Part shown: positions 1 through 64,000 of the stretch, one piece after another
Layout: every line of letters starts with the position of its first letter
How positions within the stretch are numbered: position 1 is the first letter of the stretch
Assembly (NCBI GenBank): GCA_951812955.1
Contig: OX638340.1
Location: 3,744,001-3,808,000 of the forward strand
Length of the DNA: 64,000 bases
Source: an uncultured Gemmatimonadota bacterium
Lineage (GTDB): Bacteria > JAAXHH01
Direction: 5' to 3'
Program-made: the position numbers and the translations under genes
Notes under the pieces: generated by a model
Told to the model about the DNA's origin: nothing
The model's database searches: none
The model's input: only the letters and a program-made list of their open reading frames with translations

Positions 1-29
1 CACATGGATTTCACGGATCCGGTGCCCGC

Positions 30-746
30 GTGACCGCATTCTATTCCATCCTGCAGATCGTCAGCGTACTGGTCTTCACCCTGCTGTTCGGACTGACGGC
101 CATGTTGCTGTCTCCATTCAACCCCTCGGGCCGGCTGGTCCACTGGTTCGCCCGATGGTGGGCGCGCACCCTGCTATGGGTGGGACGCGTGCCGGTCCGC
201 CTCGATGGGCTGGACAACATCCCCGGGGGACAGCCGTGCGTGCTCGTCTCCAATCATGCGAGCGCGGCGGACATACCCATCCTGTTCGGCTCCCTCCCCA
301 TACAGTTCAGGATCATCGCCAAGGACTCCCTGTTCCACATTCCGATTCTGGGCTGGTGCATGCGGCTGGCCGGATACATCAGCATCAACCGTACCAATCC
401 GAAAAAGGCCTTGCGAAGTCTTCGGAAAGCGGCACGGCAGATCCGGGTGGGATATCCCGCCGTGGTCTTCCCTGAAGGCACGAGATCACGGACCGGCGAA
501 CTGCAGCCTTTCAAAGCCGGCGCTTTTCTGCTCGCCATAGAATCCGGCGTGCCCGTAGTGCCCGTAGGCATATCAGGCAGCTTCGATATCCTCGTTCGCG
601 GCAGTATGAGAATCAGGCCGGACGCGCAGGTTGCCGTGCGCATTGGTACGCCCATAGAAACCGACGGCTATACGACAAAGGACCGGCGCGGGTTGGCCGA
701 GCGGGCTCGGGCTGCCGTTGAAGACTGTCTGCGACGGGACGGGTAA
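30..746 (+). CDS. plsC: 1-acyl-sn-glycerol-3-phosphate acyltransferase
   Basis: 238 aa; N-terminal TM segment; acyltransferase motifs NHxxxxD (SNHASAAD) and PEGTR present. Confidence 0.85.
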   Translation: MTAFYSILQIVSVLVFTLLFGLTAMLLSPFNPSGRLVHWFARWWARTLLWVGRVPVRLDGLDNIPGGQPCVLVSNHASAADIPILFGSLPIQFRIIAKDSLFHIPILGWCMRLAGYISINRTNPKKALRSLRKAARQIRVGYPAVVFPEGTRSRTGELQPFKAGAFLLAIESGVPVVPVGISGSFDILVRGSMRIRPDAQVAVRIGTPIETDGYTTKDRRGLAERARAAVEDCLRRDG

Positions 747-1454
747 TTGAGCATGGCACGGCCGGCCGAATCGATTTTCGAAGCGGGAACCGCGGTTCTA
801 TTCGATCTCGACAACACCCTGATCGACCGCGACAAGGCGCGCGACAAGTTCTTCTCGTACCTGCTGACCAGGTATTTTCCGCATCTGACGCCGGAAGAAG
901 CCGCCTGGGCGGATCGAATGGAAACAATGCGCGCCCTCGACCGGGGAGGCCGGGGCAGCAAGGCCGCGATCCACGATTGTCTATTCGGTGGACGCCCGGT
1001 CATGTCGCCGTGTGCGTTTACTGAACTCATGCGCGGCAAGCTGGCGTCATTCGCTTCCTGGTCGGATGGCGCCGTGTCTTTGTTGAAGTGCCTTCGTGCC
1101 AGGCGCCACCCCATGGCCCTGGTCACTAATGGGTCGAAATCTCAGAGAGCGAAGATCAACGCCGTAGGTGCGTCGGTGTATTTCGACACAGTGCTCATAT
1201 CGGAAGAAGTGGGGATCAACAAGCCGGATACCGCTATTTTCAGGCAGGCTATGTCCCGGCTGAACGCCGCACCCGAACGGTCCGTTTTTGTAGGAGACAG
1301 CCTGGAGTACGACATGGTCGGCGCCAGGAACGCCGGTATGATGACGGTGTATCTCAACCGGAGCGGAGTATCGGATGTGGACGATTCCCTTTGTGACCTG
1401 GTCGTCTCCGACCTGAGGGAGTTGTCGGACCGGGTGATAAACCTTGATTCCTGA
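747..1454 (+). CDS. HAD-IA family hydrolase
   Basis: DLDNTLID motif I near N-terminus, GDS..D motif near C-terminus; starts (TTG at 747 or ATG at 753) directly after plsC stop. Confidence 0.8.
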   Translation: MSMARPAESIFEAGTAVLFDLDNTLIDRDKARDKFFSYLLTRYFPHLTPEEAAWADRMETMRALDRGGRGSKAAIHDCLFGGRPVMSPCAFTELMRGKLASFASWSDGAVSLLKCLRARRHPMALVTNGSKSQRAKINAVGASVYFDTVLISEEVGINKPDTAIFRQAMSRLNAAPERSVFVGDSLEYDMVGARNAGMMTVYLNRSGVSDVDDSLCDLVVSDLRELSDRVINLDS

Positions 1455-1575
1455 CCGACAGTCTAAGCGGCGGGAATCCGACTGCCGGCATACTGCAGTA
1501 AAGGCGATCGTGTATTGCCGGGTAACTTGCTGATCGAAGGAGATCAGTCATCATAACCCTTGGAGGATCTGTACC

Positions 1576-2125
1576 ATGAAACGACGTCTCATCATGTGGA
1601 TCCCAGTTCTGTTTATCGCCATATTCGCCCTGGGCTGTTCCGAAAGCGTACCTCCAGCCGAGGAGGCGACTCCTGCCACTGACGCAGCCGTGACGGAGGG
1701 CGCGACTTCGGACACGGCGGACGATCTACTGTCTGCACACATGGCCGCCGAAGCCATGCTGACGGCGCACTTCGTGGCAGCCGCGGTAAAGGCGGGCATG
1801 AGCGCCGAAGAGATAAACGGCGCGTTGGCCCTGGTCGCCGACGGATCCGCCATCGGTGAATTCTGGATCAGCGACGAAAACGGCCAGGTGGTCTTTACTA
1901 AATATGCCCGCAGTGGAATTCGCCTTTCCCACCGATCCGGAGGCCGATACGCAGGCGGCGCCCTTCGCCCGTCTGCTGACCGGCGATCAGGTTGTCGTCG
2001 ACCAGGGATTCATGCCACGCGACCTGGACGGTATGGTCTTCAAGTACGTGGGCGCGGCGGGGGTCGACCAGGCGCGCATAGTTCAGGTAGGAGTGGCCGC
2101 GCCGCAGGATAGCGATGCGCCCTGA
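1576..2125 (+). CDS. putative lipoprotein; reading frame appears to switch near 1900-1930 (possible frameshift or sequencing error)
   Basis: Signal peptide with lipobox (LFIAIFALGC). Frame 1 turns into Gly/Arg-rich nonsense after ~1920, while overlapping frame 2 (1856..2125) continues protein-like to a stop at 2125. Confidence 0.4.
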
Positions 2126-2170
2126 GCGTGGCAGCCCGCAGGCGTATTCCACGCCGGCCACGTGGACGGG

Positions 2171-3262
2171 TTACCCGTACTTCGCCCTGAGCCGCTCTGC
2201 GGCGATCACCTCGTTGCGCAGTTTCTCATAGGCTTCTTCCATCGGGATGTCCCAGTAAGAGCCGGGCGCGAAGCCACAGTCCGGGTGGATGGCGATACGT
2301 TCCGGCGCGACGACTTCCAGCACCCGCTCGACCCGTTTCACGATTTCCTCCGGCGTGTCGACGCCCGCCTTCTTCGAATGCAGGCACCCGACGCCGATGT
2401 CCATGCGTTCCGGGAGTTCGTCCAGCAGGGCTATATCGTCGTCCGTGGCCTCGCTGAGCTCGAACATAAGCATGTGGACATTCAGGTCCTTTATGCCGGG
2501 CAGGAGCCCGTTGTAGCCGGACTTCACGCCGGATTCGTCCAGCGGGCGCTTGCCGCAGAGATGGAGAGACAGGTGCACGCCGTCCATGCCCTCGATCACC
2601 CGGTTCAGCGTGTCGACGGCGTAAGCGACCTGTTCGGGGTATCCGGGCATGAATGCGCCGTCCCCGTGGATCGAGTCGTACATGCGGCCGATGGTCGTAT
2701 CGTCGAACTGGATGTAACGCACACCTTCATCGCGCAGCAGCAGCACTTCCTGGCGAATGATCGGGATCAGCGCCTCCACGCACGCTTCCATGGTGGGATA
2801 AGCGTCCTTCGATCGGACCGGATCCCAGTTCACGACGCCGATATGGCTCGGGGTGGGCAGCGCGACCCTGACCTCCCGGTCGGTGCACGCCTTCAGGAAT
2901 CGGGCCTCCCGGGCGAAGAGACCCGGGTTGACCGGTTTGATCCGGCCGGTGACCGTGTACCCCACGTAGGCGCCATGGCGGTAGGAGTCCACGTGGACCT
3001 TCTGAAGCTCGAACCCGGTGACCATGTCGGCGATCACGCCGATGTACGACTTCCGCCGCCATTCCCCGTCTGAGATGACGTCGAGGCCAGCCGCTTCCTG
3101 CACGGCCGCTACGTAGGGGATGGCGCGGTCCATCAAACGTTGCAGCTCCTCGTCGGAACCGCCTTCCGCAAGCAAACGATCCACCATGTCGCGAAAGAAA
3201 CCCGGGCGAGGCATGGAGCCCACGACCATGGCGGGAAAGGGTTTTTCAAACATGTTGCACAC
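2171..3262 (-). CDS. cobalamin-independent methionine synthase family protein (MetE C-terminal catalytic-domain-like)
   Basis: 363 aa; VGSMPRP, DGEWRR, HLCG (zinc site) motifs typical of MetE/methionine synthase II catalytic domain. Confidence 0.8.
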   Translation of the reverse strand: MCNMFEKPFPAMVVGSMPRPGFFRDMVDRLLAEGGSDEELQRLMDRAIPYVAAVQEAAGLDVISDGEWRRKSYIGVIADMVTGFELQKVHVDSYRHGAYVGYTVTGRIKPVNPGLFAREARFLKACTDREVRVALPTPSHIGVVNWDPVRSKDAYPTMEACVEALIPIIRQEVLLLRDEGVRYIQFDDTTIGRMYDSIHGDGAFMPGYPEQVAYAVDTLNRVIEGMDGVHLSLHLCGKRPLDESGVKSGYNGLLPGIKDLNVHMLMFELSEATDDDIALLDELPERMDIGVGCLHSKKAGVDTPEEIVKRVERVLEVVAPERIAIHPDCGFAPGSYWDIPMEEAYEKLRNEVIAAERLRAKYG

Positions 3263-3455
3263 CTCGTTTCCTGGTTGGATACCCGATATGTCCGGTCACG
3301 AAACCGGTTGATTCACCCCGGGTGCCAATATAATGATGTATCGGTATAATGCGCTTCCGGCATATAGTGAGCAAAGGGTTTACATCCCCGGGCGGTAGCT
3401 GCAATCAATCGAACCAGGCCGGCCGGTTTTCCTCCCGGAACGAACGGAGCCATCG

Positions 3456-5390
3456 ATGAAGAACATCACGGCGAGCGTCCATTACGAAATCACGCCGCCC
3501 TGGGCGGTGCTTGAACGCAAGCTCATCGACACGATGGACGAAGCGATCCATCCCTACATCGAGAAATACACCCGCGCGGACGGTTCGCTGGTCTGGGCGG
3601 ACACGTGGTCCGGAAGCCGGGACGGGATGGATGATTTCTACGAGGCGTTCACCAATTTCGCCCAGTTCTACAGCCTGGGAGGCGGCGACCACCTCCTTGA
3701 GGCGGCTGACGGCCACTGGGACGCGATCACCCGGCAGCTGACCGGTTTCGGGCGTATCTACCGGGAGTACGAACGGGGGTACGACCAGTTTCACCAGAGC
3801 GAGAGTTACATCTACTTCTACCATCTCTGCCTCGCCGACCCCGGCAATCCCAAGCTGCGCGACCGCGCCCGGCGTTTCGCCGGCTTCTATCTGAACGAAT
3901 TCCCCGATGCCCCGAATTACGATCCGGTCCATCGTATCATCCGGGCGCCCCACAACGGCAGCGGGGGCCCCGCCTGGGGGATGAGCGAGGACGACAGCCG
4001 GATGACATACAATCCCGGGCAGGGCAGCATGCTGGTCTACGGCCTGCCGCTGAGCGACGTCCCCGGCATTACGCACGTGGGCGATCTCCAGGACCCCGCG
4101 AAGGCACGGATCATGGGCAGGGCCATGGCGGAGCGGTTCCGCGAGGGCGACGTGGGGAACAACCTGAACGTGAACGGGCTCATCATGAACGCCTACCTGA
4201 TGACCGGGGACGACAAGTACCGGGACTGGCTGCTGGAGTATATCGGGGCCTGGCTGGACCGTGCCAGGGAGAACGGCGGACTGATGCCCGACAACGTGGG
4301 GCTGGATGGGCGCGTCGGCGCCCTGCATAACGGGAAATGGTACGGGGGACTCTACGGCTGGACCTGGCCCCACGGGTTCCACAGCCTGGGGTTCGCCGCC
4401 ATCACCGCGGCCAACAACGCCTACCTGTTATCGGGGGACCCGGGCTATTTCGACCTGCCGAGAGGCATGATCGACCGTGTGCTGGAGGAGGGGATCGACG
4501 GCCATTTCGACGAAATGGCGTCCCAGATGAGCCTCCGGGATCACTACATCGGCGTCGACCGCAATCTAGGTCCAGACCGGCGTACGTTTTTCACACCGTA
4601 CCGGTACGGCGACCAGGGCTGGATGGACTACCAGCCCATGCCCGTGACTTATCCCCTGAACGTGTGGAACGTGACGGAGGCCGACGAGGACCGGGCCCGC
4701 ATGGAGTACCTGCACGAGCGAAGCGGCTTTGACTGGTCCGCCGTGGTGCCCTTCAGGGACAAGGGCGATATGCACCACGACGAACCCTGGCTGCTCTACC
4801 TGCGGGGAGAGAACCCGGACTACCCGGAACGGATGCTGGGCGCTGCGCACGCCCAGGTGTGTCACCGGCTGGCGCAGATCCGCGCCGACGATTCGGACCT
4901 TGAATCCGGCCCCCACATTCACCTGTGGCAGGAGGTTCAGCCCGTGACCACCGAGGCCCTCGTGCAGCTCACCATGGGATGTCCCCAGGTCATCTACTAC
5001 GGCGGCATCCCGAACGCGCGCCTATGCTACTACGACGCCGACCGCGAACGTCCCGGCCTGCCGTCCGACACGGCCGCCCTCGTCGACCGGATCGAACCTT
5101 CCCGCGTGGGCGTGCACCTGGTCAATCTGCATCACACGGAAGCGAGACGGGTCGTCGTGCAGGCCGGCGCACTGGCCGAGCACGCCTTCCGGTGCGTTTC
5201 CTACGATAAAACGGACACGCCCTATCCGGGCGCCACCGGCGCCTATGCCGCGCAGCGGGCCGCGGTGCGTACCGAGTCCGCGCAGATAAGCGGCTCCCGC
5301 CTGCTCGTGGTGCTTCCGCCGGCCACAAGAATCCATCTGGACCTGGAGATGTCGCGGCACGTCAACCGGCCGCGATATGCGCCTGCCTGA
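3456..5390 (+). CDS. hypothetical protein (644 aa, no signal peptide; Trp/Tyr/Gly-rich, possibly glycan-active)
   Basis: Long uninterrupted ORF with protein-like composition; divergent from metE-like gene; no family recognised from sequence alone. Confidence 0.55.
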   Translation: MKNITASVHYEITPPWAVLERKLIDTMDEAIHPYIEKYTRADGSLVWADTWSGSRDGMDDFYEAFTNFAQFYSLGGGDHLLEAADGHWDAITRQLTGFGRIYREYERGYDQFHQSESYIYFYHLCLADPGNPKLRDRARRFAGFYLNEFPDAPNYDPVHRIIRAPHNGSGGPAWGMSEDDSRMTYNPGQGSMLVYGLPLSDVPGITHVGDLQDPAKARIMGRAMAERFREGDVGNNLNVNGLIMNAYLMTGDDKYRDWLLEYIGAWLDRARENGGLMPDNVGLDGRVGALHNGKWYGGLYGWTWPHGFHSLGFAAITAANNAYLLSGDPGYFDLPRGMIDRVLEEGIDGHFDEMASQMSLRDHYIGVDRNLGPDRRTFFTPYRYGDQGWMDYQPMPVTYPLNVWNVTEADEDRARMEYLHERSGFDWSAVVPFRDKGDMHHDEPWLLYLRGENPDYPERMLGAAHAQVCHRLAQIRADDSDLESGPHIHLWQEVQPVTTEALVQLTMGCPQVIYYGGIPNARLCYYDADRERPGLPSDTAALVDRIEPSRVGVHLVNLHHTEARRVVVQAGALAEHAFRCVSYDKTDTPYPGATGAYAAQRAAVRTESAQISGSRLLVVLPPATRIHLDLEMSRHVNRPRYAPA

Positions 5391-5460
5391 CCGGCCGTAC
5401 GGGAAGTCTTGTGTTCGATGGTGGGAATCCTTCAGACGGGGGGCGCCCCCGCGCCTACGG

Positions 5461-6453
5461 TCAACCGGGGAATTCGAACCGCCGGATAAGGTCGAACTCC
5501 GCGGGGTCGAGCGGGGTGCCGTCGGGGCGCATCATGTCGTGCTGCCAGACCGGGGGCGTGGGATCGCCCTTTTTGGATTCCCAGGCCAGGTTGGTCTGCG
5601 TCCTGCCCGCCACGAGTCCCCAGTTGTACCAACCGATCCGGTTTTCCGCGAATACGGGCAGCATTTCCGCAAACGTGTTACCGTGGTGCCGCCGCAGCCA
5701 TTCCGTGCAGATCACGGGTCGATCATACGCGTTGCACCTGGCGAGGCTGGGCCCGATTCTGTCCGCCGCTTCGTAGTAGTGAAACGAGATGATATCGGAC
5801 AACTCGAACAGCAGCGCGGAAAGGTCGTCTTCGAAGGCGTTCCATGTCCACGGCCCCGTGGTAAGCGGTTGCATGGGACCGACGGAACGCGCCCAGGCGA
5901 AGGCGTCCTCGACGAGAGGCTGGCTTCTCAGGTCGTCGTCCGGTTCGTTGTACAGGTCCCACATCAGGACGCGCGGGTCCGATCCGAAGCTGCCGACGAT
6001 GTCCTTTACGTAGCGTTCGAGTTGCGGCCAGGCATCCCGGTCGGCAAGGCGTTCGAACCCAGGACTCGGCACCCACTGGCTGTTGTGTACGCCGGGCACC
6101 GGATCGTCCTGCGGTCCCAGATAGGGGTCGCGGCCCCCGAAGAAGCAGTCGCAGAAGAGAATGACCATGGTGCTGATACCGTGCCGCGACGCGATGGCCA
6201 GGAACCGGTCGAGCCGGTGCTTCAGGCCCTCCGGGTCGTCTTCCCAGACCAGGTACTGCACGAAGATCCGCACGCTGTTGTAACCCGCTCCGGCGGCCCA
6301 TCCCAGCTCCTGGTCGATGGTTGCCGGGTCGAATGTGGGCGCCTGCCACATCTCGGTCATGTTCACGGCCGTGCGCGGGAGGTAGTTGCAGCCACGGATG
6401 ACGCCGGTTTCCCGGTACCATGCGTGGGCTCTTTCGGGGGTCCATGTGTTCAT
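5461..6453 (-). CDS. glycoside hydrolase family 5 (cellulase-like)
   Basis: LYNEPDD (NEP catalytic acid/base motif), GH5-like (beta/alpha)8 sequence features; ATG start at 6453 (ORF track extends to a TTG at 6489); no signal peptide. Confidence 0.75.
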   Translation of the reverse strand: MNTWTPERAHAWYRETGVIRGCNYLPRTAVNMTEMWQAPTFDPATIDQELGWAAGAGYNSVRIFVQYLVWEDDPEGLKHRLDRFLAIASRHGISTMVILFCDCFFGGRDPYLGPQDDPVPGVHNSQWVPSPGFERLADRDAWPQLERYVKDIVGSFGSDPRVLMWDLYNEPDDDLRSQPLVEDAFAWARSVGPMQPLTTGPWTWNAFEDDLSALLFELSDIISFHYYEAADRIGPSLARCNAYDRPVICTEWLRRHHGNTFAEMLPVFAENRIGWYNWGLVAGRTQTNLAWESKKGDPTPPVWQHDMMRPDGTPLDPAEFDLIRRFEFPG

Positions 6454-6470
6454 GCCATTCCTCTTCGTTT

Positions 6471-6530
6471 CAGCCCGGAATTGTTTCAACCCGGAATCGT
6501 TTCAACCCGGAATCGTTTCAGCCCGGTATA
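6471..6530. repeat. intergenic tandem repeat, ~16-bp unit (aacccggaatcgtttc) x ~3.5
   Basis: cagcccggaattgtttc / aacccggaatcgtttc / aacccggaatcgtttc / agcccggtata seen directly; lies between the GH5 start and the rdgB stop. Confidence 0.8.
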
Positions 6531-7114
6531 TCCTTTAAGTCGCCCAGTATTTCCGCGATCCGCCGTAACGCCATGGCCCGGTGACTGATCCGGTTTTTCG
6601 TCCTGGCATCCAGTTCGGCGAACGTGCTTTCATAGCCCGCGGGAACGAACAACGGATCGTAGCCGAATCCGGACTCGCCCCGGGGTTCCCGAAGTATCCG
6701 GCCCTCGCACACCCCGTCCGAGGTCCAGGTCCGTCCATCCGGCGCCACGACCGCCATGACGCACCGGAACCGGGCGGTTCGGTCGCCGTCGGCGACGCCG
6801 GCGAGGGCTTCTAGCAGACGGTGCATGTTGTCCCGGTCGCTGGCTGTCGCACCGGCGTACCGGGCCGAGTGCACGCCGGGCGCCCCGCCCAGGGCGTCCA
6901 CCTCCAGGCCCGAGTCGTCCGCCAGCGCGGTTTTACCCGTGAACCCTGCGACGGCACGCGCCTTGATGAGGGCGTTCTCCTCGAAGGTACGGCCCGATTC
7001 CTCCGGTTCGGGACAGCCGGGGAAAGACGCGGCAGTCGCGACCCGCACACCGGTCAGCAGCGCTTCGATTTCGGAGATCTTGCCCGGGTTGCGTGTGGCC
7101 AGGACGATGGTCAT
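6518..7114 (-). CDS. rdgB: non-canonical purine NTP pyrophosphatase (dITP/XTP), RdgB/HAM1 family
   Basis: 198 aa; N-terminal LATRNPGK motif, FGYDP motif; classic rph-rdgB adjacency. Confidence 0.9.
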   Translation of the reverse strand: MTIVLATRNPGKISEIEALLTGVRVATAASFPGCPEPEESGRTFEENALIKARAVAGFTGKTALADDSGLEVDALGGAPGVHSARYAGATASDRDNMHRLLEALAGVADGDRTARFRCVMAVVAPDGRTWTSDGVCEGRILREPRGESGFGYDPLFVPAGYESTFAELDARTKNRISHRAMALRRIAEILGDLKDIPG

Positions 7115-7123
7115 GGTCGTGAC

Positions 7124-7855
7124 CTAGCCCCGACCCAGCGCCTGTTTCTGCAGATCGATCAACTGGTTTACACCCTGTTTGCCGAGGTCGAGCATGGCCG
7201 ACAGTTGTTCTGTGGAAAAGGGGTGGTGCTCCGCGGTGCCCTGGATTTCCACCAGGTCGCCTCCGCCCGTCATGACGAGATTCATGTCGACGTCCGCCGT
7301 GGAGTCCTCGTCGTAGCAGAGATCGAGCATGGGGACGCCTCCGACTATGCCCACGCTGATGGCAGCAACCGCGTCCCGGATGGGGTCGCGATCGATCAAT
7401 CCACGCTCGGACAGCCAGGACACCGCGTCACAAAGCGCCACGAAACTGCCAGTGATCGATGCGGTACGGGTTCCTCCATCGGCTTCGATAACGTCGCAAT
7501 CAATGAGGATGGACCGTTCCCCCAGGCTGTTCAGTTCGCAAACAGCACGAAGAGACCGCCCGATAAGCCGTTGGATTTCCTGCGTGCGGCCGGAGACGCC
7601 GCCGCGGCGGCCGTTCCGGGATACGCGCGTGTTCGTGCTTCGCGGCAGCATGCCATATTCCGCGGTGACCCAGCCTTTGCCGCTCCCTTTCAAAAAGGGC
7701 GGTACGCTCTCGTCCACACTCGCTGAACAGAGCACGGACGTGCCGCCCATGACGATCAGAGCGGAGCCCTCCGCGTGCCGGAGGTAATTGCGCCGGATTT
7801 CGACAGGACGCAACCGGTCGGTCTCCCGGCCATCGATCCTTGACACAGGTGCCAC
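7124..7855 (-). CDS. rph: ribonuclease PH
   Basis: 243 aa; RNase PH domain (GRxxDxLRP, ADGGTR motifs). Confidence 0.9.
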
Positions 7856-7912
7856 TGCTACATCCTTTGCTTTCGTGTAGGCGTGCGGACGGTAGAGAGA
7901 ACGGAGATCGCG

Positions 7913-8374
7913 CTACATGCTCTCTTCCTCTTCCGCGATGAGTGCGAGGGCGTCGCGGGGATTTTCCGTTGCGATCAGCCGTTTGCGAAGGTTATCGTGC
8001 CTGAGCAGGCGGGAAATGTGGGCGAGCGCCCGGATATGGGGACCGGACACGTTCAGGGGCGAGACGAGCAGGAAGAAGAGGTAGACAGGCTGCTCGTCGA
8101 GGGACTGGAAATCCACGCCCTCCTTCTTGATCCCGAGCACCCCGACCAGCTTGTCGACGGCCTTGCATTTGCCGTGGGGGATGGCGACCCCCTTGCCGAT
8201 CCCGGTGCTCATGATCTTCTCCCGTTCCAGGACGGCCTGCAGCACCTCCCGATTGTCGCTGATCCTGCCGGACGCAGTCAGCGCCGCGGCCAGTTCCTCG
8301 ATCACTTCCTGCTTCTGCGTGGCCTTAAGGTCTACCAGGATAGCGTTTTCATCCAACAATTCCGTCAAGCTCAT
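7913..8374 (-). CDS. ptsN: PTS IIA-like nitrogen-regulatory protein PtsN
   Basis: PTS EIIA type-2 domain with conserved His (AIPHGK); start taken at internal Met MSLTELL (8374), ORF track extends to 8422. Confidence 0.8.
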   Translation of the reverse strand: MSLTELLDENAILVDLKATQKQEVIEELAAALTASGRISDNREVLQAVLEREKIMSTGIGKGVAIPHGKCKAVDKLVGVLGIKKEGVDFQSLDEQPVYLFFLLVSPLNVSGPHIRALAHISRLLRHDNLRKRLIATENPRDALALIAEEEESM

Positions 8375-8502
8375 GCCATGCTCCTGTTTCCCCCATCCTG
8401 CCTGAAAACGTATTCGCTTCAAAAACCTGTGTGATTCTATGTACCCGCCCTGGAATTGTCAACAACGATTTGGATGGCCTCCCAGTCCGTCCGTCCGGAG
8501 GC

Positions 8503-8541
8503 AAATGAAAAAGCCGCCTGACCATGTCGTCAGACGGCTTC
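8503..8541 (-). terminator. rho-independent terminator downstream of lipoprotein gene
   Basis: On the minus strand, a 12-bp GC-rich stem (aagccgtctgac / gtcaggcggctt, 1 mismatch, 6-nt loop) is followed by TTTTTCATTT, ~35 nt after the lipoprotein stop. Confidence 0.55.
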
Positions 8542-8575
8542 TTAAATCCTGGCAGTCTTCAGCGATAGTGTCCGA

Positions 8576-9118
8576 TCAACCGCCGGCGCGTTCCGCGAAA
8601 CTGTCTGCTGTCATGTGGGCGGATTCGAGCTGCATTTTAAGATCGTACCATTTCTCGTTCGCCTTAAGGTCATTGAGTTGCATGGTAAGGGAGTCGGCGA
8701 ATGCCGAAGCTTCCTGGGCAAGCGTACGGGCTGCCCTTCCACGGCCCTGCTCGATGCTGCTTGAAATCTCGCCCCAGCGTTCAAGGAAAGCCGGCAGGGC
8801 TTCGTCGATCTCACGCTTCGTCAACTCCTTCTGCACTACGGATTCCTGGCTGGCCGACTCCACGAGCGCCATGGTATTTTCGGCAGCGGTTTTCGCGTCG
8901 CCGTACTCCTCGGCAGCCATGTGTGCCCTGGCCTTTTCGAGCTCGGCGGCGGCCATTTCGTATTCAGCCGGCGCGTACTTGTCGACTTCGGCTTCCATCG
9001 CGTCGGATATGGCCAGTTCCGCTGCGTCCATGGCCTCGGTGGGTGGTCCCGCGCACGCAGCGGCCACGAACAGGCATGCGACGGCGCTCAGACAGGTCAG
9101 AAAGGCCTGCTTGGACAT
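8576..9118 (-). CDS. lipoprotein, DUF4398-like (Ala/Glu-rich coiled-coil)
   Basis: Start at 9118 has a perfect AGGAGG SD 7 nt upstream; signal peptide with lipobox (VAAAC); KYAPAEYEMAAAELEKA repeats resemble DUF4398. Confidence 0.7.
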   Translation of the reverse strand: MSKQAFLTCLSAVACLFVAAACAGPPTEAMDAAELAISDAMEAEVDKYAPAEYEMAAAELEKARAHMAAEEYGDAKTAAENTMALVESASQESVVQKELTKREIDEALPAFLERWGEISSSIEQGRGRAARTLAQEASAFADSLTMQLNDLKANEKWYDLKMQLESAHMTADSFAERAGG

Positions 9119-9467
9119 GATTGAACCTCCTGTTGAAACCAGAAATGACGAATGTAAGATCGCTTTATTCGATACCGAATCGACCGGGAAAGACATTATT
9201 TCGACAGCATAACACAAATATAATAGACCGGTTCAAAGGGGTGTCCAGTAAAAAACGTGTCAGGCGCAAAAAACATGACCCGCGGCGGCGGTGCGACCGG
9301 GGCGGAAACGGCGCAAGACCGCCCCGCCGGTCAGGCGTTCGGAGTGGTGATTCCCCTTGACATACCGGCCTGTAAACCTTAGTGTGATGGGCTGAGCCGG
9401 GAGCGGTATCGACTTTGTGACCGACCGATGCGCAGCCGTCCATTCACCGAAAGGACCATCGCGAAGC

Positions 9468-10427
9468 ATGGTGTCTGAAGACGTCCTCAGGAGGCAGTTG
9501 GAATACGTACTGCACGGTACCAGCTTCGACCTGGGCAGCAAATTCGAGGGCAAGGTCAGGGACAACTACAGTCTGGACGGGAAGCGGATCATCGTGACCA
9601 CCGATCGAATTTCCGCCTTCGACAGGGTGTTGTGCGCCCTGCCCTTCAAGGGGCAGGTCATCAACCAGACCGCGGCCTTCTGGTTCGAGCAGACCCGCCA
9701 GATAATCGAGAACCACCTGATCGACGTGCCGGATCCGAACGTACTCGTGGCCAGGGAGTGCAGGCTGATTCCCGTCGAGATGGTCGTCCGCGGCTACCTG
9801 ACCGGCGTGACTACCACATCTGCATGGTACCACTATTCACATGGAAATCGCAATTTCTGCGGACACGCCCTGCCGGAGGGCATGAAGAAGAACCAGGCCT
9901 TCGACCAACCCATCATAACCCCTTCCACCAAGCCGGTTCAGGGCGGCCATGACGAGTCCATCTCGGGGGAGGAAGTGCTTCGAAGAGGTCTCGTGGAAGA
10001 ACCGGTGTATCGTGAAATGGAGCGAGCGGCCCTGGAACTGTTCGCATTCGGTACGGAAAAGGCCGCCGCCAATAATCTCATCCTGGTGGATACCAAGTAT
10101 GAGTTCGGCCTGTTCGAGGACCGGGTCATGCTGATCGACGAGATCCACACGCCAGACTCTTCCAGGTTCTGGGTAAAGAACACCTATCAGGATCTTTTCG
10201 AACGGGGCGAGGAGCCGGAAAAACTGGACAAGGAATTCGTCCGTGGATGGCTCGCGGACCGCGGTTTTCGTGGTGACGGTCCCATACCCCCTATCCCGGA
10301 CGAGGTCAAAATTGAAGCTGCCCGCCGTTACATTAAGGCCTACGAGATGATAACCGCCAGAACCTTCGAAGCCCGGAACGAGGATGTGTTGCAGCGGATC
10401 ACCCACCGGCTGCGGAACCCGAACTAG
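9468..10427 (+). CDS. purC: phosphoribosylaminoimidazole-succinocarboxamide synthase (long form)
   Basis: SAICAR synthetase motifs (GKVRD, DTKYEFG, TPDSSRFW); start taken at MVSEDV. Confidence 0.9.
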   Translation: MVSEDVLRRQLEYVLHGTSFDLGSKFEGKVRDNYSLDGKRIIVTTDRISAFDRVLCALPFKGQVINQTAAFWFEQTRQIIENHLIDVPDPNVLVARECRLIPVEMVVRGYLTGVTTTSAWYHYSHGNRNFCGHALPEGMKKNQAFDQPIITPSTKPVQGGHDESISGEEVLRRGLVEEPVYREMERAALELFAFGTEKAAANNLILVDTKYEFGLFEDRVMLIDEIHTPDSSRFWVKNTYQDLFERGEEPEKLDKEFVRGWLADRGFRGDGPIPPIPDEVKIEAARRYIKAYEMITARTFEARNEDVLQRITHRLRNPN

Positions 10428-10512
10428 CAGACCACAGGACACGCTCGGAATGGATGCCATCGTCCGGGATCACCCACCGGCTGCGAAACCCGAAATAGCT
10501 GACCCCTCTCGT

Positions 10513-13500
10513 ATGCGCCTGTCAAACCTTCTTGAAATCTCTGAAAAGTCCCCTGTCGTACAGCGTTACCTGGCGTTGGCCGCCGATACCGCCTGCTCCG
10601 CGAGGGTATCTGGGCTGGCAGGTTCTTCGCGTTCCCTTCTACTCGCGCACGCGCATAGAAAACGGAACGGCGCGACGCTGGTCATCGTGGAGGACACGGC
10701 CTCCGCCGAGGAGATGTTCGAGGATGTCTCCAGTCTTCTGGATCCCGGGGACGTGGCGCTGTTCCCCCCCTGGGAGGTGCTGCCCTACGACCAGGTCTCT
10801 CCGCCGGGCGACTTGTCGGGCCGGCGTCTCGGCGCGCTGCACGAACTGATGAAGAACAGGCCGCTGTTCGTCGTCGCCACGGTCAGGGCCGTCATGCAGC
10901 GCACCATGCCGCCGGCCGTGCTTGCCGGCTCCATCCTTCACGTCGCCGCGGGCGCTACAGTCTCGTTGAGCGATCTTACAGCGCGGTGCAACCGGCTCGG
11001 CTACGAGCGAACGGACATGGTCCAGGCGCCTGGCCACTTCAGCGTGCGGGGCGGTATCGTGGATGTTTTCCCCCACGGGATGGAACAACCGTGCAGAATC
11101 GAGTTCTTCGGTGACGTAGTGGAATCGATTCGGCTGTTTGACATCTACACGCAGCGGTCGTCTCGGAACATCCAGGAACTGACGGTGCTCCCGAACAGGG
11201 AATTGATCGACGAGCCTGAAACGCGTGCCGATGTGGTCAGGCGGGTCAGGCAGGCGGCCGAATCGTTTTCGACCGACGCGTCCGAACTGGTCTCTCACAT
11301 CGAGGACGGAGGTCTGTTCGAAGGCAGCGAACGCTACCTTCCCTATTTCCATCCCTCCGCCGCCACCATCATGAATTACCTGCCGGATCACACGCTGATC
11401 GTCCGGTGCGAACCCGATGAATTGGAGCGCGAAGCGGAATCATTCGCGGAGGAATATGAAAACACCCACCTTCGTCGAACGGAGGCGGGTGATCTGGTTC
11501 CCGAGCCGGAAGAAGCGATTCTGGGCTGGCATGACATAGAGGAGGACTCGGCCTACTATGGCACGATGGACATGGTGCGCGGCGCGCGTGCGTCCAGGGG
11601 CTGGCTCGCCATCGGTACCGAGGCATCGGGCGTGTACCACGGGGCGATGGACGTCCTGAAGTCCCGGCTGGAGGAATGGAGCGCGGACAACGCCCGGATC
11701 GTGGTGGTATGCGACAACGAAGGACAGGCGGAAAGACTGCGGGAGATCCTGGGTCCGGACTCCCCGGTGATCGAAATGGCCGTCGGACCGATGCACGCCG
11801 GGTTTGTTCTTCCCGACTTGCCCCTCGTGGTGTTGACCGACGCGGAGATCTTCAACCGTTACCGCAGACGCCGTCGCAAGGTCTTCAAGGAAGGCGTGGT
11901 GATCGAGGATTTCACCAGCCTCAAAGAAGGGGACTACGTCGTCCATATAGACCACGGCATCGGCCGGTACGTAGGGTTGAAGCGAATCTCCGTGGACGAC
12001 CGGGAACGGGACTGCCTGACCCTGATCTACGCCGCAGACGACCGGGTTTTCATCCCCATCGAGCAGTTGCACCGGGTTCAGAAGTATATCGGTTCCGATG
12101 GCGAGGTGCCTGCGTTGTCGAAACTGGGCGGGCGAGCCTGGGAACAGGCCAAGTCGCGCACCCGAAAGGCGGTCAAGGATATCGCCGAAGATCTGGTCAA
12201 GCTCTACGCGGCCCGGCAGGCCAGCCCGGGACACGCCTTCTCGGCCGACACTCCCTGGCAGACGGAAATGGAAGACTCCTTCATCTACGAGGATACACCC
12301 GACCAGGAGTCGGCGACATCGGACGTAAAGTCGGACATGGAGAAATCGGTGCCCATGGACCGATTGATCTGCGGGGACGTGGGGTACGGGAAGACGGAAG
12401 TGGCGATACGCGCCGCATTCAAGGCGGTGCTGGACGGTAAACAGGTCGCCGTGCTGGCCCCGACCACCATCCTGGCCCAGCAGCACCTGACCACCTTCTC
12501 CGAGCGGCTCGCGGACTACCCGGTGAACATTCGCATGCTGAGCCGCTTCGTTACGCCGCAGGAACAGAAAACCGTTGTGTCCGGGCTCAGGAACGGCGAC
12601 GTGGATGTCGTCATCGGCACGCACCGCCTCATTTCCGCCGACATAGAATTTCATGACATGGGCCTGCTTGTCGTCGACGAAGAACAGCGGTTCGGCGTGG
12701 CCCACAAGGAGCGGCTCAAGCAATTGAAGACCTCCGTGGACGTCATGACCATGACCGCCACGCCCATACCGCGGACGTTGCACATGTCGTTGGTTTCCGC
12801 CCGCGACATGTCGCTCATCACCACCCCGCCGAGGGACCGGCTGCCGGTGCACACCGAGGTGGTGCGTTTCAACGAAGATGTGATCTGCGAGGCGATCATG
12901 CGGGAGGTGGACCGGGGCGGACAGGTCTTTTTCGTTCACAACCGGGTACAATCCATCGAGGCGGTCGCGGAATTCCTGCGTCGCCTCCTGCCCCAGGTAT
13001 CTTTCGTCGTGGGCCACGGGCAGATGCAGGAGCGGGAATTGGAGCAGGTGATGATCGACTTTCTGGATCAAAAGTATGATTGCCTCGTGTCCACGATGAT
13101 CATCGAATCCGGTCTGGATATTCCCAATGTAAACACCATCCTGGTCAATCGCGCGGACCGGTTCGGACTTGCCCAGTTGTACCAGCTCCGGGGCCGCGTG
13201 GGGAGGTCAAATCACCGGGCCTACGCGTACCTGATGATCCCCGCCGCCGGAACGGTCACGCCCGACGCCCGCAAGCGGCTGGCCGTGATCTCCGAGTACA
13301 CCGCGCTCGGATCGGGATTCCATATCGCCATGAGGGACCTCGAGATCCGTGGCGCGGGCAACCTGCTGGGCACGGAGCAACACGGGTTCATATCCTCCAT
13401 CGGGTTCGATCTCTACTGCCGTCTGTTGAAAGAGGCGATGGAGGACCTTAAGGGCGAGACGCGCGAAGAGACCCACGAGGCCGAAATCGAACTGCAGGTG

Positions 13501-13914
13501 AGTGCCTTCATTCCCGATGACTATATCGCCGATCGAAAGCTCAAGGTCGGCTTTTACCAGCGGCTTTCACGGGTGGAAGAGGAAGGGGACGTCGTCTCGT
13601 TGCGGGAGGAGATGCAGGACCGGTTCGGCCGGCTTCCCGACCCGGTTCGCGTCCTTTTCGACCTGGTATCCATTCGGCAGATTGCGGTCCGGATCGGCCT
13701 GAAGCAGCTCAGCGTACGCGGTAATGAAATGGCCCTGACCTACAGGAACGGCCTCTACCCTTCGAGGGAAAGGATCGCGAACGTGACGGACGATCCCGCG
13801 CTGGACATCGAGTTTCCCCACGGTGACGGGTTCCGAATCAGGGCGGGACTGATCGGAAAATCGGAAGCTGAACGGGTCGAAACAGCTAAAAACCTGTTGC
13901 TTAAACTGCTGTGA
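10513..13914 (+). CDS. mfd: transcription-repair coupling factor
   Basis: ~1130 aa; UvrB-homology N-terminus, RNAP-interaction domain, superfamily-2 helicase motifs (GDVGYGKTEVA, DEEQRFG), TRG motif and C-terminal D7; start uncertain (10450 or 10513). Confidence 0.9.
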   Translation: MRLSNLLEISEKSPVVQRYLALAADTACSARVSGLAGSSRSLLLAHAHRKRNGATLVIVEDTASAEEMFEDVSSLLDPGDVALFPPWEVLPYDQVSPPGDLSGRRLGALHELMKNRPLFVVATVRAVMQRTMPPAVLAGSILHVAAGATVSLSDLTARCNRLGYERTDMVQAPGHFSVRGGIVDVFPHGMEQPCRIEFFGDVVESIRLFDIYTQRSSRNIQELTVLPNRELIDEPETRADVVRRVRQAAESFSTDASELVSHIEDGGLFEGSERYLPYFHPSAATIMNYLPDHTLIVRCEPDELEREAESFAEEYENTHLRRTEAGDLVPEPEEAILGWHDIEEDSAYYGTMDMVRGARASRGWLAIGTEASGVYHGAMDVLKSRLEEWSADNARIVVVCDNEGQAERLREILGPDSPVIEMAVGPMHAGFVLPDLPLVVLTDAEIFNRYRRRRRKVFKEGVVIEDFTSLKEGDYVVHIDHGIGRYVGLKRISVDDRERDCLTLIYAADDRVFIPIEQLHRVQKYIGSDGEVPALSKLGGRAWEQAKSRTRKAVKDIAEDLVKLYAARQASPGHAFSADTPWQTEMEDSFIYEDTPDQESATSDVKSDMEKSVPMDRLICGDVGYGKTEVAIRAAFKAVLDGKQVAVLAPTTILAQQHLTTFSERLADYPVNIRMLSRFVTPQEQKTVVSGLRNGDVDVVIGTHRLISADIEFHDMGLLVVDEEQRFGVAHKERLKQLKTSVDVMTMTATPIPRTLHMSLVSARDMSLITTPPRDRLPVHTEVVRFNEDVICEAIMREVDRGGQVFFVHNRVQSIEAVAEFLRRLLPQVSFVVGHGQMQERELEQVMIDFLDQKYDCLVSTMIIESGLDIPNVNTILVNRADRFGLAQLYQLRGRVGRSNHRAYAYLMIPAAGTVTPDARKRLAVISEYTALGSGFHIAMRDLEIRGAGNLLGTEQHGFISSIGFDLYCRLLKEAMEDLKGETREETHEAEIELQVSAFIPDDYIADRKLKVGFYQRLSRVEEEGDVVSLREEMQDRFGRLPDPVRVLFDLVSIRQIAVRIGLKQLSVRGNEMALTYRNGLYPSRERIANVTDDPALDIEFPHGDGFRIRAGLIGKSEAERVETAKNLLLKLL

Positions 13915-13977
13915 ATTGTTAATGATACCTTCTCGGATACTGAAATCGGATCCGCCCGCTATAGAGGGAAGATCAGC

Positions 13978-14844
13978 ATGAAACCCGCGCTTTTTTGCGC
14001 CGTTCTTTTGAATGCGGCTCTTCTCTTCACGCAGTGCCAGTTCCTTACGATCGCCGAAGACCCCGACACGGTTGTCGCGCGGGTGAACCAGTCCACGCTG
14101 ACGGTCGATCAACTGGAAGCCGAACTGGATGACGCGGAGCTGCCTGCCGCCACCCTGCAAATGAGGAGGGACTGGGTATCTGTCTGGATCCGGACCGAAC
14201 TGCTTTACCAGGAAGCCCTGCGGCGAGATTTCGACGGCGACGGGAAGACGCTCCGGGAACTGGACCGGATGCGCAGAGATCACCTGGCCAACGTCGTGCT
14301 GGAACACGTCATCACGGATTCGTCGATGGTGGTTACCGATGAAGAGGTGGCGGGTTATTTCGAGGCCAACCGGAAGGAGTTCGTTTACCACGAACCGGAA
14401 CTCAGGCTCTCGGTTATCGTTCTACCTGACGAGGCCACGGCCCGACAGGTCCGCGGCCAGTTGTCGCGCCGCAGCGGTACCTTCGAGGAACTGGCGCGAA
14501 CGCGATCCATACATCCCTCCTCGGCCGATGGGGGAGACCTGGGATTCTTGAAAAGGGCGGATATCACCGACATTTCCGTGCAGGAAATCGTGTTTTCCCT
14601 CAGCGTAGGCCAGGTTTCACGGCCGGTCCTTTCCGAGTCCGGCTCGTTCATCTTCAGGGTCGCGGAGCGTCGCGCGGCGGGCACCGTGCCGCCGTTGGAT
14701 GAAGTCCGTGGTGAGATCGTCAACAGGATGCTGCAAGACCGGCGACGCGAACTGGTCAGACGGTTCGTGGATGCGCTGAGGCAATCTTCCGACGTGGAAA
14801 TCTTCAACGGGAACCTGATGCGGTCGGAACCCGACGAGCAATAG
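13978..14844 (+). CDS. SurA-like peptidyl-prolyl cis-trans isomerase (single parvulin domain)
   Basis: Signal peptide; SurA N-terminal chaperone-like region plus PpiC/parvulin domain (GGDLGFL..). Confidence 0.75.
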   Translation: MKPALFCAVLLNAALLFTQCQFLTIAEDPDTVVARVNQSTLTVDQLEAELDDAELPAATLQMRRDWVSVWIRTELLYQEALRRDFDGDGKTLRELDRMRRDHLANVVLEHVITDSSMVVTDEEVAGYFEANRKEFVYHEPELRLSVIVLPDEATARQVRGQLSRRSGTFEELARTRSIHPSSADGGDLGFLKRADITDISVQEIVFSLSVGQVSRPVLSESGSFIFRVAERRAAGTVPPLDEVRGEIVNRMLQDRRRELVRRFVDALRQSSDVEIFNGNLMRSEPDEQ

Positions 14845-14861
14845 ACAGGAAACGGAGGAAC

Positions 14862-16178
14862 ATGAACGTGCGCTCGATTACCCGCCATTTTCCACTGGTT
14901 CTGGTCCTGGCCGTGGTCGTGGGAGGACGTCCGGTTCTCGGCCAGCAGCTGGTTGACTATGTCGTGGCCGTCGTGGACAATGAGATCATTCTCTATTCCG
15001 ATGTGATTGAAGCGGTAAAGATGTATAGAATGCAACAGCTGGAGCAGGAACCCGAAGACCTCCCGGGCCATTTGCTGGACAACATGATCGATACGCGTGT
15101 CGTGCTCGCCTATGCCCGCCGGGACAGTGTCAGGGTACCCGCCGAACAGATAAACGGCGCGGTCCGCCAGATCATCGACCAGTACACGGAACAACTCGGT
15201 TCCAATGAAGCCCTGGAACAACTGGTGACGAATTCCGGAATGACCATGCGGGACTGGAACCGGCTACTCAGGCGGCAGAAGGAGGAGGAACTTCTGCAGC
15301 GGAAGCTCGAGGAAGAACGTTTCGGCGAAGTCCGGGTGACCGGCCTGGAGGTCGCACGCTACTATGAGACCCATTACGACAGTATTCCGTCGAATCCCGT
15401 CATAATGGACTTGAGCCACATCATGATCTCCTCACTTCCGGACCCGGAAGTCGTAGCCTCATTGAATGCAAGGACCGAGGAGATCCGGCGCCGCATAGCG
15501 GACGGGGAGGACTTCGGCGAAATGGCACGGCGGTATTCGGAAGATCTGAACAGCGCCACGAATGGCGGAGACCTGGGGTTCTTCGCACGCGGCACGTTCA
15601 TGGCCGAATTCGAAGAAGCGGCTTTCGCCCTTGAACCGGGCGAAATCAGCCCCCCGGTGCGGACGGACGTGGGTCTGCATATCATCAAGCTGGAAGAAAG
15701 GAATGAAGACCAGATCCGCGTGCGTCACATTCTGGTCCAGATCCCGAAGACTGATGAAGACGATCATCGTGCGCTGGAGACGATTTCCATACTGCGTCAG
15801 CGGATTCTCGACGGCGATGAGACCTTTTCCGAGGCCGCCACCAAGTACTCCGAAGACCTCGCCTCCGCTTCAGAAGGAGGCCGTATCGGTGAGTTCATGC
15901 GCGATCAGTTGCTGCCTCAATACCAGGCCGCACTGGATACCATATCCGTCAACGAGTTGACCGAACCGATCAGGGTGGTGGACCAGGATAACATCTCCTA
16001 CCACATCATGATGCTGAACGACAGAACCGGCGGCGACAAGCTTACCCTGGACGAACATTTCCAGCAAATCACATATCTTGCCAAACAGGCCAAGTGGAAT
16101 CGGGAAAGGGAACGCTGGCTCGGGGACCTCAGGCACGAGTTGTATATCGACGAACGTGGTCTGGAGGCCCTGCCCTGA
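14862..16178 (+). CDS. surA: peptidyl-prolyl cis-trans isomerase SurA (two parvulin domains)
   Basis: Signal peptide; two parvulin domains (NGGDLGFFARG.. and EGGRIGEF..). Confidence 0.8.
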   Translation: MNVRSITRHFPLVLVLAVVVGGRPVLGQQLVDYVVAVVDNEIILYSDVIEAVKMYRMQQLEQEPEDLPGHLLDNMIDTRVVLAYARRDSVRVPAEQINGAVRQIIDQYTEQLGSNEALEQLVTNSGMTMRDWNRLLRRQKEEELLQRKLEEERFGEVRVTGLEVARYYETHYDSIPSNPVIMDLSHIMISSLPDPEVVASLNARTEEIRRRIADGEDFGEMARRYSEDLNSATNGGDLGFFARGTFMAEFEEAAFALEPGEISPPVRTDVGLHIIKLEERNEDQIRVRHILVQIPKTDEDDHRALETISILRQRILDGDETFSEAATKYSEDLASASEGGRIGEFMRDQLLPQYQAALDTISVNELTEPIRVVDQDNISYHIMMLNDRTGGDKLTLDEHFQQITYLAKQAKWNRERERWLGDLRHELYIDERGLEALP

Positions 16179-16211
16179 GCAGTGATCCCCGGCGCTCGCA
16201 TACCTGATGAT

Positions 16212-16523
16212 ATGAGAATAGATCAGTTTCTGAAACGGTCCCGCATCATCAAACAACGGGATGCCGCCAAGAAGGCCTGCGACCGGGGCATGATTACCAT
16301 CTCCGGAAGATCCGCGAAACCCGGCCACCAGGTCGCGGCGAAGGACATCGTCGTCGTGGAGTGGCCCGACAGACGGCTGGAGTTCGAAGTGTTGGACGTC
16401 CCGGACGGGAACGTGTCGAAAGAAAAAGCACTGTCCCTGTACCACGTGCTCAGCGATGAACAATCCAGCGATGAACGACCCAGCGATGAACAATCCAGCG
16501 ATGAACGTCCCAGCGATGAATGA
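16212..16523 (+). CDS. S4-domain RNA-binding protein (Hsp15/YbcJ-like) with acidic C-terminal tandem repeat
   Basis: MRIDQFLK..S4 fold signature; C-terminus SDEQSSDERP x2 encoded by a 30-bp tandem repeat. Confidence 0.7.
   Translation: MRIDQFLKRSRIIKQRDAAKKACDRGMITISGRSAKPGHQVAAKDIVVVEWPDRRLEFEVLDVPDGNVSKEKALSLYHVLSDEQSSDERPSDEQSSDERPSDE
16451..16520 (+). repeat. in-frame coding tandem repeat, 30-bp unit x 2.3
   Basis: cagcgatgaacaatccagcgatgaacgacc repeated; encodes SDEQSSDERP repeats at the C-terminus of the S4 protein. Confidence 0.85.
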
Positions 16524-16583
16524 CCTGGCGATCATTCTGCAGGGATCGAAGCACGGTGAACGCGCGCCGGGGCCCAGAGTCCG

Positions 16584-17366
16584 GTGAGCAAGCGCCCCAG
16601 GAAGACCCTCCCGGCTGATTTCGAGCTTCCCTACAGCCAGTTGGCCCAGGTATACGATCACGTGATGCGCCACGTGGACTATATCCGGTGGGCCGACTAT
16701 ATCCAGTCGGTATTTACACGGTTCGAGGCGACGCCGAAGGACGTACTCGAACTGGCCTGCGGGACCGGGGCCATGGCGTGTATCCTCGATGACCGAGGAT
16801 ACCGGATGACGGGCATAGACCGGTCGGAGAGCATGATCGCCGTCGCGAAGCAGAAATCCGTTGATGCGAGCCGGGCCATCCGCTTCCAGGTAGGCGACAT
16901 GGTCCGCATGCCAGTACCGGGATCCTTCGATGCGGTGCTATGCCTGTACGATAGCCTCAACTACGTCGTGGACGAGGCGGACATCGCCGCGATGCTGAAT
17001 GGGTTGCGCCGTGTTTTGAACGCAGGCGGCCTGTTCGTATTCGACGTATGTACGGAGATCAATTCGCGCAGGTACTTCCATAACCAGGTCGACCAGGAAA
17101 GCAAAGGGGATTTCTCCTACGTCCGGCGTTGCGAGTACGTCCCCGAGACGCGCATACAGGTCAACGAATTCCAGTTTACTTTCAACCGCGAAGGAAAGCG
17201 GTATTCCACCCGGGAACGCCACGAGCAACGGATATATCCAGTAGCCCGGCTCGAGGAAATCTGCCAGGAGTCGGGTTACCACGTACTCGGCGCTTTCGAC
17301 GGTTTCAGTTTCGAAGAAGCGTCGGAGAAATCCAACAGGGTCCATTACGTGGTCCGTCCCGTCTAA
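16584..17366 (+). CDS. class I SAM-dependent methyltransferase
   Basis: SAM-binding motif I (VLELACGTG), motif II (D-R); 260 aa. Confidence 0.8.
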   Translation: MSKRPRKTLPADFELPYSQLAQVYDHVMRHVDYIRWADYIQSVFTRFEATPKDVLELACGTGAMACILDDRGYRMTGIDRSESMIAVAKQKSVDASRAIRFQVGDMVRMPVPGSFDAVLCLYDSLNYVVDEADIAAMLNGLRRVLNAGGLFVFDVCTEINSRRYFHNQVDQESKGDFSYVRRCEYVPETRIQVNEFQFTFNREGKRYSTRERHEQRIYPVARLEEICQESGYHVLGAFDGFSFEEASEKSNRVHYVVRPV

Positions 17367-17380
17367 CCGAACCTTCCCAT

Positions 17381-18619
17381 ATGGCATTCGATCGCGTTGT
17401 AGGCCACGACAGACAGCGGCAGCGGCTCATGAATGCCGTAGCGCAGGACCGCCTGGCCCACGGGTACCTGTTCTGCGGACCGCCGGGCGTTGGCGCCGAA
17501 GCATTGGCCATTGAACTCGCGTGCGCGGTCAACTGCGAAAGCGGACCCGGGGAACCTTGCGGGCAGTGCCGGCACTGCCGGCGGATTCGCGCGCTTCAGC
17601 ATCCCGATTTACACCTGCTGGTGCCTTCTTCATCCGCCCCGCCGCCGGACCGTCCATCCGGCCGTGGCGAGGGTTCGTCCAGCCGCGGCGACGCCCGGCA
17701 GGAACGGAGGATGGGCCTGGCCTTCCAGCTGGCGGACGACCCCTACGCCGCTCTGCCGTTCGGTTCGAACGACATCCTTTCCGTGGACGACGTCCGGTCG
17801 CTTCGTAAAGATGCGTCCGCCAAGCCCTTCGAAGGACGGAGGAAGGTCGCGGTTATCGTGGCCGCGGACCGGATGAACACCGCCGCTTCGAACGCGCTGC
17901 TCAAGACGCTGGAAGAGCCGCCGGGAAGCCTGATGCTCATACTGACCGCATCCCGCTCCCAGCGGCTGCCGCCGACCATCGTGTCACGCTGCCAACCCGT
18001 TTTTCTGGCGCGCCTGCGGGAAGCCGATGTAAAGGCGGCGCTTATCGAGCGGTATGACATTGATCCCGAGGAGGCCGGAGATCTCGCCCGCAGGTCTGAA
18101 GGCCGCCTTTCCGAGGCACTTACGGCGAGATCCGAGCGGGGGGCGGGGCTCAGGGAGGAAGCCTTCATCCTGCTTGAATGCATTTACGACGCAACACCGC
18201 TGCGATTGTTCGAACAGGTGGAATCGCTGGCCGCCTCGCACCGGGACGAACCGGTCATGGACAAGATCCTGGATCATCTGTTGGCGTTGTACCGCGATCT
18301 GTTTATCCTCGACACCACAGGCGGTTCCTCCACGCTCTCGTACACCGAACGCGTCGACGCCCTGCGTGCGCTGGCTTCCGGGATGGACCTCGAAGATATC
18401 GAGAACGGCATAGCCGCCATCGAAGAAGCCAGGCGGGACATCGCGCGGAACGCCCACGTGCAGCTGGCCCTCCTCGTACTTGTCCTCAGACTCAGACTGA
18501 AACGAGGATCTGAAGCCTCGCGCCAGTCGCCTTCGCATCAGACGCCTTCGCGCCAGTCGCCTTCGCGCCGGACGCCTTCCGATGAAACACCGCCCCATGC
18601 CTTGCCCGCCGCGGATTGA
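17381..18619 (+). CDS. holB: DNA polymerase III subunit delta prime, with low-complexity C-terminal tail
   Basis: AAA+ clamp-loader fold without intact ATPase (GPPGVGAE); zinc module CGQCRHC; SRC-like motif; start at ATG 17381 (ORF track extends upstream); C-terminal SRQSPS repeats. Confidence 0.8.
   Translation: MAFDRVVGHDRQRQRLMNAVAQDRLAHGYLFCGPPGVGAEALAIELACAVNCESGPGEPCGQCRHCRRIRALQHPDLHLLVPSSSAPPPDRPSGRGEGSSSRGDARQERRMGLAFQLADDPYAALPFGSNDILSVDDVRSLRKDASAKPFEGRRKVAVIVAADRMNTAASNALLKTLEEPPGSLMLILTASRSQRLPPTIVSRCQPVFLARLREADVKAALIERYDIDPEEAGDLARRSEGRLSEALTARSERGAGLREEAFILLECIYDATPLRLFEQVESLAASHRDEPVMDKILDHLLALYRDLFILDTTGGSSTLSYTERVDALRALASGMDLEDIENGIAAIEEARRDIARNAHVQLALLVLVLRLRLKRGSEASRQSPSHQTPSRQSPSRRTPSDETPPHALPAAD
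18521..18580 (+). repeat. in-frame coding tandem repeat, 30-bp unit x 2
   Basis: cgccagtcgccttcgcatcagacgccttcg / cgccagtcgccttcgcgccggacgccttcc; encodes the SRQSPS(H/R)QTPS tail of holB. Confidence 0.8.
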
Positions 18620-18709
18620 TCCGTTGACAAACCGCCCTCAACACGCTATCCTGATGCTGGAATCAACAGGGTTCGTCCGGCATAGAACGACCACGCCTGT
18701 GAGGGAGTC

Positions 18710-20776
18710 TTGGCAGAGAAAATACTCGTAACCGACGCGTTACCCTACGCGAACGGCAAATTGCACATCGGCCACATCGCCGGCGTCCATCTGCCCGGCA
18801 ATATCTACGTGCGCTACCAGCGTTTGAAAGGCCGGGATGTGGTACACGTCAGCGGATCGGACGATCACGGCGTGGCCATCACCCTGGCCGCCGAGAAGGA
18901 AGGCACAACCCCCAAGGAACTCGTCGACAGGTACTATCCCGTCATCAAGGGCGCCCTCGAAGACTTCGGCATCATCTACGACAATTTCTCGCAGACTTCG
19001 CGGCCGATCCACCATGAAACGGCCCAGGCCTACTTCCGCCGCCTGGAGGAGAAGGGCTGTTTTGAAGTCAGGGAAGTTAACCAGATCTACTGTCCGGCCA
19101 ACGACCGCTTTTTGCCCGACCGCTATGTGGAAGGCACGTGCCCCCACTGCGGATCCGACCGCGCGCGAGGAGATCAGTGCGAGGCCTGCGGCACCATTCT
19201 GGACGCCACACAGCTGATAGACCCTCGCAGCGAGTTCTGCAACGGGCCGCTCGAGGTGCGTCCGGTGATCCACTGGTATTTCAAACTTGCCCGCATGTCG
19301 TCCCGTCTGCAGGAATGGATCGGCACGAAGAAGCACTGGAAGCCCAACGTGCGCAATTACTGCCAGGGCTGGTTCAACGAGGGATTGTCCGACCGCCCCA
19401 TCTCCCGCGACCTGAACTGGGGTGTGGCGCTGCCGACGGAGGAAGCGGTGGGCAAGGTCATGTACGTCTGGTTCGAAAACACGCTGGGCTACGTGTCGTC
19501 CACCCGGGAATGGGCGGTTGACCAGGGCGATCCCGACAGGTGGAAGGACTACTGGCTGAATCCGGACTGCAAACTCGTCAATTTCCTCGGCAAGGACAAC
19601 ATCGTCTTTCACGCGATCCTTTGGCCGGCCATGATCATGGAACACGGTGATTTCGTCCTGCCCTCGGAGATACCGGCCAACGAGTTCCTCAACATCGAGG
19701 GCCAGAAACTGTCCACGAGCCGGAACTGGGCAGTCTGGCTCGACGAGTACCTGGCGGACTTCCCGCCAGATCCCATGCGGTACTGCCTGGCGTCTATTTC
19801 GCCAGAGACGAAGGACGCCGATTTCACCTGGAAGGACTTCCAGGCGCGCAACAACAACGAACTGGCCGATATTTTCGGGAATTTCGTGAACCGCACACTG
19901 ACTTTCATCAAACGGTATTTCGACGGCGTGATCCCGGAGCCGGGAACCTTTTCGCCGGAGGACCGGGAGATGCTGTCGACCGTTTCCGGTGCTCCTACCC
20001 GGATAGGCGAGTGCTTCGAAACCTTCCAGGTAAGGCGGGCCGTCCGTGAACTGATCGCCCTCGGAAACCATTCCAACCGGTACTTCAACGATCAGGCGCC
20101 ATGGAATACCCGAAAGACCGACCGCGCCCGTTGCGCCGCCACGCTCCACGTGTGCGTGCAGGCGGTCAGGGTCCTCGCCCTGGTCATGTCGCCTATTCTG
20201 CCGTTCAGCGCCGAAAGACTGTGGAAGATGACGGGTCTGGAAGGCCGCGTCGATGAGCAGAATTGGGACGAAATCGATATAGATGGATCGCTTTCCGGCA
20301 GGACGATTGGCAAGGTCGAAATCCTGTTCCGCAAGATCGAGGACGATGAGATCGACGCGCAGATCGCGAAACTGGGCAAATCCGTCGCCCGGGGTGACGG
20401 GAAAACGGATTCCGGGGAGGCGTTGGAGTCCGCCGGAACGGACAATAACGAACTCATATCATTCGACGCGTTCCGCCAGATCGATTTGCGCATCGCGGAC
20501 GTCGTGGCGGCCGAGCCGGTTCCCGGTACGGACCGCCTGCTCAGGCTGCAACTGCGCATCGGAGAGGACGAGAGGCAGATCGTGGCCGGCATCGCTCCGA
20601 AATATACGCCGGAGGCGATGGTCGGGCGACAGATTGTAGTGGTGGCGAACCTGGAGCCCGCGAATATCCGGGGCGTGGAATCCAGGGGTATGCTGCTCGC
20701 GGCCGCAGACGACGACGGCGCGCCCATACTCCTCGGTCCGGATGTCAGAGTTCAGTCCGGTTCGTCGGTTAACTGA
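18710..20776 (+). CDS. metG: methionine--tRNA ligase with C-terminal tRNA-binding (EMAP-like) domain
   Basis: HIGH motif (LHIGHIAG), KMSKS-like (KLSTS), Zn knuckle CPHCGS..CEACG, C-terminal anticodon-binding-like domain; non-ATG (TTG) start. Confidence 0.92.
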   Translation: MAEKILVTDALPYANGKLHIGHIAGVHLPGNIYVRYQRLKGRDVVHVSGSDDHGVAITLAAEKEGTTPKELVDRYYPVIKGALEDFGIIYDNFSQTSRPIHHETAQAYFRRLEEKGCFEVREVNQIYCPANDRFLPDRYVEGTCPHCGSDRARGDQCEACGTILDATQLIDPRSEFCNGPLEVRPVIHWYFKLARMSSRLQEWIGTKKHWKPNVRNYCQGWFNEGLSDRPISRDLNWGVALPTEEAVGKVMYVWFENTLGYVSSTREWAVDQGDPDRWKDYWLNPDCKLVNFLGKDNIVFHAILWPAMIMEHGDFVLPSEIPANEFLNIEGQKLSTSRNWAVWLDEYLADFPPDPMRYCLASISPETKDADFTWKDFQARNNNELADIFGNFVNRTLTFIKRYFDGVIPEPGTFSPEDREMLSTVSGAPTRIGECFETFQVRRAVRELIALGNHSNRYFNDQAPWNTRKTDRARCAATLHVCVQAVRVLALVMSPILPFSAERLWKMTGLEGRVDEQNWDEIDIDGSLSGRTIGKVEILFRKIEDDEIDAQIAKLGKSVARGDGKTDSGEALESAGTDNNELISFDAFRQIDLRIADVVAAEPVPGTDRLLRLQLRIGEDERQIVAGIAPKYTPEAMVGRQIVVVANLEPANIRGVESRGMLLAAADDDGAPILLGPDVRVQSGSSVN

Positions 20777-20848
20777 GACCCGGCACGCCGGTCCCGGCCG
20801 GCCGCGCGGAACGGATATCACACGGTAAACCCGCAACCAGACACTGCC

Positions 20849-21613
20849 TTGCTGTTCGATACCCATACCCATCTCACGGCTGAAGCATTCGATCATGACC
20901 GCGATGACGTGATCCAACGTGCGCTCGACGCGGGCGTGGATGGCATGATCGCCGTAGGGTACGACTTAGGCAGCAGCAGGGCCGCCGTGGCCCTCGCCGA
21001 GCGATGCGACTCCGTGTACGCCGCCGCGGGCATCCATCCCTGCCACGTCCACGAAGCAAGCGAAGCGGACTTCGGGGAAATCGAGAAACTGCTGGAACAT
21101 CCTTCCGTCGTCGGCGTGGGCGAAACCGGCATCGACCTGTATCACGACCGATCCACGGGCCCACGGCAGCGGGCGTCGTTCATAAGGCACATGGAATGGG
21201 GCCGGAGCACCGGCCTGCCGGTTATTGTGCACGACCGGGACGCCCATGCCGAAGTCATGGGCGTGTTGGACGAGTTCTCCGGTGATGAAACGACAGCGAT
21301 CCTGCACTGCTTCACCGGGGACGCCGCCATGGCCGAAAAGGCCGTTTCCATGGGATGTTTCCTGGGGTTCGGCGGCATCGCCACGTTCAAGAATTCGGCG
21401 GCCCGCGAGGTGGTCTCCGGGTTGCCGAAGGATTGCATCCTGATCGAAACGGACGCGCCTTACCTTGCGCCCGTGCCCCACCGTGGACGCCGGAACGAAC
21501 CGTCCTACCTAGTAAAAACGGCCGAAGCGGTTGCCTGTCACCGCGCCGTGACTATGGATGAACTGGCGCGGACCACAACCCAGAACGCGAAAAAGGTGTT
21601 TCGAATCCATTGA
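20849..21613 (+). CDS. tatD: TatD family deoxyribonuclease/hydrolase
   Basis: MLFDTHTHL N-terminus; metal ligands His/Glu/Asp conserved. Confidence 0.9.
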   Translation: MLFDTHTHLTAEAFDHDRDDVIQRALDAGVDGMIAVGYDLGSSRAAVALAERCDSVYAAAGIHPCHVHEASEADFGEIEKLLEHPSVVGVGETGIDLYHDRSTGPRQRASFIRHMEWGRSTGLPVIVHDRDAHAEVMGVLDEFSGDETTAILHCFTGDAAMAEKAVSMGCFLGFGGIATFKNSAAREVVSGLPKDCILIETDAPYLAPVPHRGRRNEPSYLVKTAEAVACHRAVTMDELARTTTQNAKKVFRIH

Positions 21614-22482
21614 GTACGGTACTCGATCCTCCCGAAGACCTGCTGGCCGGCCTGCGCAAATCGAATTTCCGCCCATCGCGGTCGAGGGGCCAGCACTTCC
21701 TGAACGATTCGTCCATCGCCCGCCGCATCGTCGAGGCGGCGGGGGTCACGCGACACACGCCCGTCCTTGAAATAGGACCGGGGACCGGCGCGTTGACGCG
21801 GCACCTCGTCAACCGGGCCCGCGGAGTAACGGCCGTGGAAATCGATGCCGAACTTGCACGAGCCCTTCAGACGGCCTATGGAGGCTACGACCACCTGACC
21901 ATCATGAACCGGGACGTGCTCGATCTGGATCTGTCCGAACTGATGAATGCATACGGCGACCCCGGGTTCGTGCTCGTGGCCAACCTGCCCTACGGAATCA
22001 CGGGACCCGTCCTTGAACGGCTGATCGACCATCGAGACAAGATCAGGCGCGCGGTCCTCATGGTTCAGCACGAAGTGGGTGGTCGACTTGCGGCGCATCC
22101 GGGTACGAAAGCCTATGGCGCGGTAACCGCCATCATGGCATACCATTACGGTGTGGAATCGCTGTTCCGCGTGGGCGGCGATCGATTCGTTCCCCGTCCG
22201 GCCGTGGATTCGGTCGTCCTCCGGTTGACGCCCCATGAACGCCCTCCCGTCTCGGTCAGGGACGCCGGCTTGTTGATTGTCGTGATCAAGGCGGCCTTTC
22301 AACATCGACGCAAGATGCTGCACCACGCAATGAATCGATTGGCTCCCGGTTCCGCCGGCTATCTTTCAGATCATACCGGGATCAACCTGAAACGACGCGG
22401 GGAAACCCTGGACCTGAACGAGTTCGCGGCGCTCTCCAATGCGCTCTGTGAATACAGGGACAACCGCGAAGACGAAACCTGA
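21610..22482 (+). CDS. rsmA: 16S rRNA (adenine1518/1519-N6)-dimethyltransferase
   Basis: GQHFL, EIGPGTG SAM motif, NLPY motif; TTG start overlaps the tatD stop. Confidence 0.9.
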   Translation: MSTVLDPPEDLLAGLRKSNFRPSRSRGQHFLNDSSIARRIVEAAGVTRHTPVLEIGPGTGALTRHLVNRARGVTAVEIDAELARALQTAYGGYDHLTIMNRDVLDLDLSELMNAYGDPGFVLVANLPYGITGPVLERLIDHRDKIRRAVLMVQHEVGGRLAAHPGTKAYGAVTAIMAYHYGVESLFRVGGDRFVPRPAVDSVVLRLTPHERPPVSVRDAGLLIVVIKAAFQHRRKMLHHAMNRLAPGSAGYLSDHTGINLKRRGETLDLNEFAALSNALCEYRDNREDET

Positions 22483-22492
22483 CGGATTCACC

Positions 22493-23719
22493 ATGCGCTT
22501 TCGCTATTCACGTAATGCCAGAACGCGGTTGATGGACAGGAAGAAACAACGGCGGGCCTACCTCCTCTACGCCGTGCTGGGGACAGCCGTATTCGTCCTG
22601 CTTGCCCTCGCCATGTGGATCGCGCTGTACGAAAATCAAGCAAGGTCGGTCGTGAACTGGTTGCTGGACCGGCCCATCGCGATTGCCTCGTCCGAATACG
22701 AACGCACGGCCGCCTGGAAATCCGGCCAGCAGGCGTACCAGACTTTGGATACGGCCCTCTACGGTGCATTTTTAAACCTGCAGGTCACACCGGGCAGGAC
22801 ACGGGAAACGAAACCGCGCGCTCCGTTGGGCGACAGCCGTTGGACGCCCGTAGAGCGCCGAATCACCGTTTCGGGCGCGTATTCGCTTACGGAGTGCAAT
22901 CTCGAGATCGCCAGTGCGGTCACGCGGGTGGGCGGAACGGTTATCCGCGCGGAGGAACGGTCTAGGTCCGGGGAATTGTCGCTTGAGATCGGCCACGGCG
23001 GCATGGTTACGCATCGACTGCACGTCACCCGCGACCCGAACCTCCAGCGAAGAACGGGCCGTCTGGCGGTCGTAATCGCCTATTCGGATGGCAATCAACG
23101 GGGAGTGGTCGAGAAATTGTCGGAGTTCACCCGTCCCATCACCTTCGCCCTGCTGCCCTGGGCGAATGGAGTGGACGATATCGCTGCCGAGATCACGGGC
23201 GGCGATCACGAGGTGATTGCTCTGCTACCCATTCAACCGAAGTCGTTCACCCGGAATATACCGCGGCGGAGATCCGTGTTGTCAGCTCATTCGGAATCGG
23301 CCAATCGACGCATCGTGAAAGACGCCCTCGCATCCATTCCCAGGGCCCGGGGCGCGCTGCGGCACCCTGTCGGCCGCGTGGAAATGGATGCCGAGGTGCT
23401 GGCCCCCGTGATGGACGAACTGGGCGAGCGGGACTTGTATTTACTGGACAACCCGGGTAACACGGATACCTCGGGAGCGCCGGATGATTGGGACGGCCGC
23501 GGCCGGCTTCGGATCTGGGGCGTACTCGATTCCGTCTACAACCCCGTGGTCATTTCAATGAACCTTGACCGCGCGTCACTCTCCGCACTGGACAACACGC
23601 GCGCCGTTGTAATCGCCGATGCCAGGCCCCATGCCCTGGAGGTGCTGGAAAATAGGATGGCGCATCTTGAACTCAGAGGTATAGAGTTCGTAACGGTTTC
23701 CGACCTCGTTGACAACTGA
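22493..23719 (+). CDS. divergent polysaccharide deacetylase family protein (YibQ-like), membrane-anchored
   Basis: N-terminal TM helix; C-terminal domain (VVIAYSDGNQ..ITFALLPW..) resembles divergent polysaccharide deacetylase, PF04748-like. Confidence 0.7.
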   Translation: MRFRYSRNARTRLMDRKKQRRAYLLYAVLGTAVFVLLALAMWIALYENQARSVVNWLLDRPIAIASSEYERTAAWKSGQQAYQTLDTALYGAFLNLQVTPGRTRETKPRAPLGDSRWTPVERRITVSGAYSLTECNLEIASAVTRVGGTVIRAEERSRSGELSLEIGHGGMVTHRLHVTRDPNLQRRTGRLAVVIAYSDGNQRGVVEKLSEFTRPITFALLPWANGVDDIAAEITGGDHEVIALLPIQPKSFTRNIPRRRSVLSAHSESANRRIVKDALASIPRARGALRHPVGRVEMDAEVLAPVMDELGERDLYLLDNPGNTDTSGAPDDWDGRGRLRIWGVLDSVYNPVVISMNLDRASLSALDNTRAVVIADARPHALEVLENRMAHLELRGIEFVTVSDLVDN

Positions 23720-23734
23720 CACCGGAGCTTCCCC

Positions 23735-24493
23735 ATGGTAAAACTGAGTATATGCATAGACCAGGTCGCCGCCTTGCGGAACATCGCGAACCGGGGAGAA
23801 CCCGACCCCATGACCGCGGTCATGATGTCCCAGGTGAGTGGGGCGGACGCTGTAACGATCTCGTGGACGTCCGATGCATCGCTCTACCAGCGGGGGGAGT
23901 ACGACATCGTCAGGCAACTCGTGCACACGCACCTGAACGTGATCGCGCCGCCGGACCTGGAACTCCTGCAGAGTATCTTGACGATTTCTCCCGATATGGT
24001 TACCCTTGTTCCCGAGGGTTACGGGCATGCCGGTCTGAACAACGACTGGTTCGACTCGTCCTGGCCTGAAGCCGATACCCTGGAACGGCCGACGGAACGC
24101 ATGACAAAGGCCCTGCAGGATAACGGGATCCTGACGAATGTACTGATCAGGCCCACCGCGACACACGTCCGGCAATGCGCCGAAATCAAGGCGGACTACG
24201 TACATATCGACGCAAGCGGTTACGTTCAGGCTGCCGATCCCGAAGAGCGGAGCCGCAATTACCAGGAAATGGCCGGCGTGGCCAAGACCGCGGCGCGGTT
24301 GAATATGGGCGTTTCCGTAGGACGCGGCATTGAATATCGGACGGCGGGGGAATTGGCGGGCATCGCGGAGGTGGAGGAAATGGTGGTGGGCTATGCCGTT
24401 GCCGTGCGGGCAATGACCGTGGGATACGAGCGGGCAGTCCGCGACCTGGTCGACATTATCCGCCATGCGCCAGGGTCCCAGGGGGACTGGTAG
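23735..24493 (+). CDS. pdxJ: pyridoxine 5'-phosphate synthase
   Basis: 252 aa; KLSICIDQVAALRN N-terminus and TIM-barrel PdxJ pattern. Confidence 0.9.
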   Translation: MVKLSICIDQVAALRNIANRGEPDPMTAVMMSQVSGADAVTISWTSDASLYQRGEYDIVRQLVHTHLNVIAPPDLELLQSILTISPDMVTLVPEGYGHAGLNNDWFDSSWPEADTLERPTERMTKALQDNGILTNVLIRPTATHVRQCAEIKADYVHIDASGYVQAADPEERSRNYQEMAGVAKTAARLNMGVSVGRGIEYRTAGELAGIAEVEEMVVGYAVAVRAMTVGYERAVRDLVDIIRHAPGSQGDW

Positions 24494-24541
24494 ACATTCC
24501 GACAGCGTTACACTAACCGCGGTACCGAAAGGAACAGCACT

Positions 24542-26191
24542 ATCCACAAACGTATCTCATTCCTGGTATTACTTGCCGTTACCCTGATCGGCACAGTCCT
24601 TGTCTCCCCTACCATCAGGCTGTGGTTTTCTTCTCCCGAATCCATCGAAAGGCTTACGCCCGATGAAAGGAAAACGCTCTACGGCCAGTCCACGGTACCC
24701 GGTATCGACCTGGCGGGCGGATATAGGCTGACCGCCGGTCTGGATGTATCCCGTTTCACGGAAAGAGGCAGGATGAGGGCGGTGGAAAGCCTGGTCGAAA
24801 ACTGGCGCTTGCGCCTCAATGCATTCGGGATTTCCGAACCGGTCATCACCGCGCGGGGAAACGACGCTTTCGATATCGTCGTTCCCGTCAGTGTGGATAC
24901 CGGGCTCGCAGCCAGAATGATTCAGGAATCCGGGGCGATCACGCTGCATCTGTTCAAAGATGGCGCGGAAGTGCAGGCCTTGAGGCAGCGTGTAGACGAT
25001 GCCGTTCGTGAACGGGACCGGGACGCAACATCCGGGACTGACGCGCAGGAGCCGGCCGGAACAGGTGGATCGGCATCGGACGGACCCGGTGGGCTCAGCG
25101 CGTTGCTTGCGCGTATTACGGTGGAGGACGGAATCGGAGACATCGCGGTCAGGGAGGACAACCTGGATGCCGTAAAGGCCATGCTGGCCGATTCCACGGT
25201 ACTGGCCAGCATACGGGCCTTCAACCTGGCAAATCCTCCCGCCGGCGCCTTCGCGTGGGCATCAGAACCGGTGGAACGCGGCGGCAGCGTGTACCATCCG
25301 CTCTATTTCATCAACCAGGACGTGGATCTTAACGCCCAGCCCGTCGCTTCGGCCGTAGTCAGCGACGCTTCGGTAACGGCGGACCGGGGCGCTTACGCGG
25401 TACGCCTTTTCCTGCAGGACGAGGGCAGGGAGAGTCTGGCCAACCTCTCCAGTGCCAACGCGGGAAACCGCCTGGCCATCAAGATGAATGGACAGGTGTA
25501 CGTGACGCTGAGTATTCAGGGCAGAATACCCGACGGACGGATAGAGGTTCCCGGCGGCGATACCCTTGAAAAGGCACGCGCCCTGGCGGCCATCCTGGAA
25601 TCCGAAGCGCCTCCCGTGGCCGTCGCGCTCCTGGATCAGGCGGGAGTGGATATGCCCTCACCGTACGGAGACGGGATCGTGGACAGCGCATTCGGCGCCG
25701 CCGTGATTGGCATTGGATTGCTCGGCGCCTTGTTCGTGATCCGGTACCGGGCAGCCGGCTTGCTATTCATTGCGGGGATCCCGTACTTTCTGATCATGAC
25801 CGGAGCGATGCTGAGGCTGTGGAACATCGCCGGAATCGCGCCGTACTTCACGCTCGCCGGCGTGGTTGGATTACTCGCCGCGTTGCTTGTTTTCACCAGC
25901 GTGCATATCTGGATATTCGAGTACCTTCGGGCGGAAATCGGAACGGAGACTAAGGTCCGCCAGGACGTCATGACTACGCTCGAGAAGATCACGCCTGTCC
26001 TGGTCTGGACCCATGTCATGCTGCTGCTCGTCTCCGTGTGCCTGGTCGTGGTAGGCACCGACAGTGTCGTCAATTTCGGTCTCGTGTTGTTTTCCGGTGC
26101 GGCCGGCAGCCTGCTGACCTCGATCCTCTGGACGAACATGCTTCTGTCCTCCCTGGTGGCGGACTGGCAGATCAGAAAGTTGAGTATATGA
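24542..26191 (+). CDS. secD: protein translocase subunit SecD (start codon non-canonical or upstream error)
   Basis: The frame is open from 24518 and encodes N-terminal TM1 (ISFLVLLAVTLIGTVLV) and the IDLAGG motif before the first ATG (24773); no ATG/GTG/TTG upstream in frame; AAGGA SD sits 9 nt before ATC 24542. Confidence 0.8.
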   Translation: MHKRISFLVLLAVTLIGTVLVSPTIRLWFSSPESIERLTPDERKTLYGQSTVPGIDLAGGYRLTAGLDVSRFTERGRMRAVESLVENWRLRLNAFGISEPVITARGNDAFDIVVPVSVDTGLAARMIQESGAITLHLFKDGAEVQALRQRVDDAVRERDRDATSGTDAQEPAGTGGSASDGPGGLSALLARITVEDGIGDIAVREDNLDAVKAMLADSTVLASIRAFNLANPPAGAFAWASEPVERGGSVYHPLYFINQDVDLNAQPVASAVVSDASVTADRGAYAVRLFLQDEGRESLANLSSANAGNRLAIKMNGQVYVTLSIQGRIPDGRIEVPGGDTLEKARALAAILESEAPPVAVALLDQAGVDMPSPYGDGIVDSAFGAAVIGIGLLGALFVIRYRAAGLLFIAGIPYFLIMTGAMLRLWNIAGIAPYFTLAGVVGLLAALLVFTSVHIWIFEYLRAEIGTETKVRQDVMTTLEKITPVLVWTHVMLLLVSVCLVVVGTDSVVNFGLVLFSGAAGSLLTSILWTNMLLSSLVADWQIRKLSI

Positions 26192-27039
26192 TGGAAAAGG
26201 GCCTCACCGCATTGTACGAAAAACTGATCGACCGCCCCGGGGTTGCCTACGCATTCGTCGTCATACTGGCCGTGTTGGGAATCGCAGCAACGGCTATGAA
26301 GAGGGAACACGCGGTCGACGAGGGCGTGGTGGCCTTGCTGCTGTCCGGCGACCTGCTCTACGGCCTGTTCGTGACCATGCTGATCGTGCTGGTCATCGTG
26401 GGCACCCGGATAGACGACCGGCCGGGTAAGAGCATCGCGGTGTCCCTGGGCGTATTGGCGGCGGGAAGCATCGTGCGTTTACTGCTCCCGTTTGCCCGAT
26501 CGATCGACTGGTTGGGAGAATGGAACGGGGTCATGCTAGGCATCATGATTATCACCCTTTACCTGGCGTTTCGCATAGGCGCCCGATTCGCCGTGACGGC
26601 GATGGGTTGCGCGCTATACGTCATGTTCGTCACGGCGGGAATCACCTTTGGACTGTTGGATAGAATTACGGTTTCGGGCATACTGGCGCTGATGGCCGTC
26701 GGAACGCTGGCGGTGGTGATGACCTTCCTGGGCTACAGTCAGGTCAGAAACCAGATAGAAACCGCGCGGCGTGACCCGGCCGGCCATTCCGTGCGTACCG
26801 GCATGTCGCGGGCCCTGCCCTTTCTGATCATGGCCGGCCTGGCCGTCCTGGTGGTCGCCGCTCCGCTGGCCATCGCCGCCGACGGTCCCCCGCGTGATTT
26901 CGGCCTCCTGCTGATGATCGGTGGTCCGGTAGGCGCCTGTGCGGCCCTGATGTCGGCGGTGCCTCTCGTATCCATGATGCAGAACGTACGGTTCGAGGTC
27001 GGGACGCCCCCCCGGCGCGGTGGACGCCGTCAGCGATAA
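26188..27039 (+). CDS. SecF-like export membrane protein, divergent with minimal periplasmic domain
   Basis: ATGATGG overlap with the secD stop; ~8 TM; C-terminal GPPRDFGLLLMIGGPVGACAALMSAVPLV resembles the SecF LRDFALALLIG..SS.F.ASPLL motif; the usual periplasmic domain and DTIVVFDRIRE motif are degenerate. Confidence 0.5.
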   Translation: MMEKGLTALYEKLIDRPGVAYAFVVILAVLGIAATAMKREHAVDEGVVALLLSGDLLYGLFVTMLIVLVIVGTRIDDRPGKSIAVSLGVLAAGSIVRLLLPFARSIDWLGEWNGVMLGIMIITLYLAFRIGARFAVTAMGCALYVMFVTAGITFGLLDRITVSGILALMAVGTLAVVMTFLGYSQVRNQIETARRDPAGHSVRTGMSRALPFLIMAGLAVLVVAAPLAIAADGPPRDFGLLLMIGGPVGACAALMSAVPLVSMMQNVRFEVGTPPRRGGRRQR

Positions 27040-27190
27040 GCGCCTGCCCAGCAGTGGTAAGTGCCCGCCGGCAACGGTGAGTGTCCTCCGGTAGCGGTAA
27101 GCGCCCGCCGGTAGCGGTAAGCGCCCGCCGGTAGCGGTAAGCGCCCGCCGGTAGTGGCAGTCTCCTGCCGGCAACGGTAAGTGCCCACCG
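27040..27190. repeat. intergenic minisatellite, 20-bp unit x 7 (core gtagcggtaagcgcccgccg)
   Basis: Seven consecutive 20-bp units (three identical central copies) between the secF-like stop and the sulfatase start. Confidence 0.9.
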
Positions 27191-27221
27191 CGGAACCATG
27201 GCGCAGGCAGCCTGGAGTACC

Positions 27222-28733
27222 ATGGCCGATCAACCCAACATCCTCCTGATCCTGTCCGACCAGATGGTTGCCGCGCTGACCGGAACCTATGGACATCCCG
27301 TCGTCCGGACCCCTAACCTGGACAGACTGGCGGCAACCGGCGTGCGCTACGATGCCGCCTACACCGCCTTTCCGCTCTGCGCGCCCGGCAGGGCCTGCCT
27401 GATGACGGGAAGGCATGCTTCGGAAATCGGCGCCTGGGACAACGGCGCACTGCTGTCTGCGGACGAACCTACCTTTGCCCACTACCTGGCTCGTGCGGGT
27501 TACGATACCGTGCTGTCGGGCAAGATGCATTTTATCGGCCCGGACCAACTGCACGGATTCAGAAAGCGGCTGACCACCGACATATATTCCTCCGATTTCG
27601 ATTGGGTAAAGCCGGAATGGATCCGCCTGAAAGAAACCAGAGGGACGGACTTCGAGCAGGTCATGAGCAACCGACCGGCCTATAACGCGGCGGGGTACAC
27701 GGGCGACGGTGTGCGGATCGACGCCTGGCACGACGCTTTGAGTTACGACGAGGAAACCCATTTCCGCGCTATTGAATACCTGCGGGCCAGGAACTCCGGC
27801 GGGGAGGACGGCCCCTTTCTGCTCTGCGCGTCCTATCACCATCCGCACGAACCGTTCTGGCCGCCCGATGCCTACTGGAAACAGTATGAAGGGGCGGACA
27901 TCGACCTGCCCGTCTTTCCTGCCGACCTGGATGATCACCATTCCATGATGGACCTGAACCTCAACGCCTATCACGGTACCGGGTGTTACGATCTGCGGAA
28001 CGAAGAGGGCCTCTACCGGCTTCGCCGCGCCTATTACGCCCTGGTGAGCTACATGGACGACAAGGTCGGTGGCCTGCTGGACGCGCTCGACGAAACCGGA
28101 CTGGCTGAAAATACGGTGGTAGTCTTCGCCAGCGATCATGGCGACATGCTGTGCGAGCGGGGCATGGTTCAGAAACGCTGTTTCTACGAATGGTCCTGCC
28201 GGGTGCCCCTCATCGTTCGCTTTCCGGATGGATGGAGGGCGGGTACGACCTTTCCCGATCCCGTGTCGCTGATCGATCTTCTGCCTACGTTCTGCGATCT
28301 CGCGGGCGTTGAGGACCGGCTTCCCCACGACGGCCAAAGTCTCGTGTCAGCGGCCGCGGACGACGGGGACCGCGTGGTGTTCGCCCAGGCGCACGAGGCC
28401 GTGGGCATGCCCTGCATCATGGCGAGGCAGGGTCGGTACAAGTACCATTACATACACGGTTTCGCCCCTCGGCTTTTTGATCTGGACAACGATCCGGACG
28501 AATGGCATAATCTCTCGGGCGAGCACGCCGAGGACGAACACCGCCAGGTGGAAGCGCGTCTGCTCGGCCGGATCCTCGACCGGTTCGACCCGGATGCCAT
28601 TGCGGAGGAAAACCTGGACAGCCTTTACCGGCGGCGCCTGATCCGGGATACCATGTCGCGGTACGGACACACGTGGAGTCATGAGCCCGGTTTAGACCAC
28701 CGGAAGGGCGCCATGAAACAGTATTTGAGCTAG
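27222..28733 (+). CDS. sulfatase (choline-sulfatase/arylsulfatase family)
   Basis: Formylglycine motif C-A-P-G-R (LCAPGRACLMTGR); metal-binding LSDQ..; no signal peptide; alternative start 27198. Confidence 0.85.
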   Translation: MADQPNILLILSDQMVAALTGTYGHPVVRTPNLDRLAATGVRYDAAYTAFPLCAPGRACLMTGRHASEIGAWDNGALLSADEPTFAHYLARAGYDTVLSGKMHFIGPDQLHGFRKRLTTDIYSSDFDWVKPEWIRLKETRGTDFEQVMSNRPAYNAAGYTGDGVRIDAWHDALSYDEETHFRAIEYLRARNSGGEDGPFLLCASYHHPHEPFWPPDAYWKQYEGADIDLPVFPADLDDHHSMMDLNLNAYHGTGCYDLRNEEGLYRLRRAYYALVSYMDDKVGGLLDALDETGLAENTVVVFASDHGDMLCERGMVQKRCFYEWSCRVPLIVRFPDGWRAGTTFPDPVSLIDLLPTFCDLAGVEDRLPHDGQSLVSAAADDGDRVVFAQAHEAVGMPCIMARQGRYKYHYIHGFAPRLFDLDNDPDEWHNLSGEHAEDEHRQVEARLLGRILDRFDPDAIAEENLDSLYRRRLIRDTMSRYGHTWSHEPGLDHRKGAMKQYLS

Positions 28734-28816
28734 AAGGGCGGGTCGAAGCGGTCCGACTTCTCGATTCGCGGATACGAATTCCTGCCTGAGAAGGCTCGCA
28801 GGCATCCAACTGGGGG

Positions 28817-29776
28817 TTGTTCATGTTGCGCGCAGGATTCATCGGCGCCGGGGGCCGTTCCCAGAGCGCCCACTACCCGGCGGTCGAGCGGTTGCCGGAC
28901 GTCGAAATGACCGCCGTGTGCGAACTGGACGAGACGCGCCTGGCGCAGGTTACCGAACGCTACGACTTTCCGCACGTGTACACGGACCATCGCGCCATGC
29001 TCTCGGAAGTGGAACTGGACGTGATCTACTGCGTCATGCATGAAAAATGGCTGCTCCAGCCCGCCCTCGACTGCCTTCGCGCGGGCAAGCATATTTTCAT
29101 GGAAAAACCTCCCGGCGCGAACAGCGGGGAGACGAGGCAGTTGATGGACGCCGCCGTGGAACACGACGTGTACGCCATGGTGGGATATCAACGACGTTTT
29201 ACCACGGTCGTCCGTGAAGCCATGCGGCGCATACGGGAAAGAGGTCCGGTCTCCCATGCCGTGACCACCTTCAACAAGAAACTGCTTTACGACAAGCAAC
29301 CGTACTCGACGACCCTGTGGGACGACGTGACCCATGTGGTGGACCTGCTGCGGTACATGGTGGGCAGCGAACCCGTCGAAGTGACCCGTTACCGGGACAA
29401 GTTTGAATCGGTCGCCTGGAATCACTACACGGCGCTGGTCCGTTTCGCCAGCGGCGCCACGGGCGTGGTATTCGGAAACCGCGCCTCCGGCGGCCGGGTG
29501 CTGAGCGCCGAACTGCACGGCGTGGGCATCGGCTGCTACATGAAGCTGCCCGAGGAAATCGACATCCGCGAGGACGATCGCCAGACTGTCCTGCAGGGCT
29601 GGGAGATCAACGGCGATGACGCGGAAGATTCGCCCCGTTACGAGGGAGCGCTCGCCATGCACGAGCACTTCGTGGATTCCGTGCGCAACCAGACCATCCC
29701 CGTCAGCGATCTTCGTGACGTCATACATACCATCCGTCTCGTGGACTGGATCGAATCGGGGTATCGTCCCGACTAG
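28817..29776 (+). CDS. Gfo/Idh/MocA family oxidoreductase
   Basis: N-terminal Rossmann GFIGAGG; EKP motif (IFMEKPPG). Confidence 0.85.
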   Translation: MFMLRAGFIGAGGRSQSAHYPAVERLPDVEMTAVCELDETRLAQVTERYDFPHVYTDHRAMLSEVELDVIYCVMHEKWLLQPALDCLRAGKHIFMEKPPGANSGETRQLMDAAVEHDVYAMVGYQRRFTTVVREAMRRIRERGPVSHAVTTFNKKLLYDKQPYSTTLWDDVTHVVDLLRYMVGSEPVEVTRYRDKFESVAWNHYTALVRFASGATGVVFGNRASGGRVLSAELHGVGIGCYMKLPEEIDIREDDRQTVLQGWEINGDDAEDSPRYEGALAMHEHFVDSVRNQTIPVSDLRDVIHTIRLVDWIESGYRPD

Positions 29777-29906
29777 GGCGGCGTAGAATAGCGCGGCTAT
29801 CCAGTCCAATCAATGCCGACGCAAATGGCCTCAGCAGCGCACTGGCAATGGCCGCGGCAGCGCACCGAAAATGGCCGCGGCGCCCGGTCACCAGACCCTT
29901 CGCATC

Positions 29907-30365
29907 ATGCAACGGCTCAATTTTCCGGATTACGCATTTGAAATCGAATCGGACGACGCGGGCCGCAGCGTCATTTTCGACGGGGTCCGGCGCAGGTTCG
30001 TTCGCCTGACACCCGAAGAATGGGTCAGGCAGCACCTGGTGCGCTACCTGGTCGAGGACCGGGGCTTCCCGGCAGGCTGGGCGGCCGTGGAAAAAGGCTT
30101 CCAGTACGCCGGCACAGCCGTTCGCGCCGACGTGATCATGCACGATCGGGACGGCCGGCCGGTCCTGATGGGAGAATGCAAGGCGCCTGAGGTTCGCATG
30201 ACCGAAGCCGTCTTCGAGCAACTGGCCCGGTACAATTCGGTCATCAACGCCCGGTACCTGGTGGCCACCAACGGCAAGACGCACTTCTGTTGCGAACACG
30301 AGGCCGGCGGCGGATACCGCTATCTTACGGAACTGCCCCGCTTCGAGAGTGCTAGAGGAGTCTGA
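29907..30365 (+). CDS. type I restriction enzyme HsdR N-terminal-domain-like protein (PD-(D/E)xK fold), standalone
   Basis: LTPEEWVRQH..D..x..GECKAP matches the conserved standalone HsdR_N family common in Bacteroidetes; D-x(n)-E-C-K nuclease-like motif. Confidence 0.8.
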   Translation: MQRLNFPDYAFEIESDDAGRSVIFDGVRRRFVRLTPEEWVRQHLVRYLVEDRGFPAGWAAVEKGFQYAGTAVRADVIMHDRDGRPVLMGECKAPEVRMTEAVFEQLARYNSVINARYLVATNGKTHFCCEHEAGGGYRYLTELPRFESARGV

Positions 30366-30367
30366 TC

Positions 30368-31171
30368 GTGGCGGAAGGACTGATACTCGCGGCCCGAGGA
30401 TCGTTGGAACAGCGGGTCGAAGCCCTGGAACAGGAGGGTTATGTCTTCTTCCCCGGTGTACTCTCCGGAGAAGAGGTCGCCGAACTGCGATGCGCCATCG
30501 ACCGGCTTGAAGCCCGTCCCGAAGAATACGACCGGCATACAAACCCCGAGACCCACGGGTTTCTGAACAAGTCCATCAACAATGTATTCAATCGCGACTC
30601 CGTATTCCTGTCCTTCCTGGACCGTCCGGACGTCATAGACGTGGTCGAAGCCGCCCATGGACCGGACTGTCACGTCATCGGCATGACGGCGTGGATGACG
30701 GGCCCCGGCCGGCCGGACCAGGGCATCCACGTGGACTGGCAGCCGCTGGAACTGCCCGAAGACGTCATGGACGATCCGCGAGTCGAGGTGCCCGTTTACA
30801 TCTCCACGGTTCACTATTACCTGGACGATCTCTACGAGGCCCTGGGACCCACCCAGTTCATTCCAGGCAGCCATCGGGCCGGCCGCGTACCCGCCACCGG
30901 GGAATCCGCCTGGCGCGGAGTCGAACCCCGCAGCATCATCTGCTCGGCCGGAGACGCCGTCCTGTTTCGCTGCGAGGTCTGGCACCGCGGGACGGCTAAC
31001 ACGAGCGACCGGGTGCGCTACCTGCTCCAGGTCCACTACGCACAGCGCATGATCACGCAGAAGTTCCCGCCCTACCTGAACCGGTTCCGGTTCGACCCGG
31101 TCATCCTGTCCCGCGCCACGGACCGCCAGCGCCGGCTGTTGGGCGAGCACGTGCAGGGCAATTACGACTGA
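30368..31171 (+). CDS. phytanoyl-CoA dioxygenase (PhyH) family Fe(II)/2-oxoglutarate oxygenase
   Basis: HVDW (HxD) and VWHRG (distal His) motifs; GTG start with GAGGAG SD. Confidence 0.8.
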   Translation: MAEGLILAARGSLEQRVEALEQEGYVFFPGVLSGEEVAELRCAIDRLEARPEEYDRHTNPETHGFLNKSINNVFNRDSVFLSFLDRPDVIDVVEAAHGPDCHVIGMTAWMTGPGRPDQGIHVDWQPLELPEDVMDDPRVEVPVYISTVHYYLDDLYEALGPTQFIPGSHRAGRVPATGESAWRGVEPRSIICSAGDAVLFRCEVWHRGTANTSDRVRYLLQVHYAQRMITQKFPPYLNRFRFDPVILSRATDRQRRLLGEHVQGNYD

Positions 31172-31200
31172 TCCACGACATTCATTCAGGAGGAACCCAG

Positions 31201-32187
31201 ATGAAATTCATCAGATTCAGCGTCGTTTTCCTGTTCACAGCCGTTTTCGTTCTCCAGGCCGCCGCACAGACGCGAGAGCAGGGACCTTGGTGGCCCCATC
31301 CCATCTGGGGCAAGGACGACCAGTCGGGCGGCTCCAACTGGATAACGCCCGAAAAAGTGCTGAAGGCCCTGACCCTGGTCAAGACGGGCCAGATCTACGA
31401 AATCGGCCAGGTGTACAGCGCGGACATGCCTCTCTTCGGCGACCGGACCTATTCCATGGTAATGCCGGGGTCTCCCACGGGCGAACCCATGGGCGATAAC
31501 AACCTGGTCTATTACGACGAGTTCCTGGTGGCCGAAATCGGCCAGGTCGGCACGCAGTTCGACGGACCGGGCCACATCGGCGAGCGGATCACGATGGCGG
31601 ACGGAACGGAAAAGGACGTTTTCTACAACGGATTCACCAATGAGGAGATCAAGGGACCCTACGGACTCGCAAAGCTGGGCATCGAGCACATCGGACCCTT
31701 CATCACCCGGGGCATCCTGGTCGACGTGGCCGCGTTCAAGGGCGTTGAATCCCTCGACCACGGTTACGAGGTCACGGTGGCGGACGTCGAAGACGCGCTG
31801 CAGCGCCAGGGCATTGCGATGGAAAGTCTGGAGCCGGGAGACGCCTATTTCTTCCGTTACGGCTGGGCGCGGCACTGGAACGACCACGACAAGTACAACA
31901 CCGATCCCCCGGGCATCGGCATGGAAGTCGCCCGGTGGGTGGTCGAGAAGCAGGCTTCGATGATCGGTTCGGACCAGTGGACGACCGAGGTGGTGCCCAA
32001 TCCGGATGCCGGCCAGGCCTTTCCGGTCCACCAGGAACTCATCACCCGGAACGGCGTATGGAACCTCGAGAACATGAACCTGGACGAACTTTCGGGCGAC
32101 GGCGTCTACGAGTTCCTCTTCATTCACACGCCCATTCGATTCAAGGGTGCGACGGGTTCGCCCGCCCGCCCGATCGCCATCAGGTAA
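31201..32187 (+). CDS. cyclase family protein (kynurenine-formamidase-like), secreted
   Basis: Signal peptide; HxGxH-type motif (FDGPGHIGE) typical of the putative cyclase family; AGGAGG SD. Confidence 0.8.
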   Translation: MKFIRFSVVFLFTAVFVLQAAAQTREQGPWWPHPIWGKDDQSGGSNWITPEKVLKALTLVKTGQIYEIGQVYSADMPLFGDRTYSMVMPGSPTGEPMGDNNLVYYDEFLVAEIGQVGTQFDGPGHIGERITMADGTEKDVFYNGFTNEEIKGPYGLAKLGIEHIGPFITRGILVDVAAFKGVESLDHGYEVTVADVEDALQRQGIAMESLEPGDAYFFRYGWARHWNDHDKYNTDPPGIGMEVARWVVEKQASMIGSDQWTTEVVPNPDAGQAFPVHQELITRNGVWNLENMNLDELSGDGVYEFLFIHTPIRFKGATGSPARPIAIR

Positions 32188-32214
32188 TAACCACGCCGAC
32201 GAAAGGAGCGGAAC

Positions 32215-32991
32215 GTGACAGCATTCGAAGGAAAAGTGGTCATCGTGACAGGGGGCGCCAAAGGTATTGGCGGCGGCATCGTCCGCGCCTTCGCCGGTGA
32301 GGGGGCGCACGTCCTTTGCGCCGATATAGACGACGATGCAGGTGCGGAGATCGTCGCATCCAGCGACCGGATCCGCTACGTCCACGCCGACGTGACCACG
32401 AGCGAAGTATGCCGTTTCCTGGTGGAGACCGCGATGGAAGCCTGGGGAGGCGTCGATATACTCTGCAACAACGTGGGGATACAGCCGACGTCGAGCTATC
32501 TGCCCGCTCACGAAATGTCCGAAGAGCAGTGGGACCGGATCATAAATGTCAACCTGAAGAGCCGATTCCTGATGGTCAAATACTGCGTTCCCGTGATGAA
32601 ACAACGCGGGGGCGGCGTGATCATCAACACGGCGAGCGTTCAGGGACTGCAGTCGGCGAAGGGTATATCAGCCTACGCGGCGAGCAAGGGGGGCGACCTG
32701 TCACTGGTGCGTCAACTTGCCTTGGATTACGCCGAGGACAATATCCGCGTGGTGGCGGTCAACCCGGGCACCATCGAAACGCCCCTCCTGCAGGAGGCCA
32801 TCGATTCGATCGGCGGCGCCGAGGACGAAATCCGGACAGATATGGCTTCCCGGCACGCCGTGAACCGGCTCGGCAGTCCGGAGGATATTGCCAATGCCGT
32901 GCTGTTCCTGGCCAGTGACCGGGCCTCCTTCATCACGGGTGAATACGTGAACGTGGACGGGGGACTGATGGCTCGGGGGGCGTGGGCCTAG
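32215..32991 (+). CDS. SDR family oxidoreductase
   Basis: TGGAKGIG cofactor motif, NNVG, YAASK catalytic triad region. Confidence 0.85.
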   Translation: MTAFEGKVVIVTGGAKGIGGGIVRAFAGEGAHVLCADIDDDAGAEIVASSDRIRYVHADVTTSEVCRFLVETAMEAWGGVDILCNNVGIQPTSSYLPAHEMSEEQWDRIINVNLKSRFLMVKYCVPVMKQRGGGVIINTASVQGLQSAKGISAYAASKGGDLSLVRQLALDYAEDNIRVVAVNPGTIETPLLQEAIDSIGGAEDEIRTDMASRHAVNRLGSPEDIANAVLFLASDRASFITGEYVNVDGGLMARGAWA

Positions 32992-33227
32992 GGGGGTGTA
33001 ACAAAGCTACTGCGGTACATGCTGCTATAGGAGCATTACAAGAAAACTCGACGTGAAGCCGGCACATTCCCCATTCTTGGATCACGTTTGTTTTTTTCAT
33101 TCGAGAAACCCGCAGTGATTCCGACTGAGGAAGAAACCGGTTCAGATGCGGATAGGAAATCGCAATCCGAGCGCTGTGAAAGTTTCGTCAGTACGATGAA
33201 TACATTTTAGCGTAGGAAAGTTAGGAT

Positions 33228-33347
33228 ATGAGCGTCGAGTTGATCGGGATAATCAGTATGGGCGTTGCCCTGGCTGGACTTATTCTGGCGTCTAGGCGGG
33301 ATATCAATCTCCGTCCTGTATCCCTGGAACAGGGCAGGCAGACCTGA
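33228..33347 (+). CDS. possible small hydrophobic peptide (39 aa) in AT-rich island
   Basis: ATG preceded by GGAAAG; MSVELIGIISMGVALAGLILASRRD.. is a single TM-like helix followed by a basic patch; could be a non-coding artefact. Confidence 0.2.
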   Translation: MSVELIGIISMGVALAGLILASRRDINLRPVSLEQGRQT

Positions 33348-33390
33348 GAGAGCGTATGGCAAGACTGGATGAGATGCTGGAAGGACGATT

Positions 33391-34248
33391 CTACACAACA
33401 CGTTGATCAGCTCGTAATTGTCTTTTTGCAGCGATGCGTTTGCGCCTGAGCATCCCAGCCCAATACTGAATCCCGCTATCCTTAGATTCCCTTGCACACC
33501 TCCGCACTGCAGCACGAAGCACTTTATTATTCTTAAGGTTTTCGATGACTTCTAGTCGTGGGCGAACGGGTCCACGACTTAACCACTCCGCTGCGTCCCA
33601 CGCCGGGTCAAGTTTGCTCTCGGCCGATATTGCTTTTCTAGCCTCTTCCTCGATTCGGTGGTTTATGTCTTTTGGGGTCCAACTGAATATGAGCGACAAT
33701 AGAGCACGTATAATCTCACGATAGACATAGCCAATCATTGGTTCGGCAGTGTTGTTACGACCCTCGATACTTTCGTACCTTTTTGCTACAAAGACTTCGG
33801 CTTTGCCATGTTCCTTAAAATAGTCAACAATATTTGTGTTGGGCTGGATGGACGTGACGCTTTCCAGATATTGGATGGTGCTGTCGAAACATCGCTCCAG
33901 TTCATTAAATGCCGTTATGTTGTGCTTTTGAACATCCGCCAACAGTAGATGTAGTTTGTGCCCACGAGAACGAACCTGATTCTCTGACAGGCCGCCGTCT
34001 ATCAGAATCGCCTTTAGGCCCTTCTCGATTGCTTCGTGAGCATTCTTGGTGTCCGCCCTGATCCTTGCCTTTGAGTATGCTGTGGAGAGTAGTCCAATCT
34101 GAAGGAGTCTTTTGAAGAATTCATCTTCAGATTGTGCATCTAAGTTTGCTGCATCAGTCAGGCGACTATGGATATCGCGCGACGGTCTATCCAGTTCATC
34201 GAGGGCATACCTTAGGTCTGCCCATACGTCTTCCTTTTTTAACGACAT
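33391..34248 (-). CDS. hypothetical protein with HEPN-like motif (R-x4-H), AT-rich island
   Basis: 285 aa, Lys/Glu-rich, lower-GC codon usage; segment EAIEKGLKAILIDGG...RSRGHKLHLLL resembles the HEPN Rx4-6H helix; family not verifiable without search. Confidence 0.5.
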   Translation of the reverse strand: MSLKKEDVWADLRYALDELDRPSRDIHSRLTDAANLDAQSEDEFFKRLLQIGLLSTAYSKARIRADTKNAHEAIEKGLKAILIDGGLSENQVRSRGHKLHLLLADVQKHNITAFNELERCFDSTIQYLESVTSIQPNTNIVDYFKEHGKAEVFVAKRYESIEGRNNTAEPMIGYVYREIIRALLSLIFSWTPKDINHRIEEEARKAISAESKLDPAWDAAEWLSRGPVRPRLEVIENLKNNKVLRAAVRRCARESKDSGIQYWAGMLRRKRIAAKRQLRADQRVV

Positions 34249-34421
34249 TTTAATGCCTGCCTTTCAGCACACACAGAACAGATCCACTTGTTGTCAAGAA
34301 TGATCAGACTTTCTACAGTCTTCTCTTTGTCCAATTCGTGGTTTGCAATTGATTTCAGGCTGCGGCAAGGCATACCTGAACAGCCGTGAAACGCCCATTG
34401 GCTAAAATCCGAAATAACCAC
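34239..34421 (-). CDS. small Cys-rich protein (putative zinc-ribbon), translationally coupled to downstream HEPN-like gene
   Basis: 60-aa ORF (GTG start; internal ATG gives 44 aa) with C-x4-C ... C-x2-C; its stop overlaps the next gene's start (ATGTCGTTAA). Confidence 0.35.
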   Translation of the reverse strand: MVISDFSQWAFHGCSGMPCRSLKSIANHELDKEKTVESLIILDNKWICSVCAERQALKCR

Positions 34422-34606
34422 GATTCAATAGCCTGGCCTTATGCCGCACAGAATAGATAGATCCGGATTAGACCCTGGAATCTGACAATGAGTTACTAGT
34501 CAGGGCGGGATTGGTGCTATCGAAACCGCTGCCGATCATTCTTCATCACGGGTGTATTCGTGGACGTTAACAGGGACTTGATGGGATGGTCCGCAAGCAC
34601 GTGGGC

Positions 34607-35368
34607 CTAGGCCGGCTCGTCGCTGTCCTTCGACTTGAAGATGCGCAGGAGCCGGTTGAGGGGGTCGTAGAACTCGCCGACGACCCTTTCCTTCAGGGGA
34701 ATGATGGCGTTGTCCGTGATCGTGATCTCTTCGGGACAGACGTTGGTGCAGCACTTGGTGATGTTGCAGTAGCCGATGCCCTGGTCGTCCTTGAGGTCGC
34801 CGAGGCGGTCCCCGGTGTCGAGGGGATGCATCTCCAGGGCGGCGTTGTGCACCATGAGGCGCGGGCCGATGAACTCCTCGTGCAGGTCATGCTCCCGCAG
34901 GACGTGACAGACGTCCTGGCAAAGAAAGCACTCGATGCACTTGCGGAACTCCTGCACCCGCTCGATATCTTCCTGGTCCATGCGCCAGGTACCGTCCTCG
35001 GCGTCTGGCTTGCGGGGCTTGAAGGGCTTGATCTTTTCCTTCGCGCGGTAATTCCAGGACACGTCGGTGACCAGGTCCCGTATCGTCTTGAAGGCCTTCA
35101 TCGGCTCGATCGTGATGGCCTCGTCCTCGGGCAGGTCGCTCATCCGCGTCATGCACATCAGCTTCGGGTTGCCGTTGACCTCGGCGGAACAGGAGCCGCA
35201 CTTGCCGGCCTTGCAATTCCAGCGGACCGCGAGGTCCGGGGCCGATTCCGCCTGGATCTGGTGCACCGCGTCCAGCACTACCATGCCTTCGTCGATCTCG
35301 GTGGAGTAGTTCTCGAAATCGCCGGTCTCACCATCGCCTCGCCAGATTCGGAAGTTGGCCGTCGCCAT
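34607..35368 (-). CDS. sdhB: succinate dehydrogenase/fumarate reductase iron-sulfur subunit
   Basis: 2Fe-2S (CKAGKCGSC), 4Fe-4S and 3Fe-4S cysteine clusters (CIECFLCQDVC, CTNVCP). Confidence 0.9.
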   Translation of the reverse strand: MATANFRIWRGDGETGDFENYSTEIDEGMVVLDAVHQIQAESAPDLAVRWNCKAGKCGSCSAEVNGNPKLMCMTRMSDLPEDEAITIEPMKAFKTIRDLVTDVSWNYRAKEKIKPFKPRKPDAEDGTWRMDQEDIERVQEFRKCIECFLCQDVCHVLREHDLHEEFIGPRLMVHNAALEMHPLDTGDRLGDLKDDQGIGYCNITKCCTNVCPEEITITDNAIIPLKERVVGEFYDPLNRLLRIFKSKDSDEPA

Positions 35369-37182
35369 TATCTGTTCTCCTCGATGATCGCTGCCAGGTC
35401 CTCCCTGATGGACTGGACCGGAACGCGGTTGATCACCATTTCACCGTCTTCATTCCTGTGCTGGGTAATGTTGATGCTTCCGAATTCCTCGTCCTTGTCC
35501 TCGTAGTCCTCGCGGAAGTGGGCGCCCCGGCTCTCCTTCCTTTCCAGCGCGGCGCGGGCCACCGCCTCCGACACGATCATCAGGAACTTGAGATCCAGCG
35601 CGGTGTGCCATCCGGGATTGTATTCCCGGTTTCCGATGACAGAGACTTTCTGCGCCCGCTGCCTGAGTTCGTCGATCACTTCCAGCGCTTTCTGCATGTC
35701 CCCTTCGTTTCGAACGATGCCGACGAGCTCCTGCATCCGGTCCTGCAGCTCGTACTGGATGTCGAAGGGATTCTCACCGCTGTTCTCCCGGTCGAAGGGC
35801 GCCAGGGTCTCGGCGACGGCCGCTTCGACCTGGCCTTCGTCGATGGTCCCGTTCTCGTTCTCGCGTGCGAACTCCGCCGCGTACCGGCCGGCGCGCTGTC
35901 CGAACACCAGCAGATCGGAAAGGGAGTTGCCACCCAGTCGATTGGCGCCGTGCAGGCCCGCGGCACATTCCCCGGCGGCGAAAAGACCGGGCACGGTAGA
36001 CATCTGCGTGTCGGCGTCCACGAGCACTCCGCCCATCACGTAATGGGTGGTGGGGCCTACTTCCATGGCCTCCTTCGTGATGTCGATGTCGGCCAGTTGC
36101 TTGAACTGGTGATACATGCTGGGCAGCTTGCGCTTGATGTGTTCTTCGGCGTTCGGCAGTTTTTCCTTGATCCAGGCGATGTCGAGGTATACGCCGTCGT
36201 GGGGCGACCCGCGGCCTTCCCTGATTTCCCGGACGATGCACCGCGCCACGTGATCACGCGTCAGCAGTTCCGGCGGACGACGGGCCTCCTTGTCTCCCTG
36301 GGTGTATATCCAGCCCTCTTCGGGACTGTCCGCAGTCTGGTTCTTGTACAGATCGGGGATGTCGTCGAACATGAACCGATTGCCTTCGCTGTTCGTCAGG
36401 GTGCCGCCCTCGCCGCGGACGCCTTCCGTGACCAGGATGCCCCGCACGCTCGGTGGCCAGACCATGCCCGTCGGGTGGAACTGGACGAATTCCATGTCCA
36501 GCAGCTCGGCCCCGGCTTCGTAGGCCAGTCCGTGGCCGTCTCCCGTGTATTCCCAGCTGTTGCTCGTAATCTTGAAGGCCCGGCCGATGCCGCCCGTGGC
36601 CAGGATGACCGCCTTGGCGCGAAAGACCCGAAAACGTCCCCGCTCCCGGTCGTAGCCGAAGGCGCCGACGACCCGGTCTCCGTCCTTCAGCAGGGCCACG
36701 ATGGCGTGTTCCATATACACTTCCATGCCCTGGTGGATCCCGTAATCCTGCAGGGTCCGTATCATCTCCAGGCCGGTACGGTCGCCCACGTGGGCCAGCC
36801 GAGGATACTTGTGCCCCCCGAAGTTGCGCTGCAGTATGCGGCCGTCGTCCGTCCGGTCGAACAGGGCGCCCCAGGCTTCCAGTTCCCGCACGCGGTCCGG
36901 CGCTTCCCTGGCGTGCAGCTCGGCCATGCGCCAGTTGCTCAGGTACTGGCCGCCCCGCATCGTGTCGGCGAAATGCACGCTCCAGCCGTCCCGGTCGTCC
37001 ACGTTGGCCAGCGCCGCCGCGACCCCGCCTTCGGCCATGACCGTATGGGCTTTGCCCAGTAGGGATTTGCACACCAGACCTACTGAAACTCCGGCCGACG
37101 AGGCCTCGATCGCCGCCCGGAGCCCTGCTCCGCCGGCTCCGATCACCAGTACGTCATGTTCATGATGCTGGTATTCCGCCAT
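35368..37182 (-). CDS. sdhA: succinate dehydrogenase/fumarate reductase flavoprotein subunit
   Basis: FAD-binding VLVIGAGGAGLRAA, covalent-FAD His region, active-site motifs; start MAEYQ at 37182 overlaps the sdhC stop (TAATG) and its stop overlaps the sdhB start. Confidence 0.92.
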   Translation of the reverse strand: MAEYQHHEHDVLVIGAGGAGLRAAIEASSAGVSVGLVCKSLLGKAHTVMAEGGVAAALANVDDRDGWSVHFADTMRGGQYLSNWRMAELHAREAPDRVRELEAWGALFDRTDDGRILQRNFGGHKYPRLAHVGDRTGLEMIRTLQDYGIHQGMEVYMEHAIVALLKDGDRVVGAFGYDRERGRFRVFRAKAVILATGGIGRAFKITSNSWEYTGDGHGLAYEAGAELLDMEFVQFHPTGMVWPPSVRGILVTEGVRGEGGTLTNSEGNRFMFDDIPDLYKNQTADSPEEGWIYTQGDKEARRPPELLTRDHVARCIVREIREGRGSPHDGVYLDIAWIKEKLPNAEEHIKRKLPSMYHQFKQLADIDITKEAMEVGPTTHYVMGGVLVDADTQMSTVPGLFAAGECAAGLHGANRLGGNSLSDLLVFGQRAGRYAAEFARENENGTIDEGQVEAAVAETLAPFDRENSGENPFDIQYELQDRMQELVGIVRNEGDMQKALEVIDELRQRAQKVSVIGNREYNPGWHTALDLKFLMIVSEAVARAALERKESRGAHFREDYEDKDEEFGSINITQHRNEDGEMVINRVPVQSIREDLAAIIEENR

Positions 37183-37985
37183 TAAAGGATTCTCCAATCC
37201 GTCCACACGCCCATGGCCACGAGGCGCACGTATATATCCGAGAAACCGACCCATACCAGGCTCATCCAGGCCCAGGTCATGTGTCCCCGGTTCAAGCACG
37301 AGACGCAGTTGTAACCCGCGTGCCGGACGGGCGCTTTGGACAGATGATCCAGGTACCCGCCGATCAGGTGCCGCAGTGAGTGGCAGCCGAACTGGTAGCC
37401 GCCGAGCAGGACGACGTTCAAGGTCAACACAATGGTTCCGACGCCGATACCGAACGTAGTCTCACCCGTCGCCGCGTCCGTGAACCACATGGCCTTCCAT
37501 GCGTCCTGGACCAGGAAGATCCAGATGATGAATACCAGGTAAAGGAAGTATCGGTGAATGTTCTGCATGATCAACGGGAAGGATTGCTCCCCGCGGTACT
37601 TTTTCCTCGGTTCGGAAACGCTGCAGGATGGCGGGTCAGCCCAGAAAGCCTTGTAGTAAGCGCCCCGGTAGTAATAGCAGGTAATCCGGAATCCGGCCGG
37701 AGCCCAAAGGATTATGAAGGCAGGTGAAAACGGCAGCAGGGCCGGCCACCATACGGGTTTGGGACCGAACAGGGCATGGGACGAACTGCCGAAAATCTCT
37801 GGAGAATAAAAGGGCGACAGGTAGGGGCCCCAGGCGTAGAACTCACCCTGGAAGGCCGCCCAGGTTGAGTAGACGACAAAGGCGGAGAATACGCCGAATG
37901 TCAGTAATTGCTGCGCCCACCATGCGTCTCTGCGTTGCGTCTGACCAAAACCGCTCGTCTTCAGCGAAACACCGGTTGTCGACAT
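37182..37985 (-). CDS. sdhC: succinate dehydrogenase cytochrome b subunit, b558 family
   Basis: 267 aa, five TM, conserved His heme ligands; Bacteroidetes/Bacillus-type single large anchor subunit. Confidence 0.85.
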   Translation of the reverse strand: MSTTGVSLKTSGFGQTQRRDAWWAQQLLTFGVFSAFVVYSTWAAFQGEFYAWGPYLSPFYSPEIFGSSSHALFGPKPVWWPALLPFSPAFIILWAPAGFRITCYYYRGAYYKAFWADPPSCSVSEPRKKYRGEQSFPLIMQNIHRYFLYLVFIIWIFLVQDAWKAMWFTDAATGETTFGIGVGTIVLTLNVVLLGGYQFGCHSLRHLIGGYLDHLSKAPVRHAGYNCVSCLNRGHMTWAWMSLVWVGFSDIYVRLVAMGVWTDWRIL

Positions 37986-38096
37986 AGGCTATCCTCTTGA
38001 ATCCAGCGTACCGAACAACTGAATTTCACGGACAAAACACATTAGCGCAAAATAGACCGGCGAAGGCCGCAATGCAATAGAAAAATAACCTCGCTT

Positions 38097-40211
38097 TTGC
38101 CATGGTTTCGGCATGCTGCCGTCCGCAACAACTGGGATAAAACAATGGCCGGATCAGCCTGTCGGGCAGTATATTCAAACCCTGTTTCGTTACGCGACGC
38201 CGGAACGCCCGGTTCAGTCATGCCGGGCAGACAAGGAAGCCGATCCCACCCGATGCCAGCCGACTCGTCACAGGACGCACGCTCCCCGCGCAGCCCGACC
38301 GGCATCACCCCCCGCGTACTGATCCTGGGGGGCGTTCTGGCCGTATTCATCGCGATCTGGACGCCCCACACCAATTACGTGATGCATGGCCCGAGGCTCA
38401 CCCTGAGCCATATCTCTATCGCGGCCCTGGTTTCCTTTCTCATGGTGATCTTCTGTATGCAGATCCCCCTTCGCAGGTGGCGGCCCGCGCAGGCGTTCTC
38501 CGCGAGCGAACTGGCCGTGCTGTTCGTCTTCTGTCTCGTTTCGTCGACAATTCCGGGCAAGGCTTTCGTGGACTACTTTATCGGAATCCTCGCCTCCCCT
38601 TACTATTACGTTACGCCGGAGAACCGGTGGGCGGATACCTTCTTTCCCCACCTGCCCGGATGGCTGGTCGTCCGGGACGACCTGGGGGCCGCGACGGCGT
38701 TCTACGAAGGCGCCGGCCAGAGCATCATCCTGTGGGTCGAATGGATCGTTCCCCTGTTCTGGTGGATGTGCATGCTGGCGGCGCTGTTCGTGGTCATGGC
38801 CTGCATTTCGGTGATCTTCCGCAAGCAGTGGGTCGAGCACGAGCGGTTGTCTTTTCCCGCGGTCCAGATACCCTCGATGCTCATCAGGGAGACGACCCGG
38901 GGCGGACTGATTCCGGGATTAGTGACGAACCGGTACTTCCAGGTGGGATTCGGGGTCACCTTCGCCCTGCTGGCGTGGAACTGCCTCGCCTATTTCGGCA
39001 CATTCCCCGCCATTCCCGTCGGCGCCGCTTTTAGGACGGAGATTCAACTGGCGCCTTCCGTTCCACCGACCCAGGTGCAGTTCAACCTCTTTATGATGTG
39101 CTTCGCCTATTTCGCCGACTTGAAGGTGTTGTTCAGCATCTGGTTTTTTCACCTGCTCGCCCTGCTGGAGATCAGTCTGCTCAACCAGTTGGGCGTATCG
39201 GCGTCCGGCGTGGCGGGTGGCTCGCAGTTCATCGTGAAGACGGAGCACTTCGGCGGGTTCTGGGTATTCGTACTGTGGGGCATATGGATCGGCAGAAACC
39301 ACCTGAAGGCGGTCTGGCGCAAGGCCCTGGGAAGCGCACCGGAGGTCGACGACTCCATGGAACTGCTGTCCTATCGCACGGCTGTGGGGGGACTGGCCGC
39401 CGGCCTGTGCTACCTGCTGTTCTGGCTTAACAGCATGGGTATGTCGGTCGATGTGGCCGTCCTCTTCCTCCTGATCACGCTCGCGCTTTATGTGGGCGTC
39501 ACCCGCATCGTCGCAGAGACGGGGCTCGTTTTCCTCGATCTACCGGTCAACTCGAACGAAATGACGGTGGCCGTCATCGGTTCGAGCAACCTGTCGCCTT
39601 CGAACCTCACATCCCTCGGACTGACCCACGCCATCTCCCACAACCACCGGGGCATCGGCCTGTCTTCGCTGATTCACGGCGTGAAGGCCTCCGAAGGCTT
39701 CGCCCGGTCGAGAAAAGGACTGTTCGCCGCGGTGTGCGTATTGCTTGCGCTCACGTTCATCGTCACGAACGGCTACACGATATACGCCGGGGCGACCGGT
39801 ACCGGGGCCCATGATTTCGCCCCGCTTCGGGCCGATAACTTCTACGACCAGCTGGCCACCTGGTTCAACAATCCCTACACCCTGTCCTACGAGGAAATCT
39901 ATTTCCTGCTCCTGGGTGCTGTCATTACCTGCGGTCTCCTGTTCATGCAGTACCATTTCGCCGGGTGGCCCTTCCATCCCATCGGATACATCGTGGCCTA
40001 CGCCGACATCATCAACTTCGAAATCACGTCGATCTTCATGATCTGGCTGATCAAGGTGCTGCTGCTGAGGCTGGGCGGGTTCGACATGTACCGGAGGATG
40101 CAGCCTGCCGTGATCGGCGTGCTGCTGGGCTACGCGGCGGGGGTGACCCTGTCTCTTGCCGTCGATGTCATCTGGTTCCCCGGCCAGGGGCACAACGTGC
40201 ACAACTGGTAG
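38097..40211 (+). CDS. polytopic membrane protein of unknown function (paralog A; >=12 TM)
   Basis: Shares with the convergent neighbour the blocks SP(E/Y)N(R/Q)W, IPLFWWM, VIFRKQWVEHERL(S/R)FP, NPIG(Y/F) and overall collinear hydrophobicity; true start uncertain (several in-frame Met). Confidence 0.7.
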   Translation: MPWFRHAAVRNNWDKTMAGSACRAVYSNPVSLRDAGTPGSVMPGRQGSRSHPMPADSSQDARSPRSPTGITPRVLILGGVLAVFIAIWTPHTNYVMHGPRLTLSHISIAALVSFLMVIFCMQIPLRRWRPAQAFSASELAVLFVFCLVSSTIPGKAFVDYFIGILASPYYYVTPENRWADTFFPHLPGWLVVRDDLGAATAFYEGAGQSIILWVEWIVPLFWWMCMLAALFVVMACISVIFRKQWVEHERLSFPAVQIPSMLIRETTRGGLIPGLVTNRYFQVGFGVTFALLAWNCLAYFGTFPAIPVGAAFRTEIQLAPSVPPTQVQFNLFMMCFAYFADLKVLFSIWFFHLLALLEISLLNQLGVSASGVAGGSQFIVKTEHFGGFWVFVLWGIWIGRNHLKAVWRKALGSAPEVDDSMELLSYRTAVGGLAAGLCYLLFWLNSMGMSVDVAVLFLLITLALYVGVTRIVAETGLVFLDLPVNSNEMTVAVIGSSNLSPSNLTSLGLTHAISHNHRGIGLSSLIHGVKASEGFARSRKGLFAAVCVLLALTFIVTNGYTIYAGATGTGAHDFAPLRADNFYDQLATWFNNPYTLSYEEIYFLLLGAVITCGLLFMQYHFAGWPFHPIGYIVAYADIINFEITSIFMIWLIKVLLLRLGGFDMYRRMQPAVIGVLLGYAAGVTLSLAVDVIWFPGQGHNVHNW

Positions 40212-40247
40212 CTTGACCGGATGCCGGCGCCCGCCGGAATATCCCGG

Positions 40248-42260
40248 CTAGAATATCTCGGCGATATGGGGGGTGTCGGGGAAATACACTGTATCGACGA
40301 CGTAGGCGGCCAGGACCCCGACCGCATAACCCACGAGAATCCCCAGGAACAGAGGCTGGGCCTTCCGGTACAACCCGACGCCGCCAACACGGAGGAGGAT
40401 GACCTGCACGATCCATGCGACGAAGAGGGTGAAGACGACCCCCCGGATGGGTCCCGAAGCGCCAATGGCGAATCCGATGGGATTGAGCGGCCACCAGTAG
40501 AAGAGGTACCTGCCCAGGGCCAGCAGCGTGCTGATGGCCATACCCGCCGCGAGGAACAGGATTTCGAGGGTGGAGATCTGCGTGGCGTTCTTCATCCACT
40601 TCACCACCAGGTCGAAGAAAAGGTTCCCGGTGTTGCGCAGGTTGATGTGGAGGTTGTCCGCCCCTTCCGCGTAACCGGAGTAGACGACGTATCCCGTCGA
40701 GATCGCCGTCCCGGCAACAAAAGCGAGGCATATCAGCAGGAATAGCCGTCCCCGGTTCTCCCCGAGATAGTCGCGCCACCAGGCGACGTGGGAAAGACCG
40801 ACCATGGTGAAGGTGCGCCAGTTACGCGCGAAGGCGTTGGTCAGTCCCAGACCGGTCAGCGTCGACCCCGAAAGGCTGGCCGAACCCACCATTCCTACCG
40901 TGAAGGCGTGGGCGTTGATGGGCAGGTCGAGGTTGATTAGGCCCGCCTCGGCGAGGACGCGGGCAATGCCGAAATAGAATACCAGGAGGAAGAAAAGAAA
41001 GAGCATGGCGACGGGGATGGAGAATCCGATGGCGCTGAGCCAGGCGGTCATGAAGAGCACGCCCAGGACCAGGCCGACGACCGCCGTTCGGTAGGAGAAC
41101 AGTTCATCTTCGTCCCGCAGGTCGCTCTCCCTTCCGAGGGATTTACGCAGGACGTTGCGGATGTGTTTCCGGGCCATCCAGCCGCCGATCAGGGCGAACA
41201 TGATCAGTCCGCCGCAGAACTGGATGGACACGAGTCCGCGGGGTACGATCGTCTCGGCGGGCGAGACCACTCCGAAGCGGTTGAGCAGGCCTGTTTCCAG
41301 GATGCCGAGCACCTGGAAGAACCAGACACTGAAGAGGATCTCGACGTTGACGAAGAAGGCAAAGCACAGGACGTAAGGCACGAGCCGAATGGCGACAGGC
41401 GGGAAGGAGGGATCGATGACCACGTTGAAGACCGGTCCGGGCAGGGGGATGTGGGGCAGTACGCCCCAGAATCCGATGATGTTCCAGGACATGATGGCCA
41501 GGCTGGCCGCGAAACCGACCTGGAAAAGCCGGTTACCGAAGAGGGACGGCCATCTCCCGGGCGTGTTCCCGTCGGTTTCGACCAGGCGCAGGATGACCTC
41601 GCCCATGGGGAAACGGAGCCGCTCGTGTTCCACCCACTGTTTCCGGAAGATCACGACCAGGCAGGCGCCGATGAAGAGCAGCGTGCCCAGGGCCGACATC
41701 CACCAGAAGAGCGGTATGACCCAGTCCTGCCACGGGATCGGCAATCCGGCAGGCCGCCCCTCGAAGAAATCCGAGACTTGCCCCTTGTCATTGGGGATGA
41801 CCGCCCATTCAGGCAAGTACGCGAAAAAGTGGGCCTCCCACTGGTTTTCCGGACTCGCGAAGTAATGGGGCGCGGTGATTACGCTGATGAGATAGCGGAC
41901 CATGCCCCAGTCCGGCACCATGGCCGCGATCAGTCCCATGGCGAAAATGACCAGGAGTTCCGGCCTTGTCAGCGCGGCGTCCCGGTATATTAAGCGGATC
42001 AGTGTGTTCGGCAGCAGGACCAGGAAAAGGAAGGGAATGACCAGACTAAGCGGCATCTGGGGGAAGGTCAGATAGTTGTAGTTCAGCTGTGCGGAGGCGT
42101 GTTGTCCCCAGAAAGCGACGCAGCACGCGAAAGCCAGGCCCAGGACGGCCGTTTTGAGGGATATGGGTTTCACGGTCATGCCTGGTCTAGTCCGGCCGCG
42201 CAGGAAGTCATTCCTGGATGGAGGCTGTGCCGCGCTTGAGCCAGAAGCCCCCGTCGACAC
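40248..42260 (-). CDS. polytopic membrane protein of unknown function (paralog B; >=12 TM)
   Basis: Collinear homolog of 38097..40211 (same conserved blocks); start may be the internal Met at 42179. Confidence 0.7.
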   Translation of the reverse strand: MSTGASGSSAAQPPSRNDFLRGRTRPGMTVKPISLKTAVLGLAFACCVAFWGQHASAQLNYNYLTFPQMPLSLVIPFLFLVLLPNTLIRLIYRDAALTRPELLVIFAMGLIAAMVPDWGMVRYLISVITAPHYFASPENQWEAHFFAYLPEWAVIPNDKGQVSDFFEGRPAGLPIPWQDWVIPLFWWMSALGTLLFIGACLVVIFRKQWVEHERLRFPMGEVILRLVETDGNTPGRWPSLFGNRLFQVGFAASLAIMSWNIIGFWGVLPHIPLPGPVFNVVIDPSFPPVAIRLVPYVLCFAFFVNVEILFSVWFFQVLGILETGLLNRFGVVSPAETIVPRGLVSIQFCGGLIMFALIGGWMARKHIRNVLRKSLGRESDLRDEDELFSYRTAVVGLVLGVLFMTAWLSAIGFSIPVAMLFLFFLLVFYFGIARVLAEAGLINLDLPINAHAFTVGMVGSASLSGSTLTGLGLTNAFARNWRTFTMVGLSHVAWWRDYLGENRGRLFLLICLAFVAGTAISTGYVVYSGYAEGADNLHINLRNTGNLFFDLVVKWMKNATQISTLEILFLAAGMAISTLLALGRYLFYWWPLNPIGFAIGASGPIRGVVFTLFVAWIVQVILLRVGGVGLYRKAQPLFLGILVGYAVGVLAAYVVDTVYFPDTPHIAEIF

Positions 42261-42987
42261 GCAGGACTTCCCCGGTGATGTAGTCCGCCGCGTCGGAACA
42301 CAGAAAGGTGGCCGCCTTGCCCAGGTCTTCGATCGTGCCCATCCGGCCCCAGGGCAGCCGCCTGCCGCCTTCCTCCAGTTCCTGCTCCGTCGAGTACTGT
42401 CGTTCGCCCGGCGTGTCGGTCCATCCCGGTTCGATCACATTCACGCGGATGCGGTGCTCCAGCAGTTCCAGGGCGATGATGGCGGCCATGTGGTTCATGC
42501 CGGCCTTAGCGGACGAATAGGACAGGGAGGTGGGGAAGGGGAGGAAGGACATGACCGAGCTGATGAAGAGGATACTGCCGCCTTTTTTCGCGTCCACCAT
42601 CTTCCGGGCGCCCGACTGCGCGACATGGAAGGCGCCGAAGAGGCTGACTTCGTAAGTTTTCTTCATTTCGTCCACGTCCATTGCGAGAAAAGGCTCCCGC
42701 GTGGAATAGTAGGCGTTGGCCACCACGATATCGGGTCCGCCGAGTTCCTTCGCCGTCTGATCCACCATGTCGTCCACGGCGGACCGGTCGGAGGCGTCCG
42801 CGCCGACGAGGATCGCCCGACGGCCCATGGACCTGATTTCCTCGGCGACGGCCTCGCCGTCGTCCCGGTGGCTGAAGTAGTTGACGGTGACGTCCGCCCC
42901 GGCCCGGGCCATCTCCAGTGCGATGCCCTTGCCGATGCCCCGGGACGAACCACTGATCAGCGCTGTCTTGCCCGTCAGGTCGATCAT
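42208..42987 (-). CDS. SDR family oxidoreductase
   Basis: ISGSSRGIG cofactor motif, YSSAK catalytic motif; start at MIDLTG (42987); the longer ORF-track N-terminus is translation of an upstream tandem repeat. Confidence 0.85.
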   Translation of the reverse strand: MIDLTGKTALISGSSRGIGKGIALEMARAGADVTVNYFSHRDDGEAVAEEIRSMGRRAILVGADASDRSAVDDMVDQTAKELGGPDIVVANAYYSTREPFLAMDVDEMKKTYEVSLFGAFHVAQSGARKMVDAKKGGSILFISSVMSFLPFPTSLSYSSAKAGMNHMAAIIALELLEHRIRVNVIEPGWTDTPGERQYSTEQELEEGGRRLPWGRMGTIEDLGKAATFLCSDAADYITGEVLRVDGGFWLKRGTASIQE

Positions 42988-43032
42988 GGTTCCCTCGATT
43001 CGAAATACATGGTGAACGGTACGAATGTCCCG

Positions 43033-43201
43033 AGCGGCCGCACGATCGGGAGTGCCCGTACGACCGGGAGTGCCCGTACGACTAGGAGTACCCGCGAGAT
43101 CGAGATCGGCCGCACGATCGGGAGCTGTTGAACGATACAGGCGTGCCCGCGCGATCAAGCGCGACAGCGCGATCAAGCGTGACAGCGCGATCGGGATCGA
43201 C
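43033..43201. repeat. intergenic compound tandem repeat (18-bp units: cgaYcgggagtgcccgta x3; cgcgatcaagcgYgacag x3; ggccgcacgatcggg x2)
   Basis: Directly visible; between the TIM-barrel isomerase stop and the SDR start. Confidence 0.85.
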
Positions 43202-43217
43202 TACGCCGGGAGCGGTT

Positions 43218-43994
43218 TCAAAGCTTCATGGCGGTCATGTTGCGGTAGCTGACAGCGATACTGTCGAAGGGGTCGCCGGCGCAGGTGTCCTGTTCGACGA
43301 CGTACCACTGGGACCCCGCGGTCTCGCATGCAGCGACGATGCCGGACCAGTTCATGTTGCCCTCGCCGATCTCGGCCATCACCTGTTCCCGTCCCGACAC
43401 GCCCAGGTCCTTGAAATGGATGACCGGGCACCGGTCCCGTACCCGGCCGATCCAGTGTATGGGGTCCCCACCGCCGTACTGGATCCAGTAGGTGTCGATT
43501 TCAAAGCACAGGGCGGGGTCGCTCTCCTCCACGAGGATGGCCAGCCCGGTCCGACCGCCCACCCGCACGAGTTCCGTGTGGTGGTTGTGGTAGCTGAAGG
43601 ACATGCCCGCTTCCTGCAACCCGATGGCCACGGCAGACGCGTCCACCGCGAACCGCGAAAAACCGTCCGGATCGTCCCAGTAGGATCTCGGCATGGACCC
43701 GACGGCTATATGCTCACATCCCCAGAGGCGGTGTTCGGCGGCGACTTCATCCGGTTTCTCCTGCAGCCGTTCGAAGGGTACGTGCGTGGCGCAGACGTGC
43801 AGGCCGGCGTCCCGGATCATGGCGCCGAGTTCCGCGGGGTCGACAGGACCCAGGGCCGATAGCTGTATGTGGTCGTAGCCGATGGACTTGACTCTCTTCA
43901 GGGTGTCCGCGATATCGGCCGGCGTCTGCACGAAGTCGCGTAAAGTATAGAGTGTAACGGCGATCTTGCTGTCTGGCATCCATCTCTCCTTCAT
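43218..43994 (-). CDS. sugar phosphate isomerase/epimerase (xylose-isomerase-like TIM barrel)
   Basis: 258 aa; AP-endonuclease-2/xylose-isomerase-like TIM motifs; start ATGA-overlaps the upstream sulfatase stop. Confidence 0.85.
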   Translation of the reverse strand: MKERWMPDSKIAVTLYTLRDFVQTPADIADTLKRVKSIGYDHIQLSALGPVDPAELGAMIRDAGLHVCATHVPFERLQEKPDEVAAEHRLWGCEHIAVGSMPRSYWDDPDGFSRFAVDASAVAIGLQEAGMSFSYHNHHTELVRVGGRTGLAILVEESDPALCFEIDTYWIQYGGGDPIHWIGRVRDRCPVIHFKDLGVSGREQVMAEIGEGNMNWSGIVAACETAGSQWYVVEQDTCAGDPFDSIAVSYRNMTAMKL

Positions 43995-45433
43995 TTTTCC
44001 ATAGGTTCAAAAGCAGGCGAATCATCCTCCCACGCGCCGCCGACCGGACGAAGTTGCCCGAGTCCTGTAACGGGCCGTAGCCGCCCGTCACGATCCGGAT
44101 CGGCGTATCGTTCGAACCAGCCTTCCAGTTCCCCGCGGAGCGATCTGCATCGGCCGGCATATCCGGCATCTTCCGCGAGGTTGGCCCGTTCGTCCGGGTC
44201 ATTCTCCAGGTCGTACAGTTCGTTCGGTCCCTCGGTATACCGGTGCACGTACTTCCACGATTCGGTCCGGATCATGCGCGTGCCGCCGTATTCGTCGAAA
44301 ATCACCACGTGGTCCCGGCTCGCATCGTCCCGGCCCGTCCAGGCGTCCAGGGTGTTCCGCCCCGGCAGGTTGCGGTCCCAGGGTACGGGCAGGTCCAGGT
44401 ACGACAGCAACGTGGGCATGAAGTCGTAAGCGCTGAGCATGGCCTCTTGCACGAATCCTTCGGGCAGGCGTCCTGGCTGGCTGACCAGGGCGGGTACCCG
44501 GATGGAGTTCTCGTACATGTTTAACGGGCTCGTCCCGTTTCCTTTCCCCCAGAATCCGTGGTGTCCCAGGCTGAAACCGTTGTCGCTCAAGAAGATAACC
44601 AGGGTGTTTTCGCGGATGCCGTGCCGGTCGAGCCGGTCAAGCAGGCGGCCTACGTCGAGGTCCATGGCCGTGACGGCCGCGAAGTAGCCCTTCAGGCTTT
44701 CGCGGTCGCCCATGCATTCGCGGGTCAGGCCGCCGGCCCAGGGATGGATGGGTTCCTGCGGACAGGATGCGAAGGCGCAGTCGTCGTAGGAATCGACGAT
44801 GTCCTGCGGATGGCCCGTCCACGGGCTGTGCGGCGCGGTATAATGGACGCCGAGGTAGAACGGTTCTTCCTGGTTGGCGTGGCGGTCGATAAAGGCGAGG
44901 GCGTCGTCGGTAATGACATTCGTGACGTATCCCGGTTCGTTGACCGGGACGCCGTCGCGCACCATGGGGGCGTTGTTGTAGGGCCCGCCGCCGAACTGGT
45001 GGGCGAACCAGTGGGAAAACCCGTGCTGGGTCAGGGTGCTGTTGCCCAGGTGCCACTTGCCGCTGAGGCCGCATCGCCACCCATGGTCCGCGAGCACATC
45101 GGTGTACGCCGTTTCGCCCTCGAGGTATGAAGCCGCGTCCTCCCCGACGTTGCCACCCCGGATCCAGTCGTGCACGCCGTGCTGGGAGGCGATCCGGCCG
45201 GTCAGCAGCGTCGCGCGGCTGGGCGAGCAGACTGGCGTGGCCACGAAGAACCGGTCGAAGCGCACCCCGGTCTGCGCGATTCGGTCGATGTTCGGCGTGC
45301 GTATTTCGGAATTGCCGTAGCAGCCCGCCGCCCAGACGCCCTGGTCGTCGGTAAGGATGCAGAGCACGTTCGGTCGGGACGAAACCATGGCATGTCCTGG
45401 GATCGAGTGGTTATCCTGTGCGTGATTCATCAA
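43991..45433 (-). CDS. sulfatase (arylsulfatase family)
   Basis: Formylglycine motif C-S-P-S-R (PVCSPSRATLLTGR); LTDDQG metal site; no obvious signal peptide; alternative start 45388. Confidence 0.85.
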   Translation of the reverse strand: MMNHAQDNHSIPGHAMVSSRPNVLCILTDDQGVWAAGCYGNSEIRTPNIDRIAQTGVRFDRFFVATPVCSPSRATLLTGRIASQHGVHDWIRGGNVGEDAASYLEGETAYTDVLADHGWRCGLSGKWHLGNSTLTQHGFSHWFAHQFGGGPYNNAPMVRDGVPVNEPGYVTNVITDDALAFIDRHANQEEPFYLGVHYTAPHSPWTGHPQDIVDSYDDCAFASCPQEPIHPWAGGLTRECMGDRESLKGYFAAVTAMDLDVGRLLDRLDRHGIRENTLVIFLSDNGFSLGHHGFWGKGNGTSPLNMYENSIRVPALVSQPGRLPEGFVQEAMLSAYDFMPTLLSYLDLPVPWDRNLPGRNTLDAWTGRDDASRDHVVIFDEYGGTRMIRTESWKYVHRYTEGPNELYDLENDPDERANLAEDAGYAGRCRSLRGELEGWFERYADPDRDGRLRPVTGLGQLRPVGGAWEDDSPAFEPMEK

Positions 45434-45679
45434 GCATGGGAAAGCGTAGAACGAATTGCCAAATTAGCGTCCCACAAGCGGATTGTCACGCAGATTCTAC
45501 CCGCCCTCCCGGTCCAATTGGCGTTGCCATGCGTCCGCCCCATCCCGTATATTGTCACCCGCGACACCGGTGGAATGGCTAGTGTGCCCGCCCGGTGCAT
45601 CGGGACGAGTGAATCCGACCCGTTAAGAACAGATTGGTGTACGGACCCATGTCGACGGGCACTGGAGGGGACTGGCGTT

Positions 45680-46711
45680 ATGATACAAGCAGGTATCGTG
45701 GGCTACGGCCTGGCGGGTCGTTTATTCCATGCCTACCTGGTCTCGCGGACCGATGGGTTGAAACTGAAGGCCGTCGCCAGCCGGGATCCGGAACGGAGGG
45801 CACAGGCGGTACGGGACTGGTCCGTGGATACCTATGAGACCTTGACCGGTCTCCTGTCGGACGACGATATCCAGCTCGTCATCCTGGCCACGCCCCACCA
45901 TACCCACGCATCTCTGGCCATCGAGGCCATGGAGGCGGGAAGACACGTGGTCGTCGACAAGGTCATGTGCATGTCGGCCGCCGAAGCCGAGGAAATGATC
46001 GCGGTCAGCAAGCGTCGCGGGGTCACGTTGAGCGTCTTCCACAACCGCCGCTGGGACTGGGGTTATCTTACCGTGCGCAAGGCGGTGGAAGACGGCCTGC
46101 TGGGCGATCCCTTCCTGATCGAACGGTCTGTGCACCGGTTCCGGGCTTCCCGGGGCTGGCGGACAAACCGGTCGGAGAGCGGCGGCCTGCTCTACGATTG
46201 GGGCGCCCACCTCATCGACCAGGGGTTGCAGTTGCTGGGCGCCCTTCCCGACGCGATCCATTGCAAGGGGCACAAGTACCGGTGGGAAGGTGACATCGAG
46301 GATCACGTCACCTGTACCCTGTATTTCGAGAACGGCGCCGAATATCGCATTGAAATCAGCAATTTGTCCCGTATAGCAAAACCCCACTGGTACGTTCTGG
46401 GCACCCGGGGCTCCCTTGTCAAGACAGGCCTCGACCCCCAGGAGGACTGGATGAAGAATGGCGAGATCGAGGCCGCGGAGGAGGCCCCCGAAGACCGCGT
46501 CAGGGTTGCCGCGGAACGGGACGGCGAGGCCTTGGAGATGACCCTCGATCCGGTGAAGGGCAGTTGGGTGGATTACTACCGGAACATCGCAGCCGTGCTG
46601 GACAGTAGCGCGGAACTCGCCGTAAAGCCCGGCGAGATGCTGGACCTGATGAGGGTGCTGGACGCCGCCACGGAATCCCTGGAATCCGGGCGGGTGGTAT
46701 CGATGAAATGA
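45680..46711 (+). CDS. Gfo/Idh/MocA family oxidoreductase
   Basis: N-terminal Rossmann (GIVGYGLAG), DKVMCMS/EKP-like region; the ORF-track 5' extension to 45170 is unsupported. Confidence 0.85.
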   Translation: MIQAGIVGYGLAGRLFHAYLVSRTDGLKLKAVASRDPERRAQAVRDWSVDTYETLTGLLSDDDIQLVILATPHHTHASLAIEAMEAGRHVVVDKVMCMSAAEAEEMIAVSKRRGVTLSVFHNRRWDWGYLTVRKAVEDGLLGDPFLIERSVHRFRASRGWRTNRSESGGLLYDWGAHLIDQGLQLLGALPDAIHCKGHKYRWEGDIEDHVTCTLYFENGAEYRIEISNLSRIAKPHWYVLGTRGSLVKTGLDPQEDWMKNGEIEAAEEAPEDRVRVAAERDGEALEMTLDPVKGSWVDYYRNIAAVLDSSAELAVKPGEMLDLMRVLDAATESLESGRVVSMK

Positions 46712-47778
46712 GGATCGAACGGAACATGGAACCCAGGCGAATGGTCATTCTCACGGAGGGGAGTCTGGGCACGTTCTCGTCCAAGACGGCCGCTTCGCTC
46801 ATCCGCTACAAGCCCGATGAAACCGTGGCGGTGCTCGACAGCGTGCACGCAGGCAGGAATTTGGAAGACCTGCTCGAGGTCGGGCGGGGCATCCCGGTCG
46901 TGTCGACGTTGAAAGAAGCGCTGGCGTTCAGACCGACCTCGCTGGTTATCGGGATCGCTACGCCGGGCGGCATCTTGCCCGCAGCATGGCGAGCGGTCAT
47001 CCACGAGGCGATCGAGCACGGGCTCGAGGTGGTAAACGGGCTTCATACCTTTTTCGGCGAGGACGAAGAATTCGCCCGTCACGCCGAGAGGAAGGGCGTT
47101 CGGCTGTGGGACGTGCGAAAGCCGCCGGACGACCTGGATGTAGGGCGTCACGCGGTTCACGGCCTCCCGAATCTTCGTGTGCTGACCGTAGGCGCCGATT
47201 CGAGCATCGGCAAGAAGATCGCCGCGATCGAAATCAGCCGTGCGGCCCGCGAGACAGGATGGGATGCCGAGTTCGTAGCTACAGGGCAGACCGGTATTAT
47301 GATCGCTGGATCGGGCATCGCGGTGGACACCGTGGCGGCGGACTACATATCGGGTGCCGTGGAACGGCTTGTGCTAGAAAGAAAGGACCGGGAACTGCTG
47401 GTCATCGAAGGCCAGGGCACGGTCCTGCATCCGTCCTATTCCGGTGTATCGCTCGGCCTGTTGCACGGCGCGGCGCCGCAGGCCCTGGTGCTTTGCCACC
47501 AGCCCGGCCGTGACGTGATGCGCAATCTGCCCGTAGCCGTGCCGTCCTACGAAGAGATGATTCACGTTCACGAGACGATCGCCCGGCCGCTGTTTCCCTG
47601 CCGGGTCGCGGCGGTTTCGCTCAATTGCTTCGGCATGTCCATGGACGATGCCAGGCGCGAAGTGGACCGGGTCGCGCAGGAGACCGGACTTCCGGCGACG
47701 GACTGCGTGAAATTCGGATGCGATCCGATTCTGGAGGCCCTTGAGCCCCTGAAGGTTCCGTCGACGAAACCTACCTGA
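46708..47778 (+). CDS. DUF1611 domain protein (DgcN-like)
   Basis: ATGA overlap with the upstream stop; N-terminal Rossmann-like plus P-loop-like GADSSIGKK segment typical of DUF1611. Confidence 0.7.
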   Translation: MRIERNMEPRRMVILTEGSLGTFSSKTAASLIRYKPDETVAVLDSVHAGRNLEDLLEVGRGIPVVSTLKEALAFRPTSLVIGIATPGGILPAAWRAVIHEAIEHGLEVVNGLHTFFGEDEEFARHAERKGVRLWDVRKPPDDLDVGRHAVHGLPNLRVLTVGADSSIGKKIAAIEISRAARETGWDAEFVATGQTGIMIAGSGIAVDTVAADYISGAVERLVLERKDRELLVIEGQGTVLHPSYSGVSLGLLHGAAPQALVLCHQPGRDVMRNLPVAVPSYEEMIHVHETIARPLFPCRVAAVSLNCFGMSMDDARREVDRVAQETGLPATDCVKFGCDPILEALEPLKVPSTKPT

Positions 47779-47788
47779 TGAAGCCGGA

Positions 47789-49135
47789 GTGCGTAAGATG
47801 AACATCCGAATACTTACTGCCGAAGAGGCCGTGACGGGCATCCTGAAGCGGCGGCCGTTGAACGAGGCCATGTCGGCTGCCGGGATCGAAGAACGGAACA
47901 GGGAACTGTTCGGCAAGGCCCTGACGGCGGAACAGGCCGTAGCGACCATAATCGACGATATTCGAAAGAGCGGGGACGATTCGGTAAGGCACTACGCCCG
48001 GTTGCTGGATGGGCAGGCACCATCTGCCCTCGAAGTCCCGCGGAGCGAGATCGACGAGGCGGCGGCATCGCTGCCTTCCAGTTTGCGTGATGCGCTGGAA
48101 ACGGCGGCCGAACGCATCCGGTCGTTTCACGAAAAGCAAACGTTCGAGTCCTGGACGCACTGGGACGAAGAGGGCGGTACCGGACAGATCGTGCGGCCGC
48201 TGGACCGGGTCGGCGTCTACGTACCCGGCGGCGGGGCCGCCTATCCATCCTCACTGCTGATGGCCGTGATCCCCGCCCGAGCGGCCGGAGTCCGGGAGGT
48301 CGTCGTGGCCACGCCCCCAGGAAGGGACGGAGCTGTACCGTCCGCGGTTCTGGCCGCTGCTTCCGTGGCGGGTGCCGACGCGGTATACCGTATCGGAGGT
48401 CCACAGGCGATCGCGGCGATGGCCCATGGTACCGAGTCCATTTCACGCGTCGACAAGATCGTGGGTCCGGGTAATGTATTCGTGACCCTGGCCAAGCGCC
48501 AGGTGTACGGGATCGTGGACATCGACCAGCTGGCCGGTCCCACTGAAACCCTGCTGATCGCCGACGATACGGCCAGTGCGGAATTAGCGGCGGCAGACCT
48601 GCTGGCGCAGGCCGAACACGATACCATGGCGAGCGCCATACTGATCACGCCGTCGTCCGGGCTGGCCCTGGCGGTGCAAAACGCCCTGGATGAACAGTTG
48701 GCCGAACTGGACCGGGCGGAAATAATCCGGTCCTCCCTGCAACATAACGGAGGGATCGTGCTGGTCTCGAGCCTCGAAGAAGCGGTTGAACTGGCAAACG
48801 CCTACGCACCGGAGCACCTGTGCCTGCTCGTCGCGGATCCATGGACCCTTGTGGACAGCATCCGGCACGCCGGGGGAATCTTCGTGGGAGAACACTCTTC
48901 AGAGGCCCTGGGGGACTACGTCACCGGACCGAGCCATATCATGCCCACCGGGGGCAGCGCCCGTTTCCATTCTCCCTTGAGTGTGCGCGATTTCCTGAAG
49001 ATCACCAGCCTGTTCGCGGTCAATGAACTGGCTGAGAAAAGGTTGGGACCTACCGCAATCAGGCTGGCGGAAGCAGAAGGCCTTTCGGCCCACGCCATGG
49101 CCATACGAAGAAGACGCTCAAGCGACCGAGACTGA
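47789..49135 (+). CDS. hisD: histidinol dehydrogenase family protein (HisD-like; true hisD vs paralog such as sulfopropanediol dehydrogenase unresolved)
   Basis: Aligns by eye with E. coli HisD motifs (GGPQAIAAMA, AQAEHD, GPEHL, GDY..GPSH..PT); 10 nt after the DUF1611 gene. Confidence 0.8.
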   Translation: MRKMNIRILTAEEAVTGILKRRPLNEAMSAAGIEERNRELFGKALTAEQAVATIIDDIRKSGDDSVRHYARLLDGQAPSALEVPRSEIDEAAASLPSSLRDALETAAERIRSFHEKQTFESWTHWDEEGGTGQIVRPLDRVGVYVPGGGAAYPSSLLMAVIPARAAGVREVVVATPPGRDGAVPSAVLAAASVAGADAVYRIGGPQAIAAMAHGTESISRVDKIVGPGNVFVTLAKRQVYGIVDIDQLAGPTETLLIADDTASAELAAADLLAQAEHDTMASAILITPSSGLALAVQNALDEQLAELDRAEIIRSSLQHNGGIVLVSSLEEAVELANAYAPEHLCLLVADPWTLVDSIRHAGGIFVGEHSSEALGDYVTGPSHIMPTGGSARFHSPLSVRDFLKITSLFAVNELAEKRLGPTAIRLAEAEGLSAHAMAIRRRRSSDRD

Positions 49136-49146
49136 CGCTTTCCGTA

Positions 49147-49304
49147 CCGGCCGGGATGGCCTCACACCGCCCGGCCGGGATGGCCTCACACCGCCCGGTT
49201 CGCCCACCGCCCGGCTCGCCCTGCCCACCAGCCCGGTTCGCCCACCGCCCGGCTCGCCCTACCCACCAGCCCGGTTCGCCCACCGCCCGGCTCGCCCTGC
49301 CCGC
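49147..49304. repeat. intergenic compound minisatellite (24-bp unit x2, then 38-bp unit x ~2.8)
   Basis: ccggccgggatggcctcacaccgc x2; ccggttcgcccaccgcccggctcgccctgcccaccagc x3 (last truncated); between convergent hisD-like and HpcH genes. Confidence 0.9.
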
Positions 49305-50059
49305 TACCTTCCGACTTCGGCGAGGGCCGCCTGGGCCGCCTGAGCCAGGAAACCCATGTCGCTCCCTAGGGTGATCCACTGGAATCCCTCCGCGATGCGC
49401 TTCCTGTTGATGTCCATCGTGGTGGAAGCGTAACCGCCGGGCACGCCGAGTTCCTTCGCCCGGTTTATGATCCCCTCGACCACCTTTTCCACTTCGGGAT
49501 GGACCGGCTCACCCACGTAGCCGTGTGACGCCGCGAGATCGTTCGGTCCGACCAGGAACGCGTCGACGCCAGGGGTGGTAAGTATCTCATCCAGGTTCTC
49601 GACGGCCTCGACGGTTTCGATCTGGACCATGATAAACGTTTCCTCGTTGGCGGTACGGAGGTATTCTGCCAGGTCCTGACCCGAGATGTTGAGGAAACGG
49701 GCGCCCATGCCGCGAATGCCCATGGGCGGATACTTGGCCGCGCGGACCGCATATTCCGCCTGCTCCCGGTTGTTGACCCAGGGGATGATCAGGCCCTCCG
49801 CACCGATGTCCAGCGCCTTCTTGATGTGCACCATGTCGTTCCAGGGCACGCGGACGAGGGGCGTGACGTCCCGGCCCCGGGTCGTCTGGATCATGGGATG
49901 GAGCATTTCCGTGTTCGTGGGACCGTGTTCGGCGTCGAACCAGATCCAGTCGAAGGGAAGGTTCGCAACCAGTTCCACGATGTCGGTACAGGGTGTTCCG
50001 ACGGATACGCCATAGGTCACTTCGTCATTGCGCAGCTTTTCCTTAAGCCGGTTCTTCAT
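49304..50059 (-). CDS. HpcH/HpaI family 2-keto-3-deoxy-sugar-acid aldolase
   Basis: Pyruvate/PEP-utilising TIM barrel with metal-binding E/D; start at MKNRLKEKL (50059) with AGGAG SD; the ORF-track 5' extension is unsupported. Confidence 0.85.
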   Translation of the reverse strand: MKNRLKEKLRNDEVTYGVSVGTPCTDIVELVANLPFDWIWFDAEHGPTNTEMLHPMIQTTRGRDVTPLVRVPWNDMVHIKKALDIGAEGLIIPWVNNREQAEYAVRAAKYPPMGIRGMGARFLNISGQDLAEYLRTANEETFIMVQIETVEAVENLDEILTTPGVDAFLVGPNDLAASHGYVGEPVHPEVEKVVEGIINRAKELGVPGGYASTTMDINRKRIAEGFQWITLGSDMGFLAQAAQAALAEVGR

Positions 50060-50249
50060 GCGGTCTCCTGGATAGGGGGGGTCGGTCGCGGCAGACAGCG
50101 GATACTGCAGCGGATTTCGCGATTGATTCACATACAGGCCGTAAGTATATTGCAAGCCGATTTGGATGGAAACCTCAAAATGGAAAGGGACGTCTATCAC
50201 CGGCGGTTTCAGCACGGCTTGTTACCGTCTGTCAGAGGAGTGCCGGTTC

Positions 50250-51104
50250 ATGATAAAAAACACGCTCATTCCTTCGCTGAAGGCCATCATCCTGGCGGTG
50301 TCAGCGATCACCTTCGCCGCCACCGCGCTGTCAGTCCATGCGCAGCAGATACCCTACGCACCGACGTCCGAAGGCCAGATTCCGGAAGCGATACTCGGCA
50401 AGGCCGGCGCGCCCCGCGGCAGCGGCCTGGCCTATTTCGATGAAGATCCGGCTACAATGGGTTACCTCGCCGAACCGGATGGACCGGGTCCACGGGGTGC
50501 CGTCATTTTGATCCATGAGTGGAACGGGTTGGTGGACCGCGTGAGACAGGTGGCCGATGCCCTGGCGGCGGAGGGCTACGTCGCCCTGGCGGCGGATCTG
50601 TATTCCGGGCGCACGGGGAGCAACCGCGACGAGAACATGGCGCTCGTTCGCGAAACGCTGGGAGAGATGGACAAGATCATCCGTAACCTGGACGCGGCGG
50701 CGGCCTATCTGAGAGGAAGGACGGATGTAAACGGCAAAATCGCAGCCATGGGCTGGTGCTACGGCGGAGGGGTCGCCCTGAGCTATGCCCTGGGCGGCGA
50801 GAACCACGATGCCACCGCCATCTTCTACGGACGACTGCTCGACGATCCCGAAAGACTCAGTGCCATACATCATGAAGTCTATGGCACCTTCGCCGGACTC
50901 GACCGTGGTCCTTCGCCCGAACAGGTTGGACGGTTCGTCGCCGCGCTTCGCGAAGCCGGCGTGGAGAACGACGTGCACATCTACGACGACGTCAACCACG
51001 GGTTCTGGCTGTACGTGGACCGCGACCCGAATAACGAGGAACCTGCGCTGGACGCATGGGAGCGGCTGAAGGACTATCTCAAAAGGACCATAGGAAGCGA
51101 CTGA
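50250..51104 (+). CDS. dienelactone hydrolase family protein, secreted
   Basis: Signal peptide; catalytic Cys in GWCYGG nucleophile elbow, Asp and His (DDVNHGF) triad; GAGGAG SD. Confidence 0.8.
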   Translation: MIKNTLIPSLKAIILAVSAITFAATALSVHAQQIPYAPTSEGQIPEAILGKAGAPRGSGLAYFDEDPATMGYLAEPDGPGPRGAVILIHEWNGLVDRVRQVADALAAEGYVALAADLYSGRTGSNRDENMALVRETLGEMDKIIRNLDAAAAYLRGRTDVNGKIAAMGWCYGGGVALSYALGGENHDATAIFYGRLLDDPERLSAIHHEVYGTFAGLDRGPSPEQVGRFVAALREAGVENDVHIYDDVNHGFWLYVDRDPNNEEPALDAWERLKDYLKRTIGSD

Positions 51105-51850
51105 TGGATGCTTTCGACCAGGCCTTAGCCGAAATCGAGACCTTCGGGTTTACGCTGTTGCCCGACGTATTGACGGCGAATCAGGCAGGAGCATTGCGCG
51201 AAGCCTTGATCCGCGTAGCGGAAGAAAATGGCGAGGCAGGTTACGAGAACCGGGGGGGCACGTCGCTGCTGGTTCGGAACCTGCCCACCCTGGATCCCGT
51301 GTTCCTTCAGATCGTCGACCACCCGGTCGTTCTGCCCATCCTGGAGCGGATGCTCGACAAGACCCTGGTGCTGGGCAGCCTGAGTTCCCGGATCGTCCGG
51401 CCCGGAGACGGTTACCAGGACCTCCACAGCGACATTCCTCGGCACATGTTGAACCCCATCTCCCCGGTTATGATGAACACCGTCTGGATGCTGGATGATT
51501 TCAACGCGGAGATCGGTGGCACGCGCATCGTTCCGGGTTCGCACAAGAGCGGATGGGCGGGACCGCCTGATGGCATGGAGGTGCCGCACGTGTACCAGCC
51601 CGAGGCCTCCGCAGGCAGCGTGCTGATTTTCAACGGCCAATGCTGGCACGGCGGCGGCGCCAATACTTCAGACCGAAGCCGCCACGCTCTTTTCGGGCAC
51701 TACCGCAAGTCCATGCTCCTCTTTCAGCTCGATCCGCACGACGGTTTTCGGGACGAGTGGTTCGAAGGACTGTCTTCCCGCCAGAAACAGCTCATGCGCA
51801 TGCAGAAGGGGGTCGGCGCACGTCACGCGGCGGATGATCACCTGCTGTAG
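51104..51850 (+). CDS. phytanoyl-CoA dioxygenase (PhyH) family protein
   Basis: HSD (HxD) and CWHGGG distal His; ATG overlaps the upstream stop (TGATG). Confidence 0.8.
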   Translation: MDAFDQALAEIETFGFTLLPDVLTANQAGALREALIRVAEENGEAGYENRGGTSLLVRNLPTLDPVFLQIVDHPVVLPILERMLDKTLVLGSLSSRIVRPGDGYQDLHSDIPRHMLNPISPVMMNTVWMLDDFNAEIGGTRIVPGSHKSGWAGPPDGMEVPHVYQPEASAGSVLIFNGQCWHGGGANTSDRSRHALFGHYRKSMLLFQLDPHDGFRDEWFEGLSSRQKQLMRMQKGVGARHAADDHLL

Positions 51851-51939
51851 CCGGTCAGTGATCCACCTGGTTTGGCCCCAGGCTTCCCTATCGCAATAAA
51901 TCGATAAGGCTGTAGATACCTCGTATATACGGAGTAGTC

Positions 51940-52362
51940 ATGGCGAATTCATCACAATCAGATCAACTGGAAGAGGGAACGCAAGAGGTCCTGGATTTCT
52001 CGAAACTCCGGCAGATAGCCGGCATCGAAGAAGAGGTCCTGCCGGTCGTCGTCCAGGATTCGGCAACGAAGGAAGTACTGATCGTGGCCTATGTCAATCG
52101 CCTGGCCCTGGACGAATCCCTGAAGACCGGTATCGCCACGTTCTGGAGCACTTCGCGGAACGAACTGTGGATCAAGGGCGCCACGTCGGGAAACGCCCTG
52201 CGCATCGATGAAATCCGCATCAACTGCGAGCAGAACTCCGTGTTATTCCTTGTAACGCCCCAGGGTTCCGGGGCATGTCACACGAAGGACAGTGACGGCC
52301 GTTACCGCACCGGCTGCTATTACCGCCGTATGAGGTCATCCGGAGAACTTGAGTTCGTCTGA
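51940..52362 (+). CDS. hisI: phosphoribosyl-AMP cyclohydrolase (HisI, standalone)
   Basis: LPVVVQD, WSTSRNELWIKGATSGN, C..C-HT zinc site consistent with the HisI fold. Confidence 0.8.
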   Translation: MANSSQSDQLEEGTQEVLDFSKLRQIAGIEEEVLPVVVQDSATKEVLIVAYVNRLALDESLKTGIATFWSTSRNELWIKGATSGNALRIDEIRINCEQNSVLFLVTPQGSGACHTKDSDGRYRTGCYYRRMRSSGELEFV

Positions 52363-52387
52363 ACGATTATTCCGACTCAACGACGCA

Positions 52388-52421
52388 GACCTATTCTGAG
52401 ATAGGTTCGCGTTACTATTTT
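52388..52421 (+). terminator. possible weak terminator after hisI
   Basis: acctat-tctgag-ataggt hairpin followed by tcgcgttactatttt; AT-rich stem, marginal. Confidence 0.3.
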
Positions 52422-52517
52422 GAACACGCCTCAAAAATACCCTGCTATTTCGGAATATGGTCCAAAACAGTACGAAGGCGACTCCGATTTTCGAGAACCA
52501 GCAGGGCGGTTCCCCGC

Positions 52518-53258
52518 CTACCCCCCGAAAGCCTCCATGTAAAGCCTGGTGCGCTCGTTCAGGACGCCGTAGAAGGCGCGGGTCTCCGGGTCTTCGCTGT
52601 CCCGCCAGAAGGTGGCGGGAATCCCGGAATCGTTGGCCAGGGGATCCCGGTCCCGGTGGCCGTAGTAGATCTGTGCGGTCTTCCGCACAGCCCGCGTGGG
52701 ACGCGTGGTCGCCGTGTGGAGCACCGATACGTTGAACAGAGCGCAGGTACCCGCCGGTCCGTGGAGGTCGTAGACGCCCCGCTCCAGTTGCGCGCTGTTC
52801 TCCTTCAGTACGGGCTGCTCGATCCCTTCGGGCGAAAGGGAAAAACAGTGGGTGCGCTCATCCACGTCGGTTAAATAGACGATGAGCTGGATGTAGTCCA
52901 TGCGCAGGGGATGGTCGAACCAGTGGGCTTTGTCGCGGTGCCACCGCTGGTGGAGCGCGCCCTTGTATGGCCCCATGGACCGCAGCCCGATTTCCCCGAA
53001 ACAGAGCGGACCGCCCATCAGTTCCTGTATGGTCCCGTAGATGGCGGGATGGCGGATCAGTCCGTCGAATACCGGCGTGGTGATGAGCGCGTCGTAGTTG
53101 GCCTCCTGGTGATGCCCGTAAGGATGCCAGAAATAAGGGAACCGGCGGCGGTCTTCATCGAATAGATCCCGATAATGGTCCACTTCCTCGTTCGAGAGGA
53201 CCTTGCCCAGGTTGATGAATCCGTTCTGACGAAAGAACGCCAGGTCAGACTGCTTCAT
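52518..53258 (-). CDS. phytanoyl-CoA dioxygenase (PhyH) family protein
   Basis: WHRD (HxD) iron site and distal His; double-stranded beta-helix pattern. Confidence 0.75.
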   Translation of the reverse strand: MKQSDLAFFRQNGFINLGKVLSNEEVDHYRDLFDEDRRRFPYFWHPYGHHQEANYDALITTPVFDGLIRHPAIYGTIQELMGGPLCFGEIGLRSMGPYKGALHQRWHRDKAHWFDHPLRMDYIQLIVYLTDVDERTHCFSLSPEGIEQPVLKENSAQLERGVYDLHGPAGTCALFNVSVLHTATTRPTRAVRKTAQIYYGHRDRDPLANDSGIPATFWRDSEDPETRAFYGVLNERTRLYMEAFGG

Positions 53259-53432
53259 GAGAACCTTTCAGGTGAGTATTTGTGCTCCGAATCCCGGTCC
53301 TTATGAATCCCCAATCTTCCGGCTCCCGATTCATCCGAATCTCGGCTCTACCAACTGTCCCTGGTTCTTTCAATTGCCCGGGCATTTCAAACCTCTTCCG
53401 GTGTTTCCAGTGGTTCAGGATATCCCCATCGC

Positions 53433-54137
53433 TCACACCGACCGCGTTATGCCCCCGTCGACGCGCAGGTTCTGGCCCGTGATATAGCCCGAACCGGGTG
53501 ACAGCAGGAATGCGGCCGTTGCCGCGATCTCCTCCACCGTGCCGTAGCGTCCCATTGGAATGCGCGACCTGAATGCTTCCGATTCGGGGAGACTGTCGAT
53601 GAATCCCGGCAGGAGATTGTTCATCCGGATGTTGTCGCCGGCGTGGTTGTCGGCATAGATCTTCGAAAAACTCGCCAGGGCCGCTCTGAAAGGCGTCGAA
53701 ACCGGGAAGTAATGCTCCGGTTCGAAGGCGGCGAAGGTGGATATGTTGACGATCGAACCGCCGCCCTGTTCCACCATGATCGGGGTGACCAGGCGCGCCA
53801 TGCGCACCACATTGAGAAACACGATATCCAGTCCCTCGTGCCAGTCTTCGTCCGGTATATCCAGCAGGCTGCCCTTAGGCGGATGGCCGGTGCTGTTGAC
53901 GACGCCATCAATCCGGCCGTGGGCTTCCATGGTCAGGTCCACCAGCTTTCGCAGGTCGGCTTCGTCCGTGACGGAGCCCGTCACGCCGATGCCTCCCAGT
54001 TCACTTGCGAGTGATTCCGCCGCTCCGGAGGGAGACAGCAACGCGACGGCCCACCCTTGTCCGGCCAGGTTGCGCGCGATGGCCGCTCCCATGCCCCTTC
54101 CCGCTCCCGTGATGACCGCTACTTGTTGCGAACTCAT
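53433..54137 (-). CDS. SDR family oxidoreductase
   Basis: TGAGRGMG cofactor motif; classic SDR length. Confidence 0.85.
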   Translation of the reverse strand: MSSQQVAVITGAGRGMGAAIARNLAGQGWAVALLSPSGAAESLASELGGIGVTGSVTDEADLRKLVDLTMEAHGRIDGVVNSTGHPPKGSLLDIPDEDWHEGLDIVFLNVVRMARLVTPIMVEQGGGSIVNISTFAAFEPEHYFPVSTPFRAALASFSKIYADNHAGDNIRMNNLLPGFIDSLPESEAFRSRIPMGRYGTVEEIAATAAFLLSPGSGYITGQNLRVDGGITRSV

Positions 54138-54449
54138 AACTCTCCCTTCGGCGTATTGACCGTTTTAAGCCATGCAGGATGTCGCTGGAACGATTTCGGC
54201 TCGTCTCCATGCAGATTCGATATCTGTTGATGTAGACGCACGTCTCGAACATGGCGGTATATAAACAAATGCATTGCAGTAATCAATGGGAGAATATAGC
54301 GTTAATCCGGTTAGCACCGATCCGGTTCAGCAGGAGCGAATCCCGGCGATTCATCGGTTAACGGGCCGGTTTCGAGTCGCAGACCGCATTGGGACCCACA
54401 TCGTGTGAACAATTGCGACCGCAGTATATCACATACCGCAGGACGGCAC

Positions 54450-55544
54450 ATGAAGATAACCGGACTGAAAACCCACTCCGTCCACGTGAATCACCGGGGA
54501 GACTGGACGTTCCTGGCAGTGCTCACGGATGAAGGAATAACCGGTTTCGGCGAGGTGAATCCCGGAGGGGCCCGATCCGGGAGCGTGGACTTCCTGCAAC
54601 AAGCCGAACCGGTTCTCGCAGGTCGCGACCCCGGCAGCATCGAACGCATCCTGGCCGAACTCCTGCCTTCGCCCACCGACCGGTCTAAAGTAATGGCCCT
54701 GAGCGCCCTCGACCAGGCCCTGTGGGACATCAAGGGCAAGACCCTGGGCGTGCCCGTGGCGGACGTCATCGGGGGACGATGCCATGATGAGATTCCCCTT
54801 TATGCCAACATAAACCGGGCTACGACCGACCGGACGCCCGCGGGGTTCGCCCGGAACGCGGCCGCCGCGGTTTCGGATGGATTCGACGCCGTAAAACTGG
54901 CCCCCTTCGACGGGATGCCAGGCGGGATCGACCGGGCCTCCGACGCCCGCGAAGGCATTGCCTGCATGGAAGCGGTGCGTGAAGCGATCGGTCCGGAGGT
55001 CTCCCTGTTGATCGACTGCCACAGCCACTTCTCCGCCCGGGGCGGGTGCGAGGTATTCGACGCCCTCAGGGACCTGGACCTTTACTGGTACGAGGAACCC
55101 GTGCCCGATGAAGACCACGAGGGCTACCGGGCCATACGGGATCATATCGACGTGCCGCTGGCCGGAGGCGAAAGCCTGATGTACCTGGAGGGGTTCTGGC
55201 CCGTGGTGGACCAGGGTCTGATGGACGTCATCATGCCGGACGTGACGATCGTGGGCGGACTGTGGGAACTGAAGAAGGTCGCCGCCATGGCTGAAGGCAG
55301 GGGGATTCCCACCGCGCCGCACGGACCCTTCGGACCTTTGACCATCGCGGCAGGCGTTCAGGCCATGGCCGCCCATCCCCGCTTCCAGATTCTGGAATAC
55401 GCCTGGGGGGAGGTGCCGTGGCGGCACGAATTGATCGTACCGCCGGAGCGGATCGAAGACGGCAGGATCCGGGTATCGGACCGGCCCGGTCTCGGTGTCG
55501 AACTGAACATGGAAGCCATCGACGCGTACCGGGTAGACCGGTAG
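54450..55544 (+). CDS. enolase-superfamily enzyme (mandelate racemase/muconate lactonizing, sugar-acid dehydratase-like)
   Basis: Capping domain plus TIM barrel with KxK, D, E, D metal ligands (LIDCHS.., YWYEEP, LAGGES); start at MKITGLK. Confidence 0.85.
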   Translation: MKITGLKTHSVHVNHRGDWTFLAVLTDEGITGFGEVNPGGARSGSVDFLQQAEPVLAGRDPGSIERILAELLPSPTDRSKVMALSALDQALWDIKGKTLGVPVADVIGGRCHDEIPLYANINRATTDRTPAGFARNAAAAVSDGFDAVKLAPFDGMPGGIDRASDAREGIACMEAVREAIGPEVSLLIDCHSHFSARGGCEVFDALRDLDLYWYEEPVPDEDHEGYRAIRDHIDVPLAGGESLMYLEGFWPVVDQGLMDVIMPDVTIVGGLWELKKVAAMAEGRGIPTAPHGPFGPLTIAAGVQAMAAHPRFQILEYAWGEVPWRHELIVPPERIEDGRIRVSDRPGLGVELNMEAIDAYRVDR

Positions 55545-55566
55545 CGGGCGCGACAGGGTGTGCCGC

Positions 55567-56292
55567 CTACTTCCCGGCGATGGCCGCCTTGATCGCTTCC
55601 TCGAATTCGGCTTTCGTCTGGTTGTTCACGAATCGTTTCGTGACCTTGCCGTCCCGGCCGACCACAAACGTATGGGGTATGGTCAGCACGTTGCCATAGG
55701 CCTGGTAAGTCTTGCGGTCCGATTCCACTATGGGATAGGTAATATTGAGCTTCTCGACGAAGGGTGCCGTGATGGAAAGCCCTTCTTCGTCGAGTGAGAG
55801 TCCCAGCACCTCGACCCCCTGTTCCCGGTAAGTCCTGAAGAGTTCGTCCAGCACCGGCATTTCCACCAGGCAGGGCGGGCACCAGGTTGCCCAGAAATTC
55901 ACCACGACCACTTTCCCTTTCAATGCGGACAGACTGGCCTCGCCGCCGCCGAGCACCGGCAGGTTGAAATCCGGCGCGGCGCTTCCCTCTTTCAGCATGA
56001 GCCGGGCTTCGATCGCCTTCAATTCGGCCACGACGGCCGCTCGGATGCGGGGAACCATGTCCGGCGTCACCTGGATCCCCAGTTCCTGGTATACGGCCAT
56101 GGCCGTTTCCCGACCGAAATTCGGCTTGCCGGCCTTGGATTTGGATACCTGCTCCATGATGTAGGCGACGATCTTCTCTTCGTCCCCGGTCAGGGCCTGT
56201 TCATCCTGGTCCGTGGCCTGCGTCTGCAAGGGAAACAGGATGGCTGCCGCGGCAAAGATGGTGCACAACAGTGTCGTAGAAATCCTGCTCAC
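55567..56292 (-). CDS. TlpA-like thiol-disulfide oxidoreductase (redoxin), secreted
   Basis: Signal peptide; WATWCPPC thioredoxin-fold active site. Confidence 0.8.
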   Translation of the reverse strand: MSRISTTLLCTIFAAAAILFPLQTQATDQDEQALTGDEEKIVAYIMEQVSKSKAGKPNFGRETAMAVYQELGIQVTPDMVPRIRAAVVAELKAIEARLMLKEGSAAPDFNLPVLGGGEASLSALKGKVVVVNFWATWCPPCLVEMPVLDELFRTYREQGVEVLGLSLDEEGLSITAPFVEKLNITYPIVESDRKTYQAYGNVLTIPHTFVVGRDGKVTKRFVNNQTKAEFEEAIKAAIAGK

Positions 56293-56384
56293 GCTATCCT
56301 CCAGTACGGTGGGTCGTTTTCTGTATTATCGGACGAGTTGGGTTAGCGCCGAAATGCCGTAACACAGGTACCCCGGCCTCGAAC

Positions 56385-56738
56385 TCAGGTCTTGCTGGTT
56401 TCCTTTTCGGCTTTGACGGCCTTTTTTAGCATTTCGTTGAAGTTCATCTCGAAGTTTGCCAGGTCGCTGCGGTCCACGATCGTGGCGGCCGCGACACCCA
56501 CGGCAATAGCCACGGCTTCCCGGATCTCGGCGCCGTCGGCGCCGTACTTCATGGCTTTCTTCAGATGGCCTTCCAGGCAGTTGTGGCATCCCGCACTCAA
56601 CGAGGCCGCTATGGCGATCAGTTCCTTGGTCTTGTTGTCGAGCGCGGTGCCCTGCCGGTACGTCTCCCGGTAGAAATCGAAGTAGATTTCCTTCATCCGT
56701 TCTTCCAGCAACTCGTATGACCTCAGAACCTTTCCCAC
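56385..56738 (-). CDS. carboxymuconolactone decarboxylase/AhpD-like family protein
   Basis: 117 aa; CxxC-like GCHNCLEGH motif of the AhpD/CMD fold; GGAGGA SD. Confidence 0.8.
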   Translation of the reverse strand: MGKVLRSYELLEERMKEIYFDFYRETYRQGTALDNKTKELIAIAASLSAGCHNCLEGHLKKAMKYGADGAEIREAVAIAVGVAAATIVDRSDLANFEMNFNEMLKKAVKAEKETSKT

Positions 56739-57012
56739 GTATCTTTCCTCCGTAATCCCGTCCGAAACGGGATGTCGCCTTCAGTTTCCCCTGACCGTCA
56801 ATGCCATGTCGTTTAAGACCGGACGCGAACCTGCGAAATCGTACCTAAAGAGTATTCAAAATCCTGCCGCGATTATTCAAACTTCTGCCCGCGGGACTAC
56901 AGGCATATTAAGGCCAGTTCCGGTCCGGCGCAATGTGATTCTATAGTATCCACCGGCAGGACGATACGGTTCGGCCGGGCGATATCAGGTCACCCATGCT
57001 GGTGATTCGAGC

Positions 57013-58842
57013 CTATTCCGGATGGAAATACCGGTAGACTTTCCGTGCAGCGTCTTTACCGACACCCTTGACCGCGGTGAGTTCCTCTTCGGTGCACTTT
57101 CTGATCTCTTCCACGGACCCGATCGCCATGATCAAATGTTGTTTCCGCTTGGGCCCTACGCCGGGTATGTTGTCCAATTCGGAGCGGATCATTCGGTTTC
57201 CCCGTCGCTGCCGGTGAAAGGTGACGGCGAACCGGTGGGCCTCGTCCCTGGCCTGCATGAGCATTTTCAGTGCGGGGGACGACCTTGGAATGACGATCGG
57301 TTCGGATTGGCCCGGACGGAATACTTCCTCCAGCCGCTTCGCAAGGCCGATGACGGGCAGATCGACCAGGCCGAGTTCGTTCAGGACCTGCCGGACGCTG
57401 GAGAGCTGTCCCTTTCCGCCGTCGATGAGCACAAGATCGGGTAGCGGCTTGCTTTCGTCGATCAACCGCCGGTAACGCCGGCCGACGACTTCCTGCATCA
57501 TGGCGAAGTCATTGGGACCGATCACGTCCCTGACCTTGAACTTCCGGTAGTCGGACTTGCGGGGGCGGCCGTCCACGAAACAGACCATGGAGGCCACCGG
57601 GTCCGATCCCTGGATGTTGGAGATGTCGAAAGTCTCGATGCGCCTCGGCGGGATGTCGATACCCAGGATCTCCTGCAGCGCCCCTACCGCGGCCGGAATA
57701 CTGCGGCGGACCCGGGCTTCGGCCCGTTTCAGCGCGTGGGTATTCAACTGCAGTTCGGCGTTCTGAACGGCCAACCGGACCATGGCGGCCTTATCGCCGC
57801 GCCGGGGTACGGCGATTTCGACTTTGGATCCCCGCTGCCGGGCCGTCCATTCCCGGAATGCGTCGATACCTTCCGGTTCGCCGGCCAGTAGAATCTCGTC
57901 GGGCCAAAGTTGGGCTGCGAGGTAGTACTGGGTCAGGAAGGCGCCCAACGTTTCCGGCTCCGCGGACTCCTCGGGCGCCGTCAGGAAGAAGTGCTCCTTG
58001 CCCAGCAGCTTGCCCTCCCTAACCTGCAATACCGCCCCGCAGACGTCGGTTCCGCTCCGCGCGAGCCCGATAATGTCCCGGTCCACTTCCCGGCTCGAGA
58101 ATGCGCGTTGCCGAATAGTCGTTTTCTCGATGGCGACGATCTGGTCGCGGATGCGACCCGCAAGTTCGAACTGCAGTTGCTCCGAGGCCCGCGCCATGCG
58201 TTCCTTTAGCTGTTTCAGCAGGTCCTTCGTCCTGCCGGAGAGAAACCGGCAGACCTGGTCGATGATCTCCCCGTAACCTTCCTCGCCGATGTGGCCCTTG
58301 CACGGCCCGGGACAGCGGTCGATGTAGTAGTCGAGGCAGGGCCGGTCCATGGACGGCCACGCGTTCGCGCTCGGGCAGGTGCGCAGGGGAAAGACCTTAC
58401 GGACCAGGTCGATGGTCCGGCGCATGGCCTTCACGTTGGTGTAGGGTCCGAAGTACCGGGCCCCGTCCTGCCGGACGTTGCGCGTGACCACGACTCTGGG
58501 GTAGGTCTCGTTGGTAACCATGATGAAGGGAAAGGACTTGTCGTCGCGCAGCATCACATTGTACCGCGGCCTGTGCTCCTTGATGAGGTGGTCTTCGAGC
58601 AGCAGCGCGTCGGCTTCCGATTCGGTCACAACGTAATCGAAATCATGAATCCGGCTGGCCAGGGCGACCGATTTCGGCTCCGTGTGGCGATTTTTCTGGA
58701 AATATGAGCGGATCCGCTGGCGCAGCACGCGCGTCTTGCCCACGTAGATGATGCGCGACCGGGTGTCTTTCATCAAGTACACGCCAGGCTTTCCGGGAAG
58801 CGACTTGAGTTTTTCTTCAATTTCCGTCGGTTTCGCAGCCAT
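57013..58842 (-). CDS. uvrC: excinuclease ABC subunit C
   Basis: GIY-YIG N-terminus (GVYLMKD..IIYVGKT), UvrBC-interaction, RNase-H-like endonuclease and C-terminal HhH; start at MAAKPTE (58842). Confidence 0.9.
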   Translation of the reverse strand: MAAKPTEIEEKLKSLPGKPGVYLMKDTRSRIIYVGKTRVLRQRIRSYFQKNRHTEPKSVALASRIHDFDYVVTESEADALLLEDHLIKEHRPRYNVMLRDDKSFPFIMVTNETYPRVVVTRNVRQDGARYFGPYTNVKAMRRTIDLVRKVFPLRTCPSANAWPSMDRPCLDYYIDRCPGPCKGHIGEEGYGEIIDQVCRFLSGRTKDLLKQLKERMARASEQLQFELAGRIRDQIVAIEKTTIRQRAFSSREVDRDIIGLARSGTDVCGAVLQVREGKLLGKEHFFLTAPEESAEPETLGAFLTQYYLAAQLWPDEILLAGEPEGIDAFREWTARQRGSKVEIAVPRRGDKAAMVRLAVQNAELQLNTHALKRAEARVRRSIPAAVGALQEILGIDIPPRRIETFDISNIQGSDPVASMVCFVDGRPRKSDYRKFKVRDVIGPNDFAMMQEVVGRRYRRLIDESKPLPDLVLIDGGKGQLSSVRQVLNELGLVDLPVIGLAKRLEEVFRPGQSEPIVIPRSSPALKMLMQARDEAHRFAVTFHRQRRGNRMIRSELDNIPGVGPKRKQHLIMAIGSVEEIRKCTEEELTAVKGVGKDAARKVYRYFHPE

Positions 58843-59031
58843 GGGATGGTTTACCGTACGCCGATTGCTGGTTTTTCGTATCGCCAGATCATGCCGGACG
58901 GTCAATTTAACCTTGACTTCCGGCATCCTCACGGGTAATTTGGCGTCTGTTCCATGCGAACCGTACAACAGGCCGCATAGGCCGACACGCCATGCGGTAT
59001 TTATCGTTCCAGCGTATAAAGGGAGTAAAAG

Positions 59032-59277
59032 TTGCCTACCCTCGTCTCATCGAAAAAGCGACTGCGCCAGGAAAGCGTGCGTCAGCGGCGTAGCGCCACG
59101 GTGAAATCCGCCCTCAGAACCGCCATCAAACGCTTGCGCGAGAACACGGATGCCAAAGCCGCGCCCGAGTTACTGGGCCAGGCCTATTCCAAACTGGATA
59201 AAGCCGTCAAGCGCAACGTGGTGCACCGGCGTACCGCCGCCCGCATCAAATCCAGGCTGACGCGGCAGGCCGGCTGA
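59032..59277 (+). CDS. rpsT: 30S ribosomal protein S20
   Basis: 81 aa, highly basic, KSALRTAIKR pattern; TTG start; leader contains a stem-loop. Confidence 0.85.
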   Translation: MPTLVSSKKRLRQESVRQRRSATVKSALRTAIKRLRENTDAKAAPELLGQAYSKLDKAVKRNVVHRRTAARIKSRLTRQAG

Positions 59278-59323
59278 AGCATTCCGCTCCGCTCCACCGG
59301 CCGGACGCGCGTCCCACATCCCT

Positions 59324-61108
59324 CTATTCAGCCTGACCGGCCTGAACGGCTAACCGCTGGTCTTCCACAGAATTCGCGTTATTTAAAGCTGCCTGTACAA
59401 ATCCCCGGAACAATGGTTGGGGCCTGTATGGACGGCTGGTCAACTCGGGGTGAAACTGCGTGCCTACGAAGAAGGGGTGCGTGGGGATTTCCAGGATCTG
59501 CATGATCTCTTCGTCAGGTGTCATGCCGGAGAACACCATACCCTTGTGCTCGATGAGTTCCCTGTACTGGTTGTTGAACTCGTACCGGTGGCGGAATCTC
59601 TCCATGGCCAATTCGGACCCGTAGCAGCCGTGGGCCATCGTGCCGGTCCTCACCTTTACCTCGTGTCCACCCAGCCGCATCGTGCCTCCCATTCCGGCCA
59701 GTTTGCGCTGGTCGGGCAGCAGGTATATGACCGGCGTTTCCGTCTCCGCGTCGAATTCGGCGTGGGCGGCATCACGCAATCCGCACTGGTTGCGCGCGAA
59801 CTCGATCACGGCCAGCTGGAAGCCATAGCACAGGCCCAGGAACGGCAGACCGTTCTCCCTGGCATACTGAATGAACGGGATCTTCCCTTCAGCGCCCCGC
59901 TCGCCGAAGCCGCCGGGTACGATGATCCCTGAGATCCCTTCGAATACCCCTGCGTCTGGCGGCCGGTCGCCCGAGAACTCGGTCGTATCGATCCACTCGA
60001 TGTCGATCTCCGCGCCCACGCTGACCTTGCTGTGATCCAGGGCGTTGAGGATGCTCACGTACGAATCGTGCAGGGCCGTGTACTTTCCGGTAATGGCAAT
60101 ACGTATTTCCGGGTGCGATTTCGACAGGTACTTGAGGTATATGTCGAACACCTTGGGTTTCTGGTCGGGCCGTTGCGGCAGATTCACGTTCAACTTGTCG
60201 GCGACAATCTGAACCGTTTTCTGGCGGTCGAGCAGGGTCGGCACCCGGTAGATGGAATCCGTATCCGGGCTGCTGATCACGCGGTCTTCCGCAATGTTGC
60301 AGTAGAGACTGATTTTCTGCCTGACGCTCGTGCTGAGCGGTATGGCTGAACGGCAGACCACGATATCGGGCTGTATGCCCAGTTGCAGGAGCGCTTTGAC
60401 GCTGTGTTGCGTGGGCTTGGTCTTCAATTCTCCCGCGGCCTCGTTATAGGGCACCTGCGTGACGTGGACCGACAGGACATTGTCCCGTCCCTCGTCGTAG
60501 AGCATCTCCCGCGCGGCCTCGATGAAGTGGATATTTTCGATATCCCCCACGGTGCCGCCGATCTCGACGACCAGGATATCGTAGGGCCCTTCGTGGGCCT
60601 TGGTACGCATGAGGTTCTTGATCTCGCCCGTCACGTGGGGTACGACCTGCACGTCCCGGCCCAGGTACTCGCCCCGCCGCTCTTTGTCGAGGATGATCCG
60701 GTACACCTTGCCGGAAGTGATGTAGTTGTTCTTGTTCAGGTCATCGTCGAGGAAGCGCTCGTAGGTGCCCAGGTCCATGTCGCACTCGGTCCCGTCTTCG
60801 AGTACGAACACCTCCCCGTGACGGTAGGGGTTGATGGTGCCGGCGTCCTGGTTCAGGTAGCCGTCGATCTTGACCTGGGAAACCGTGAATCCGTAATGCT
60901 TGAGCAGGTGTCCGAGTGAAGCGCTGAAGACGCCCTTGCCCACGCCGGACATGACTCCGCCGGTGACGAAGATATACTTGGTCCGCCCGATGCGGTAGTC
61001 GGTGGGGAAGAATTCGATGGCTTCGGTATCGACGGTCCTGGAGCTATGGGCGTCCAGATCGACGTCATCAAAAAACAAATCGTCGTTATAGTCCGCGGCG
61101 TCGGCCAA
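59324..61108 (-). CDS. pyrG: CTP synthase, with ~43-aa acidic N-terminal extension if the ATG at 61108 is used
   Basis: KYIFVTGGVMSGVGKG synthetase domain and C-terminal glutamine amidotransferase (GLCYGFQ, H, E); no alternative ATG/GTG/TTG near the canonical N-terminus. Confidence 0.9.
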   Translation of the reverse strand: MADAADYNDDLFFDDVDLDAHSSRTVDTEAIEFFPTDYRIGRTKYIFVTGGVMSGVGKGVFSASLGHLLKHYGFTVSQVKIDGYLNQDAGTINPYRHGEVFVLEDGTECDMDLGTYERFLDDDLNKNNYITSGKVYRIILDKERRGEYLGRDVQVVPHVTGEIKNLMRTKAHEGPYDILVVEIGGTVGDIENIHFIEAAREMLYDEGRDNVLSVHVTQVPYNEAAGELKTKPTQHSVKALLQLGIQPDIVVCRSAIPLSTSVRQKISLYCNIAEDRVISSPDTDSIYRVPTLLDRQKTVQIVADKLNVNLPQRPDQKPKVFDIYLKYLSKSHPEIRIAITGKYTALHDSYVSILNALDHSKVSVGAEIDIEWIDTTEFSGDRPPDAGVFEGISGIIVPGGFGERGAEGKIPFIQYARENGLPFLGLCYGFQLAVIEFARNQCGLRDAAHAEFDAETETPVIYLLPDQRKLAGMGGTMRLGGHEVKVRTGTMAHGCYGSELAMERFRHRYEFNNQYRELIEHKGMVFSGMTPDEEIMQILEIPTHPFFVGTQFHPELTSRPYRPQPLFRGFVQAALNNANSVEDQRLAVQAGQAE

Positions 61109-61281
61109 AGACTTGCTCCTTTTTCAGATTTTTGTTTTGAATACATTCGCACCTAAAATAGGGCCGGGCAGGTTTCATCGCAATACAAAATGTGTTCCGC
61201 GCTGACGAGGCCGTAGCTACGGTTTCTGCGCCAGGGATGGTTACCGGGGTGGGTCGCGTCAGGACCCTGATCACCTGCTCC

Positions 61282-62079
61282 TCAGAAATCCCCGATCCAC
61301 CTGCTCCTCAGCTCGTCGAGCGTTCCCTTCTGCCGCAACTGATAGAGCCAGAGGTTCAGCCAGTTTATAAAAGGCTGGTCGTCCCGGACGGTCATGTAAC
61401 CGATATCTTCCCTGGTCAGCGGGTTGGCCGGATTCACGGCGTAGAGCACGGGGTTCTGTCTCGCGTAGATGACCGCCTCGACGTTGTCCGTGAACATGAC
61501 GTCCACCTCTCCGGACGCCACGGCCGGTTGTACGTCCAGGTTGTCCTGGAACATGACAATGGTGGCCTGCTCGATATTGGCGCGGACGAAGGCCTCGTTC
61601 GTGCCGCCGTAGTTGGCGCCGATCCGGACCCCCGGCCGGTCGATGTCCGACAGACTGTTGAACCGTTCGCGGTCGGCCTTCCTGATGAGCGGTGATTTAC
61701 CGATGGTGACATACGGGCCGGTGAGGGCCAGTATCTTCTGCCGCTCGAGCGTGCGGGTGATGCCGCCCATGGCCAGATCGAACCGGTCGTTCAGGGTATC
61801 GTCGGACAGGCCGCTCCAGGTCGTGGGCAGGAACCGGACGCGGACGCCGAGCGCTTCCCCGAGCAGATGCGCCGCGTCGATGTCCATGCCCTCGTATTCT
61901 CCCGTCTCAGGGTTCAGATAGGTGAATGGCTTGTAATCGCCCGTCGTCCCGATGCGTATCTCACCCTTTTCAAGGATGCGGTCCAGCAGGGAGGTCTGGG
62001 CGTGTATGTTTGCAGAAGCGGTACACGCACATAGGATCAGCAGTACGGCCTGAAAGGCGCGAATGGGGTTGGTAGCCAT
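61282..62079 (-). CDS. family-3 solute-binding protein (amino-acid/cyclohexadienyl-dehydratase-like), secreted
   Basis: Signal peptide; SBP_bac_3 pattern (GTTGDYKPF, DIDAA..). Confidence 0.8.
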   Translation of the reverse strand: MATNPIRAFQAVLLILCACTASANIHAQTSLLDRILEKGEIRIGTTGDYKPFTYLNPETGEYEGMDIDAAHLLGEALGVRVRFLPTTWSGLSDDTLNDRFDLAMGGITRTLERQKILALTGPYVTIGKSPLIRKADRERFNSLSDIDRPGVRIGANYGGTNEAFVRANIEQATIVMFQDNLDVQPAVASGEVDVMFTDNVEAVIYARQNPVLYAVNPANPLTREDIGYMTVRDDQPFINWLNLWLYQLRQKGTLDELRSRWIGDF

Positions 62080-62337
62080 ATATTCTCCAGATGTTTGGTG
62101 TTATCCGGTGGATCGCAGAATCAATCCGTCGGCGTGGACTGAGGATGATCTTATAACGCTTGGGGCCGCCTTGTCAATCCATCTTGACAGTCCCGGTTTT
62201 GCCTTCTACCTTGAAATCGCATTTCGAACATACGGGACACACGTGCCATTTCCCTTGTCCTTCCGCTGGATAATCCGGTCCGACCGAAAGAGCCGGATCT
62301 GTCCTGCCCGTCGGTTCTGTTCGGATCCCTACAGGCC

Positions 62338-64000
62338 ATGTCACCAGTCTCTCCATCTTCGATACGGCCCGTTTTAACCGTACTTTTCATTATAATACTC
62401 ACTACCCCGTTCCTGTTCGCCCATTGGCTGGAGCGCGATTCAGCCGATTCAGCCGATTCAGATGCAGACCGGTACGGGTTCCGCCTGACGGATGCGACGG
62501 CGGCGGCCGGTATAGACTTCATGCACGCCAAGCCGGAACTAGATCCGGCACTCGACCCGATCATGCCTCACTTGACGGCCCTGGGAGCGTCCGTCTCAGT
62601 GATGGATTATGACAATGACGGGTGGCAGGACCTGTACGTGACCCGCAGCCGAAAAGGCGCGCCGAACGCGATGTATAGAAACCTGGGCGACGGAGGCTTC
62701 GAGGAGGTCGCAGGTACCATGGGCCTTGCCGATGTGAACGACGCCAGCGGCGTATCCATGGGGTCGGTGTGGGGTGACTACGACAACGATGGTTTCGAGG
62801 ATGTGTTCATATACAGGTGGGGCCGCCAGCGTCTGTTCAGAAACCAGGGCGGCGGCGCTTTCGAGGACGTGACCGGCGAATCGGGTCTCGACCGGTGGAT
62901 GAACGCGAACAGTTCGGTGTGGACGGACGTCGACCGGGATGGCCTGATCGATCTTTACGTTGGTGGGTATTTTTCGGAAGCCCATGACCTGTGGCAGGTT
63001 AAGACGACAAGGATCATGCAGGAGAGTTTCGAATATGCGGACAACGGGGGCCGCAACTATCTCTTCCTGAACCGGGGCGAGGGGCGTTTCGAAGACGTCA
63101 CGGAGGCTTTCGGGGTGGACTGCACGCGGTGGACCATGTCCATCGGCGCCGCCGACCTCGACGGCGACGGCTGGCCCGACCTTTACCTGGCCAACGACTA
63201 CGGTCCCGAGGTGCTCTTCATCAATCTCGAAGGCAAGGGATTCGAGCGATTGGACGGCGCAACGCTCGAGGAGACGTCCAAAAGCGGTATGAACGTGGCT
63301 TTCGGCGACCTGTACAACGACGGCCGCGCGGACGTCTACGTGACTAACATTTCGAAGCGCGGGTATCTTTTCCAGGGCAACAATCTGCGGCGCAACCTGA
63401 TCGCCGAAAACGGACGGATGGTCAATATCGCCGAGGGAGATATCGCCGACGCCGGGTGGGCGTGGGGCGCGCAGTTCGGCGACCTGAACAACGACGGCTT
63501 CGTGGACCTGTTCGTGACCAACGGCTTCGTCTCGGCCGACCCCGAGAAAGACTACTGGTACGAGATGTCGCGCGTCGCCATGGGCAACAACAACATTTTT
63601 CAGGACGTGCAGAACTGGGCGCCCATGGGAGACCAGAGCCTGTCCGGCTACGAGCGGTCCCGCCTCTACCTGAACGACGGAAACGGACGCTTCTACGACG
63701 TGGCGGAAGCCGCAGGCGTAATTGATCGGTACGACGGACGGGGCGTCGCCCTGGCCGACCTGTTCAACCGCGGAGCGCTGGACGTGGTCGTGGCCAACCA
63801 GGACGGACCCCTGATCCTGTACCGGAACGAGGTCGAGCGAGAGCACACGTGGGTTTCCTTTGAACTGCGGGGCGTACGCAGCAACGCCAGCGCCATCGGC
63901 GCCGAGATAAGGGTGTTCTGGGACGGAAGGCAGCAGCTGCAGGTCGTGACGGCCGGGGCCGGATTCGCCGCCCAGAGCCAGCGCAGGCGCCACTTCGGTC
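62338..64000 (+). CDS. CRTAC1/ASPIC-UnbV family protein with FG-GAP-like repeats (3' partial, continues past window end)
   Basis: Repeated D-x-D/N-x-DG-x-x-D calcium-binding loops (DYDNDGWQDLYV, DYDNDGFEDVFI, DLDGDGWPDLYL, DLNNDGFVDLFV); N-terminal TM/signal; open to 64000. Absent from the ORF track because there is no stop in the window. Confidence 0.8.
   Translation, partial: MSPVSPSSIRPVLTVLFIIILTTPFLFAHWLERDSADSADSDADRYGFRLTDATAAAGIDFMHAKPELDPALDPIMPHLTALGASVSVMDYDNDGWQDLYVTRSRKGAPNAMYRNLGDGGFEEVAGTMGLADVNDASGVSMGSVWGDYDNDGFEDVFIYRWGRQRLFRNQGGGAFEDVTGESGLDRWMNANSSVWTDVDRDGLIDLYVGGYFSEAHDLWQVKTTRIMQESFEYADNGGRNYLFLNRGEGRFEDVTEAFGVDCTRWTMSIGAADLDGDGWPDLYLANDYGPEVLFINLEGKGFERLDGATLEETSKSGMNVAFGDLYNDGRADVYVTNISKRGYLFQGNNLRRNLIAENGRMVNIAEGDIADAGWAWGAQFGDLNNDGFVDLFVTNGFVSADPEKDYWYEMSRVAMGNNNIFQDVQNWAPMGDQSLSGYERSRLYLNDGNGRFYDVAEAAGVIDRYDGRGVALADLFNRGALDVVVANQDGPLILYRNEVEREHTWVSFELRGVRSNASAIGAEIRVFWDGRQQLQVVTAGAGFAAQSQRRRHFG
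62437..62463 (+). repeat. in-frame 9-bp tandem repeat (gattcagcc x3) encoding DSADSADSD
   Basis: Seen directly in the N-terminal region of the CRTAC1-like gene. Confidence 0.8.

Follow-up and report, generated by a model that had tools for sequence, protein, structure and literature searches.

An intercistronic minisatellite derived from the secF stop region in an uncultured Gemmatimonadota bacterium

The spacer between the secF and sulfatase genes is filled by a tandem array of 20-bp units. The array is probably a locally generated VNTR driven by slippage and carried as an intercistronic passenger, most likely without a sequence-specific function. Its unit arose from the 3′ end of secF itself, varies in number and sequence among close relatives, and occurs nowhere else in the sequence searched. 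Intergenic VNTRs are an already known kind of element, and the array is a further instance that carries little weight as a single locus.

Organization of the array

The array is composed of eight 20-bp units in register at 27029–27189 on the forward strand of the window, which is the whole 64,000-nucleotide stretch of DNA analysed here. TRF delineates it at 27032–27190 with a period of 20, 7.9 copies, 76% matches, and a score of 155, and additionally detects a 60-bp higher-order period with a score of 176. The array and its immediate surroundings are sequentially composed of the following features.

24773–26191, +: SecD gene (Pfam)
26188–27039, +: SecF-like gene, 283 aa (Pfam PF02355; translation)
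27029–27048, +: unit 0, the founder copy, GTCAGCGATAAGCGCCTGCC, followed by a 1-nt slip at 27049
between the slip at 27049 and 27090, +: two diverged units (from the register layout)
27090–27149, +: three identical units GGTAGCGGTAAGCGCCCGCC, starting at 27090, 27110, and 27130 (from the register and mismatch counts)
27150–27189, +: terminal C-type unit GGTAGTGGCAGTCTCCTGCC, then a B-type unit GGCAACGGTAAGTGCCCACC (from the allele comparison)
27190–27221, +: unique 32-nt leader with the SD sequence GGAG at 27214–27217, four bases upstream of ATG 27222
27222–28733, +: sulfatase gene, 503 aa (Pfam PF00884, E=5e-49)

Unit 0 is built from the last SecF codons (...CGT CAG CGA TAA) and the first 10 nt of the spacer, and the SecF TAA stop at 27037–27039 lies inside it. 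The slip at 27049 is a single extra base between unit 0 and the next unit. The first-pass annotation had described seven 20-bp units that run from the secF stop to about 30 nt before the sulfatase start and fill the spacer between the two genes. Seven units indeed follow the stop, preceded by one more that carries it, and both neighboring genes are confirmed by Pfam. The 3′ end of the array lies 32 nt upstream of the sulfatase ATG at 27222 and 8 nt upstream of an in-frame ATG at 27198.

Three unit types, A (stop-bearing), B (GGCAACGGTAAGTGCCCACC), and C (GGTAGTGGCAGTCTCCTGCC), constitute the 60-bp higher-order period. The units beside the identical triplet differ from GGTAGCGGTAAGCGCCCGCC by 4–6 mismatches out of 20 positions. 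All abut head to tail without intervening spacers, and the units of the window terminate in CCGCC/G. Most units contain a TAA, and the array is devoid of any ATG. Since 20 is not a multiple of three, the copied TAAs rotate through all frames, leaving the array without a through-ORF.

The array stands well above chance. In 100 first-order Markov simulations of the window, arrays with a period of at least 10 and a score of at least 50 appear at 0.37 per simulated window with a top score of 77. The real window contains 8 such arrays with scores up to 214. The secF–sulfatase array combines a tandem unit of 10–100 bp above chance with copy-number polymorphism at the locus, the two marks of a VNTR or minisatellite.

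Flanking genes and the sulfatase start

The array lies within a string of genes that are all on the forward strand and are separated by short spacers or overlap. Their Pfam assignments are PdxJ, SecD, SecF-like, sulfatase, GFO/IDH/MocA oxidoreductase, HSDR_N_2, and PhyH dioxygenase. The SecF of the window is identical to the database protein P0065, and its C-terminus, RRGGRRQR*, is unaltered in all relatives.

The start region of the sulfatase gene contains a duplication of its own. A 24-nt segment is repeated within 27195–27226, with ACCATGGC present at 27195 and again at 27219. The upstream in-frame ATG at 27198 belongs to this duplication, which is separate from the 20-bp array. Judged from the alleles, use of this ATG appears unlikely because it is out of frame in three of them (L015, L024, and L025). 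Independent ENA gene calls on related contigs also give a 503-aa sulfatase that begins at the downstream ATG, and the two lines of evidence together place the sulfatase start at 27222. Exact-protein database look-ups with the sulfatase returned no match with either start codon.

The sulfatase carries the CxPxR formylglycine motif in the form CAPGR. Its N-terminus opens directly with the catalytic-domain motif MADQPNILLILSDQ, and a signal peptide is not evident there. The position of the catalytic motif at the very start and the lack of an evident signal peptide suggest that the enzyme is cytoplasmic.

Related loci and the single-copy precursor

Related loci were collected from a SecF genome scan (n=12), a metagenome scan (n=2), and contig look-ups (n=11), giving 25 in all. 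The secF–sulfatase order is kept in every one that reaches far enough. The MAGs that contain them are labelled Gemmatimonadetes/Gemmatimonadota or Candidatus Latescibacterota, and one locus is from the Aplysina aerophoba sponge metagenome MKWU (PMC5649159). Because the related loci derive from sponge-associated MAGs, the organism is placed in a sponge-associated lineage.

Seven species outside the clade of the window (L003, L006, L009, L010, L011, L012, and L014) have a repeat-free secF–sulfatase spacer of 40–43 nt. The ancestral state is thus a short intercistronic spacer in a co-directional gene string, with no promoter region. Since this spacer was already 40–43 nt long and held its own SD sequence, tight translational coupling was absent. 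The array had been proposed in the first-pass annotation to occupy the place of a promoter or 5′ UTR. The promoter part of that proposal is unsupported, given the short ancestral spacer and the lack of a sigma-70-like site. A like array moreover fills the convergent spacer at 49147–49302, where promoter logic does not apply.

The origin of the unit can be traced in two of the unexpanded species. The sequence across the secF stop of L014 is ggaggCCGCCGgcagcggTAGttgcCCGCCGtgg, and the layout in L011 is the same. Both contain CCGCCG, 14 nt that include the stop, and a second CCGCCG, so that the hexamers are exactly 20 nt apart. This bracketed stop segment is, judging from its layout, the single-copy precursor of the unit and a ready substrate for slippage.

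A plausible course of events can be outlined from this precursor. Replication slippage or unequal exchange between the two CCGCCG microhomologies, 20 nt apart, would duplicate a segment comprising the last codons of SecF, the stop codon, and about 10 nt of the spacer. The stop would stay in frame in the first copy and leave SecF unchanged, and the unique leader and the SD sequence ahead of the sulfatase ATG would be left intact. For both reasons the duplication would be tolerated. Further slippage would then expand, contract, and reshuffle the array.

Other expansions of the same spacer, made of other units, are present in L004, L008, L005, and L007. In L004, CCGCCG is found at every unit border, and L008 has similar GC-rich borders. 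No conservation of the unit sequence is seen across species, as other lineages carry unrelated units or none. In an NJ tree of the flanks, the expanded alleles of the window clade group with L004, L008, and L005. The expanded L007 lies on a separate branch beside the unexpanded L009, indicating at least two independent expansions. The repeated expansion of this spacer is compatible with a mutational hot spot at CCGCCG and also, as far as the sequences go, with recurrent selection.

The local derivation of the unit bears directly on whether the array was inserted as a member of a dispersed mobile intergenic family of the MIRU, REP, or MITE type. Such a family would account for the MIRU-like intercistronic position between co-directional genes (PMC12548453). 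But the unit derives from the local 3′ end of secF and is single-copy in unexpanded relatives. The 20-mer is not found outside the spacer either in the window (up to 4 mismatches) or in the 25 related loci (up to 3 mismatches), 375 kb in total, on which ground a dispersed or mobile family is rejected. The inverted-repeat search gave only chance pairs of 8–12 nt, with no significant palindrome and no terminal inverted repeats, and the TAA in most units precludes an ORF through them. Insertion of such an element is accordingly rated as highly improbable, and local generation by slippage is preferred.

Copy-number variation in the clade of the window

Fifteen alleles with flanks that are 89–100% identical were compared within the clade of the window. 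They contain 5–9 units in differing order, and almost every lineage is distinguished by an allele of its own. The spacer lengths are 122, 143, 158, 162/163, 177, 181/182, and 202 nt. Four pairs of closely related loci illustrate the dynamics.

L001 and L013, flanks 99.5% identical: arrays exactly one unit apart, with a few substitutions in addition
L015 and L022, flanks 99.1% identical: equal unit number, rearranged
L022 and L023, from different samples, flanks 100% identical: arrays identical
L016 and L017, from different samples, flanks 100% identical: arrays identical

As read from these alleles, the array evolves far faster than point substitutions accumulate, and switching among otherwise identical genomes is not seen; array identity in the pairs with 100% identical flanks is read from consensus assemblies, which hide minority variants.

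The unit type of the triplet is present only once in L025, which at 97.5% flank identity is the closest relative of the window, indicating that the triplet is a recent expansion. In most clade alleles a C-type unit, as a rule with a B-type unit behind it, is retained near the 3′ end, and the variation lies mostly further upstream. The 3′ end is therefore the more stable end of the array. The shortest clade allele has 5 units (122 nt), with none lower among the 15. This floor might be a sign that a long spacer is selected for, or might reflect plain shared ancestry. As alleles differ at flank identities of 99.1–99.5%, the array and its sibling loci provide high-resolution strain markers for an uncultivated genus of sponge symbionts.

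Tandem repeats are prone to mis-assembly, and the array could in principle be an artefact. Homologous arrays are, however, present in at least 15 independent assemblies, including megabase-scale contigs and complete chromosomes. The contig names point to long-read (ptg/ctg) as well as short-read (SPAdes NODE) assembly, and the identical 60-bp core is shorter than the largest k-mers typical of short-read assemblers. The probability of an artefact is regarded as negligible.

A second related contig, L021 (ENA ERZ18545484 ptg009574l), comes from the same sample as L024 and carries a different 8-unit array. Gene calling splits its pdxJ, secD, and sulfatase genes into fragments. The contig could represent a degraded strain or be of low quality.

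The first-pass annotation had suggested that copy-number variation at the array could modulate sulfatase expression, as in a contingency-like locus. The variation itself is borne out by the 5–9 units of the 15 alleles, and the contingency role is unsupported by the sequence comparison. In such a role, gain or loss of units would tune sulfatase expression and produce heritable expression variants, acting through the intercistronic distance, translational coupling, mRNA stability, or Rho access. The range of unit numbers among close relatives and the lack of any clade member below five units are in keeping with it, as is the report that coupling efficiency drops as the stop–start distance grows (PMC12548453). 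But the ancestral spacer of 40–43 nt with its own SD sequence speaks against tight coupling in the first place. The unit is 20 bp long, rather than part of a short simple-sequence tract, and the spacer RNA folds no more stably than shuffled sequences. The array lies downstream of a stop codon and upstream of an intact SD sequence, neither between −35 and −10 elements nor within an ORF, and the promoter scan found none. Equivalent arrays also occupy a convergent spacer and the 3′ ends of coding regions. Finally, where flanks from different samples are 100% identical, the arrays are identical too, which is unexpected for a phase-variable locus. Contingency regulation is therefore considered unlikely, and a passenger array that is probably neutral fits the alleles better.

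Search for functional signals

A scan of 26500–27700 for sigma-70-like promoters and intrinsic terminators gave 0 sites each. An Rfam scan of the region returned best scores of 17–20 bits against gathering scores of 40–60, with no hit within the array. The MFE of the spacer RNA, compared with dinucleotide shuffles, corresponds to z = −1.0 on the + strand and +0.3 on the − strand, revealing no extra stability.

These results weigh on a structured RNA, such as an attenuator, a terminator, or an sRNA, encoded by the repeats. The region is GC-rich, and the C-type unit holds a small hairpin, GGCAG-TCTC-CTGCC, as such an element might. But the MFE is no better than that of the shuffles, neither a T-tract terminator nor an Rfam family is found, and the element is absent from sister species. 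A structured RNA is given scarcely any probability.

An array of protein-binding sites of the iteron or operator type, each unit spanning two helical turns, or a repeat-derived promoter for the sulfatase gene would be consistent with the 20-bp period, which is close to two helical turns, and with the location directly upstream of a gene. Against this, sister lineages have unrelated units or none, and 4–6 of 20 positions differ between units of one array. The unrelated unit sequences in other expanded lineages argue against sequence-specific protein binding. There is no sigma-70-like match and no adjacent replication or regulator gene. We judge both variants very unlikely.

Several further candidates were rejected. 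A CRISPR array is incompatible with units that abut without unique spacers. An iteron array is not supported, as the units are not conserved, there is no rep gene or origin, and the neighbors are SecDF, the sulfatase, and the oxidoreductase. An antisense ORF through the array was dismissed because spurious ORFs also run antisense to real genes.

The array is thus best regarded, in our interpretation, as a slippage product without sequence-specific function. It is probably present as untranslated intercistronic RNA within a secD–secF–sulfatase–oxidoreductase transcript. Its sole likely effect would be a longer spacer, of 122–202 nt instead of about 42 nt, and translation of the sulfatase would rest on its own SD sequence.

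Comparison with known repeat systems

The array most resembles generic bacterial VNTRs and, in its position, the MIRU-VNTRs of Mycobacterium tuberculosis. Intergenic VNTRs are exemplified by the intergenic tandem-repeat markers of Wolbachia, which are used in MLVA typing (PMC3287509). The secF array shares with generic intergenic VNTRs the head-to-tail units of 10–100 bp in a spacer, the variation of unit number and sequence among strains, and a presumed origin by slipped-strand mispairing. It differs from them in that its birth is readable, as the microhomology-bracketed stop segment is single-copy in sister species, and in that the density of loci in the window is unusually high. The array constitutes a clean natural case of minisatellite birth, in which a precursor with 6-nt microhomologies one period apart survives in sister species.

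MIRU-VNTRs are minisatellites located between co-directional operon genes, with a copy number that varies between strains (PMC3914561; PMC12548453). The secF array has a similar place, since secD, secF, the sulfatase gene, and the oxidoreductase gene are all on the + strand. However, MIRUs form a dispersed family with units of 40–100 bp at many loci, whereas the 20-mer of the secF array is confined to one spacer in the 375 kb searched and is locally derived. A MIRU also carries a small ORF that overlaps the flanking stop and start codons and is coupled to the downstream gene, whereas the secF array has no ORF.

Contingency loci of Haemophilus, Neisseria, and Campylobacter resemble the array in that a repeat number near a gene could in principle alter expression. 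They consist of 1–9 bp units in an ORF or between promoter hexamers and switch in clonal populations. In contrast, the secF array has 20-bp units, is placed between stop codon and SD sequence, and is the same in the consensus of contigs with identical flanks. Plasmid and chromosomal iterons are likewise tandem direct repeats of about 20 bp, but the secF array lacks the context of a replication initiator or origin, and its units are not conserved among relatives. Literature searches gave no specific report of minisatellites in sponge symbionts.

Gene-border minisatellites in the window and the lineage

The eight arrays of the window (period at least 10, score at least 50) correspond to 1.25 per 10 kb and are all located at gene borders, as defined by Pfam-supported genes and a GC3-based gene map. 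Unrelated minisatellites had already been noticed in other spacers of the window and suspected to be a wider feature. Apart from the secF–sulfatase array, the window has five intergenic arrays and two that lie in frame at the 3′ ends of genes, and spacer arrays prove to be genome- and lineage-wide. Two 50-kb stretches of E. coli K-12 contain no intergenic array.

6465–6526, −: 16 bp × 3.9, between a Ham1-family gene (6518–7114, −) and a GH5 cellulase-like gene
16451–16525: 15 bp, in frame, at the 3′ end of an S4-domain gene; 5.0 copies, against 6.0 in L002
18518–18579: 15 bp, in frame, at the 3′ end of the DNA polymerase III delta′ gene; 4.1 copies, against 5.1 in L002
29823–29881: 23 bp × 2.6, the unit including the start codon (29871) and opening codons of the HSDR_N_2 gene
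43038–43094, −: 18 bp, in the spacer between the co-directional AP_endonuc_2/xylose-isomerase-like and short-chain dehydrogenase genes
43149–43192, −: 18 bp, of a sequence other than that of 43038–43094, in the same spacer
49147–49302: 24 bp × 2.2 (100% identity), then 38 bp × 3.0 (96%), in a convergent 3′–3′ spacer

The array at 6465–6526 contains a TGA in every unit, of which the one in the first unit serves as the stop of Ham1. It ends at the RBS of the next gene, AGAGGAA followed by ATG. Its anatomy is that of a stop-codon duplication, as in the secF array. The repeat at 29823–29881 creates two out-of-frame upstream ATGs. The composite array at 49147–49302 fills the whole spacer from the hisD stop (49135) to the stop of an HpcH/HpaI aldolase gene (49304). 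The two in-frame repeats lengthen the C-terminal tails of the S4-domain protein and DNA polymerase III delta′. Arrays within ORFs have only periods divisible by three, the pattern expected from purifying selection on random tandem duplications.

The inflation of gene borders also differs between relatives. The spacer between the GFO oxidoreductase and HSDR_N_2 genes is a 4–5 nt overlap in four species, and measures 67 nt in L002, 94 nt in the window, and 239 nt in L013. The array density is 0 per 20 kb in L003, L006, and L009, and reaches 7 in L004. L001, L002, and L008 rank with L004 and the window among the repeat-rich genomes, and L010 belongs with L003, L006, and L009 to the repeat-poor ones. 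The density of gene-border minisatellites in the window points to a mutational peculiarity at the level of the lineage, and the secF array is probably one case of a lineage-wide tendency for gene-border spacers to be inflated by short tandem duplications. A stronger proposal, in which the lineage systematically inflates its gene-border spacers by copying stop and start codons, including those of ancestrally overlapping coupled pairs, with the secF array as one case, is entertained only as a doubtful extension. The inflation could stem from unusual replication or repair, for example from a polymerase prone to slippage or the loss of a repair function. Alternatively, intercistronic spacers of adjustable length could serve to set the relative expression of genes in an operon.

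Repeats are also found inside a coding region in relatives. The SecD coding region contains 24-bp and 57-bp repeats in L004 (8821–8905), L011 (8818–8892), and L012 (8752–8906), and the SecD of the window has a shorter segment (about 25012–25082) at the place of these repeats. From its sequence, the repeat segment looks like a variable coding linker.

Follow-up and report, generated by a model that had tools for sequence, protein, structure and literature searches.

The 28 kb between positions 27222 and 55544 of the window (the whole stretch of 64,000 nucleotides that was analysed) probably do not encode one pathway, but are a mosaic conserved within the lineage, with nine or more transcription units, in which two sulfate-ester modules lie among housekeeping genes and single enzymes. 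The two modules probably serve to break down sulfate esters of low molecular weight in the cytoplasm. Module A would consist of GFO1, HSDR_N_2, a cyclase and SDR1, with SULF1 and PhyH1 as variable members, and module B of SULF2, a TIM barrel, SDR2 and DUF6785b, divergent from GFO2, DUF1611 and hisD. The housekeeping component would comprise sdhCAB, hisD and hisI, and HpcH, DLH, PhyH2, PhyH3, SDR3 and an enolase-superfamily protein appear to be loose single enzymes from superfamilies expanded in the lineage. In the mechanism that we propose, OPT-fold DUF6785/DUF6784 permeases would import small sulfated organic compounds, FGly (Cys-type) sulfatases devoid of signal peptides would strip the sulfate, and NAD(P)-dependent GFO/SDR enzymes, a TIM-barrel isomerase or dehydratase and an Fe/2OG dioxygenase would oxidise or rearrange the carbon skeleton.

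Gene families and lineage of origin

Gene families were assigned by Pfam scans of all called genes of the window (about 58 genes). A first-pass annotation had listed two FGly-type sulfatases, three Gfo/Idh/MocA proteins, three PhyH proteins, four SDRs, a cyclase, an HpcH aldolase, an enolase-superfamily enzyme, a TIM barrel and a DLH. The scans recovered the two sulfatases, both Cys-type, the three PhyH proteins and each of the last five families, whereas only two Gfo/Idh/MocA proteins (28817–29776 and 45680–46711) and three SDRs (32215–32991, 42208–42987 and 53433–54137) were found; HSDR_N_2, DUF1611, hisD and hisI had gone unlisted. The interruptions described earlier, i.e. an AT-rich island, sdhCAB and a membrane-protein pair (two DUF6785/DUF6784 proteins), are all present.

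As had been claimed, neither SusC/SusD nor an ABC or MFS permease nor an HTH-type transcription factor exceeded the Pfam thresholds anywhere in the window, but the wider statement that transporters are missing did not hold, as there are two candidate DUF6785 transporters. The sole glycoside hydrolase is the weak GH5 already mentioned there (PF00150, 33 bits; 5461–6489), and the other window genes include SecDF, an orphan SBP_bac_3 (61282–62079) and PTS EIIA-2 (7913–8422). We agree that the region is not a classical polysaccharide utilisation locus (PUL), for which SusC/SusD and a glycoside hydrolase or lyase with a regulator are expected: by Pfam, neither a TonB-dependent receptor nor SusD nor any HTH, ECF or HTCS family occurs among the approximately 58 window genes, and the GH5 candidate lies about 21 kb away. 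Sulfatases stand near sugar-modifying enzymes here as in the sulfated-glycan PULs of Bacteroidota but, unlike those loci, the region has no SusC/SusD, regulator or glycoside hydrolase. Since SULF1 and SULF2 lack signal peptides, their substrates would be small molecules taken up into the cell and not surface or periplasmic polymers.

The listed families accounted for 15 of the 25 genes inside the region and for none of the 33 elsewhere in the window (Fisher p=1.1e-7); with 16/87 genes from unrelated loci in related lineages as a rough background, a binomial test gave p=4.6e-6. The description of the region as paralog-rich applies at the superfamily level but not in the sense of local duplications, which are excluded by the 20–36% identity between same-family members of the window.

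A search anchored on DUF1611 returned 17 species-level MAGs labelled Latescibacterota or Gemmatimonadota, and the nearest relatives of the source were MAGs from sponge and coral. Judging from the MAG labels and the literature, the window probably originates from an uncultured marine Latescibacterota genome of the PAUC34f type. Published PAUC34f genomes hold approximately 102 sulfatases and 42 galactonate-type dehydratases (PMC5596340) and are sulfatase-enriched (PMC7081726), and Poribacteria, a related lineage, show a PhyH expansion (PMC3909097). The local enrichment matches these expansions, known across the whole lineage, and those of sulfatases and dehydratases are already in print. The PUL-less, sulfatase-rich genomes of PAUC34f/Latescibacterota, Poribacteria and Planctomycetota resemble the present region in their numerous sulfatases of the Cys type, which bear arylsulfatase or choline sulfatase annotations, in their expanded dehydratase, SDR and PhyH families, in the lack of SusC/D and in interspersed housekeeping genes (PMC5596340, PMC7081726, PMC3909097). 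Unlike in the papers on these groups, small modules were delimited here by comparative genomics, and the tie between modules and DUF6785/DUF6784 permeases is absent from the descriptions in PMC5596340, PMC7081726 and PMC3909097.

Gene order and transcription units

Strand switches and gaps divide the region into at least nine transcription units. The idea of one coherent neighbourhood is not supported by this number, by the presence of sdhCAB, a genuine hisD and hisI inside it, or by the finding that the enolase gene and sdhCAB are unlinked in relatives. The comparative genomics check that the first-pass annotation had proposed showed that the whole region is not co-conserved, and that two modules are retained in relatives at 57–75% identity.

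It is very improbable that all 28 kb work together as a single catabolic locus or regulon dedicated to one sulfated or branched-chain, isoprenoid-like substrate, in whose breakdown hydroxylation by PhyH would be decisive and for which the regulator as well as the transporter would be encoded at other sites. The strong local enrichment of families (15/25 versus 0/33) and the collinear gene order in 16 related species would be expected of such a locus, and the HxD iron motif is kept in all three PhyH proteins. However, the at least nine units lie on alternating strands, and we could not find an 11-mer common to the promoter-region intergenic gaps; the single shared intergenic 11-mer occurs in a tandem-repeat gap and in a gap at a 3' end. 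The housekeeping genes are interspersed among the units, relatives at about 60–70% identity carry the enolase ortholog on another contig and sdhCAB in a non-adjacent position, relatives at about 79% identity can do without SULF1 and PhyH1, and candidate transporters do occur. The single-locus explanation is thus already weakened by the comparative data.

The synteny of the 16 closest relatives covers the housekeeping genes as well, and the conservation of gene order could therefore largely reflect inheritance and not selection. This bears on the explanation that the genes are not functionally linked in any way, which has a small but real chance of being right. The region would then be just a sample of a genome with massive expansions of the sulfatase, SDR, GFO, PhyH, TIM and enolase families and weak operon structure, and its order would be due to shared ancestry only. 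It is consistent with the lineage-wide expansions documented in PMC5596340, PMC7081726 and PMC3909097, with the equal conservation of housekeeping and catabolic gene orders, with the approximately 18% of such genes in unrelated loci of related lineages, and with the sulfatase frequency (at 1.9% of genes, two in 25 has a p of about 0.08). Against it stand the in-window enrichment (p=1e-7) and the tight spacing of SULF2/TIM barrel, GFO2/DUF1611, HSDR_N_2/PhyH1 and DLH/PhyH2, which overlap or are less than 30 bp apart, as well as the behaviour of the modules in relatives.

Sulfatase modules and candidate transporters

SULF1 (27222–28733, plus strand; PF00884, E 5e-49) has the maturation motif CAPGR with C61. 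Its 511-aa ORF from 27198 gave a borderline pass with the choline sulfatase model TIGR03417 (433.8 bits, cutoff 433.45), and the best solved match was BetC (6fny, 274 bits, full length). The gene is missing in L026, L027 and L029, relatives at about 79% identity, and PhyH1 is likewise dispensable at this distance. SULF1 is taken to be an accessory gene whose product resembles choline sulfatase. The score and the BetC match recall the choline-O-sulfate utilisation locus of Sinorhizobium, where betC occurs with betI, betB and betA but, unlike in that locus, the neighbours of SULF1 are unrelated to betaine synthesis, and no BetA/BetB/BetI-type genes (GMC oxidoreductase, aldehyde dehydrogenase, TetR regulator) were found in the window.

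SULF1 is followed on the same strand by GFO1 (28817–29776; Gfo/Idh/MocA), the HSDR_N_2 protein (29871–30365), PhyH1 (30368–31171), the cyclase-family protein (31201–32187), which is predicted to be exported, and SDR1 (32215–32991). The gaps from GFO1 through SDR1 are 94, 2, 29 and 27 bp, and these genes may be co-transcribed. The core of GFO1, HSDR_N_2, cyclase and SDR1 was found at 62–83% identity in L026, L037, L039, L040 and L041, with PhyH1 and a sulfatase variably present around it. In relatives, a sulfatase recurs in this module at three different positions (in L028, the order is sulfatase-cyclase-sulfatase-SDR), and such independent recruitment argues against a lack of functional linkage. 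So does a co-directional array in L037, which reads DUF6785, amidase, GFO1, HSDR_N_2, PhyH1, cyclase, sulfatase, SDR1, FGE-sulfatase, Exo_endo_phos, GNAT and DUF6785; its FGE maturase gene (PF03781, E 1e-50) lies two genes after the sulfatase, beyond the SDR. In the 64-kb window itself, no FGE or anSME maturase gene was detected by Pfam, which weighs against the proposed mechanism, as do two features of module A. Because the cyclase has a signal peptide and the sulfatases have none, module A spans cell compartments. Its distance to the nearest DUF6785 gene in the window is about 5 kb, with sdhCAB in between.

The AT-rich variable island (32992–34606; GC 0.44–0.51 versus about 0.62) is outside every catabolic module. 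It is absent from L026 and L029, has merely 158 bp in common with L024, and contains an ORF of 285 aa (33391–34248, minus strand) with a weak HEPN match (E 0.008). Beyond it lie, all on the minus strand, sdhB (34607–35368; Fer2_3/Fer4_8), sdhA (35368–37182; FAD_binding_2/Succ_DH_flav_C) and sdhC (37182–37985), the last assigned by position (267 aa, no Pfam match, kept in all relatives). Together they are a housekeeping succinate dehydrogenase or fumarate reductase and, in L018, do not adjoin the DUF6785b block.

The minus-strand unit of module B (40248–45388) contains SULF2 (43991–45388; PF00884, E about 1e-48), the AP_endonuc_2 TIM barrel (43218–43994), SDR2 (42208–42987) and DUF6785b (40248–42179). 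SULF2 carries the motif CSPSR with C69 and is predicted to be cytoplasmic. Both sulfatases combine the domain with C/S-x-P-x-R, by which type I (formylglycine) S1 sulfatases are recognised, but they belong to different subfamilies, SULF1 being BetC-like and SULF2 closest to the B. thetaiotaomicron GlcNAc-6-sulfatase (5g2v). The divergent plus-strand unit contains GFO2 (45680–46711; Gfo/Idh/MocA), the DgcN-like DUF1611 protein (46708–47778) and hisD (47789–49135), with a 4-bp overlap between the first two genes and a 10-bp gap between the last two, and the SULF2/GFO2 gap holds a sigma-70-like site at 45524–45553. The product of hisD scored 514.5 bits with TIGR00069 (histidinol dehydrogenase; cutoff 243.8), and the paralogous sulfopropanediol dehydrogenase HpsN was ruled out by the structure matches (HisD 4gic, 364 bits, versus HpsN 8v35, 237 bits).

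L018 keeps the order of module B at 57–70% identity (GFO2-DUF1611-hisD, 57–64%), although its flanks are replaced, with hyp genes in the place of sdh and MFS_1 in that of the sulfatase; this persistence again argues for linkage. That hisD accompanies the module even at 60% identity, on the other hand, is in keeping with plain inheritance. With regard to the suggested sulfated substrate, the Cys-type cytoplasmic sulfatases, the recurrence of sulfatases and the FGE of L037 make it plausible for the two modules, but the isoprenoid part of that suggestion was not upheld.

The candidate transporters DUF6785a (38253–40211, plus strand; PF20581, E 7e-110; PF20580, E 3e-19) and DUF6785b are 36% identical. 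The AF2 model of DUF6785b (pLDDT 85, pTM 0.87) has a transporter fold of the OPT type, in common with a solved OPT member, and from this model its paralog DUF6785a is a candidate secondary transporter of presumably the same fold. The Pfam OPT profile gave no match to a DUF6785 protein even at E<=10, and the sequence identity to the OPT/Yellow Stripe-like barley YS1 (7wsr) is just 9–13%. To our knowledge, OPT-family cargo consists of peptides or metal chelates, and sulfate esters are not among the known ones. The DUF6785 genes have catabolic enzymes and not peptide or metal uptake genes as neighbours, and homologs at other loci adjoin SDR, TIM, GFO, PhyH and other catabolic genes.

PhyH proteins and single enzymes

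The three PhyH proteins are members of PF05721 at the family level (46–80 bits) and are 21–28% identical to each other. Their PDB matches were weak and consisted of the natural-product dioxygenases DhiD, SptF, AndA, KanJ and SnoK (E 1e-11 to 5e-3), PHYH being absent, and no CoA ligase, lyase, acyl-CoA dehydrogenase, hydratase or thiolase was found in the window by Pfam. Degradation of an isoprenoid or branched-chain compound, as proposed earlier, is therefore not supported, and a phytanoyl-CoA 2-hydroxylase of isoprenoid alpha-oxidation was rejected as an identity for these proteins. The same findings argue against a single locus for such a substrate. No characterised close homologs of the PhyH, cyclase, TIM and enolase proteins were found.

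HpcH, a monocistronic HpcH/HpaI-type class II pyruvate aldolase (49304–50059, minus strand; PF03328, E 3e-34), scored below the cutoffs of the HpaI and GarL models (best solved match 4b5s, 178 bits) and stays adjacent to hisD in L018 at 65% identity. The dienelactone hydrolase family protein DLH (50250–51104), predicted from its signal peptide to be exported, and PhyH2 (51104–51850) abut or overlap, in L029 too, and are followed on the plus strand by hisI (51940–52362; PRA cyclohydrolase). PhyH3 (52518–53258) and SDR3 (53433–54137) lie on the minus strand, and a 73% identical homolog of PhyH3 in L020 has an unrelated gene context. The enolase-superfamily (MR_MLE) protein (54450–55544, plus strand; PF13378, PF02746) was far below the cutoffs of all NCBIfam equivalogs, and its solved matches were uncharacterised MR/MLE proteins; by sequence, it resembles acid-sugar dehydratases.

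SDR3, DLH, the enolase-superfamily protein and HpcH could in principle provide the dehydrogenase, lactonase, acid-sugar dehydratase and 2-keto-3-deoxy-acid aldolase of a non-phosphorylative sugar to sugar-acid pathway, similar to the L-rhamnose, L-fucose and galactonate routes. The enolase member is nearest the galactonate/gluconate dehydratase models (E 1e-65), HpcH is nearest the keto-deoxy-acid aldolases HpaI, GarL and YfaU, and the SDRs are similar to glucose or rhamnose 1-dehydrogenases. We nevertheless regard this pathway as quite unlikely, as every equivalog score is far under its cutoff, the genes are spread over four distinct units some 5 kb from one another, export is predicted for DLH, and at about 60–65% identity the enolase ortholog occurs without these partners and on another contig than HpcH.

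The families of DUF1611 acetyltransferase and enolase-superfamily racemase in the DgcN/DgcA system of D-glutamate catabolism are both represented in the neighbourhood, but the system was rejected on the scores (DgcN, 284 bits, cutoff 480; DgcA, 27 bits, cutoff 400). Unlike the dgc genes, those for DUF1611 and the enolase-superfamily protein are separated by about 6.7 kb and unlinked in relatives; in L032, the enolase ortholog (65%) is accompanied by SEC-C, GGT and 2-Hacid_dh genes on a contig different from that of the module B block.

Gene content of the flagged region

Genes were called by codon-position GC, and the approximately 58 products of the window were searched against Pfam, the key products also against NCBIfam. 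The first-pass annotation had treated positions 27222–55544 as one oxidative catabolic neighbourhood; what it observed is largely real, and its reading has to be revised. Three components make up the region, which is a conserved mosaic: two sulfatase-linked modules, housekeeping genes, and unlinked enzymes from families expanded in the lineage.

The first module (module A), on the plus strand, comprises the sulfatase SULF1 (27222–28733), the Gfo/Idh/MocA protein GFO1 (28817–29776), an HSDR_N_2 protein (29871–30365), PhyH1 (30368–31171), a cyclase family protein (31201–32187) and SDR1 (32215–32991). It is followed by an AT-rich island (32992–34606), sdhB, sdhA and sdhC (34607–37985, minus strand) and the DUF6785/DUF6784 protein ‘a’ (38253–40211, plus). 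In the second module (module B), DUF6785/DUF6784 protein ‘b’ (40248–42179), SDR2 (42208–42987), an AP_endonuc_2 TIM barrel (TIM, 43218–43994) and the sulfatase SULF2 (43991–45388), all on the minus strand, are divergent from GFO2 (45680–46711), DUF1611 (46708–47778) and histidinol dehydrogenase (hisD, 47789–49135) on the plus strand. The remaining genes encode an HpcH aldolase (49304–50059, minus), DLH (50250–51104, plus), PhyH2 (51104–51850, plus), HisI (51940–52362, plus), PhyH3 (52518–53258, minus), SDR3 (53433–54137, minus) and an MR/MLE enolase-superfamily protein (54450–55544, plus). The enzyme-family assignments are from Pfam, and for hisD also from NCBIfam.

Pfam bears out most of the enzyme list made earlier: of its three Gfo/Idh/MocA proteins it finds two, and of its four SDRs three; HSDR_N_2, DUF1611, hisD and hisI are missing from the list. 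The listed families account for 15 of the 25 genes within the region and 0 of the 33 elsewhere in the window (Fisher p=1.1e-7), and their local enrichment is therefore real. The term ‘paralog-rich’ applies at the superfamily level and not to local duplication, same-family members being 20–36% identical. Nearly all of the rest of the window is housekeeping (plsC, purC, mfd, surA, holB, metG, tatD, ksgA, pdxJ, secDF, uvrC, rpsT, pyrG). As had been stated, neither SusC/SusD nor a recognisable transcription factor was found among the window's products at Pfam thresholds, and a weak GH5 is the sole glycoside hydrolase by Pfam. The window also contains SecDF, an orphan SBP_bac_3, a PTS EIIA-2 and the two DUF6785/DUF6784 proteins.

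A search for the sigma-54 promoter TGGCAC-N5-TTGCW with at most two mismatches gave 16 matches (22.7 expected), none of them in the relevant intergenic regions. The only 11-mer common to intergenic regions was GC-rich and occurred in a tandem-repeat gap and a 3'-end gap, and so gave no evidence of a common operator. Sigma-70 sites and terminators showed no excess over shuffled controls, and Rfam at gathering thresholds gave no match in the window. GC-rich tandem repeats with periods of 18–60 bp fill several intergenic gaps (27025–27190, 29823–29881, 43038–43094, 43149–43192 and 49147–49302). Because of such repeats the TIM–SDR2 gap is approximately 190 bp longer than that of the relatives (approximately 42 bp), and in the longest-ORF reading they yield a spurious N-terminal extension of SDR2.

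Elsewhere in the window, a 644-aa ORF (3456–5390, plus) has a strong coding signal (GC3 0.84) and no Pfam match at E<=0.001, and a 178-aa ORF (1576–2112, plus) has no Pfam match either. The secD and secF ORFs (24773–27039) appear to overlap by approximately 150 nt in the longest-ORF listing; since in relatives these are abutting genes of 514 and 282 aa, the overlap reflects the choice of start codon rather than a frameshift.

Conservation of gene order in relatives

Gene order was compared with loci from relatives at three levels of identity. In 16 species at 76–98% identity, the stretch from sdhC to uvrC was fully collinear, housekeeping genes included, as was tatD to DUF6785b in L024 (cyclase 86% identical). 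Such collinearity says nothing on function. At approximately 78–79% identity (L026, L027 and L029) the order was unchanged and SULF2 kept, with SULF1, PhyH1 and the AT-rich island missing. At 57–75% identity the region breaks up: L018 retains DUF6785b-SDR2-TIM, with an MFS_1 gene in the place of SULF2, divergent from GFO2-DUF1611-hisD, an Ldh_2 gene, HpcH and PhyH, and this block is flanked by hyp genes, not by sdhCAB or DUF6785a. In L032, from the same sample, the enolase ortholog (65% identity) is on a separate contig with SEC-C, GGT and 2-Hacid_dh genes; SDR3, PhyH3 and HpcH do not adjoin it there or in L033. Thus, the proposal of one neighbourhood does not withstand the co-conservation test. 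A sugar-acid pathway combining the enolase protein with SDR3 and HpcH was likewise rejected, as these genes are not co-conserved.

A metagenome scan with the cyclase as query found GFO1-HSDR_N_2-cyclase-SDR1 retained in L040 and L041 at 65–72% identity, and in L037 and L039 the module lies within a single co-directional array, in which DUF6785/6784, amidase, GFO1, HSDR_N_2, PhyH1 and cyclase genes are followed by sulfatase, SDR1, FGE-sulfatase, Exo_endo_phos, GNAT and DUF6785 genes. In L028, two sulfatases flank the cyclase, and an SDR follows. The gene orders indicate that the cyclase module has gained a sulfatase at three separate points across loci, in one case in an array with a maturase and flanking DUF6785 genes.

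The AT-rich island between SDR1 and sdhB (GC 0.44–0.51 vs 0.62) is a variable insertion hotspot. It is missing from relatives at approximately 79% identity and shares only 158 bp (33228–33384) with L024. Its 285-aa ORF (33391–34248, minus) has a weak HEPN match only (E 0.008), with no homolog in any fetched locus and no plasmid match.

Sulfatases and candidate transporters

Both sulfatases are of the Cys type (CAPGR in SULF1 and CSPSR in SULF2), and both lack a signal peptide. SULF1 barely reached the choline-sulfatase equivalog cutoff (433.8 bits; cutoff 433.45) and its nearest structures are BetC; SULF2 is nearest to GlcNAc-6-sulfatase and mucin-desulfating enzymes. No sulfatase maturase gene lies within the 64-kb window. 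In L037, an FGE-sulfatase gene (PF03781, 9173–9976) directly follows the SDR1 ortholog and shares the array with a sulfatase, which shows that aerobic maturation by FGE is the route taken in relatives. The repeated gain of cytoplasmic sulfatases, and once of FGE, by GFO-HSDR_N_2-cyclase-SDR suggests that small sulfated compounds are taken up and desulfated inside the cell, as opposed to polysaccharides being attacked outside it.

The reported lack of a transporter signature holds for ABC and MFS permeases at Pfam thresholds; for the two DUF6785 candidates it is true only insofar as Pfam calls the family a DUF. An AlphaFold2 model of DUF6785b from a 47-sequence alignment (pLDDT 85.3, pTM 0.87) had a single significant Foldseek match in the PDB, the OPT-family transporter barley Yellow Stripe 1 (E 2.5e-7, probability 1.0, TM 0.58–0.65). 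The OPT-type fold of the model makes the DUF6785/DUF6784 proteins strong candidates for secondary transporters. Pfam gave no OPT match for them even at E<=10, and no mention of DUF6785 was found in the literature searched. DUF6785b ends the SULF2-TIM-SDR2 unit after a gap of 28 bp.

As regards the substrates, transport and co-transcription that we infer for the region, both small sulfatase-linked modules probably serve imported small sulfate esters, and the OPT-fold DUF6785 permeases probably serve both modules. A sulfated substrate, as suggested earlier, is plausible for the two modules.

Upstream of each of the DUF6785 homologs at 52–53% identity lie two NtrC-type sigma-54 response-regulator genes in tandem (L020/L021, 5960–9188; L022, 257–3455; L022/L023 from a Zixibacteria-labelled MAG), an arrangement suggesting that other lineages control the family through sigma-54; the window has no counterpart of these regulators. 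It is possible, if on balance doubtful, that DUF6785/DUF6784 is an unrecognised bacterial branch of the OPT superfamily and the uptake part of non-PUL modules. Its hosts would be Latescibacterota/PAUC34f, Gemmatimonadota-labelled MAGs and one Zixibacteria-labelled MAG, and its cargo small organic compounds with sulfate or other decorations, some of them from the host; the GFO-HSDR_N_2-cyclase-SDR core, which is conserved, would take on genes for sulfatase, FGE, PhyH and amidase according to need, and paired sigma-54 response regulators would govern the modules in some lineages. For work on sponge-symbiont and marine organic-matter metabolism, both the sulfatase-acquiring core and DUF6785/DUF6784, with its predicted OPT-transporter fold and catabolic gene neighbours in several phyla, are leads.

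Source lineage and the remaining enzymes

With DUF1611 as query, the genome collection yielded 17 species-representative MAGs at 86–97% identity, labelled Latescibacterota or Gemmatimonadota, several with chromosomes of 3.7–3.9 Mb. The MAG isolate names APA_bin_41, SB0665_bin_8 and Plut_88884 are presumably those of sponge or coral bins. An exact-sequence look-up found no identical sequence on record for a window protein. A Planctomycetota origin, prompted by the family mix, was ruled out by the genome-collection scan. Judging from the labels and the literature, the source genome fits the PAUC34f lineage, sister to or within Latescibacteria.

PAUC34f genomes are enriched in sulfatases (PMC7081726), and one bin has 102, annotated ‘arylsulfatase A’ or ‘choline-sulfatase’, together with 42 galactonate-type dehydratases (PMC5596340); in Poribacteria, a related sponge phylum, the PhyH family exceeds 1.9% of genes, its function mostly unknown (PMC3909097). 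The family mix of the region is therefore a lineage trait, two sulfatases among 25 genes having p ~0.08 at a sulfatase frequency of 1.9%. The main value of the analysis is corrective: an apparent transporter- and regulator-less super-cluster is the patchwork expected of sulfatase-rich PAUC34f-type genomes.

The isoprenoid substrate proposed earlier found no support, as no PhyH protein matches phytanoyl-CoA hydroxylase and acyl-CoA pathway genes are absent. All three PhyH proteins keep the HxD motif and match only natural-product dioxygenases, weakly. The enolase, HpcH, TIM and GFO proteins scored far under every equivalog cutoff, and comparison with the PDB did not point to a function for DUF1611 or the enolase protein, nor for the cyclase, whose only match was the uncharacterised 5ibz. 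Signal peptides are present on the cyclase and DLH.

By its sequence scores, hisD encodes a genuine HisD (514 bits against TIGR00069, cutoff 243.8). An HpsN-like sulfonate dehydrogenase, considered on account of the Ldh_2 neighbour in L018, was rejected on its far higher score to the HisD structure (364 bits) than to HpsN (237 bits). The gene lies close to GFO2-DUF1611 (a 4 bp overlap, then a 10 bp gap), an order that holds at 57–64% identity in L018, and 2.8 kb further downstream, past the HpcH, DLH and PhyH2 genes, comes hisI on the same strand. This layout could be what is left of a his cluster into which other genes have inserted, or else a real if unexplained linkage.

The standalone HSDR_N_2 protein (approximately 150 aa; L037, 4203–4649; L026, 9409–9858), encoded after GFO1 and before the cyclase or PhyH1 gene, is conserved there in every relative down to 62% identity; its domain corresponds to the nuclease-fold N-terminus of type I restriction R subunits.

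Follow-up and report, generated by a model that had tools for sequence, protein, structure and literature searches.

The window analysed here is a 64-kb stretch of the genome of a Gemmatimonadota bacterium, and it contains just one kilobase with a GC content below 0.55. This low-GC islet (32992-34606) is positioned between an SDR gene and the sdhB/sdhA genes, as the original prediction had it, and has a GC content of 0.482 compared with a mean of 0.612 for all other 1.6-kb windows (sd 0.020, minimum 0.568), corresponding to z = -6.6. Sliding-window values are 0.45–0.51 from about 32950 to 34600 and 0.58–0.69 in the flanks, in agreement with the earlier description of an AT-richer island. The features of the islet and its flanks are as follows.

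32215-32991, plus strand: SDR gene, left flank of the islet
32928-32992, plus strand: first copy of a direct repeat, the 3' end of the functional SDR gene
32992-33227, no strand: low-GC spacer, older resident DNA common to relatives L023-L026, hypervariable
33228-33384, plus strand: 5' part of a resident small membrane-protein ORF (MSVELIGIIS...), from the intact ORFs of relatives
33385-34430, no strand: window-specific insert of about 1,046 bp (GC 0.468), from comparison with relatives
33385-33391, plus strand: left copy of a 7-bp direct repeat, ACGATTC, at the insert junction, read from the sequence
33386-33390, minus strand: AATCG, remnant of a 3' trailer, from comparison of 3' flanks
33391-34248, minus strand: gene for the 285-aa HEPN-fold protein, the sole functional gene of the insert
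34239-34421, minus strand: 60-aa ORF with a GTG start, from the ORF list, lying in the leader and the unique upstream part of the insert
34249-34318, minus strand: conserved 5' leader, from blastn boundaries and a leader alignment
34319-34430, no strand: part of the insert upstream of the leader, with no blastn match in any locus but L042
34420-34426, plus strand: right copy of ACGATTC, 7 nt before the resident ORF resumes
34431-34471, plus strand: displaced 3' end of the resident ORF (...CCGGATTAG), from local alignment to L023 6186-6240 and L026 6185-6242
34541-34611, plus strand: second copy of the direct repeat, an in-frame diverged remnant of the SDR 3' end (52/64 identical)
34607-37299, minus strand: sdhB/sdhA, right flank of the islet

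Both minus-strand ORFs that had been noted in the islet are present, at 33391-34248 (285 aa) and 34239-34421 (60 aa). The Lys/Asn/Ile-rich composition ascribed to them holds for the 285-aa protein (K+N+I 18.9%), but the contrast is modest, as neighbouring proteins have 8–17% and sdhB has 17.4%. Searching 32800-34800 against Rfam gave no match at E <= 1, and a scan for promoters and terminators gave hits at chance level, with none on the strand of the 285-aa gene.

The islet had been described as free of integrase, tRNA and direct repeats. No tRNA is present within the 64-kb window and no integrase ORF within the islet, but the longest direct repeat of the region brackets it (32919-32971 and 34532-34584, 53 nt, 75% identical), and there is an exact 12-mer, CGTGGGCCTAGG, at 32981-32992 and 34600-34611. 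The second repeat copy reads in frame as a diverged SDR C-terminus (FITGVFVDVNRDLMGWSASTWA, then a stop) and both abuts and overlaps the sdhB stop codon within the palindrome GGCCTAGGCC. It is present in the diverged strain L042 and missing from L023, L040, and L035. We considered an attL/attR-type element; a recombinase gene is absent, and the imperfect repeat of about 65 nt brackets an older islet, not the HEPN insert.

Comparison with related strains shows that the islet was not acquired as a single unit, as had been proposed, because about 390 bp of it (32992-33384) is older resident DNA common to relatives. Within this part, the spacer at 32992-33227 is 73% identical to L042, compared with about 90% for the backbone. 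The insert is absent from the close relatives L023, L024, L026, L040 and L041, and the 285-aa gene is missing at this site in relatives with backbones that are 82–89% identical. At the same site L023 has two TM ORFs, L040 has other cargo (containing ADIRNLCDH, without a Pfam match) and one TM ORF, and L035 has only a 100-bp spacer. From these sequence comparisons, SDR and sdhB, which are convergent, have an insertion hotspot between them, at which related strains carry differing small low-GC cargo.

A 39-aa single-TM ORF had been counted as a gene of the module, but it corresponds to the truncated and frameshifted 5' part of a resident ORF of 65–67 aa that is intact in relatives. This 5' part is 75–77% identical to the intact ORFs of L023, L026, and L040; it contains a 1-nt deletion near 33335, giving a frameshift, and is then cut by the insert. 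As judged from these alignments, the recent insertion took place inside the resident 65-aa membrane-protein ORF, which was thereby destroyed. The stop codon of the 285-aa gene reaches into the left copy of ACGATTC, and the pair of copies possibly arose by chance, which we estimate at roughly a few per cent given the allowed positions. L042 carries the insert at 98–100% identity, and a tract spanning 33400-35600 is 95–100% identical to L042 on a backbone of 80–93%. The 285-aa genes of the two strains differ by seven nonsynonymous and three synonymous changes, too few to judge constraint; they give no sign of strong constraint in this lineage.

Copies of the gene were found by an alignment-based scan of the genome collection and form a small family, with 22 cluster representatives at E <= 1e-30 among 1.84 billion. 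It is unannotated, as neither Pfam, NCBIfam, PADLOC nor PHROG has a separate family for it, and no description of it was found in the literature. It is spread over at least six bacterial phyla, and is marine and partly sponge-associated: copies with 80–90% DNA identity are present in Chloroflexota, Latescibacterota, Acidobacteriota (Vicinamibacterales), Alphaproteobacteria and Gammaproteobacteria. These cross-phylum copies, together with the absence of the gene at this site from close relatives of the host, support the proposed horizontal acquisition. One locus (L015) is from the microbiome of the sponge Aplysina aerophoba, the sponge origin of other loci is suggested by record names, and MPML00000000 is the sole MAG accession linked to a sponge study. 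Lateral transfer among the phyla of sponge symbionts, including that of RM and Cas genes, has been reported (PMC8163846), and the family resembles the transferred defence genes (PMC8163846; PMC5649159) in crossing phyla, in its high DNA identity and in its position among defence genes; it differs in that what was described there were genes for RM and Cas, along with other enriched functions.

The gene has a GC content of about 0.50 in hosts whose flanks have 0.55–0.71. Homology between copies ends 16–70 nt upstream of the start codon and about 3–20 nt past the stop codon, and it is limited to the leader, the ORF and a trailer of about 17 nt in over 20 contexts, those of copies with 90% identity included. 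Sixteen nucleotides of the leader are common to all copies, and up to 70 nt are shared with one subfamily; it contains a Shine-Dalgarno-like sequence (AAAGGCAGG, approximately 34256-34264) belonging to the 285-aa gene itself. In most other copies the conserved trailer is TAG AATTCGATATAATCGCC, and it is clipped in the window.

No conserved neighbour or partner was detected in 17 loci by all-against-all BLASTP of the neighbouring ORFs. The recurring neighbours are Fic, in four of the 17 loci, and MNT, in three and at variable distance. Many others are of defence type and include Vsr/Dcm, FRG, Fic/SoFic, NERD, PIN, MNT/HepT, AbiEii-type AAA, AriA, HEC-01, DrmMI and type IIG RM. This frequent placement among defence or toxin-antitoxin genes is consistent with the toxin- or abortive-infection-like nature suggested in the original prediction, but the two-gene make-up that accompanied it does not hold.

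The 285-aa protein is predicted to contain a four-helix up-down bundle of two alpha-hairpins, the arrangement that defines the HEPN superfamily. In this model the core, approximately residues 41–215, is a HEPN domain of PF05168/HEPN-T type, flanked by additional helices on the N-terminal side and by some 70–100 residues of helical sequence on the C-terminal side. The match of the window protein to Pfam PF05168 (16.8 bits, E 0.0079) is below the gathering threshold of 22 bits; all 42 of 42 family members match at E <= 0.1 (best 4.6e-5), and the distant relatives P0277 (24.3 bits) and P0287 (22.9 bits) exceed the threshold. No match to the protein was found in NCBIfam or PHROGs, or in PADLOC-DB v2.0.0 at E <= 1. 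Whole-chain Foldseek comparison with the PDB gave no significant match, and a profile search of solved structures gave only an insignificant one, of residues 6–43 to T7 gp5.9 (E 0.3).

A HEPN Rx4-6H motif had been proposed within the string EAIEKGLKAILIDGG...RSRGHKLHLLL. The string is present and the fold is of HEPN type, but the conserved pair is R93-x3-H97 (R-S-R-G-H), with a spacing of Rx3H; an Rx6H reading would need H100, a variable position. H97 never varies, whether in close or in distant family members, and is preceded by R93/R95; R93 is kept in at least 90% of the close family and lost in distant relatives, which have TFGH, STGH, KNTH or DHTH. A subgroup with a two-residue insertion has Rx5H (VRRGREGH). 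HEPN-T families with variants of just this Arg-His kind are documented (PMC3710099). Alignment A4, which reaches down to 21% identity, shows no variation in E75-x3-K79; this motif and H97 correspond to the Ex3[KR] motif and the motif His defined for HEPN domains (PMC3710099).

The family differs in several respects from the known HEPN systems closest to it. HEPN-T/PF05168 proteins, such as TTHA0636 (1wwp), AF0298 (2hsb), HI0074 (1jog) and the sacsin HEPN domain (3o10), are about 120–140 aa long, whereas the window protein has 285 aa, with the added N-terminal helices and a conserved C-terminal region (Y158, E178, R198, E200, W222), and the family is mostly neither paired nor fused with a minimal nucleotidyltransferase. 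In contrast to HepT of the HEPN-MNT type II/VII pairs (SO_3166, 5yep; Aphanizomenon HEPN, 7ae2; 8xdj), it has no RX4HXY motif with its AMPylated Tyr, no Tyr at H+2 (R-S-R-G-H-K-L-H) and no PF01934 match; no MNT gene is present in the window, and the moving unit is the HEPN gene alone, as DNA homology between copies excludes the neighbours. A search with Abi_2 was one of the checks suggested earlier; neither the Abi_2 nor the AbiV models of Pfam and PADLOC match the protein, which separates it from AbiV (9bj5), Abi2/AbiD/AbiF, and the AbiA HEPN domain (8oz7). A further difference from single-protein Abi effectors is that no relative of the family was found among IMG/VR viral contigs, PLSDB plasmids or GenBank phages. 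The likeness to the type III CRISPR RNases Csm6/Csx1 (8jbc, 6tug) is of fold only: the window protein lacks a CARF domain, its gene does not lie in a CRISPR context, and its motif differs.

The account that we favour, with moderate confidence, is that a lone HEPN gene encoding a putative RNase-type effector was inserted into the hotspot as a mobile single-gene unit. Some 1.05 kb of foreign DNA (about 33385-34430) would have entered the resident 65-aa ORF, the gene circulating among marine bacteria of several phyla as a bare unit of short leader, ORF and trailer of about 17 nt. The unit would usually land in variable islets where defence and toxin-antitoxin genes abound, and could spread between strains of one species by homologous recombination through its flanks. 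Its putative role is most likely that of a stand-alone HEPN RNase-type defence or toxin effector. Such an enzyme would be metal-independent and, because no antitoxin gene travels along with it, would presumably be held inactive by its own accessory helices or oligomeric state, until a trigger such as phage infection leads to RNA cleavage and defence of the abortive-infection type. Several observations run against this account: the Rx3H spacing lies outside the canonical Rx4-6H, R93 is lost in distant family members, the searches of PADLOC, NCBIfam and PHROGs and of the phage, plasmid and viral collections gave no match, neither terminal repeats nor a nearby integrase or tRNA accompany the unit, and a toxic RNase without an antitoxin needs self-control.

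Some of these observations bear on a second interpretation, in which the HEPN protein is non-catalytic and acts in nucleotide, RNA or ligand binding, or as an adaptor, sensor or anti-defence factor, and is selected in its niche for a reason other than cleavage. We regard this as a serious but lesser possibility. The non-canonical Arg-His spacing and the loss of the Arg in distant relatives would both be accommodated, and the best Pfam match, PF05168, is to a clade with sacsin-type and nucleotidyltransferase-associated binding domains, some of whose members are thought to be non-catalytic (PMC3710099). There is also no accompanying antitoxin, and transfer between phyla should be difficult for an RNase that is constitutive and travels alone. 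Nonetheless, nine charged or aromatic residues that never vary, among them H71, E75, K79 and H97, resemble an active site, not a binding surface, and the surroundings are typical of defence effectors. A bolder proposal, which we think unlikely, is that of a minimal mobile defence gene moving across phyla in sponge communities without recombinase, repeats or vector, and encoding a self-controlling HEPN enzyme with a rearranged active site (H71/E75/K79/H97 together with the C-terminal R198/E200).

A little less probable still is that the gene is a neutral passenger in this genome, with no current function, and decaying like the neighbouring small ORF. The seven nonsynonymous against three synonymous changes relative to L042, the lack of a promoter-like site on the gene strand and the clipped 3' trailer are all compatible with this. 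However, the ORF is full length with all family-invariant residues intact, as it is intact in all loci, the median dN/dS across the family is 0.27 (120 pairs), and the high-identity tract common with L042 suggests recent spread, not decay.

We also doubt, more strongly, that the gene is a selfish single-gene mobile element whose own product promotes transfer or insertion in a homing-like manner. Homology would end at the ORF boundaries in every genome because mobility is product-driven, which fits its confinement to leader, ORF and trailer in the more than 20 contexts, and the 7-bp direct repeat at the window junctions could be viewed similarly; there is no recognisable recombinase consistently nearby. 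Yet the gene is present once per genome, its homology ends at differing 5' positions, from -16 to -70, and the 7-bp repeat does not correspond to a duplicated stretch of the target as relatives have it. The unit has no terminal inverted or direct repeats, and scanning positions -300 to -17 of 19 loci with a weight matrix of the trailer showed no enrichment over control regions (p = 0.34). Moreover, the fold is that of HEPN and not of any known transposase, recombinase or homing endonuclease, so that the gene does not resemble an insertion sequence or transposon.

The remaining interpretation depends on the 60-aa ORF, which overlaps the start of the 285-aa gene at ATGTCGTTAA and contains C-x4-C and C-x2-C, both as originally noted. 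A search of 5.8 billion proteins gave no homologue of this ORF, it is missing from all gene calls, those of the source genome included, and its Pfam and PADLOC matches fall below threshold. Of 16 homologous loci, 8 have a stop that closes its frame two to three codons ahead of the overlap, and the other loci have ORFs of 20–141 aa in this frame with only the leader-encoded tail CSVCAERQALKCR in common. It is identical in L042, but the surrounding 166 nt is also without any substitution, and the identity is therefore uninformative. As a real partner gene the 60-aa ORF was rejected as spurious, as it is absent or interrupted upstream of homologues. The overlapping stop codon arises incidentally from the conserved M-S-L-N/K codons, and the 285-aa gene has its own Shine-Dalgarno-like site; translational coupling is not supported. 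A two-gene toxin/abortive-infection module, in which a zinc-binding 60-aa partner or antitoxin, suggested by the overlap and the Cys pairs, is coupled to a HEPN toxin and the 39-aa TM ORF is a third element, is thus highly improbable, as the 60-aa ORF has no homologue, is uncalled and does not keep its frame, and the TM ORF is a disrupted resident gene.

Two cautions for annotation follow: an 'AT-rich island' can be a stack of insertions of differing age, and a Cys-pair ORF that overlaps the start of a real gene by ATGnnnnTAA can be purely a by-product. HEPN RNases are among the commonest effectors of bacterial immunity and toxin-antitoxin systems, and new HEPN families often prove to be new defence systems. 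If the lone HEPN gene inserted at this hotspot turns out to encode an active RNase, it would illustrate the safe transfer of a toxin on its own, and it would be a marker of very recent cross-phylum gene flow inside a host-associated microbiome.

GC content between about 32950 and 34600 falls to 0.45-0.51, against 0.58-0.69 in the flanks. For the AT-rich islet as a whole (32992-34606) it is 0.482 (z = -6.6, with reference to all other 1.6-kb windows in the 64 kb; mean 0.612, sd 0.020, minimum 0.568), and no other kilobase of the window falls below 0.55, as expected from the original prediction of an AT-richer island. A slight dip (0.51-0.54) is also seen at 37750-38200, beside the 5' end of the sdh operon. 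The features are arranged as follows.

Cyclase-family gene: flank of the islet, SDR side
32215-32991, plus strand: SDR gene, flank of the islet
33391-34248, minus strand: 285-aa ORF
34239-34421, minus strand: 60-aa ORF, GTG start
33228-33384 and 34431-34471: the two parts of a resident membrane ORF (whole copies in related loci: two in L023, at 6027-6224 and 6288-6491; one in L040, at 6085-6282)
Minus strand: sdhB/sdhA/sdhC, other flank of the islet

Both minus-strand ORFs are present as predicted, with their ATGTCGTTAA overlap, Cys spacings and quoted peptide, and the islet does lie between the SDR gene on one side and sdhB/sdhA/sdhC on the other. The Lys/Asn/Ile enrichment is modest (18.9% in the 285-aa protein compared with 8-17% in neighbours). 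The reported absence of tRNA and integrase holds, with no tRNA anywhere in the 64-kb window. However, the islet had been described as free of flanking direct repeats, and the SDR 3' end (32928-32992) recurs at 34541-34611 as an in-frame, diverged copy (52/64 positions identical, the 13-mer and 12-mer cores being exact) that abuts the sdhB stop codon.

The 285-aa gene had been proposed to form a translationally coupled module with the 60-aa Cys-rich ORF, but sequence comparisons indicate that the latter is not a gene. Among 5.8 billion clustered proteins there is no homologue of it, and a 15-billion-protein collection that includes the 285-aa, 39-aa and SDR products encoded on this contig lacks its exact sequence; the ORF has therefore been predicted by no gene caller. 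At 16 homologue loci the matching frame is closed 2-3 codons upstream in eight and has no start codon in three, and the remaining five have ORFs of 20-141 aa that are alike only in their last ~12 residues, CSVCAERQALKCR. This shared tail comes from the conserved leader of the 285-aa gene, where a Shine-Dalgarno-like AAAGGCAGG lies 8-16 nt ahead of the ATG. The overlapping stop codon is explained by conservation of the M-S-L-N/K codons of the 285-aa gene, and identity of the 60-aa ORF in strain L042 is uninformative because that stretch has zero substitutions. With a frame that is not kept, has no homologue and was never called, the coupled module is not sustained.

Related chromosomal loci were obtained through close SDR orthologues (91-94% identical protein; the SDR 90%-identity cluster carries Gemmatimonadota MAG names). 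All share a backbone of cyclase, SDR, then convergent sdhB-sdhA-sdhC, and the SDR-sdhB content varies. In the more distant L035, whose SDR is 83% identical, the gap is just an AT-rich spacer of 100 bp; L023, L024 and L026 have ~700 bp with two tandem 65-67-aa single-pass membrane ORFs (MSVELIGIIS...); L040 and L041 have ~1.56 kb of other low-GC DNA and one intact membrane ORF; and the 285-aa gene is present at this site in the window and in L042. By blastn, window 32223-33384 is collinear with L023 through the SDR gene and the spacer as far as the 5' portion of the small ORF, 34431-34471 matches the small-ORF 3' end of L023 and L026, and L023 homology restarts exactly at the sdhB stop (34607). 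The recent insert is thus about 33385-34430 (1,046 bp, GC 0.468), lying inside that resident ORF, whose 5' half also has a 1-nt deletion near 33335. Horizontal acquisition is thus supported, as a single-gene foreign insert at a site where relatives of the host lack the gene; the 39-aa TM ORF is the 5' half of the resident ORF split by the insert. The two junctions carry a 7-bp direct repeat (ACGATTC, 33385-33391 and 34420-34426), which is not a target duplication, judged against the target sequence in relatives, and could be due to chance. The SDR-3'-like remnant at 34541-34611 is outside the insert, is missing from L023, L040 and L035, and belongs to an older event at the SDR|sdhB hotspot. 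The islet is therefore not one island: at least two events, differing in age, are stacked here in a recombination hotspot.

Several other attributes of this region were observed. The 65-67-aa ORF (MSVELIGIISVG...LEQG...RLEGIL...) is a resident of the SDR-sdhB gap throughout this account's Gemmatimonadota lineage, matches no Pfam family, is tandemly duplicated in some strains, and in L023 its stop codon overlaps that of sdhB. A palindrome, GGCCTAGGCC, holds the SDR and sdhB stop codons and may be a preferred recombination point; an exact 12-mer, CGTGGGCCTAGG, is at both edges of the whole islet (32981-32992 and 34600-34611), and CTAGG bounds the inserted block of L023 at either side. The low-GC cargo in L040 (5034-5770, GC 0.463; also in L041) is an apparently frameshifted ~240-aa ORF ending ...QWRSNQYLADIRNLCDHNREDEP..., with no Pfam match and a canonical RNxxxH (Rx4H) HEPN-like motif; it may represent another HEPN-type sequence at this site, now a pseudogene and unrelated to the 285-aa gene. 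Defence cargo also varies at a second site, a few hundred bp from the first, in the cyclase-SDR gap, which is only 27 bp in the window (32188-32214): L023 (1646-5000), L024 and L026 have a ~3.3-kb insertion there with a 368-aa ORF and a 285-aa AbiEii-like nucleotidyltransferase (PF08843, weak), together with a Mrr_cat restriction-type gene in L024 and L026.

L042 carries the same insert as the window. The backbones are 80-93% identical (200-bp bins), with 98-100% identity at 33400-34600 and 95-97.5% at 34600-35600, and at the left junction identity falls sharply, to 88% and then 75%. An insert 98-100% identical on such a backbone is younger than the strain split, and it passed between strains with its sdhB-side flank, as homologous recombination would produce. 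The spacer past the SDR stop (32992-33227) is hypervariable and has no evident ORF; it is 73% identical in L042, compared with ~90% for the backbone.

Among GTDB representatives (one genome per species), the 285-aa gene is found in 15 MAGs of Chloroflexota (Dehalococcoidia, Caldilineaceae), Latescibacterota, Vicinamibacterales (Acidobacteriota), Alphaproteobacteria and Gammaproteobacteria, and thus, with the Gemmatimonadota host, in at least six phyla. Most copies are 80-90% identical to the window in DNA (dS about 0.26-0.6), with a GC of ~0.50 (GC3 0.44-0.57) in host flanks of 0.55 to 0.71; only that at L017 is ameliorated. Homology extends 16-70 nt 5' of the start codon and no more than ~20 nt past the stop codon; most copies share a trailer, AATTCGATATAATCGCC, of which the window retains AATCG only, and the closest foreign copies (L027-L032, 90% DNA identity) have nothing in common beyond -16 and +3. 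No neighbour is conserved across the loci compared, and no terminal repeats of a mobile unit, integrase or tRNA were found. The surroundings include ordinary metabolic genes, three large serine recombinases, and, frequently, defence or toxin-antitoxin genes (Vsr/Dcm, FRG, Fic/SoFic, NERD, PIN, MNT/HepT, AbiEii-type AAA, AriA, HEC-01, DrmMI, type IIG RM). The gene was not found in IMG/VR, PLSDB or GenBank phages, and is in only 4 of 241 million JGI metagenome records. Locus L015 (MPML01) belongs to the microbiome of the sponge Aplysina aerophoba (Slaby et al. 2017, PMC5649159), record names suggest that several others are from sponge-symbiont projects, and defence genes have been reported to pass laterally between phyla of sponge symbionts (Robbins et al. 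2021, PMC8163846). In one Latescibacterota MAG (L021, 5661-5960) a co-oriented 99-aa MNT-type nucleotidyltransferase gene ends 40 nt upstream of the 285-aa gene, and in the related L028 a 2.9-kb insertion parts the two; either a HEPN-MNT-like pairing specific to the lineage or coincidence may account for this.

The 285-aa protein family is very small. It has 196 homologues at E <= 1e-3, all 61-100% identical from end to end, and when 1.84 billion cluster representatives were searched exhaustively with a profile, only 71 reached E <= 1e-3 and only 22 E <= 1e-30. All loci examined have an intact gene, and it is under purifying selection (pairwise dN/dS median 0.27, range 0.13-0.44). The predicted Pfam HEPN match is seen, but below threshold: residues 69-122 match PF05168 at 16.8 bits (gathering score 22). 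The hit is given by 42/42 aligned family members (best E 4.6e-5), and two distant relatives pass the threshold. PADLOC, NCBIfam and PHROGs gave no match, and a profile search of PDB sequences nothing significant. The best fold matches are HEPN toxins of HEPN-MNT pairs (7ae2 and 5yep at 8.8, 8xdj at 7.9), with TTHA0636, HI0074, 4nqf, YutE, AF0298 and TT1696 further matches, and the AbiA HEPN domain (7.0) and AbiV (5.6) lower down. The top matches align 111-122 residues each, and whole-chain Foldseek found nothing; the remaining ~165 residues therefore have no solved counterpart. Residues 6-43, in the N-terminal helix (EDVWADLRYALDELER...), match the T7 RecBCD inhibitor gp5.9 insignificantly (8b1r, 9gmb; E 0.3), probably by chance between acidic helices. 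Distant homologues match profile residues ~56-279 or ~68-215 only and carry other extensions, such as the ~100-residue N-terminal Cys/Lys-rich repeat (CKDCKNC...) of P0272 (386 aa) and the conserved C-terminal domain, with no Pfam match, of P0275, P0277 and P0287 (about 440-455 aa).

HEPN domains are defined by a four-helix up-down fold and an Rx4-6H motif, many families also having an upstream Ex3[KR]; some HEPN-T families have lost the Arg and kept the His, and others rely on a second His that lies on the N-terminal side of the motif (Anantharaman et al. 2013, PMC3710099). The HEPN assignment is borne out by the fold and by E75-x3-K79, which, like H97 and H71 and the extension residues Y158, E178, R198, E200 and W222, is invariant down to 21% identity. 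Reading RSRGHKLH as Rx4-6H succeeds only in part: H97 is invariant, but that reading needs H100, which is variable, and the actual spacing is Rx3H (R-S-R-G-H), a variant form. R93 is kept in the close family only; in one subgroup an insertion of two residues makes it Rx5H, and distant members lack the Arg.

We are confident of the structural and evolutionary part of this account. Somewhat more tentatively, we favor a foreign single-gene insert encoding a stand-alone HEPN RNase-type effector, in which H97 with E75/K79, and perhaps H71 and R93/R95 or R198, would form a variant active site. Accessory helices or the oligomeric state would restrain the protein until, as in abortive infection, it was activated by a trigger. 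The main rival, a non-catalytic HEPN binding protein, is compatible with the fold and the missing Arg of distant members and has to accommodate the invariant H97; we consider it unlikely. A neutral passenger, at odds with the purifying selection across the family, is improbable, and a self-mobilising selfish gene, for which no terminal repeats were found, slightly more so. The two-gene module, whose ORFs exist but whose small frame is not kept, is scarcely credible.

A HEPN-domain effector in a variable islet is, as a kind, already known. What is new is that this protein family is undescribed, with a non-canonical motif and an extended architecture, and that its gene travels alone, with unusually high DNA identity across phyla.

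Follow-up and report, generated by a model that had tools for sequence, protein, structure and literature searches.

Classical histidinol dehydrogenases (HisD), such as those of E. coli (PDB 1K75/1KAE) and Brucella suis (4G07), belong to a fold family that has a second described branch. HpsN, a HisD paralogue of organosulfur catabolic clusters, shares with HisD both this fold family and the four-electron Zn2+/NAD+ chemistry (PMC11382572, PMC12814064), and acts as (R)-DHPS 3-dehydrogenase or L-cysteinolate dehydrogenase (PDB 8V35 and 8WWE; PMC11382572, PMC12814064). In CpHpsN the sulfonate is bound by His126, which lies in the motif G-R-Y-A/S-H, and by Lys353; His126 also binds zinc, and Lys353 adjoins the zinc-binding Asp (PMC11382572). 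For the DUF1611 family the closest described system is the DgcN-DgcA module for D-glutamate conversion, which secondary descriptions present as a DUF1611 N-acetyltransferase working with an enolase-superfamily N-acetyl-D-Glu racemase. Apart from these descriptions, the literature searched mentions DUF1611 just twice, both times incidentally. Among Gfo/Idh/MocA oxidoreductases, the closest described proteins are of the YvaA/YhhX/YdgJ type.

The locus described here combines members of these three families. It lies in a 64-kb stretch of DNA (the window), whose features relevant to the analysis are as follows.

40248-42260, minus strand, DUF6785/DUF6784 membrane protein, in the sulfatase cluster
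42208-43176, minus strand, SDR, in the sulfatase cluster
43218-43994, minus strand, xylose-isomerase-like TIM barrel, in the sulfatase cluster
43991-45433, minus strand, Cys-type sulfatase lacking an obvious signal peptide (Pfam, NCBIfam), first gene of the divergent cluster
45524-45553, plus strand, promoter-like site TTGCCA-18-TATATT upstream of Gfo, a consensus match only
45680-46711, plus strand, Gfo/Idh/MocA NAD(P)-dependent oxidoreductase of the YvaA/YhhX-like subgroup, 343 aa (Pfam PF01408, PF22725, PF02894)
46708-47778, plus strand, DgcN-like DUF1611 protein with a Rossmann-like N domain and a P-loop C domain (PF17396, PF07755), likely start ATG 46726
47798-49135, plus strand, hisD, histidinol dehydrogenase, 445 aa from ATG 47798, alternative GTG start at 47789 (PF00815, TIGR00069)
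49147-49302, no strand, strain-specific tandem repeats (24 bp x 2.2 and 38 bp x 3.0)
49304-50059, minus strand, HpcH/HpaI-family 2-keto-3-deoxy-acid aldolase, convergent with hisD (PF03328; TIGR02311 216 bits, below cutoff)
51940-52362, plus strand, monofunctional hisI, phosphoribosyl-AMP cyclohydrolase (PF01502, 84 bits)
54405-55544, MR_MLE gene of the sugar-acid dehydratase type, the sole MR_MLE in the window

The Gfo, DUF1611 and hisD genes lie head to tail on the plus strand. With the first-called starts they are packed as a preliminary description of this DNA had reported, with an ATGA overlap at 46708-46711 and a 10-nt gap at 47779-47788, and Pfam and NCBIfam agree with its assignment of the three families. 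Both downstream genes probably start later. Because relatives of the DUF1611 protein (341-350 aa) open with MEKRRMV or MDKRRMV, its true start is probably ATG 46726, and that of hisD is probably ATG 47798, because the homologue at the related locus L177 opens with MTSLLRILT. The gaps are then 14 and 19 nt, and the packing is still tight. No terminator-like site was found between the three genes, and Rfam gave no match to a riboswitch, leader or T-box anywhere in the window. The promoter-like site falls within the 246 bp that separate the divergent sulfatase and Gfo genes; in the region 45300-49400 we found 2 such sites against 0.9 expected from shuffles. The tandem repeats take up the intergenic space that separates the hisD stop from the HpcH aldolase gene, and are not present in the equivalent spacer of L001 and L014.

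Unlike in classical his operons, hisD has no adjacent hisC, hisB, hisH, hisA or hisF in the window, and is instead preceded by Gfo and DUF1611. Its reported isolation from his genes other than a standalone hisI holds within the 64-kb window, where hisI, 2.8 kb downstream, is the only other his gene; purC, pdxJ and pyrG likewise stand alone. The hisI protein reaches 103.5 bits against NF000768, below the cutoff of 126, and the relative position of its gene is kept in L001, L004, L013-L016 and L042. In two further relatives (L006 and L007), a gene for a PHP-family histidinol-phosphatase lies two genes downstream of hisD (PRK07328 223 bits, cutoff 202; TIGR01856 133 bits, cutoff 90).

Judged from its sequence, the third gene encodes a true histidinol dehydrogenase (HisD, EC 1.1.1.23). 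The protein matches TIGR00069 over its full length with 514.6 bits (cutoff 243.8) and PF00815 with 521 bits (cutoff 27). Named HisD structures match it with 364 (4GIC), 363, 327 (4G07), 276 (E. coli 1K75) and 250 (plant) bits, whereas the PDB chains of HpsN/DHPS dehydrogenases are the weakest matches (206-237 bits), below any solved HisD. The zinc ligands, the Glu-His pair and the substrate-contact residues are identical to those of the classical enzymes. Q271, H274, D373 and H432 correspond to the E. coli zinc ligands Gln259, His262, Asp360 and His419, E339/H340 to the catalytic pair Glu326/His327, and Y374, H380, E427 and S151 to Y361, H367, E414 and S140 of the substrate pocket. At E. coli position 138 the window HisD has Y149, and the HisD type at this position is Leu or Tyr, not His. 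Together, Y149/Y374/H380/E427/S151 form the pocket pattern of 44 his-operon HisDs, 4GIC and 4G07.

The same residues recur in the HisDs of relatives. Q259, H262, E326, H327, D360, Y361, H367, E414, H419 and S140 (E. coli numbering) are identical in 11/11 DUF1611-linked HisDs, and position 237 is Thr in these proteins, likewise in 44/44 his-operon HisDs. The residue at the His126 position of HpsN is Tyr149 in the window HisD (motif G-G-A-A-Y, as in 4GIC and 4G07), and none of the 11 clade members has His there. At the Lys353 position, the window HisD and all 11 members carry Tyr (Tyr374, in G-D-Y). An HpsN or cysteinolate dehydrogenase identity was rejected on these marker residues and on the PDB scores.

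The phylogeny points the same way. In a neighbour-joining tree of 91 sequences, built without bootstrap support and without an HpsN outgroup, the DUF1611-linked HisDs group as a single clade, which is nested within Chloroflexota HisDs that are encoded in hisD-hisC-hisB-hisH-hisA-hisF(-hisI) operons and are 50-61% identical to the window HisD. The preliminary description had proposed a HisD paralogue, similar to sulfopropanediol dehydrogenase, that acts in a new oxidation route for a sugar, sulfo-sugar or amino alcohol. This proposal finds no support; the clustering among his-operon HisDs, the full histidinol active site, the lack of both sulfonate markers and the presence of other his genes nearby in two sublineages speak against it. 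Our genome scan could detect a HisD only through an exact 8-residue word in common with the query. Every complete chromosome came up a single time, which, given this requirement, is silent on a divergent second hisD.

All three Pfam domains of the Gfo protein (PF01408, PF22725 and PF02894, an N-terminal Rossmann and a C-terminal alpha/beta domain) score above their cutoffs and are common to YvaA/YhhX/YdgJ-type proteins; the window protein differs in reaching no NCBIfam equivalog model (PRK11579 217 bits against a cutoff of 330). Its best PDB matches, 3E82, 3GDO (B. subtilis YvaA) and 3F4L (YhhX), are uncharacterised oxidoreductases and YvaA. The DUF1611 protein scores 220 bits against PF07755 and 103 bits against PF17396, matches 2OBN, 7XRJ and 2G0T in the PDB, and retains the family-invariant residues, among them G162, D164, G168 and K169 of the G-x-D-x-x-x-G-K P-loop, in an alignment that includes MR_MLE-linked homologues.

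The DUF1611 protein shares the DUF1611_N + DUF1611 architecture with DgcN, and the DgcN model NF041892 is its best named model, with 284.2 bits, which is below the equivalog cutoff of 480. Homologues up to 56% identical to it pair with MR_MLE genes, as DgcN does; the partners of the clade's DUF1611 genes are instead Gfo, hisD and, in relatives, Ldh_2. Neither the window nor any of the clade relatives has a DgcA-type MR_MLE adjoining DUF1611. The lone MR_MLE of the window (54405-55544) scores 210-222 bits against galactonate and gluconate dehydratase models and 27 bits against DgcA. With the DgcN score under its cutoff and this MR_MLE of the sugar-acid dehydratase type, we rejected a DgcN-DgcA module at this locus.

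Conservation of the trio is limited to a single clade of uncultured bacteria, whose metagenome-assembled genomes were labelled Gemmatimonadetes, Latescibacterota or Zixibacteria by their submitters. Between sublineages, HisD is 60-67% and Gfo 57-66% identical. For instance, identity between the window and L006 is 62% for HisD and 72-73% for DUF1611, the TIM-barrel protein and the sulfatase. Gfo diverges about as fast as HisD; all other proteins of the neighbourhood are consistently better conserved. Most carriers share about 10 flanking genes, and the HpcH/HpaI aldolase is conserved in most relatives. The sulfatase cluster adjoins the trio in L001, L004, L006, L007, L013-L016, L042 and L095; L009 keeps the cluster with only small ORFs where the sulfatase would be. 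In L177 and L178, every flanking gene is different and the sulfatase cluster is absent, and the trio is intact. The DUF1611-hisD junction is a 4-nt overlap in L177 and 19-22 nt in the window and L009.

Individual members of the trio have also been lost. L004 and L092 lost Gfo by deletion, leaving a scar that encodes its last 25 aa (E = 3e-5), and L095 lost hisD, keeping Gfo-DUF1611-Ldh_2 and a 31-aa hisD-like relic. At 80 metagenomic DUF1611 loci from outside the clade, hisD was absent from the flanks in every case and an MR_MLE gene lay nearby in 23; three further DUF1611 homologues are paired with MR_MLE, not hisD. In L093 and L179, MR_MLE holds the coupled position downstream of DUF1611 that hisD holds in the clade. 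Conservation of the DUF1611-hisD adjacency, on which the preliminary description had placed weight, is therefore found within the clade, even where the flanks have changed (L177 and L178), and not at the 80 loci outside it.

We consider it likely that this is a housekeeping hisD, probably co-transcribed in one clade behind two genes that most likely have another role. HisD would most likely perform the last two steps of histidine biosynthesis, the Zn2+/NAD+-dependent four-electron oxidation of L-histidinol through L-histidinal to L-histidine. Biosynthetic genes stand singly in this genome. In the clade, hisD has come to follow Gfo and the DgcN-like DUF1611 directly, and their promoter probably drives it as well; its reliance on such a common transcript would hold the trio together. 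The two upstream proteins most likely act on another substrate and would have no metabolic link to HisD, Gfo most likely as an NAD(P)-dependent sugar or cyclitol dehydrogenase and DUF1611, by homology to DgcN, probably as an acyl-CoA-dependent N-acyltransferase. We count in favour of this reading the family scores, the active site, the absent HpsN markers and the phylogeny, together with the nearby his genes in two sublineages, the scattered genes, the independent losses and the 0/80 result outside the clade. Against it, pure hitch-hiking need not preserve tight junctions across about 60% HisD identity, the hisD deletion in L095 is easier to explain by a dispensable second copy, and HisD is among the least conserved proteins around it. 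That the closest relatives outside the clade are Chloroflexota HisDs would also be compatible with an extra copy gained by horizontal transfer.

The abundance of sulfatases, which the preliminary description had pointed out along with sugar-acid genes and which we also find, together with the existence of HpsN as a known HisD paralogue, could suggest an HpsN-type sulfonate alcohol dehydrogenase that acts on DHPS or cysteinolate with the sulfatase cluster. In L006, L007 and L009 an Ldh_2 gene similar to sulfolactate dehydrogenase even overlaps the hisD stop and would fit such a route. The best named NCBIfam match of this Ldh_2 is L-sulfolactate dehydrogenase; however, its 237 bits are far under the cutoff of 500, and ureidoglycolate and malate dehydrogenase models score similarly. 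The window has no Ldh_2 gene, nor was an Ldh_2 relic found downstream of its hisD, and neither sulfolactate lyase or DHPS genes near hisD nor suyAB, hpsOP or xsc-type neighbours among the window genes were seen. With both marker residues missing in 11/11 members and the low HpsN scores, this reading is close to refuted, and we regard it as extremely improbable. Simple phylogenetic inertia, in which the adjacency reflects recent shared ancestry and has neither transcriptional nor functional meaning, would account for the placement of all carriers in one monophyletic HisD clade and for the flanking genes that most of them share. The deep divergence of HisD and Gfo between sublineages, the retention of the trio amid wholly different flanks in L177 and L178, and the short or overlapping spacers lacking a terminator-like site make it very unlikely, and suggest that at least a shared transcript is under selection.

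A true functional module would go beyond this. HisD, possibly a second copy from Chloroflexota, would then work alongside DUF1611 and Gfo, the substrate being histidine, histidinol or an imidazole amino alcohol closely derived from them; synthesis or breakdown of histidine or histidinol carrying an N-acyl group is one example. The trio stays together in sublineages whose HisDs are about 60% identical and through a full change of flanks, its junctions are tight or overlapping, the clade's DUF1611 has lost its usual MR_MLE partner and has hisD in that coupled place, and hisD is dispensable in L095, all of which would fit a module. On the other hand, Gfo and hisD have each been lost independently with the remainder kept, neither the trio nor the DUF1611-hisD pair occurs at the 80 loci outside the clade, and the HisD active site cannot be told apart from those of his-operon enzymes. 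Moreover, hisI and the histidinol-phosphatase gene cluster around hisD, and we found no known chemistry linking the three families. We therefore see such a module as rather unlikely. The more specific version, a real three-enzyme module of the clade in which DUF1611 has given up its epimerase partner and acts with HisD, is distinctly unlikely; it could mean that histidine or histidinol is N-acylated, or that histidinol is supplied by a different route, and DUF1611 would gain a second, histidine-linked function.

With an ordinary biosynthetic HisD in a housekeeping role, the locus gives no indication of a new amino-alcohol or sulfo-sugar pathway. When a HisD-family gene stands away from the his operon, surrounded by genes for sulfatases and sugar-acid metabolism, it is tempting to annotate it as an HpsN-like catabolic enzyme; here the His126/Lys353 markers and the gene-context phylogeny would mark the protein as an ordinary biosynthetic one. 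For the poorly understood DUF1611/DgcN family, the clade provides a defined and conserved context for study, in which one DUF1611 subfamily has given up its usual MR_MLE partner and instead has Gfo and hisD as neighbours, joined in relatives by Ldh_2.

The window sequence bears out the preliminary description of three co-oriented, tightly packed ORFs, with exact coordinates, an ATGA overlap between the Gfo and DUF1611 genes and a 10-nt gap between DUF1611 and hisD. All three gene families that it had named were recovered by both Pfam and NCBIfam:

45680-46711, + strand: Gfo/Idh/MocA oxidoreductase, an ORF at exactly this place (Pfam and NCBIfam)
46708-47778 (likelier start ATG 46726), + strand: DUF1611 protein (Pfam and NCBIfam; homologue starts)
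47789-49135 (likelier start ATG 47798), + strand: histidinol-dehydrogenase-family protein (Pfam and NCBIfam; homologue start)

The revised starts are likelier because homologues begin there: DUF1611 homologues begin MEKRRMV or MDKRRMV, and the HisD of locus L177, in a relative, begins MTSLLRILT. With these starts, the gaps within the trio become 14 nt and 19 nt. A promoter-like site lies upstream of the Gfo gene, no terminator-like site was found between the trio genes, and an Rfam search of the entire 64-kb window returned no leader or riboswitch.

To judge from its sequence, the third gene is a canonical hisD within a lineage-specific operon context. On TIGR00069, the model for hisD, the protein reaches 515 bits (cutoff 244). 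In a comparison against all PDB chains, it matched named histidinol dehydrogenases at 364, 363, 327 (4G07), 276 (E. coli) and 250 (plant) bits, and the weakest family members were the HpsN/DHPS dehydrogenases (206-237 bits). We mapped the active site onto E. coli HisD using the alignment to it together with a MAFFT alignment of 91 sequences. The zinc residues Q259, H262, D360 and H419, the catalytic E326 and H327, and S140, Y361, H367 and E414 (E. coli numbering) are all kept. The sole difference at the checked sites is Thr for Ser237, and Thr is common to all 44 his-operon HisDs compared. Sulfonate dehydrogenases such as CpHpsN are separated from HisD by His126, which ends a G-R-Y-A/S-H motif, and by Lys353, which contacts the sulfonate (PMC11382572). 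At the corresponding positions the window protein instead reads G-G-A-A-Y and G-D-Y, as do all 11 members of the clade of DUF1611-linked HisDs and the solved HisD structures 4GIC and 4G07.

The nearest matches in the databases (77-98% identity) are proteins of uncultured bacteria whose genomes, several of them complete 3.7-3.9 Mb chromosomes, are labelled Gemmatimonadetes or Latescibacterota by their submitters. HisDs with 50-61% identity belong to Chloroflexota, many of them in hisD-hisC-hisB-hisH-hisA-hisF(-hisI) operons. Neighbour joining, with E. coli HisD as the root, puts the DUF1611-linked HisDs into a single clade that is nested among the Chloroflexota enzymes from such operons. The window HisD groups with his-operon HisDs, and the new oxidation route that had been proposed around a HisD paralogue is not supported.

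Annotation of the other candidate genes across the 64 kb of the window agreed that hisD is isolated from other his genes except a monofunctional hisI (51940-52362). Further biosynthetic genes of the window, purC, pdxJ and pyrG, are likewise solitary. Two sublineages each have a different his gene near hisD: hisI in the window lineage and, in L006/L007, a PHP-family histidinol-phosphatase two genes downstream of hisD that scores above the PRK07328 and TIGR01856 cutoffs. Histidinol-phosphatase makes the substrate of HisD.

The arrangement is stable inside the clade, with the trio present in L001, L013-L016, L042, L006/L007 and L009. Most of these loci also retain a divergent sulfatase, (MFS), TIM barrel, SDR and DUF6785 cluster, as well as HpcH aldolase and PhyH genes. 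In L177/L178, from a MAG labelled Zixibacteria by its submitter, the complete trio Gfo-DUF1611-hisD is present, DUF1611 and hisD overlapping by 4 nt, although all flanking genes differ from the other loci; the trio is therefore kept together as a unit. Nevertheless, the first and the last gene have each undergone a single loss. In L004/L092 Gfo is gone except for its last 25 codons, which persist before DUF1611 (L004, about 8816-8890; E = 3e-5). L095, a sister of L009 with 73-83% protein identity, keeps Gfo-DUF1611-Ldh_2 and lacks hisD; what remains between DUF1611 and Ldh_2 is a hisD-like relic of 31 residues (9004-9096), interrupted by an in-frame stop. This relic scores 28.9 bits, and the best of 200 shuffles reached 21.9. 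These remnants look like gene-deletion scars. The Ldh_2-family gene shares 8 nt with the stop end of hisD in L006/L007 (L006, 11334-12407) and L009 (11355-12422), lies directly 3' of DUF1611 in L095 (9183-10250) and is absent from the window and its lineage. Among named models, L-sulfolactate dehydrogenase matches it best, at 237 bits far under the cutoff of 500, and the scores of the Ldh_2 protein on ureidoglycolate and malate dehydrogenase models are similar.

The Gfo protein is a member of the YvaA/YhhX-like sugar or cyclitol dehydrogenases. The DUF1611 protein keeps all family-invariant residues, including the P-loop. Among named families it comes closest to DgcN, which supplies the N-acetyltransferase step in the DgcN-DgcA D-glutamate pathway, but the protein scores under the DgcN model cutoff and has no racemase partner. 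DUF1611-hisD adjacency is conserved in the clade but vanishes outside it: in a set of 80 metagenomic loci with DUF1611 genes of 41-53% identity, hisD is missing from all flanks and 23 loci have an MR_MLE gene nearby. The individual homologues examined at 56% identity or less have an MR_MLE enolase-superfamily gene overlapping or near. These more distant DUF1611 genes, of Brocadia and other Planctomycetota (L093, 6001-9484; L179, 8001-10858; L096), also have peptidase M20, CstA, creatininase or Asp/Glu racemase in the vicinity, apparently the usual D-amino-acid or peptide setting of this family. That the DUF1611 subfamily here has changed partners is a modest point of remaining interest.

The simplest account is that hisD in the trio would be an ordinary biosynthetic gene. 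The pathway genes would be dispersed in the genome, and hisD would have joined, in the ancestor of the clade, two unrelated genes in a single transcription unit; reliance on the shared promoter would then hold it in place. The data leave room for an accessory copy, given the loss of hisD in L095, the somewhat faster divergence of HisD than of most neighbour proteins and the closeness of HisD to Chloroflexota HisDs. That the trio outlasted the change of flanking genes leaves room for a genuine functional module, a reading that we consider unlikely. An HpsN-like role is highly improbable, as both sulfonate markers are missing and HpsN chains are the weakest PDB matches.

Several further features of the window were recorded:

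6465-6526, 16451-16525, 18518-18579, 27025-27190, 29823-29881, 43038-43094, 43149-43192, 49147-49302: repeat arrays
27198-28733, 28817-29776: second sulfatase and Gfo/Idh/MocA pair, 17 kb upstream of the trio
38097-40211 (+ strand), 40248-42260 (- strand): two convergent genes for 670-704-aa proteins, each with DUF6785 and DUF6784 domains
3456-5390, 8439-9212, 30320-31150, 33391-34248, 37182-37985, 62596-63993: sizeable ORFs without a Pfam match

The repeat arrays have periods of 15-60 bp and a different unit in each, and most lie in or fill intergenic spacers; that at 18518-18579 lies at the 3' end of a predicted ORF (17129-18619). Behind hisD, two arrays (24 bp x 2.2, 100% match; 38 bp x 3.0, 96% match) are strain-specific and fast-evolving, because neither occurs in the corresponding spacer of L001 (95% protein identity) or L014. 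L001 also carries an insertion (16534-18946) between its SDR and MR_MLE dehydratase genes, containing an N6_N4 methyltransferase-HNH gene and an IS1595 transposase, that is absent at window 54137-54405. Downstream of hisI, L004 (a 77%-identity relative) has defence-like genes at 14508-21344, encoding ZorA-like, EH_Signature and OmpA-like proteins and an SNF2/Mrr helicase-nuclease, suggestive of a Zorya-type system. The DUF6785/DUF6784 proteins of the window had no NCBIfam match. One copy always stands beside the SDR, TIM-barrel, (MFS), sulfatase cluster in relatives, and the protein may be an uncharacterised transporter for the substrate of that cluster. Four of the six ORFs without a Pfam match (3456-5390, 30320-31150, 37182-37985 and 62596-63993) passed the GC3 coding-bias filter.
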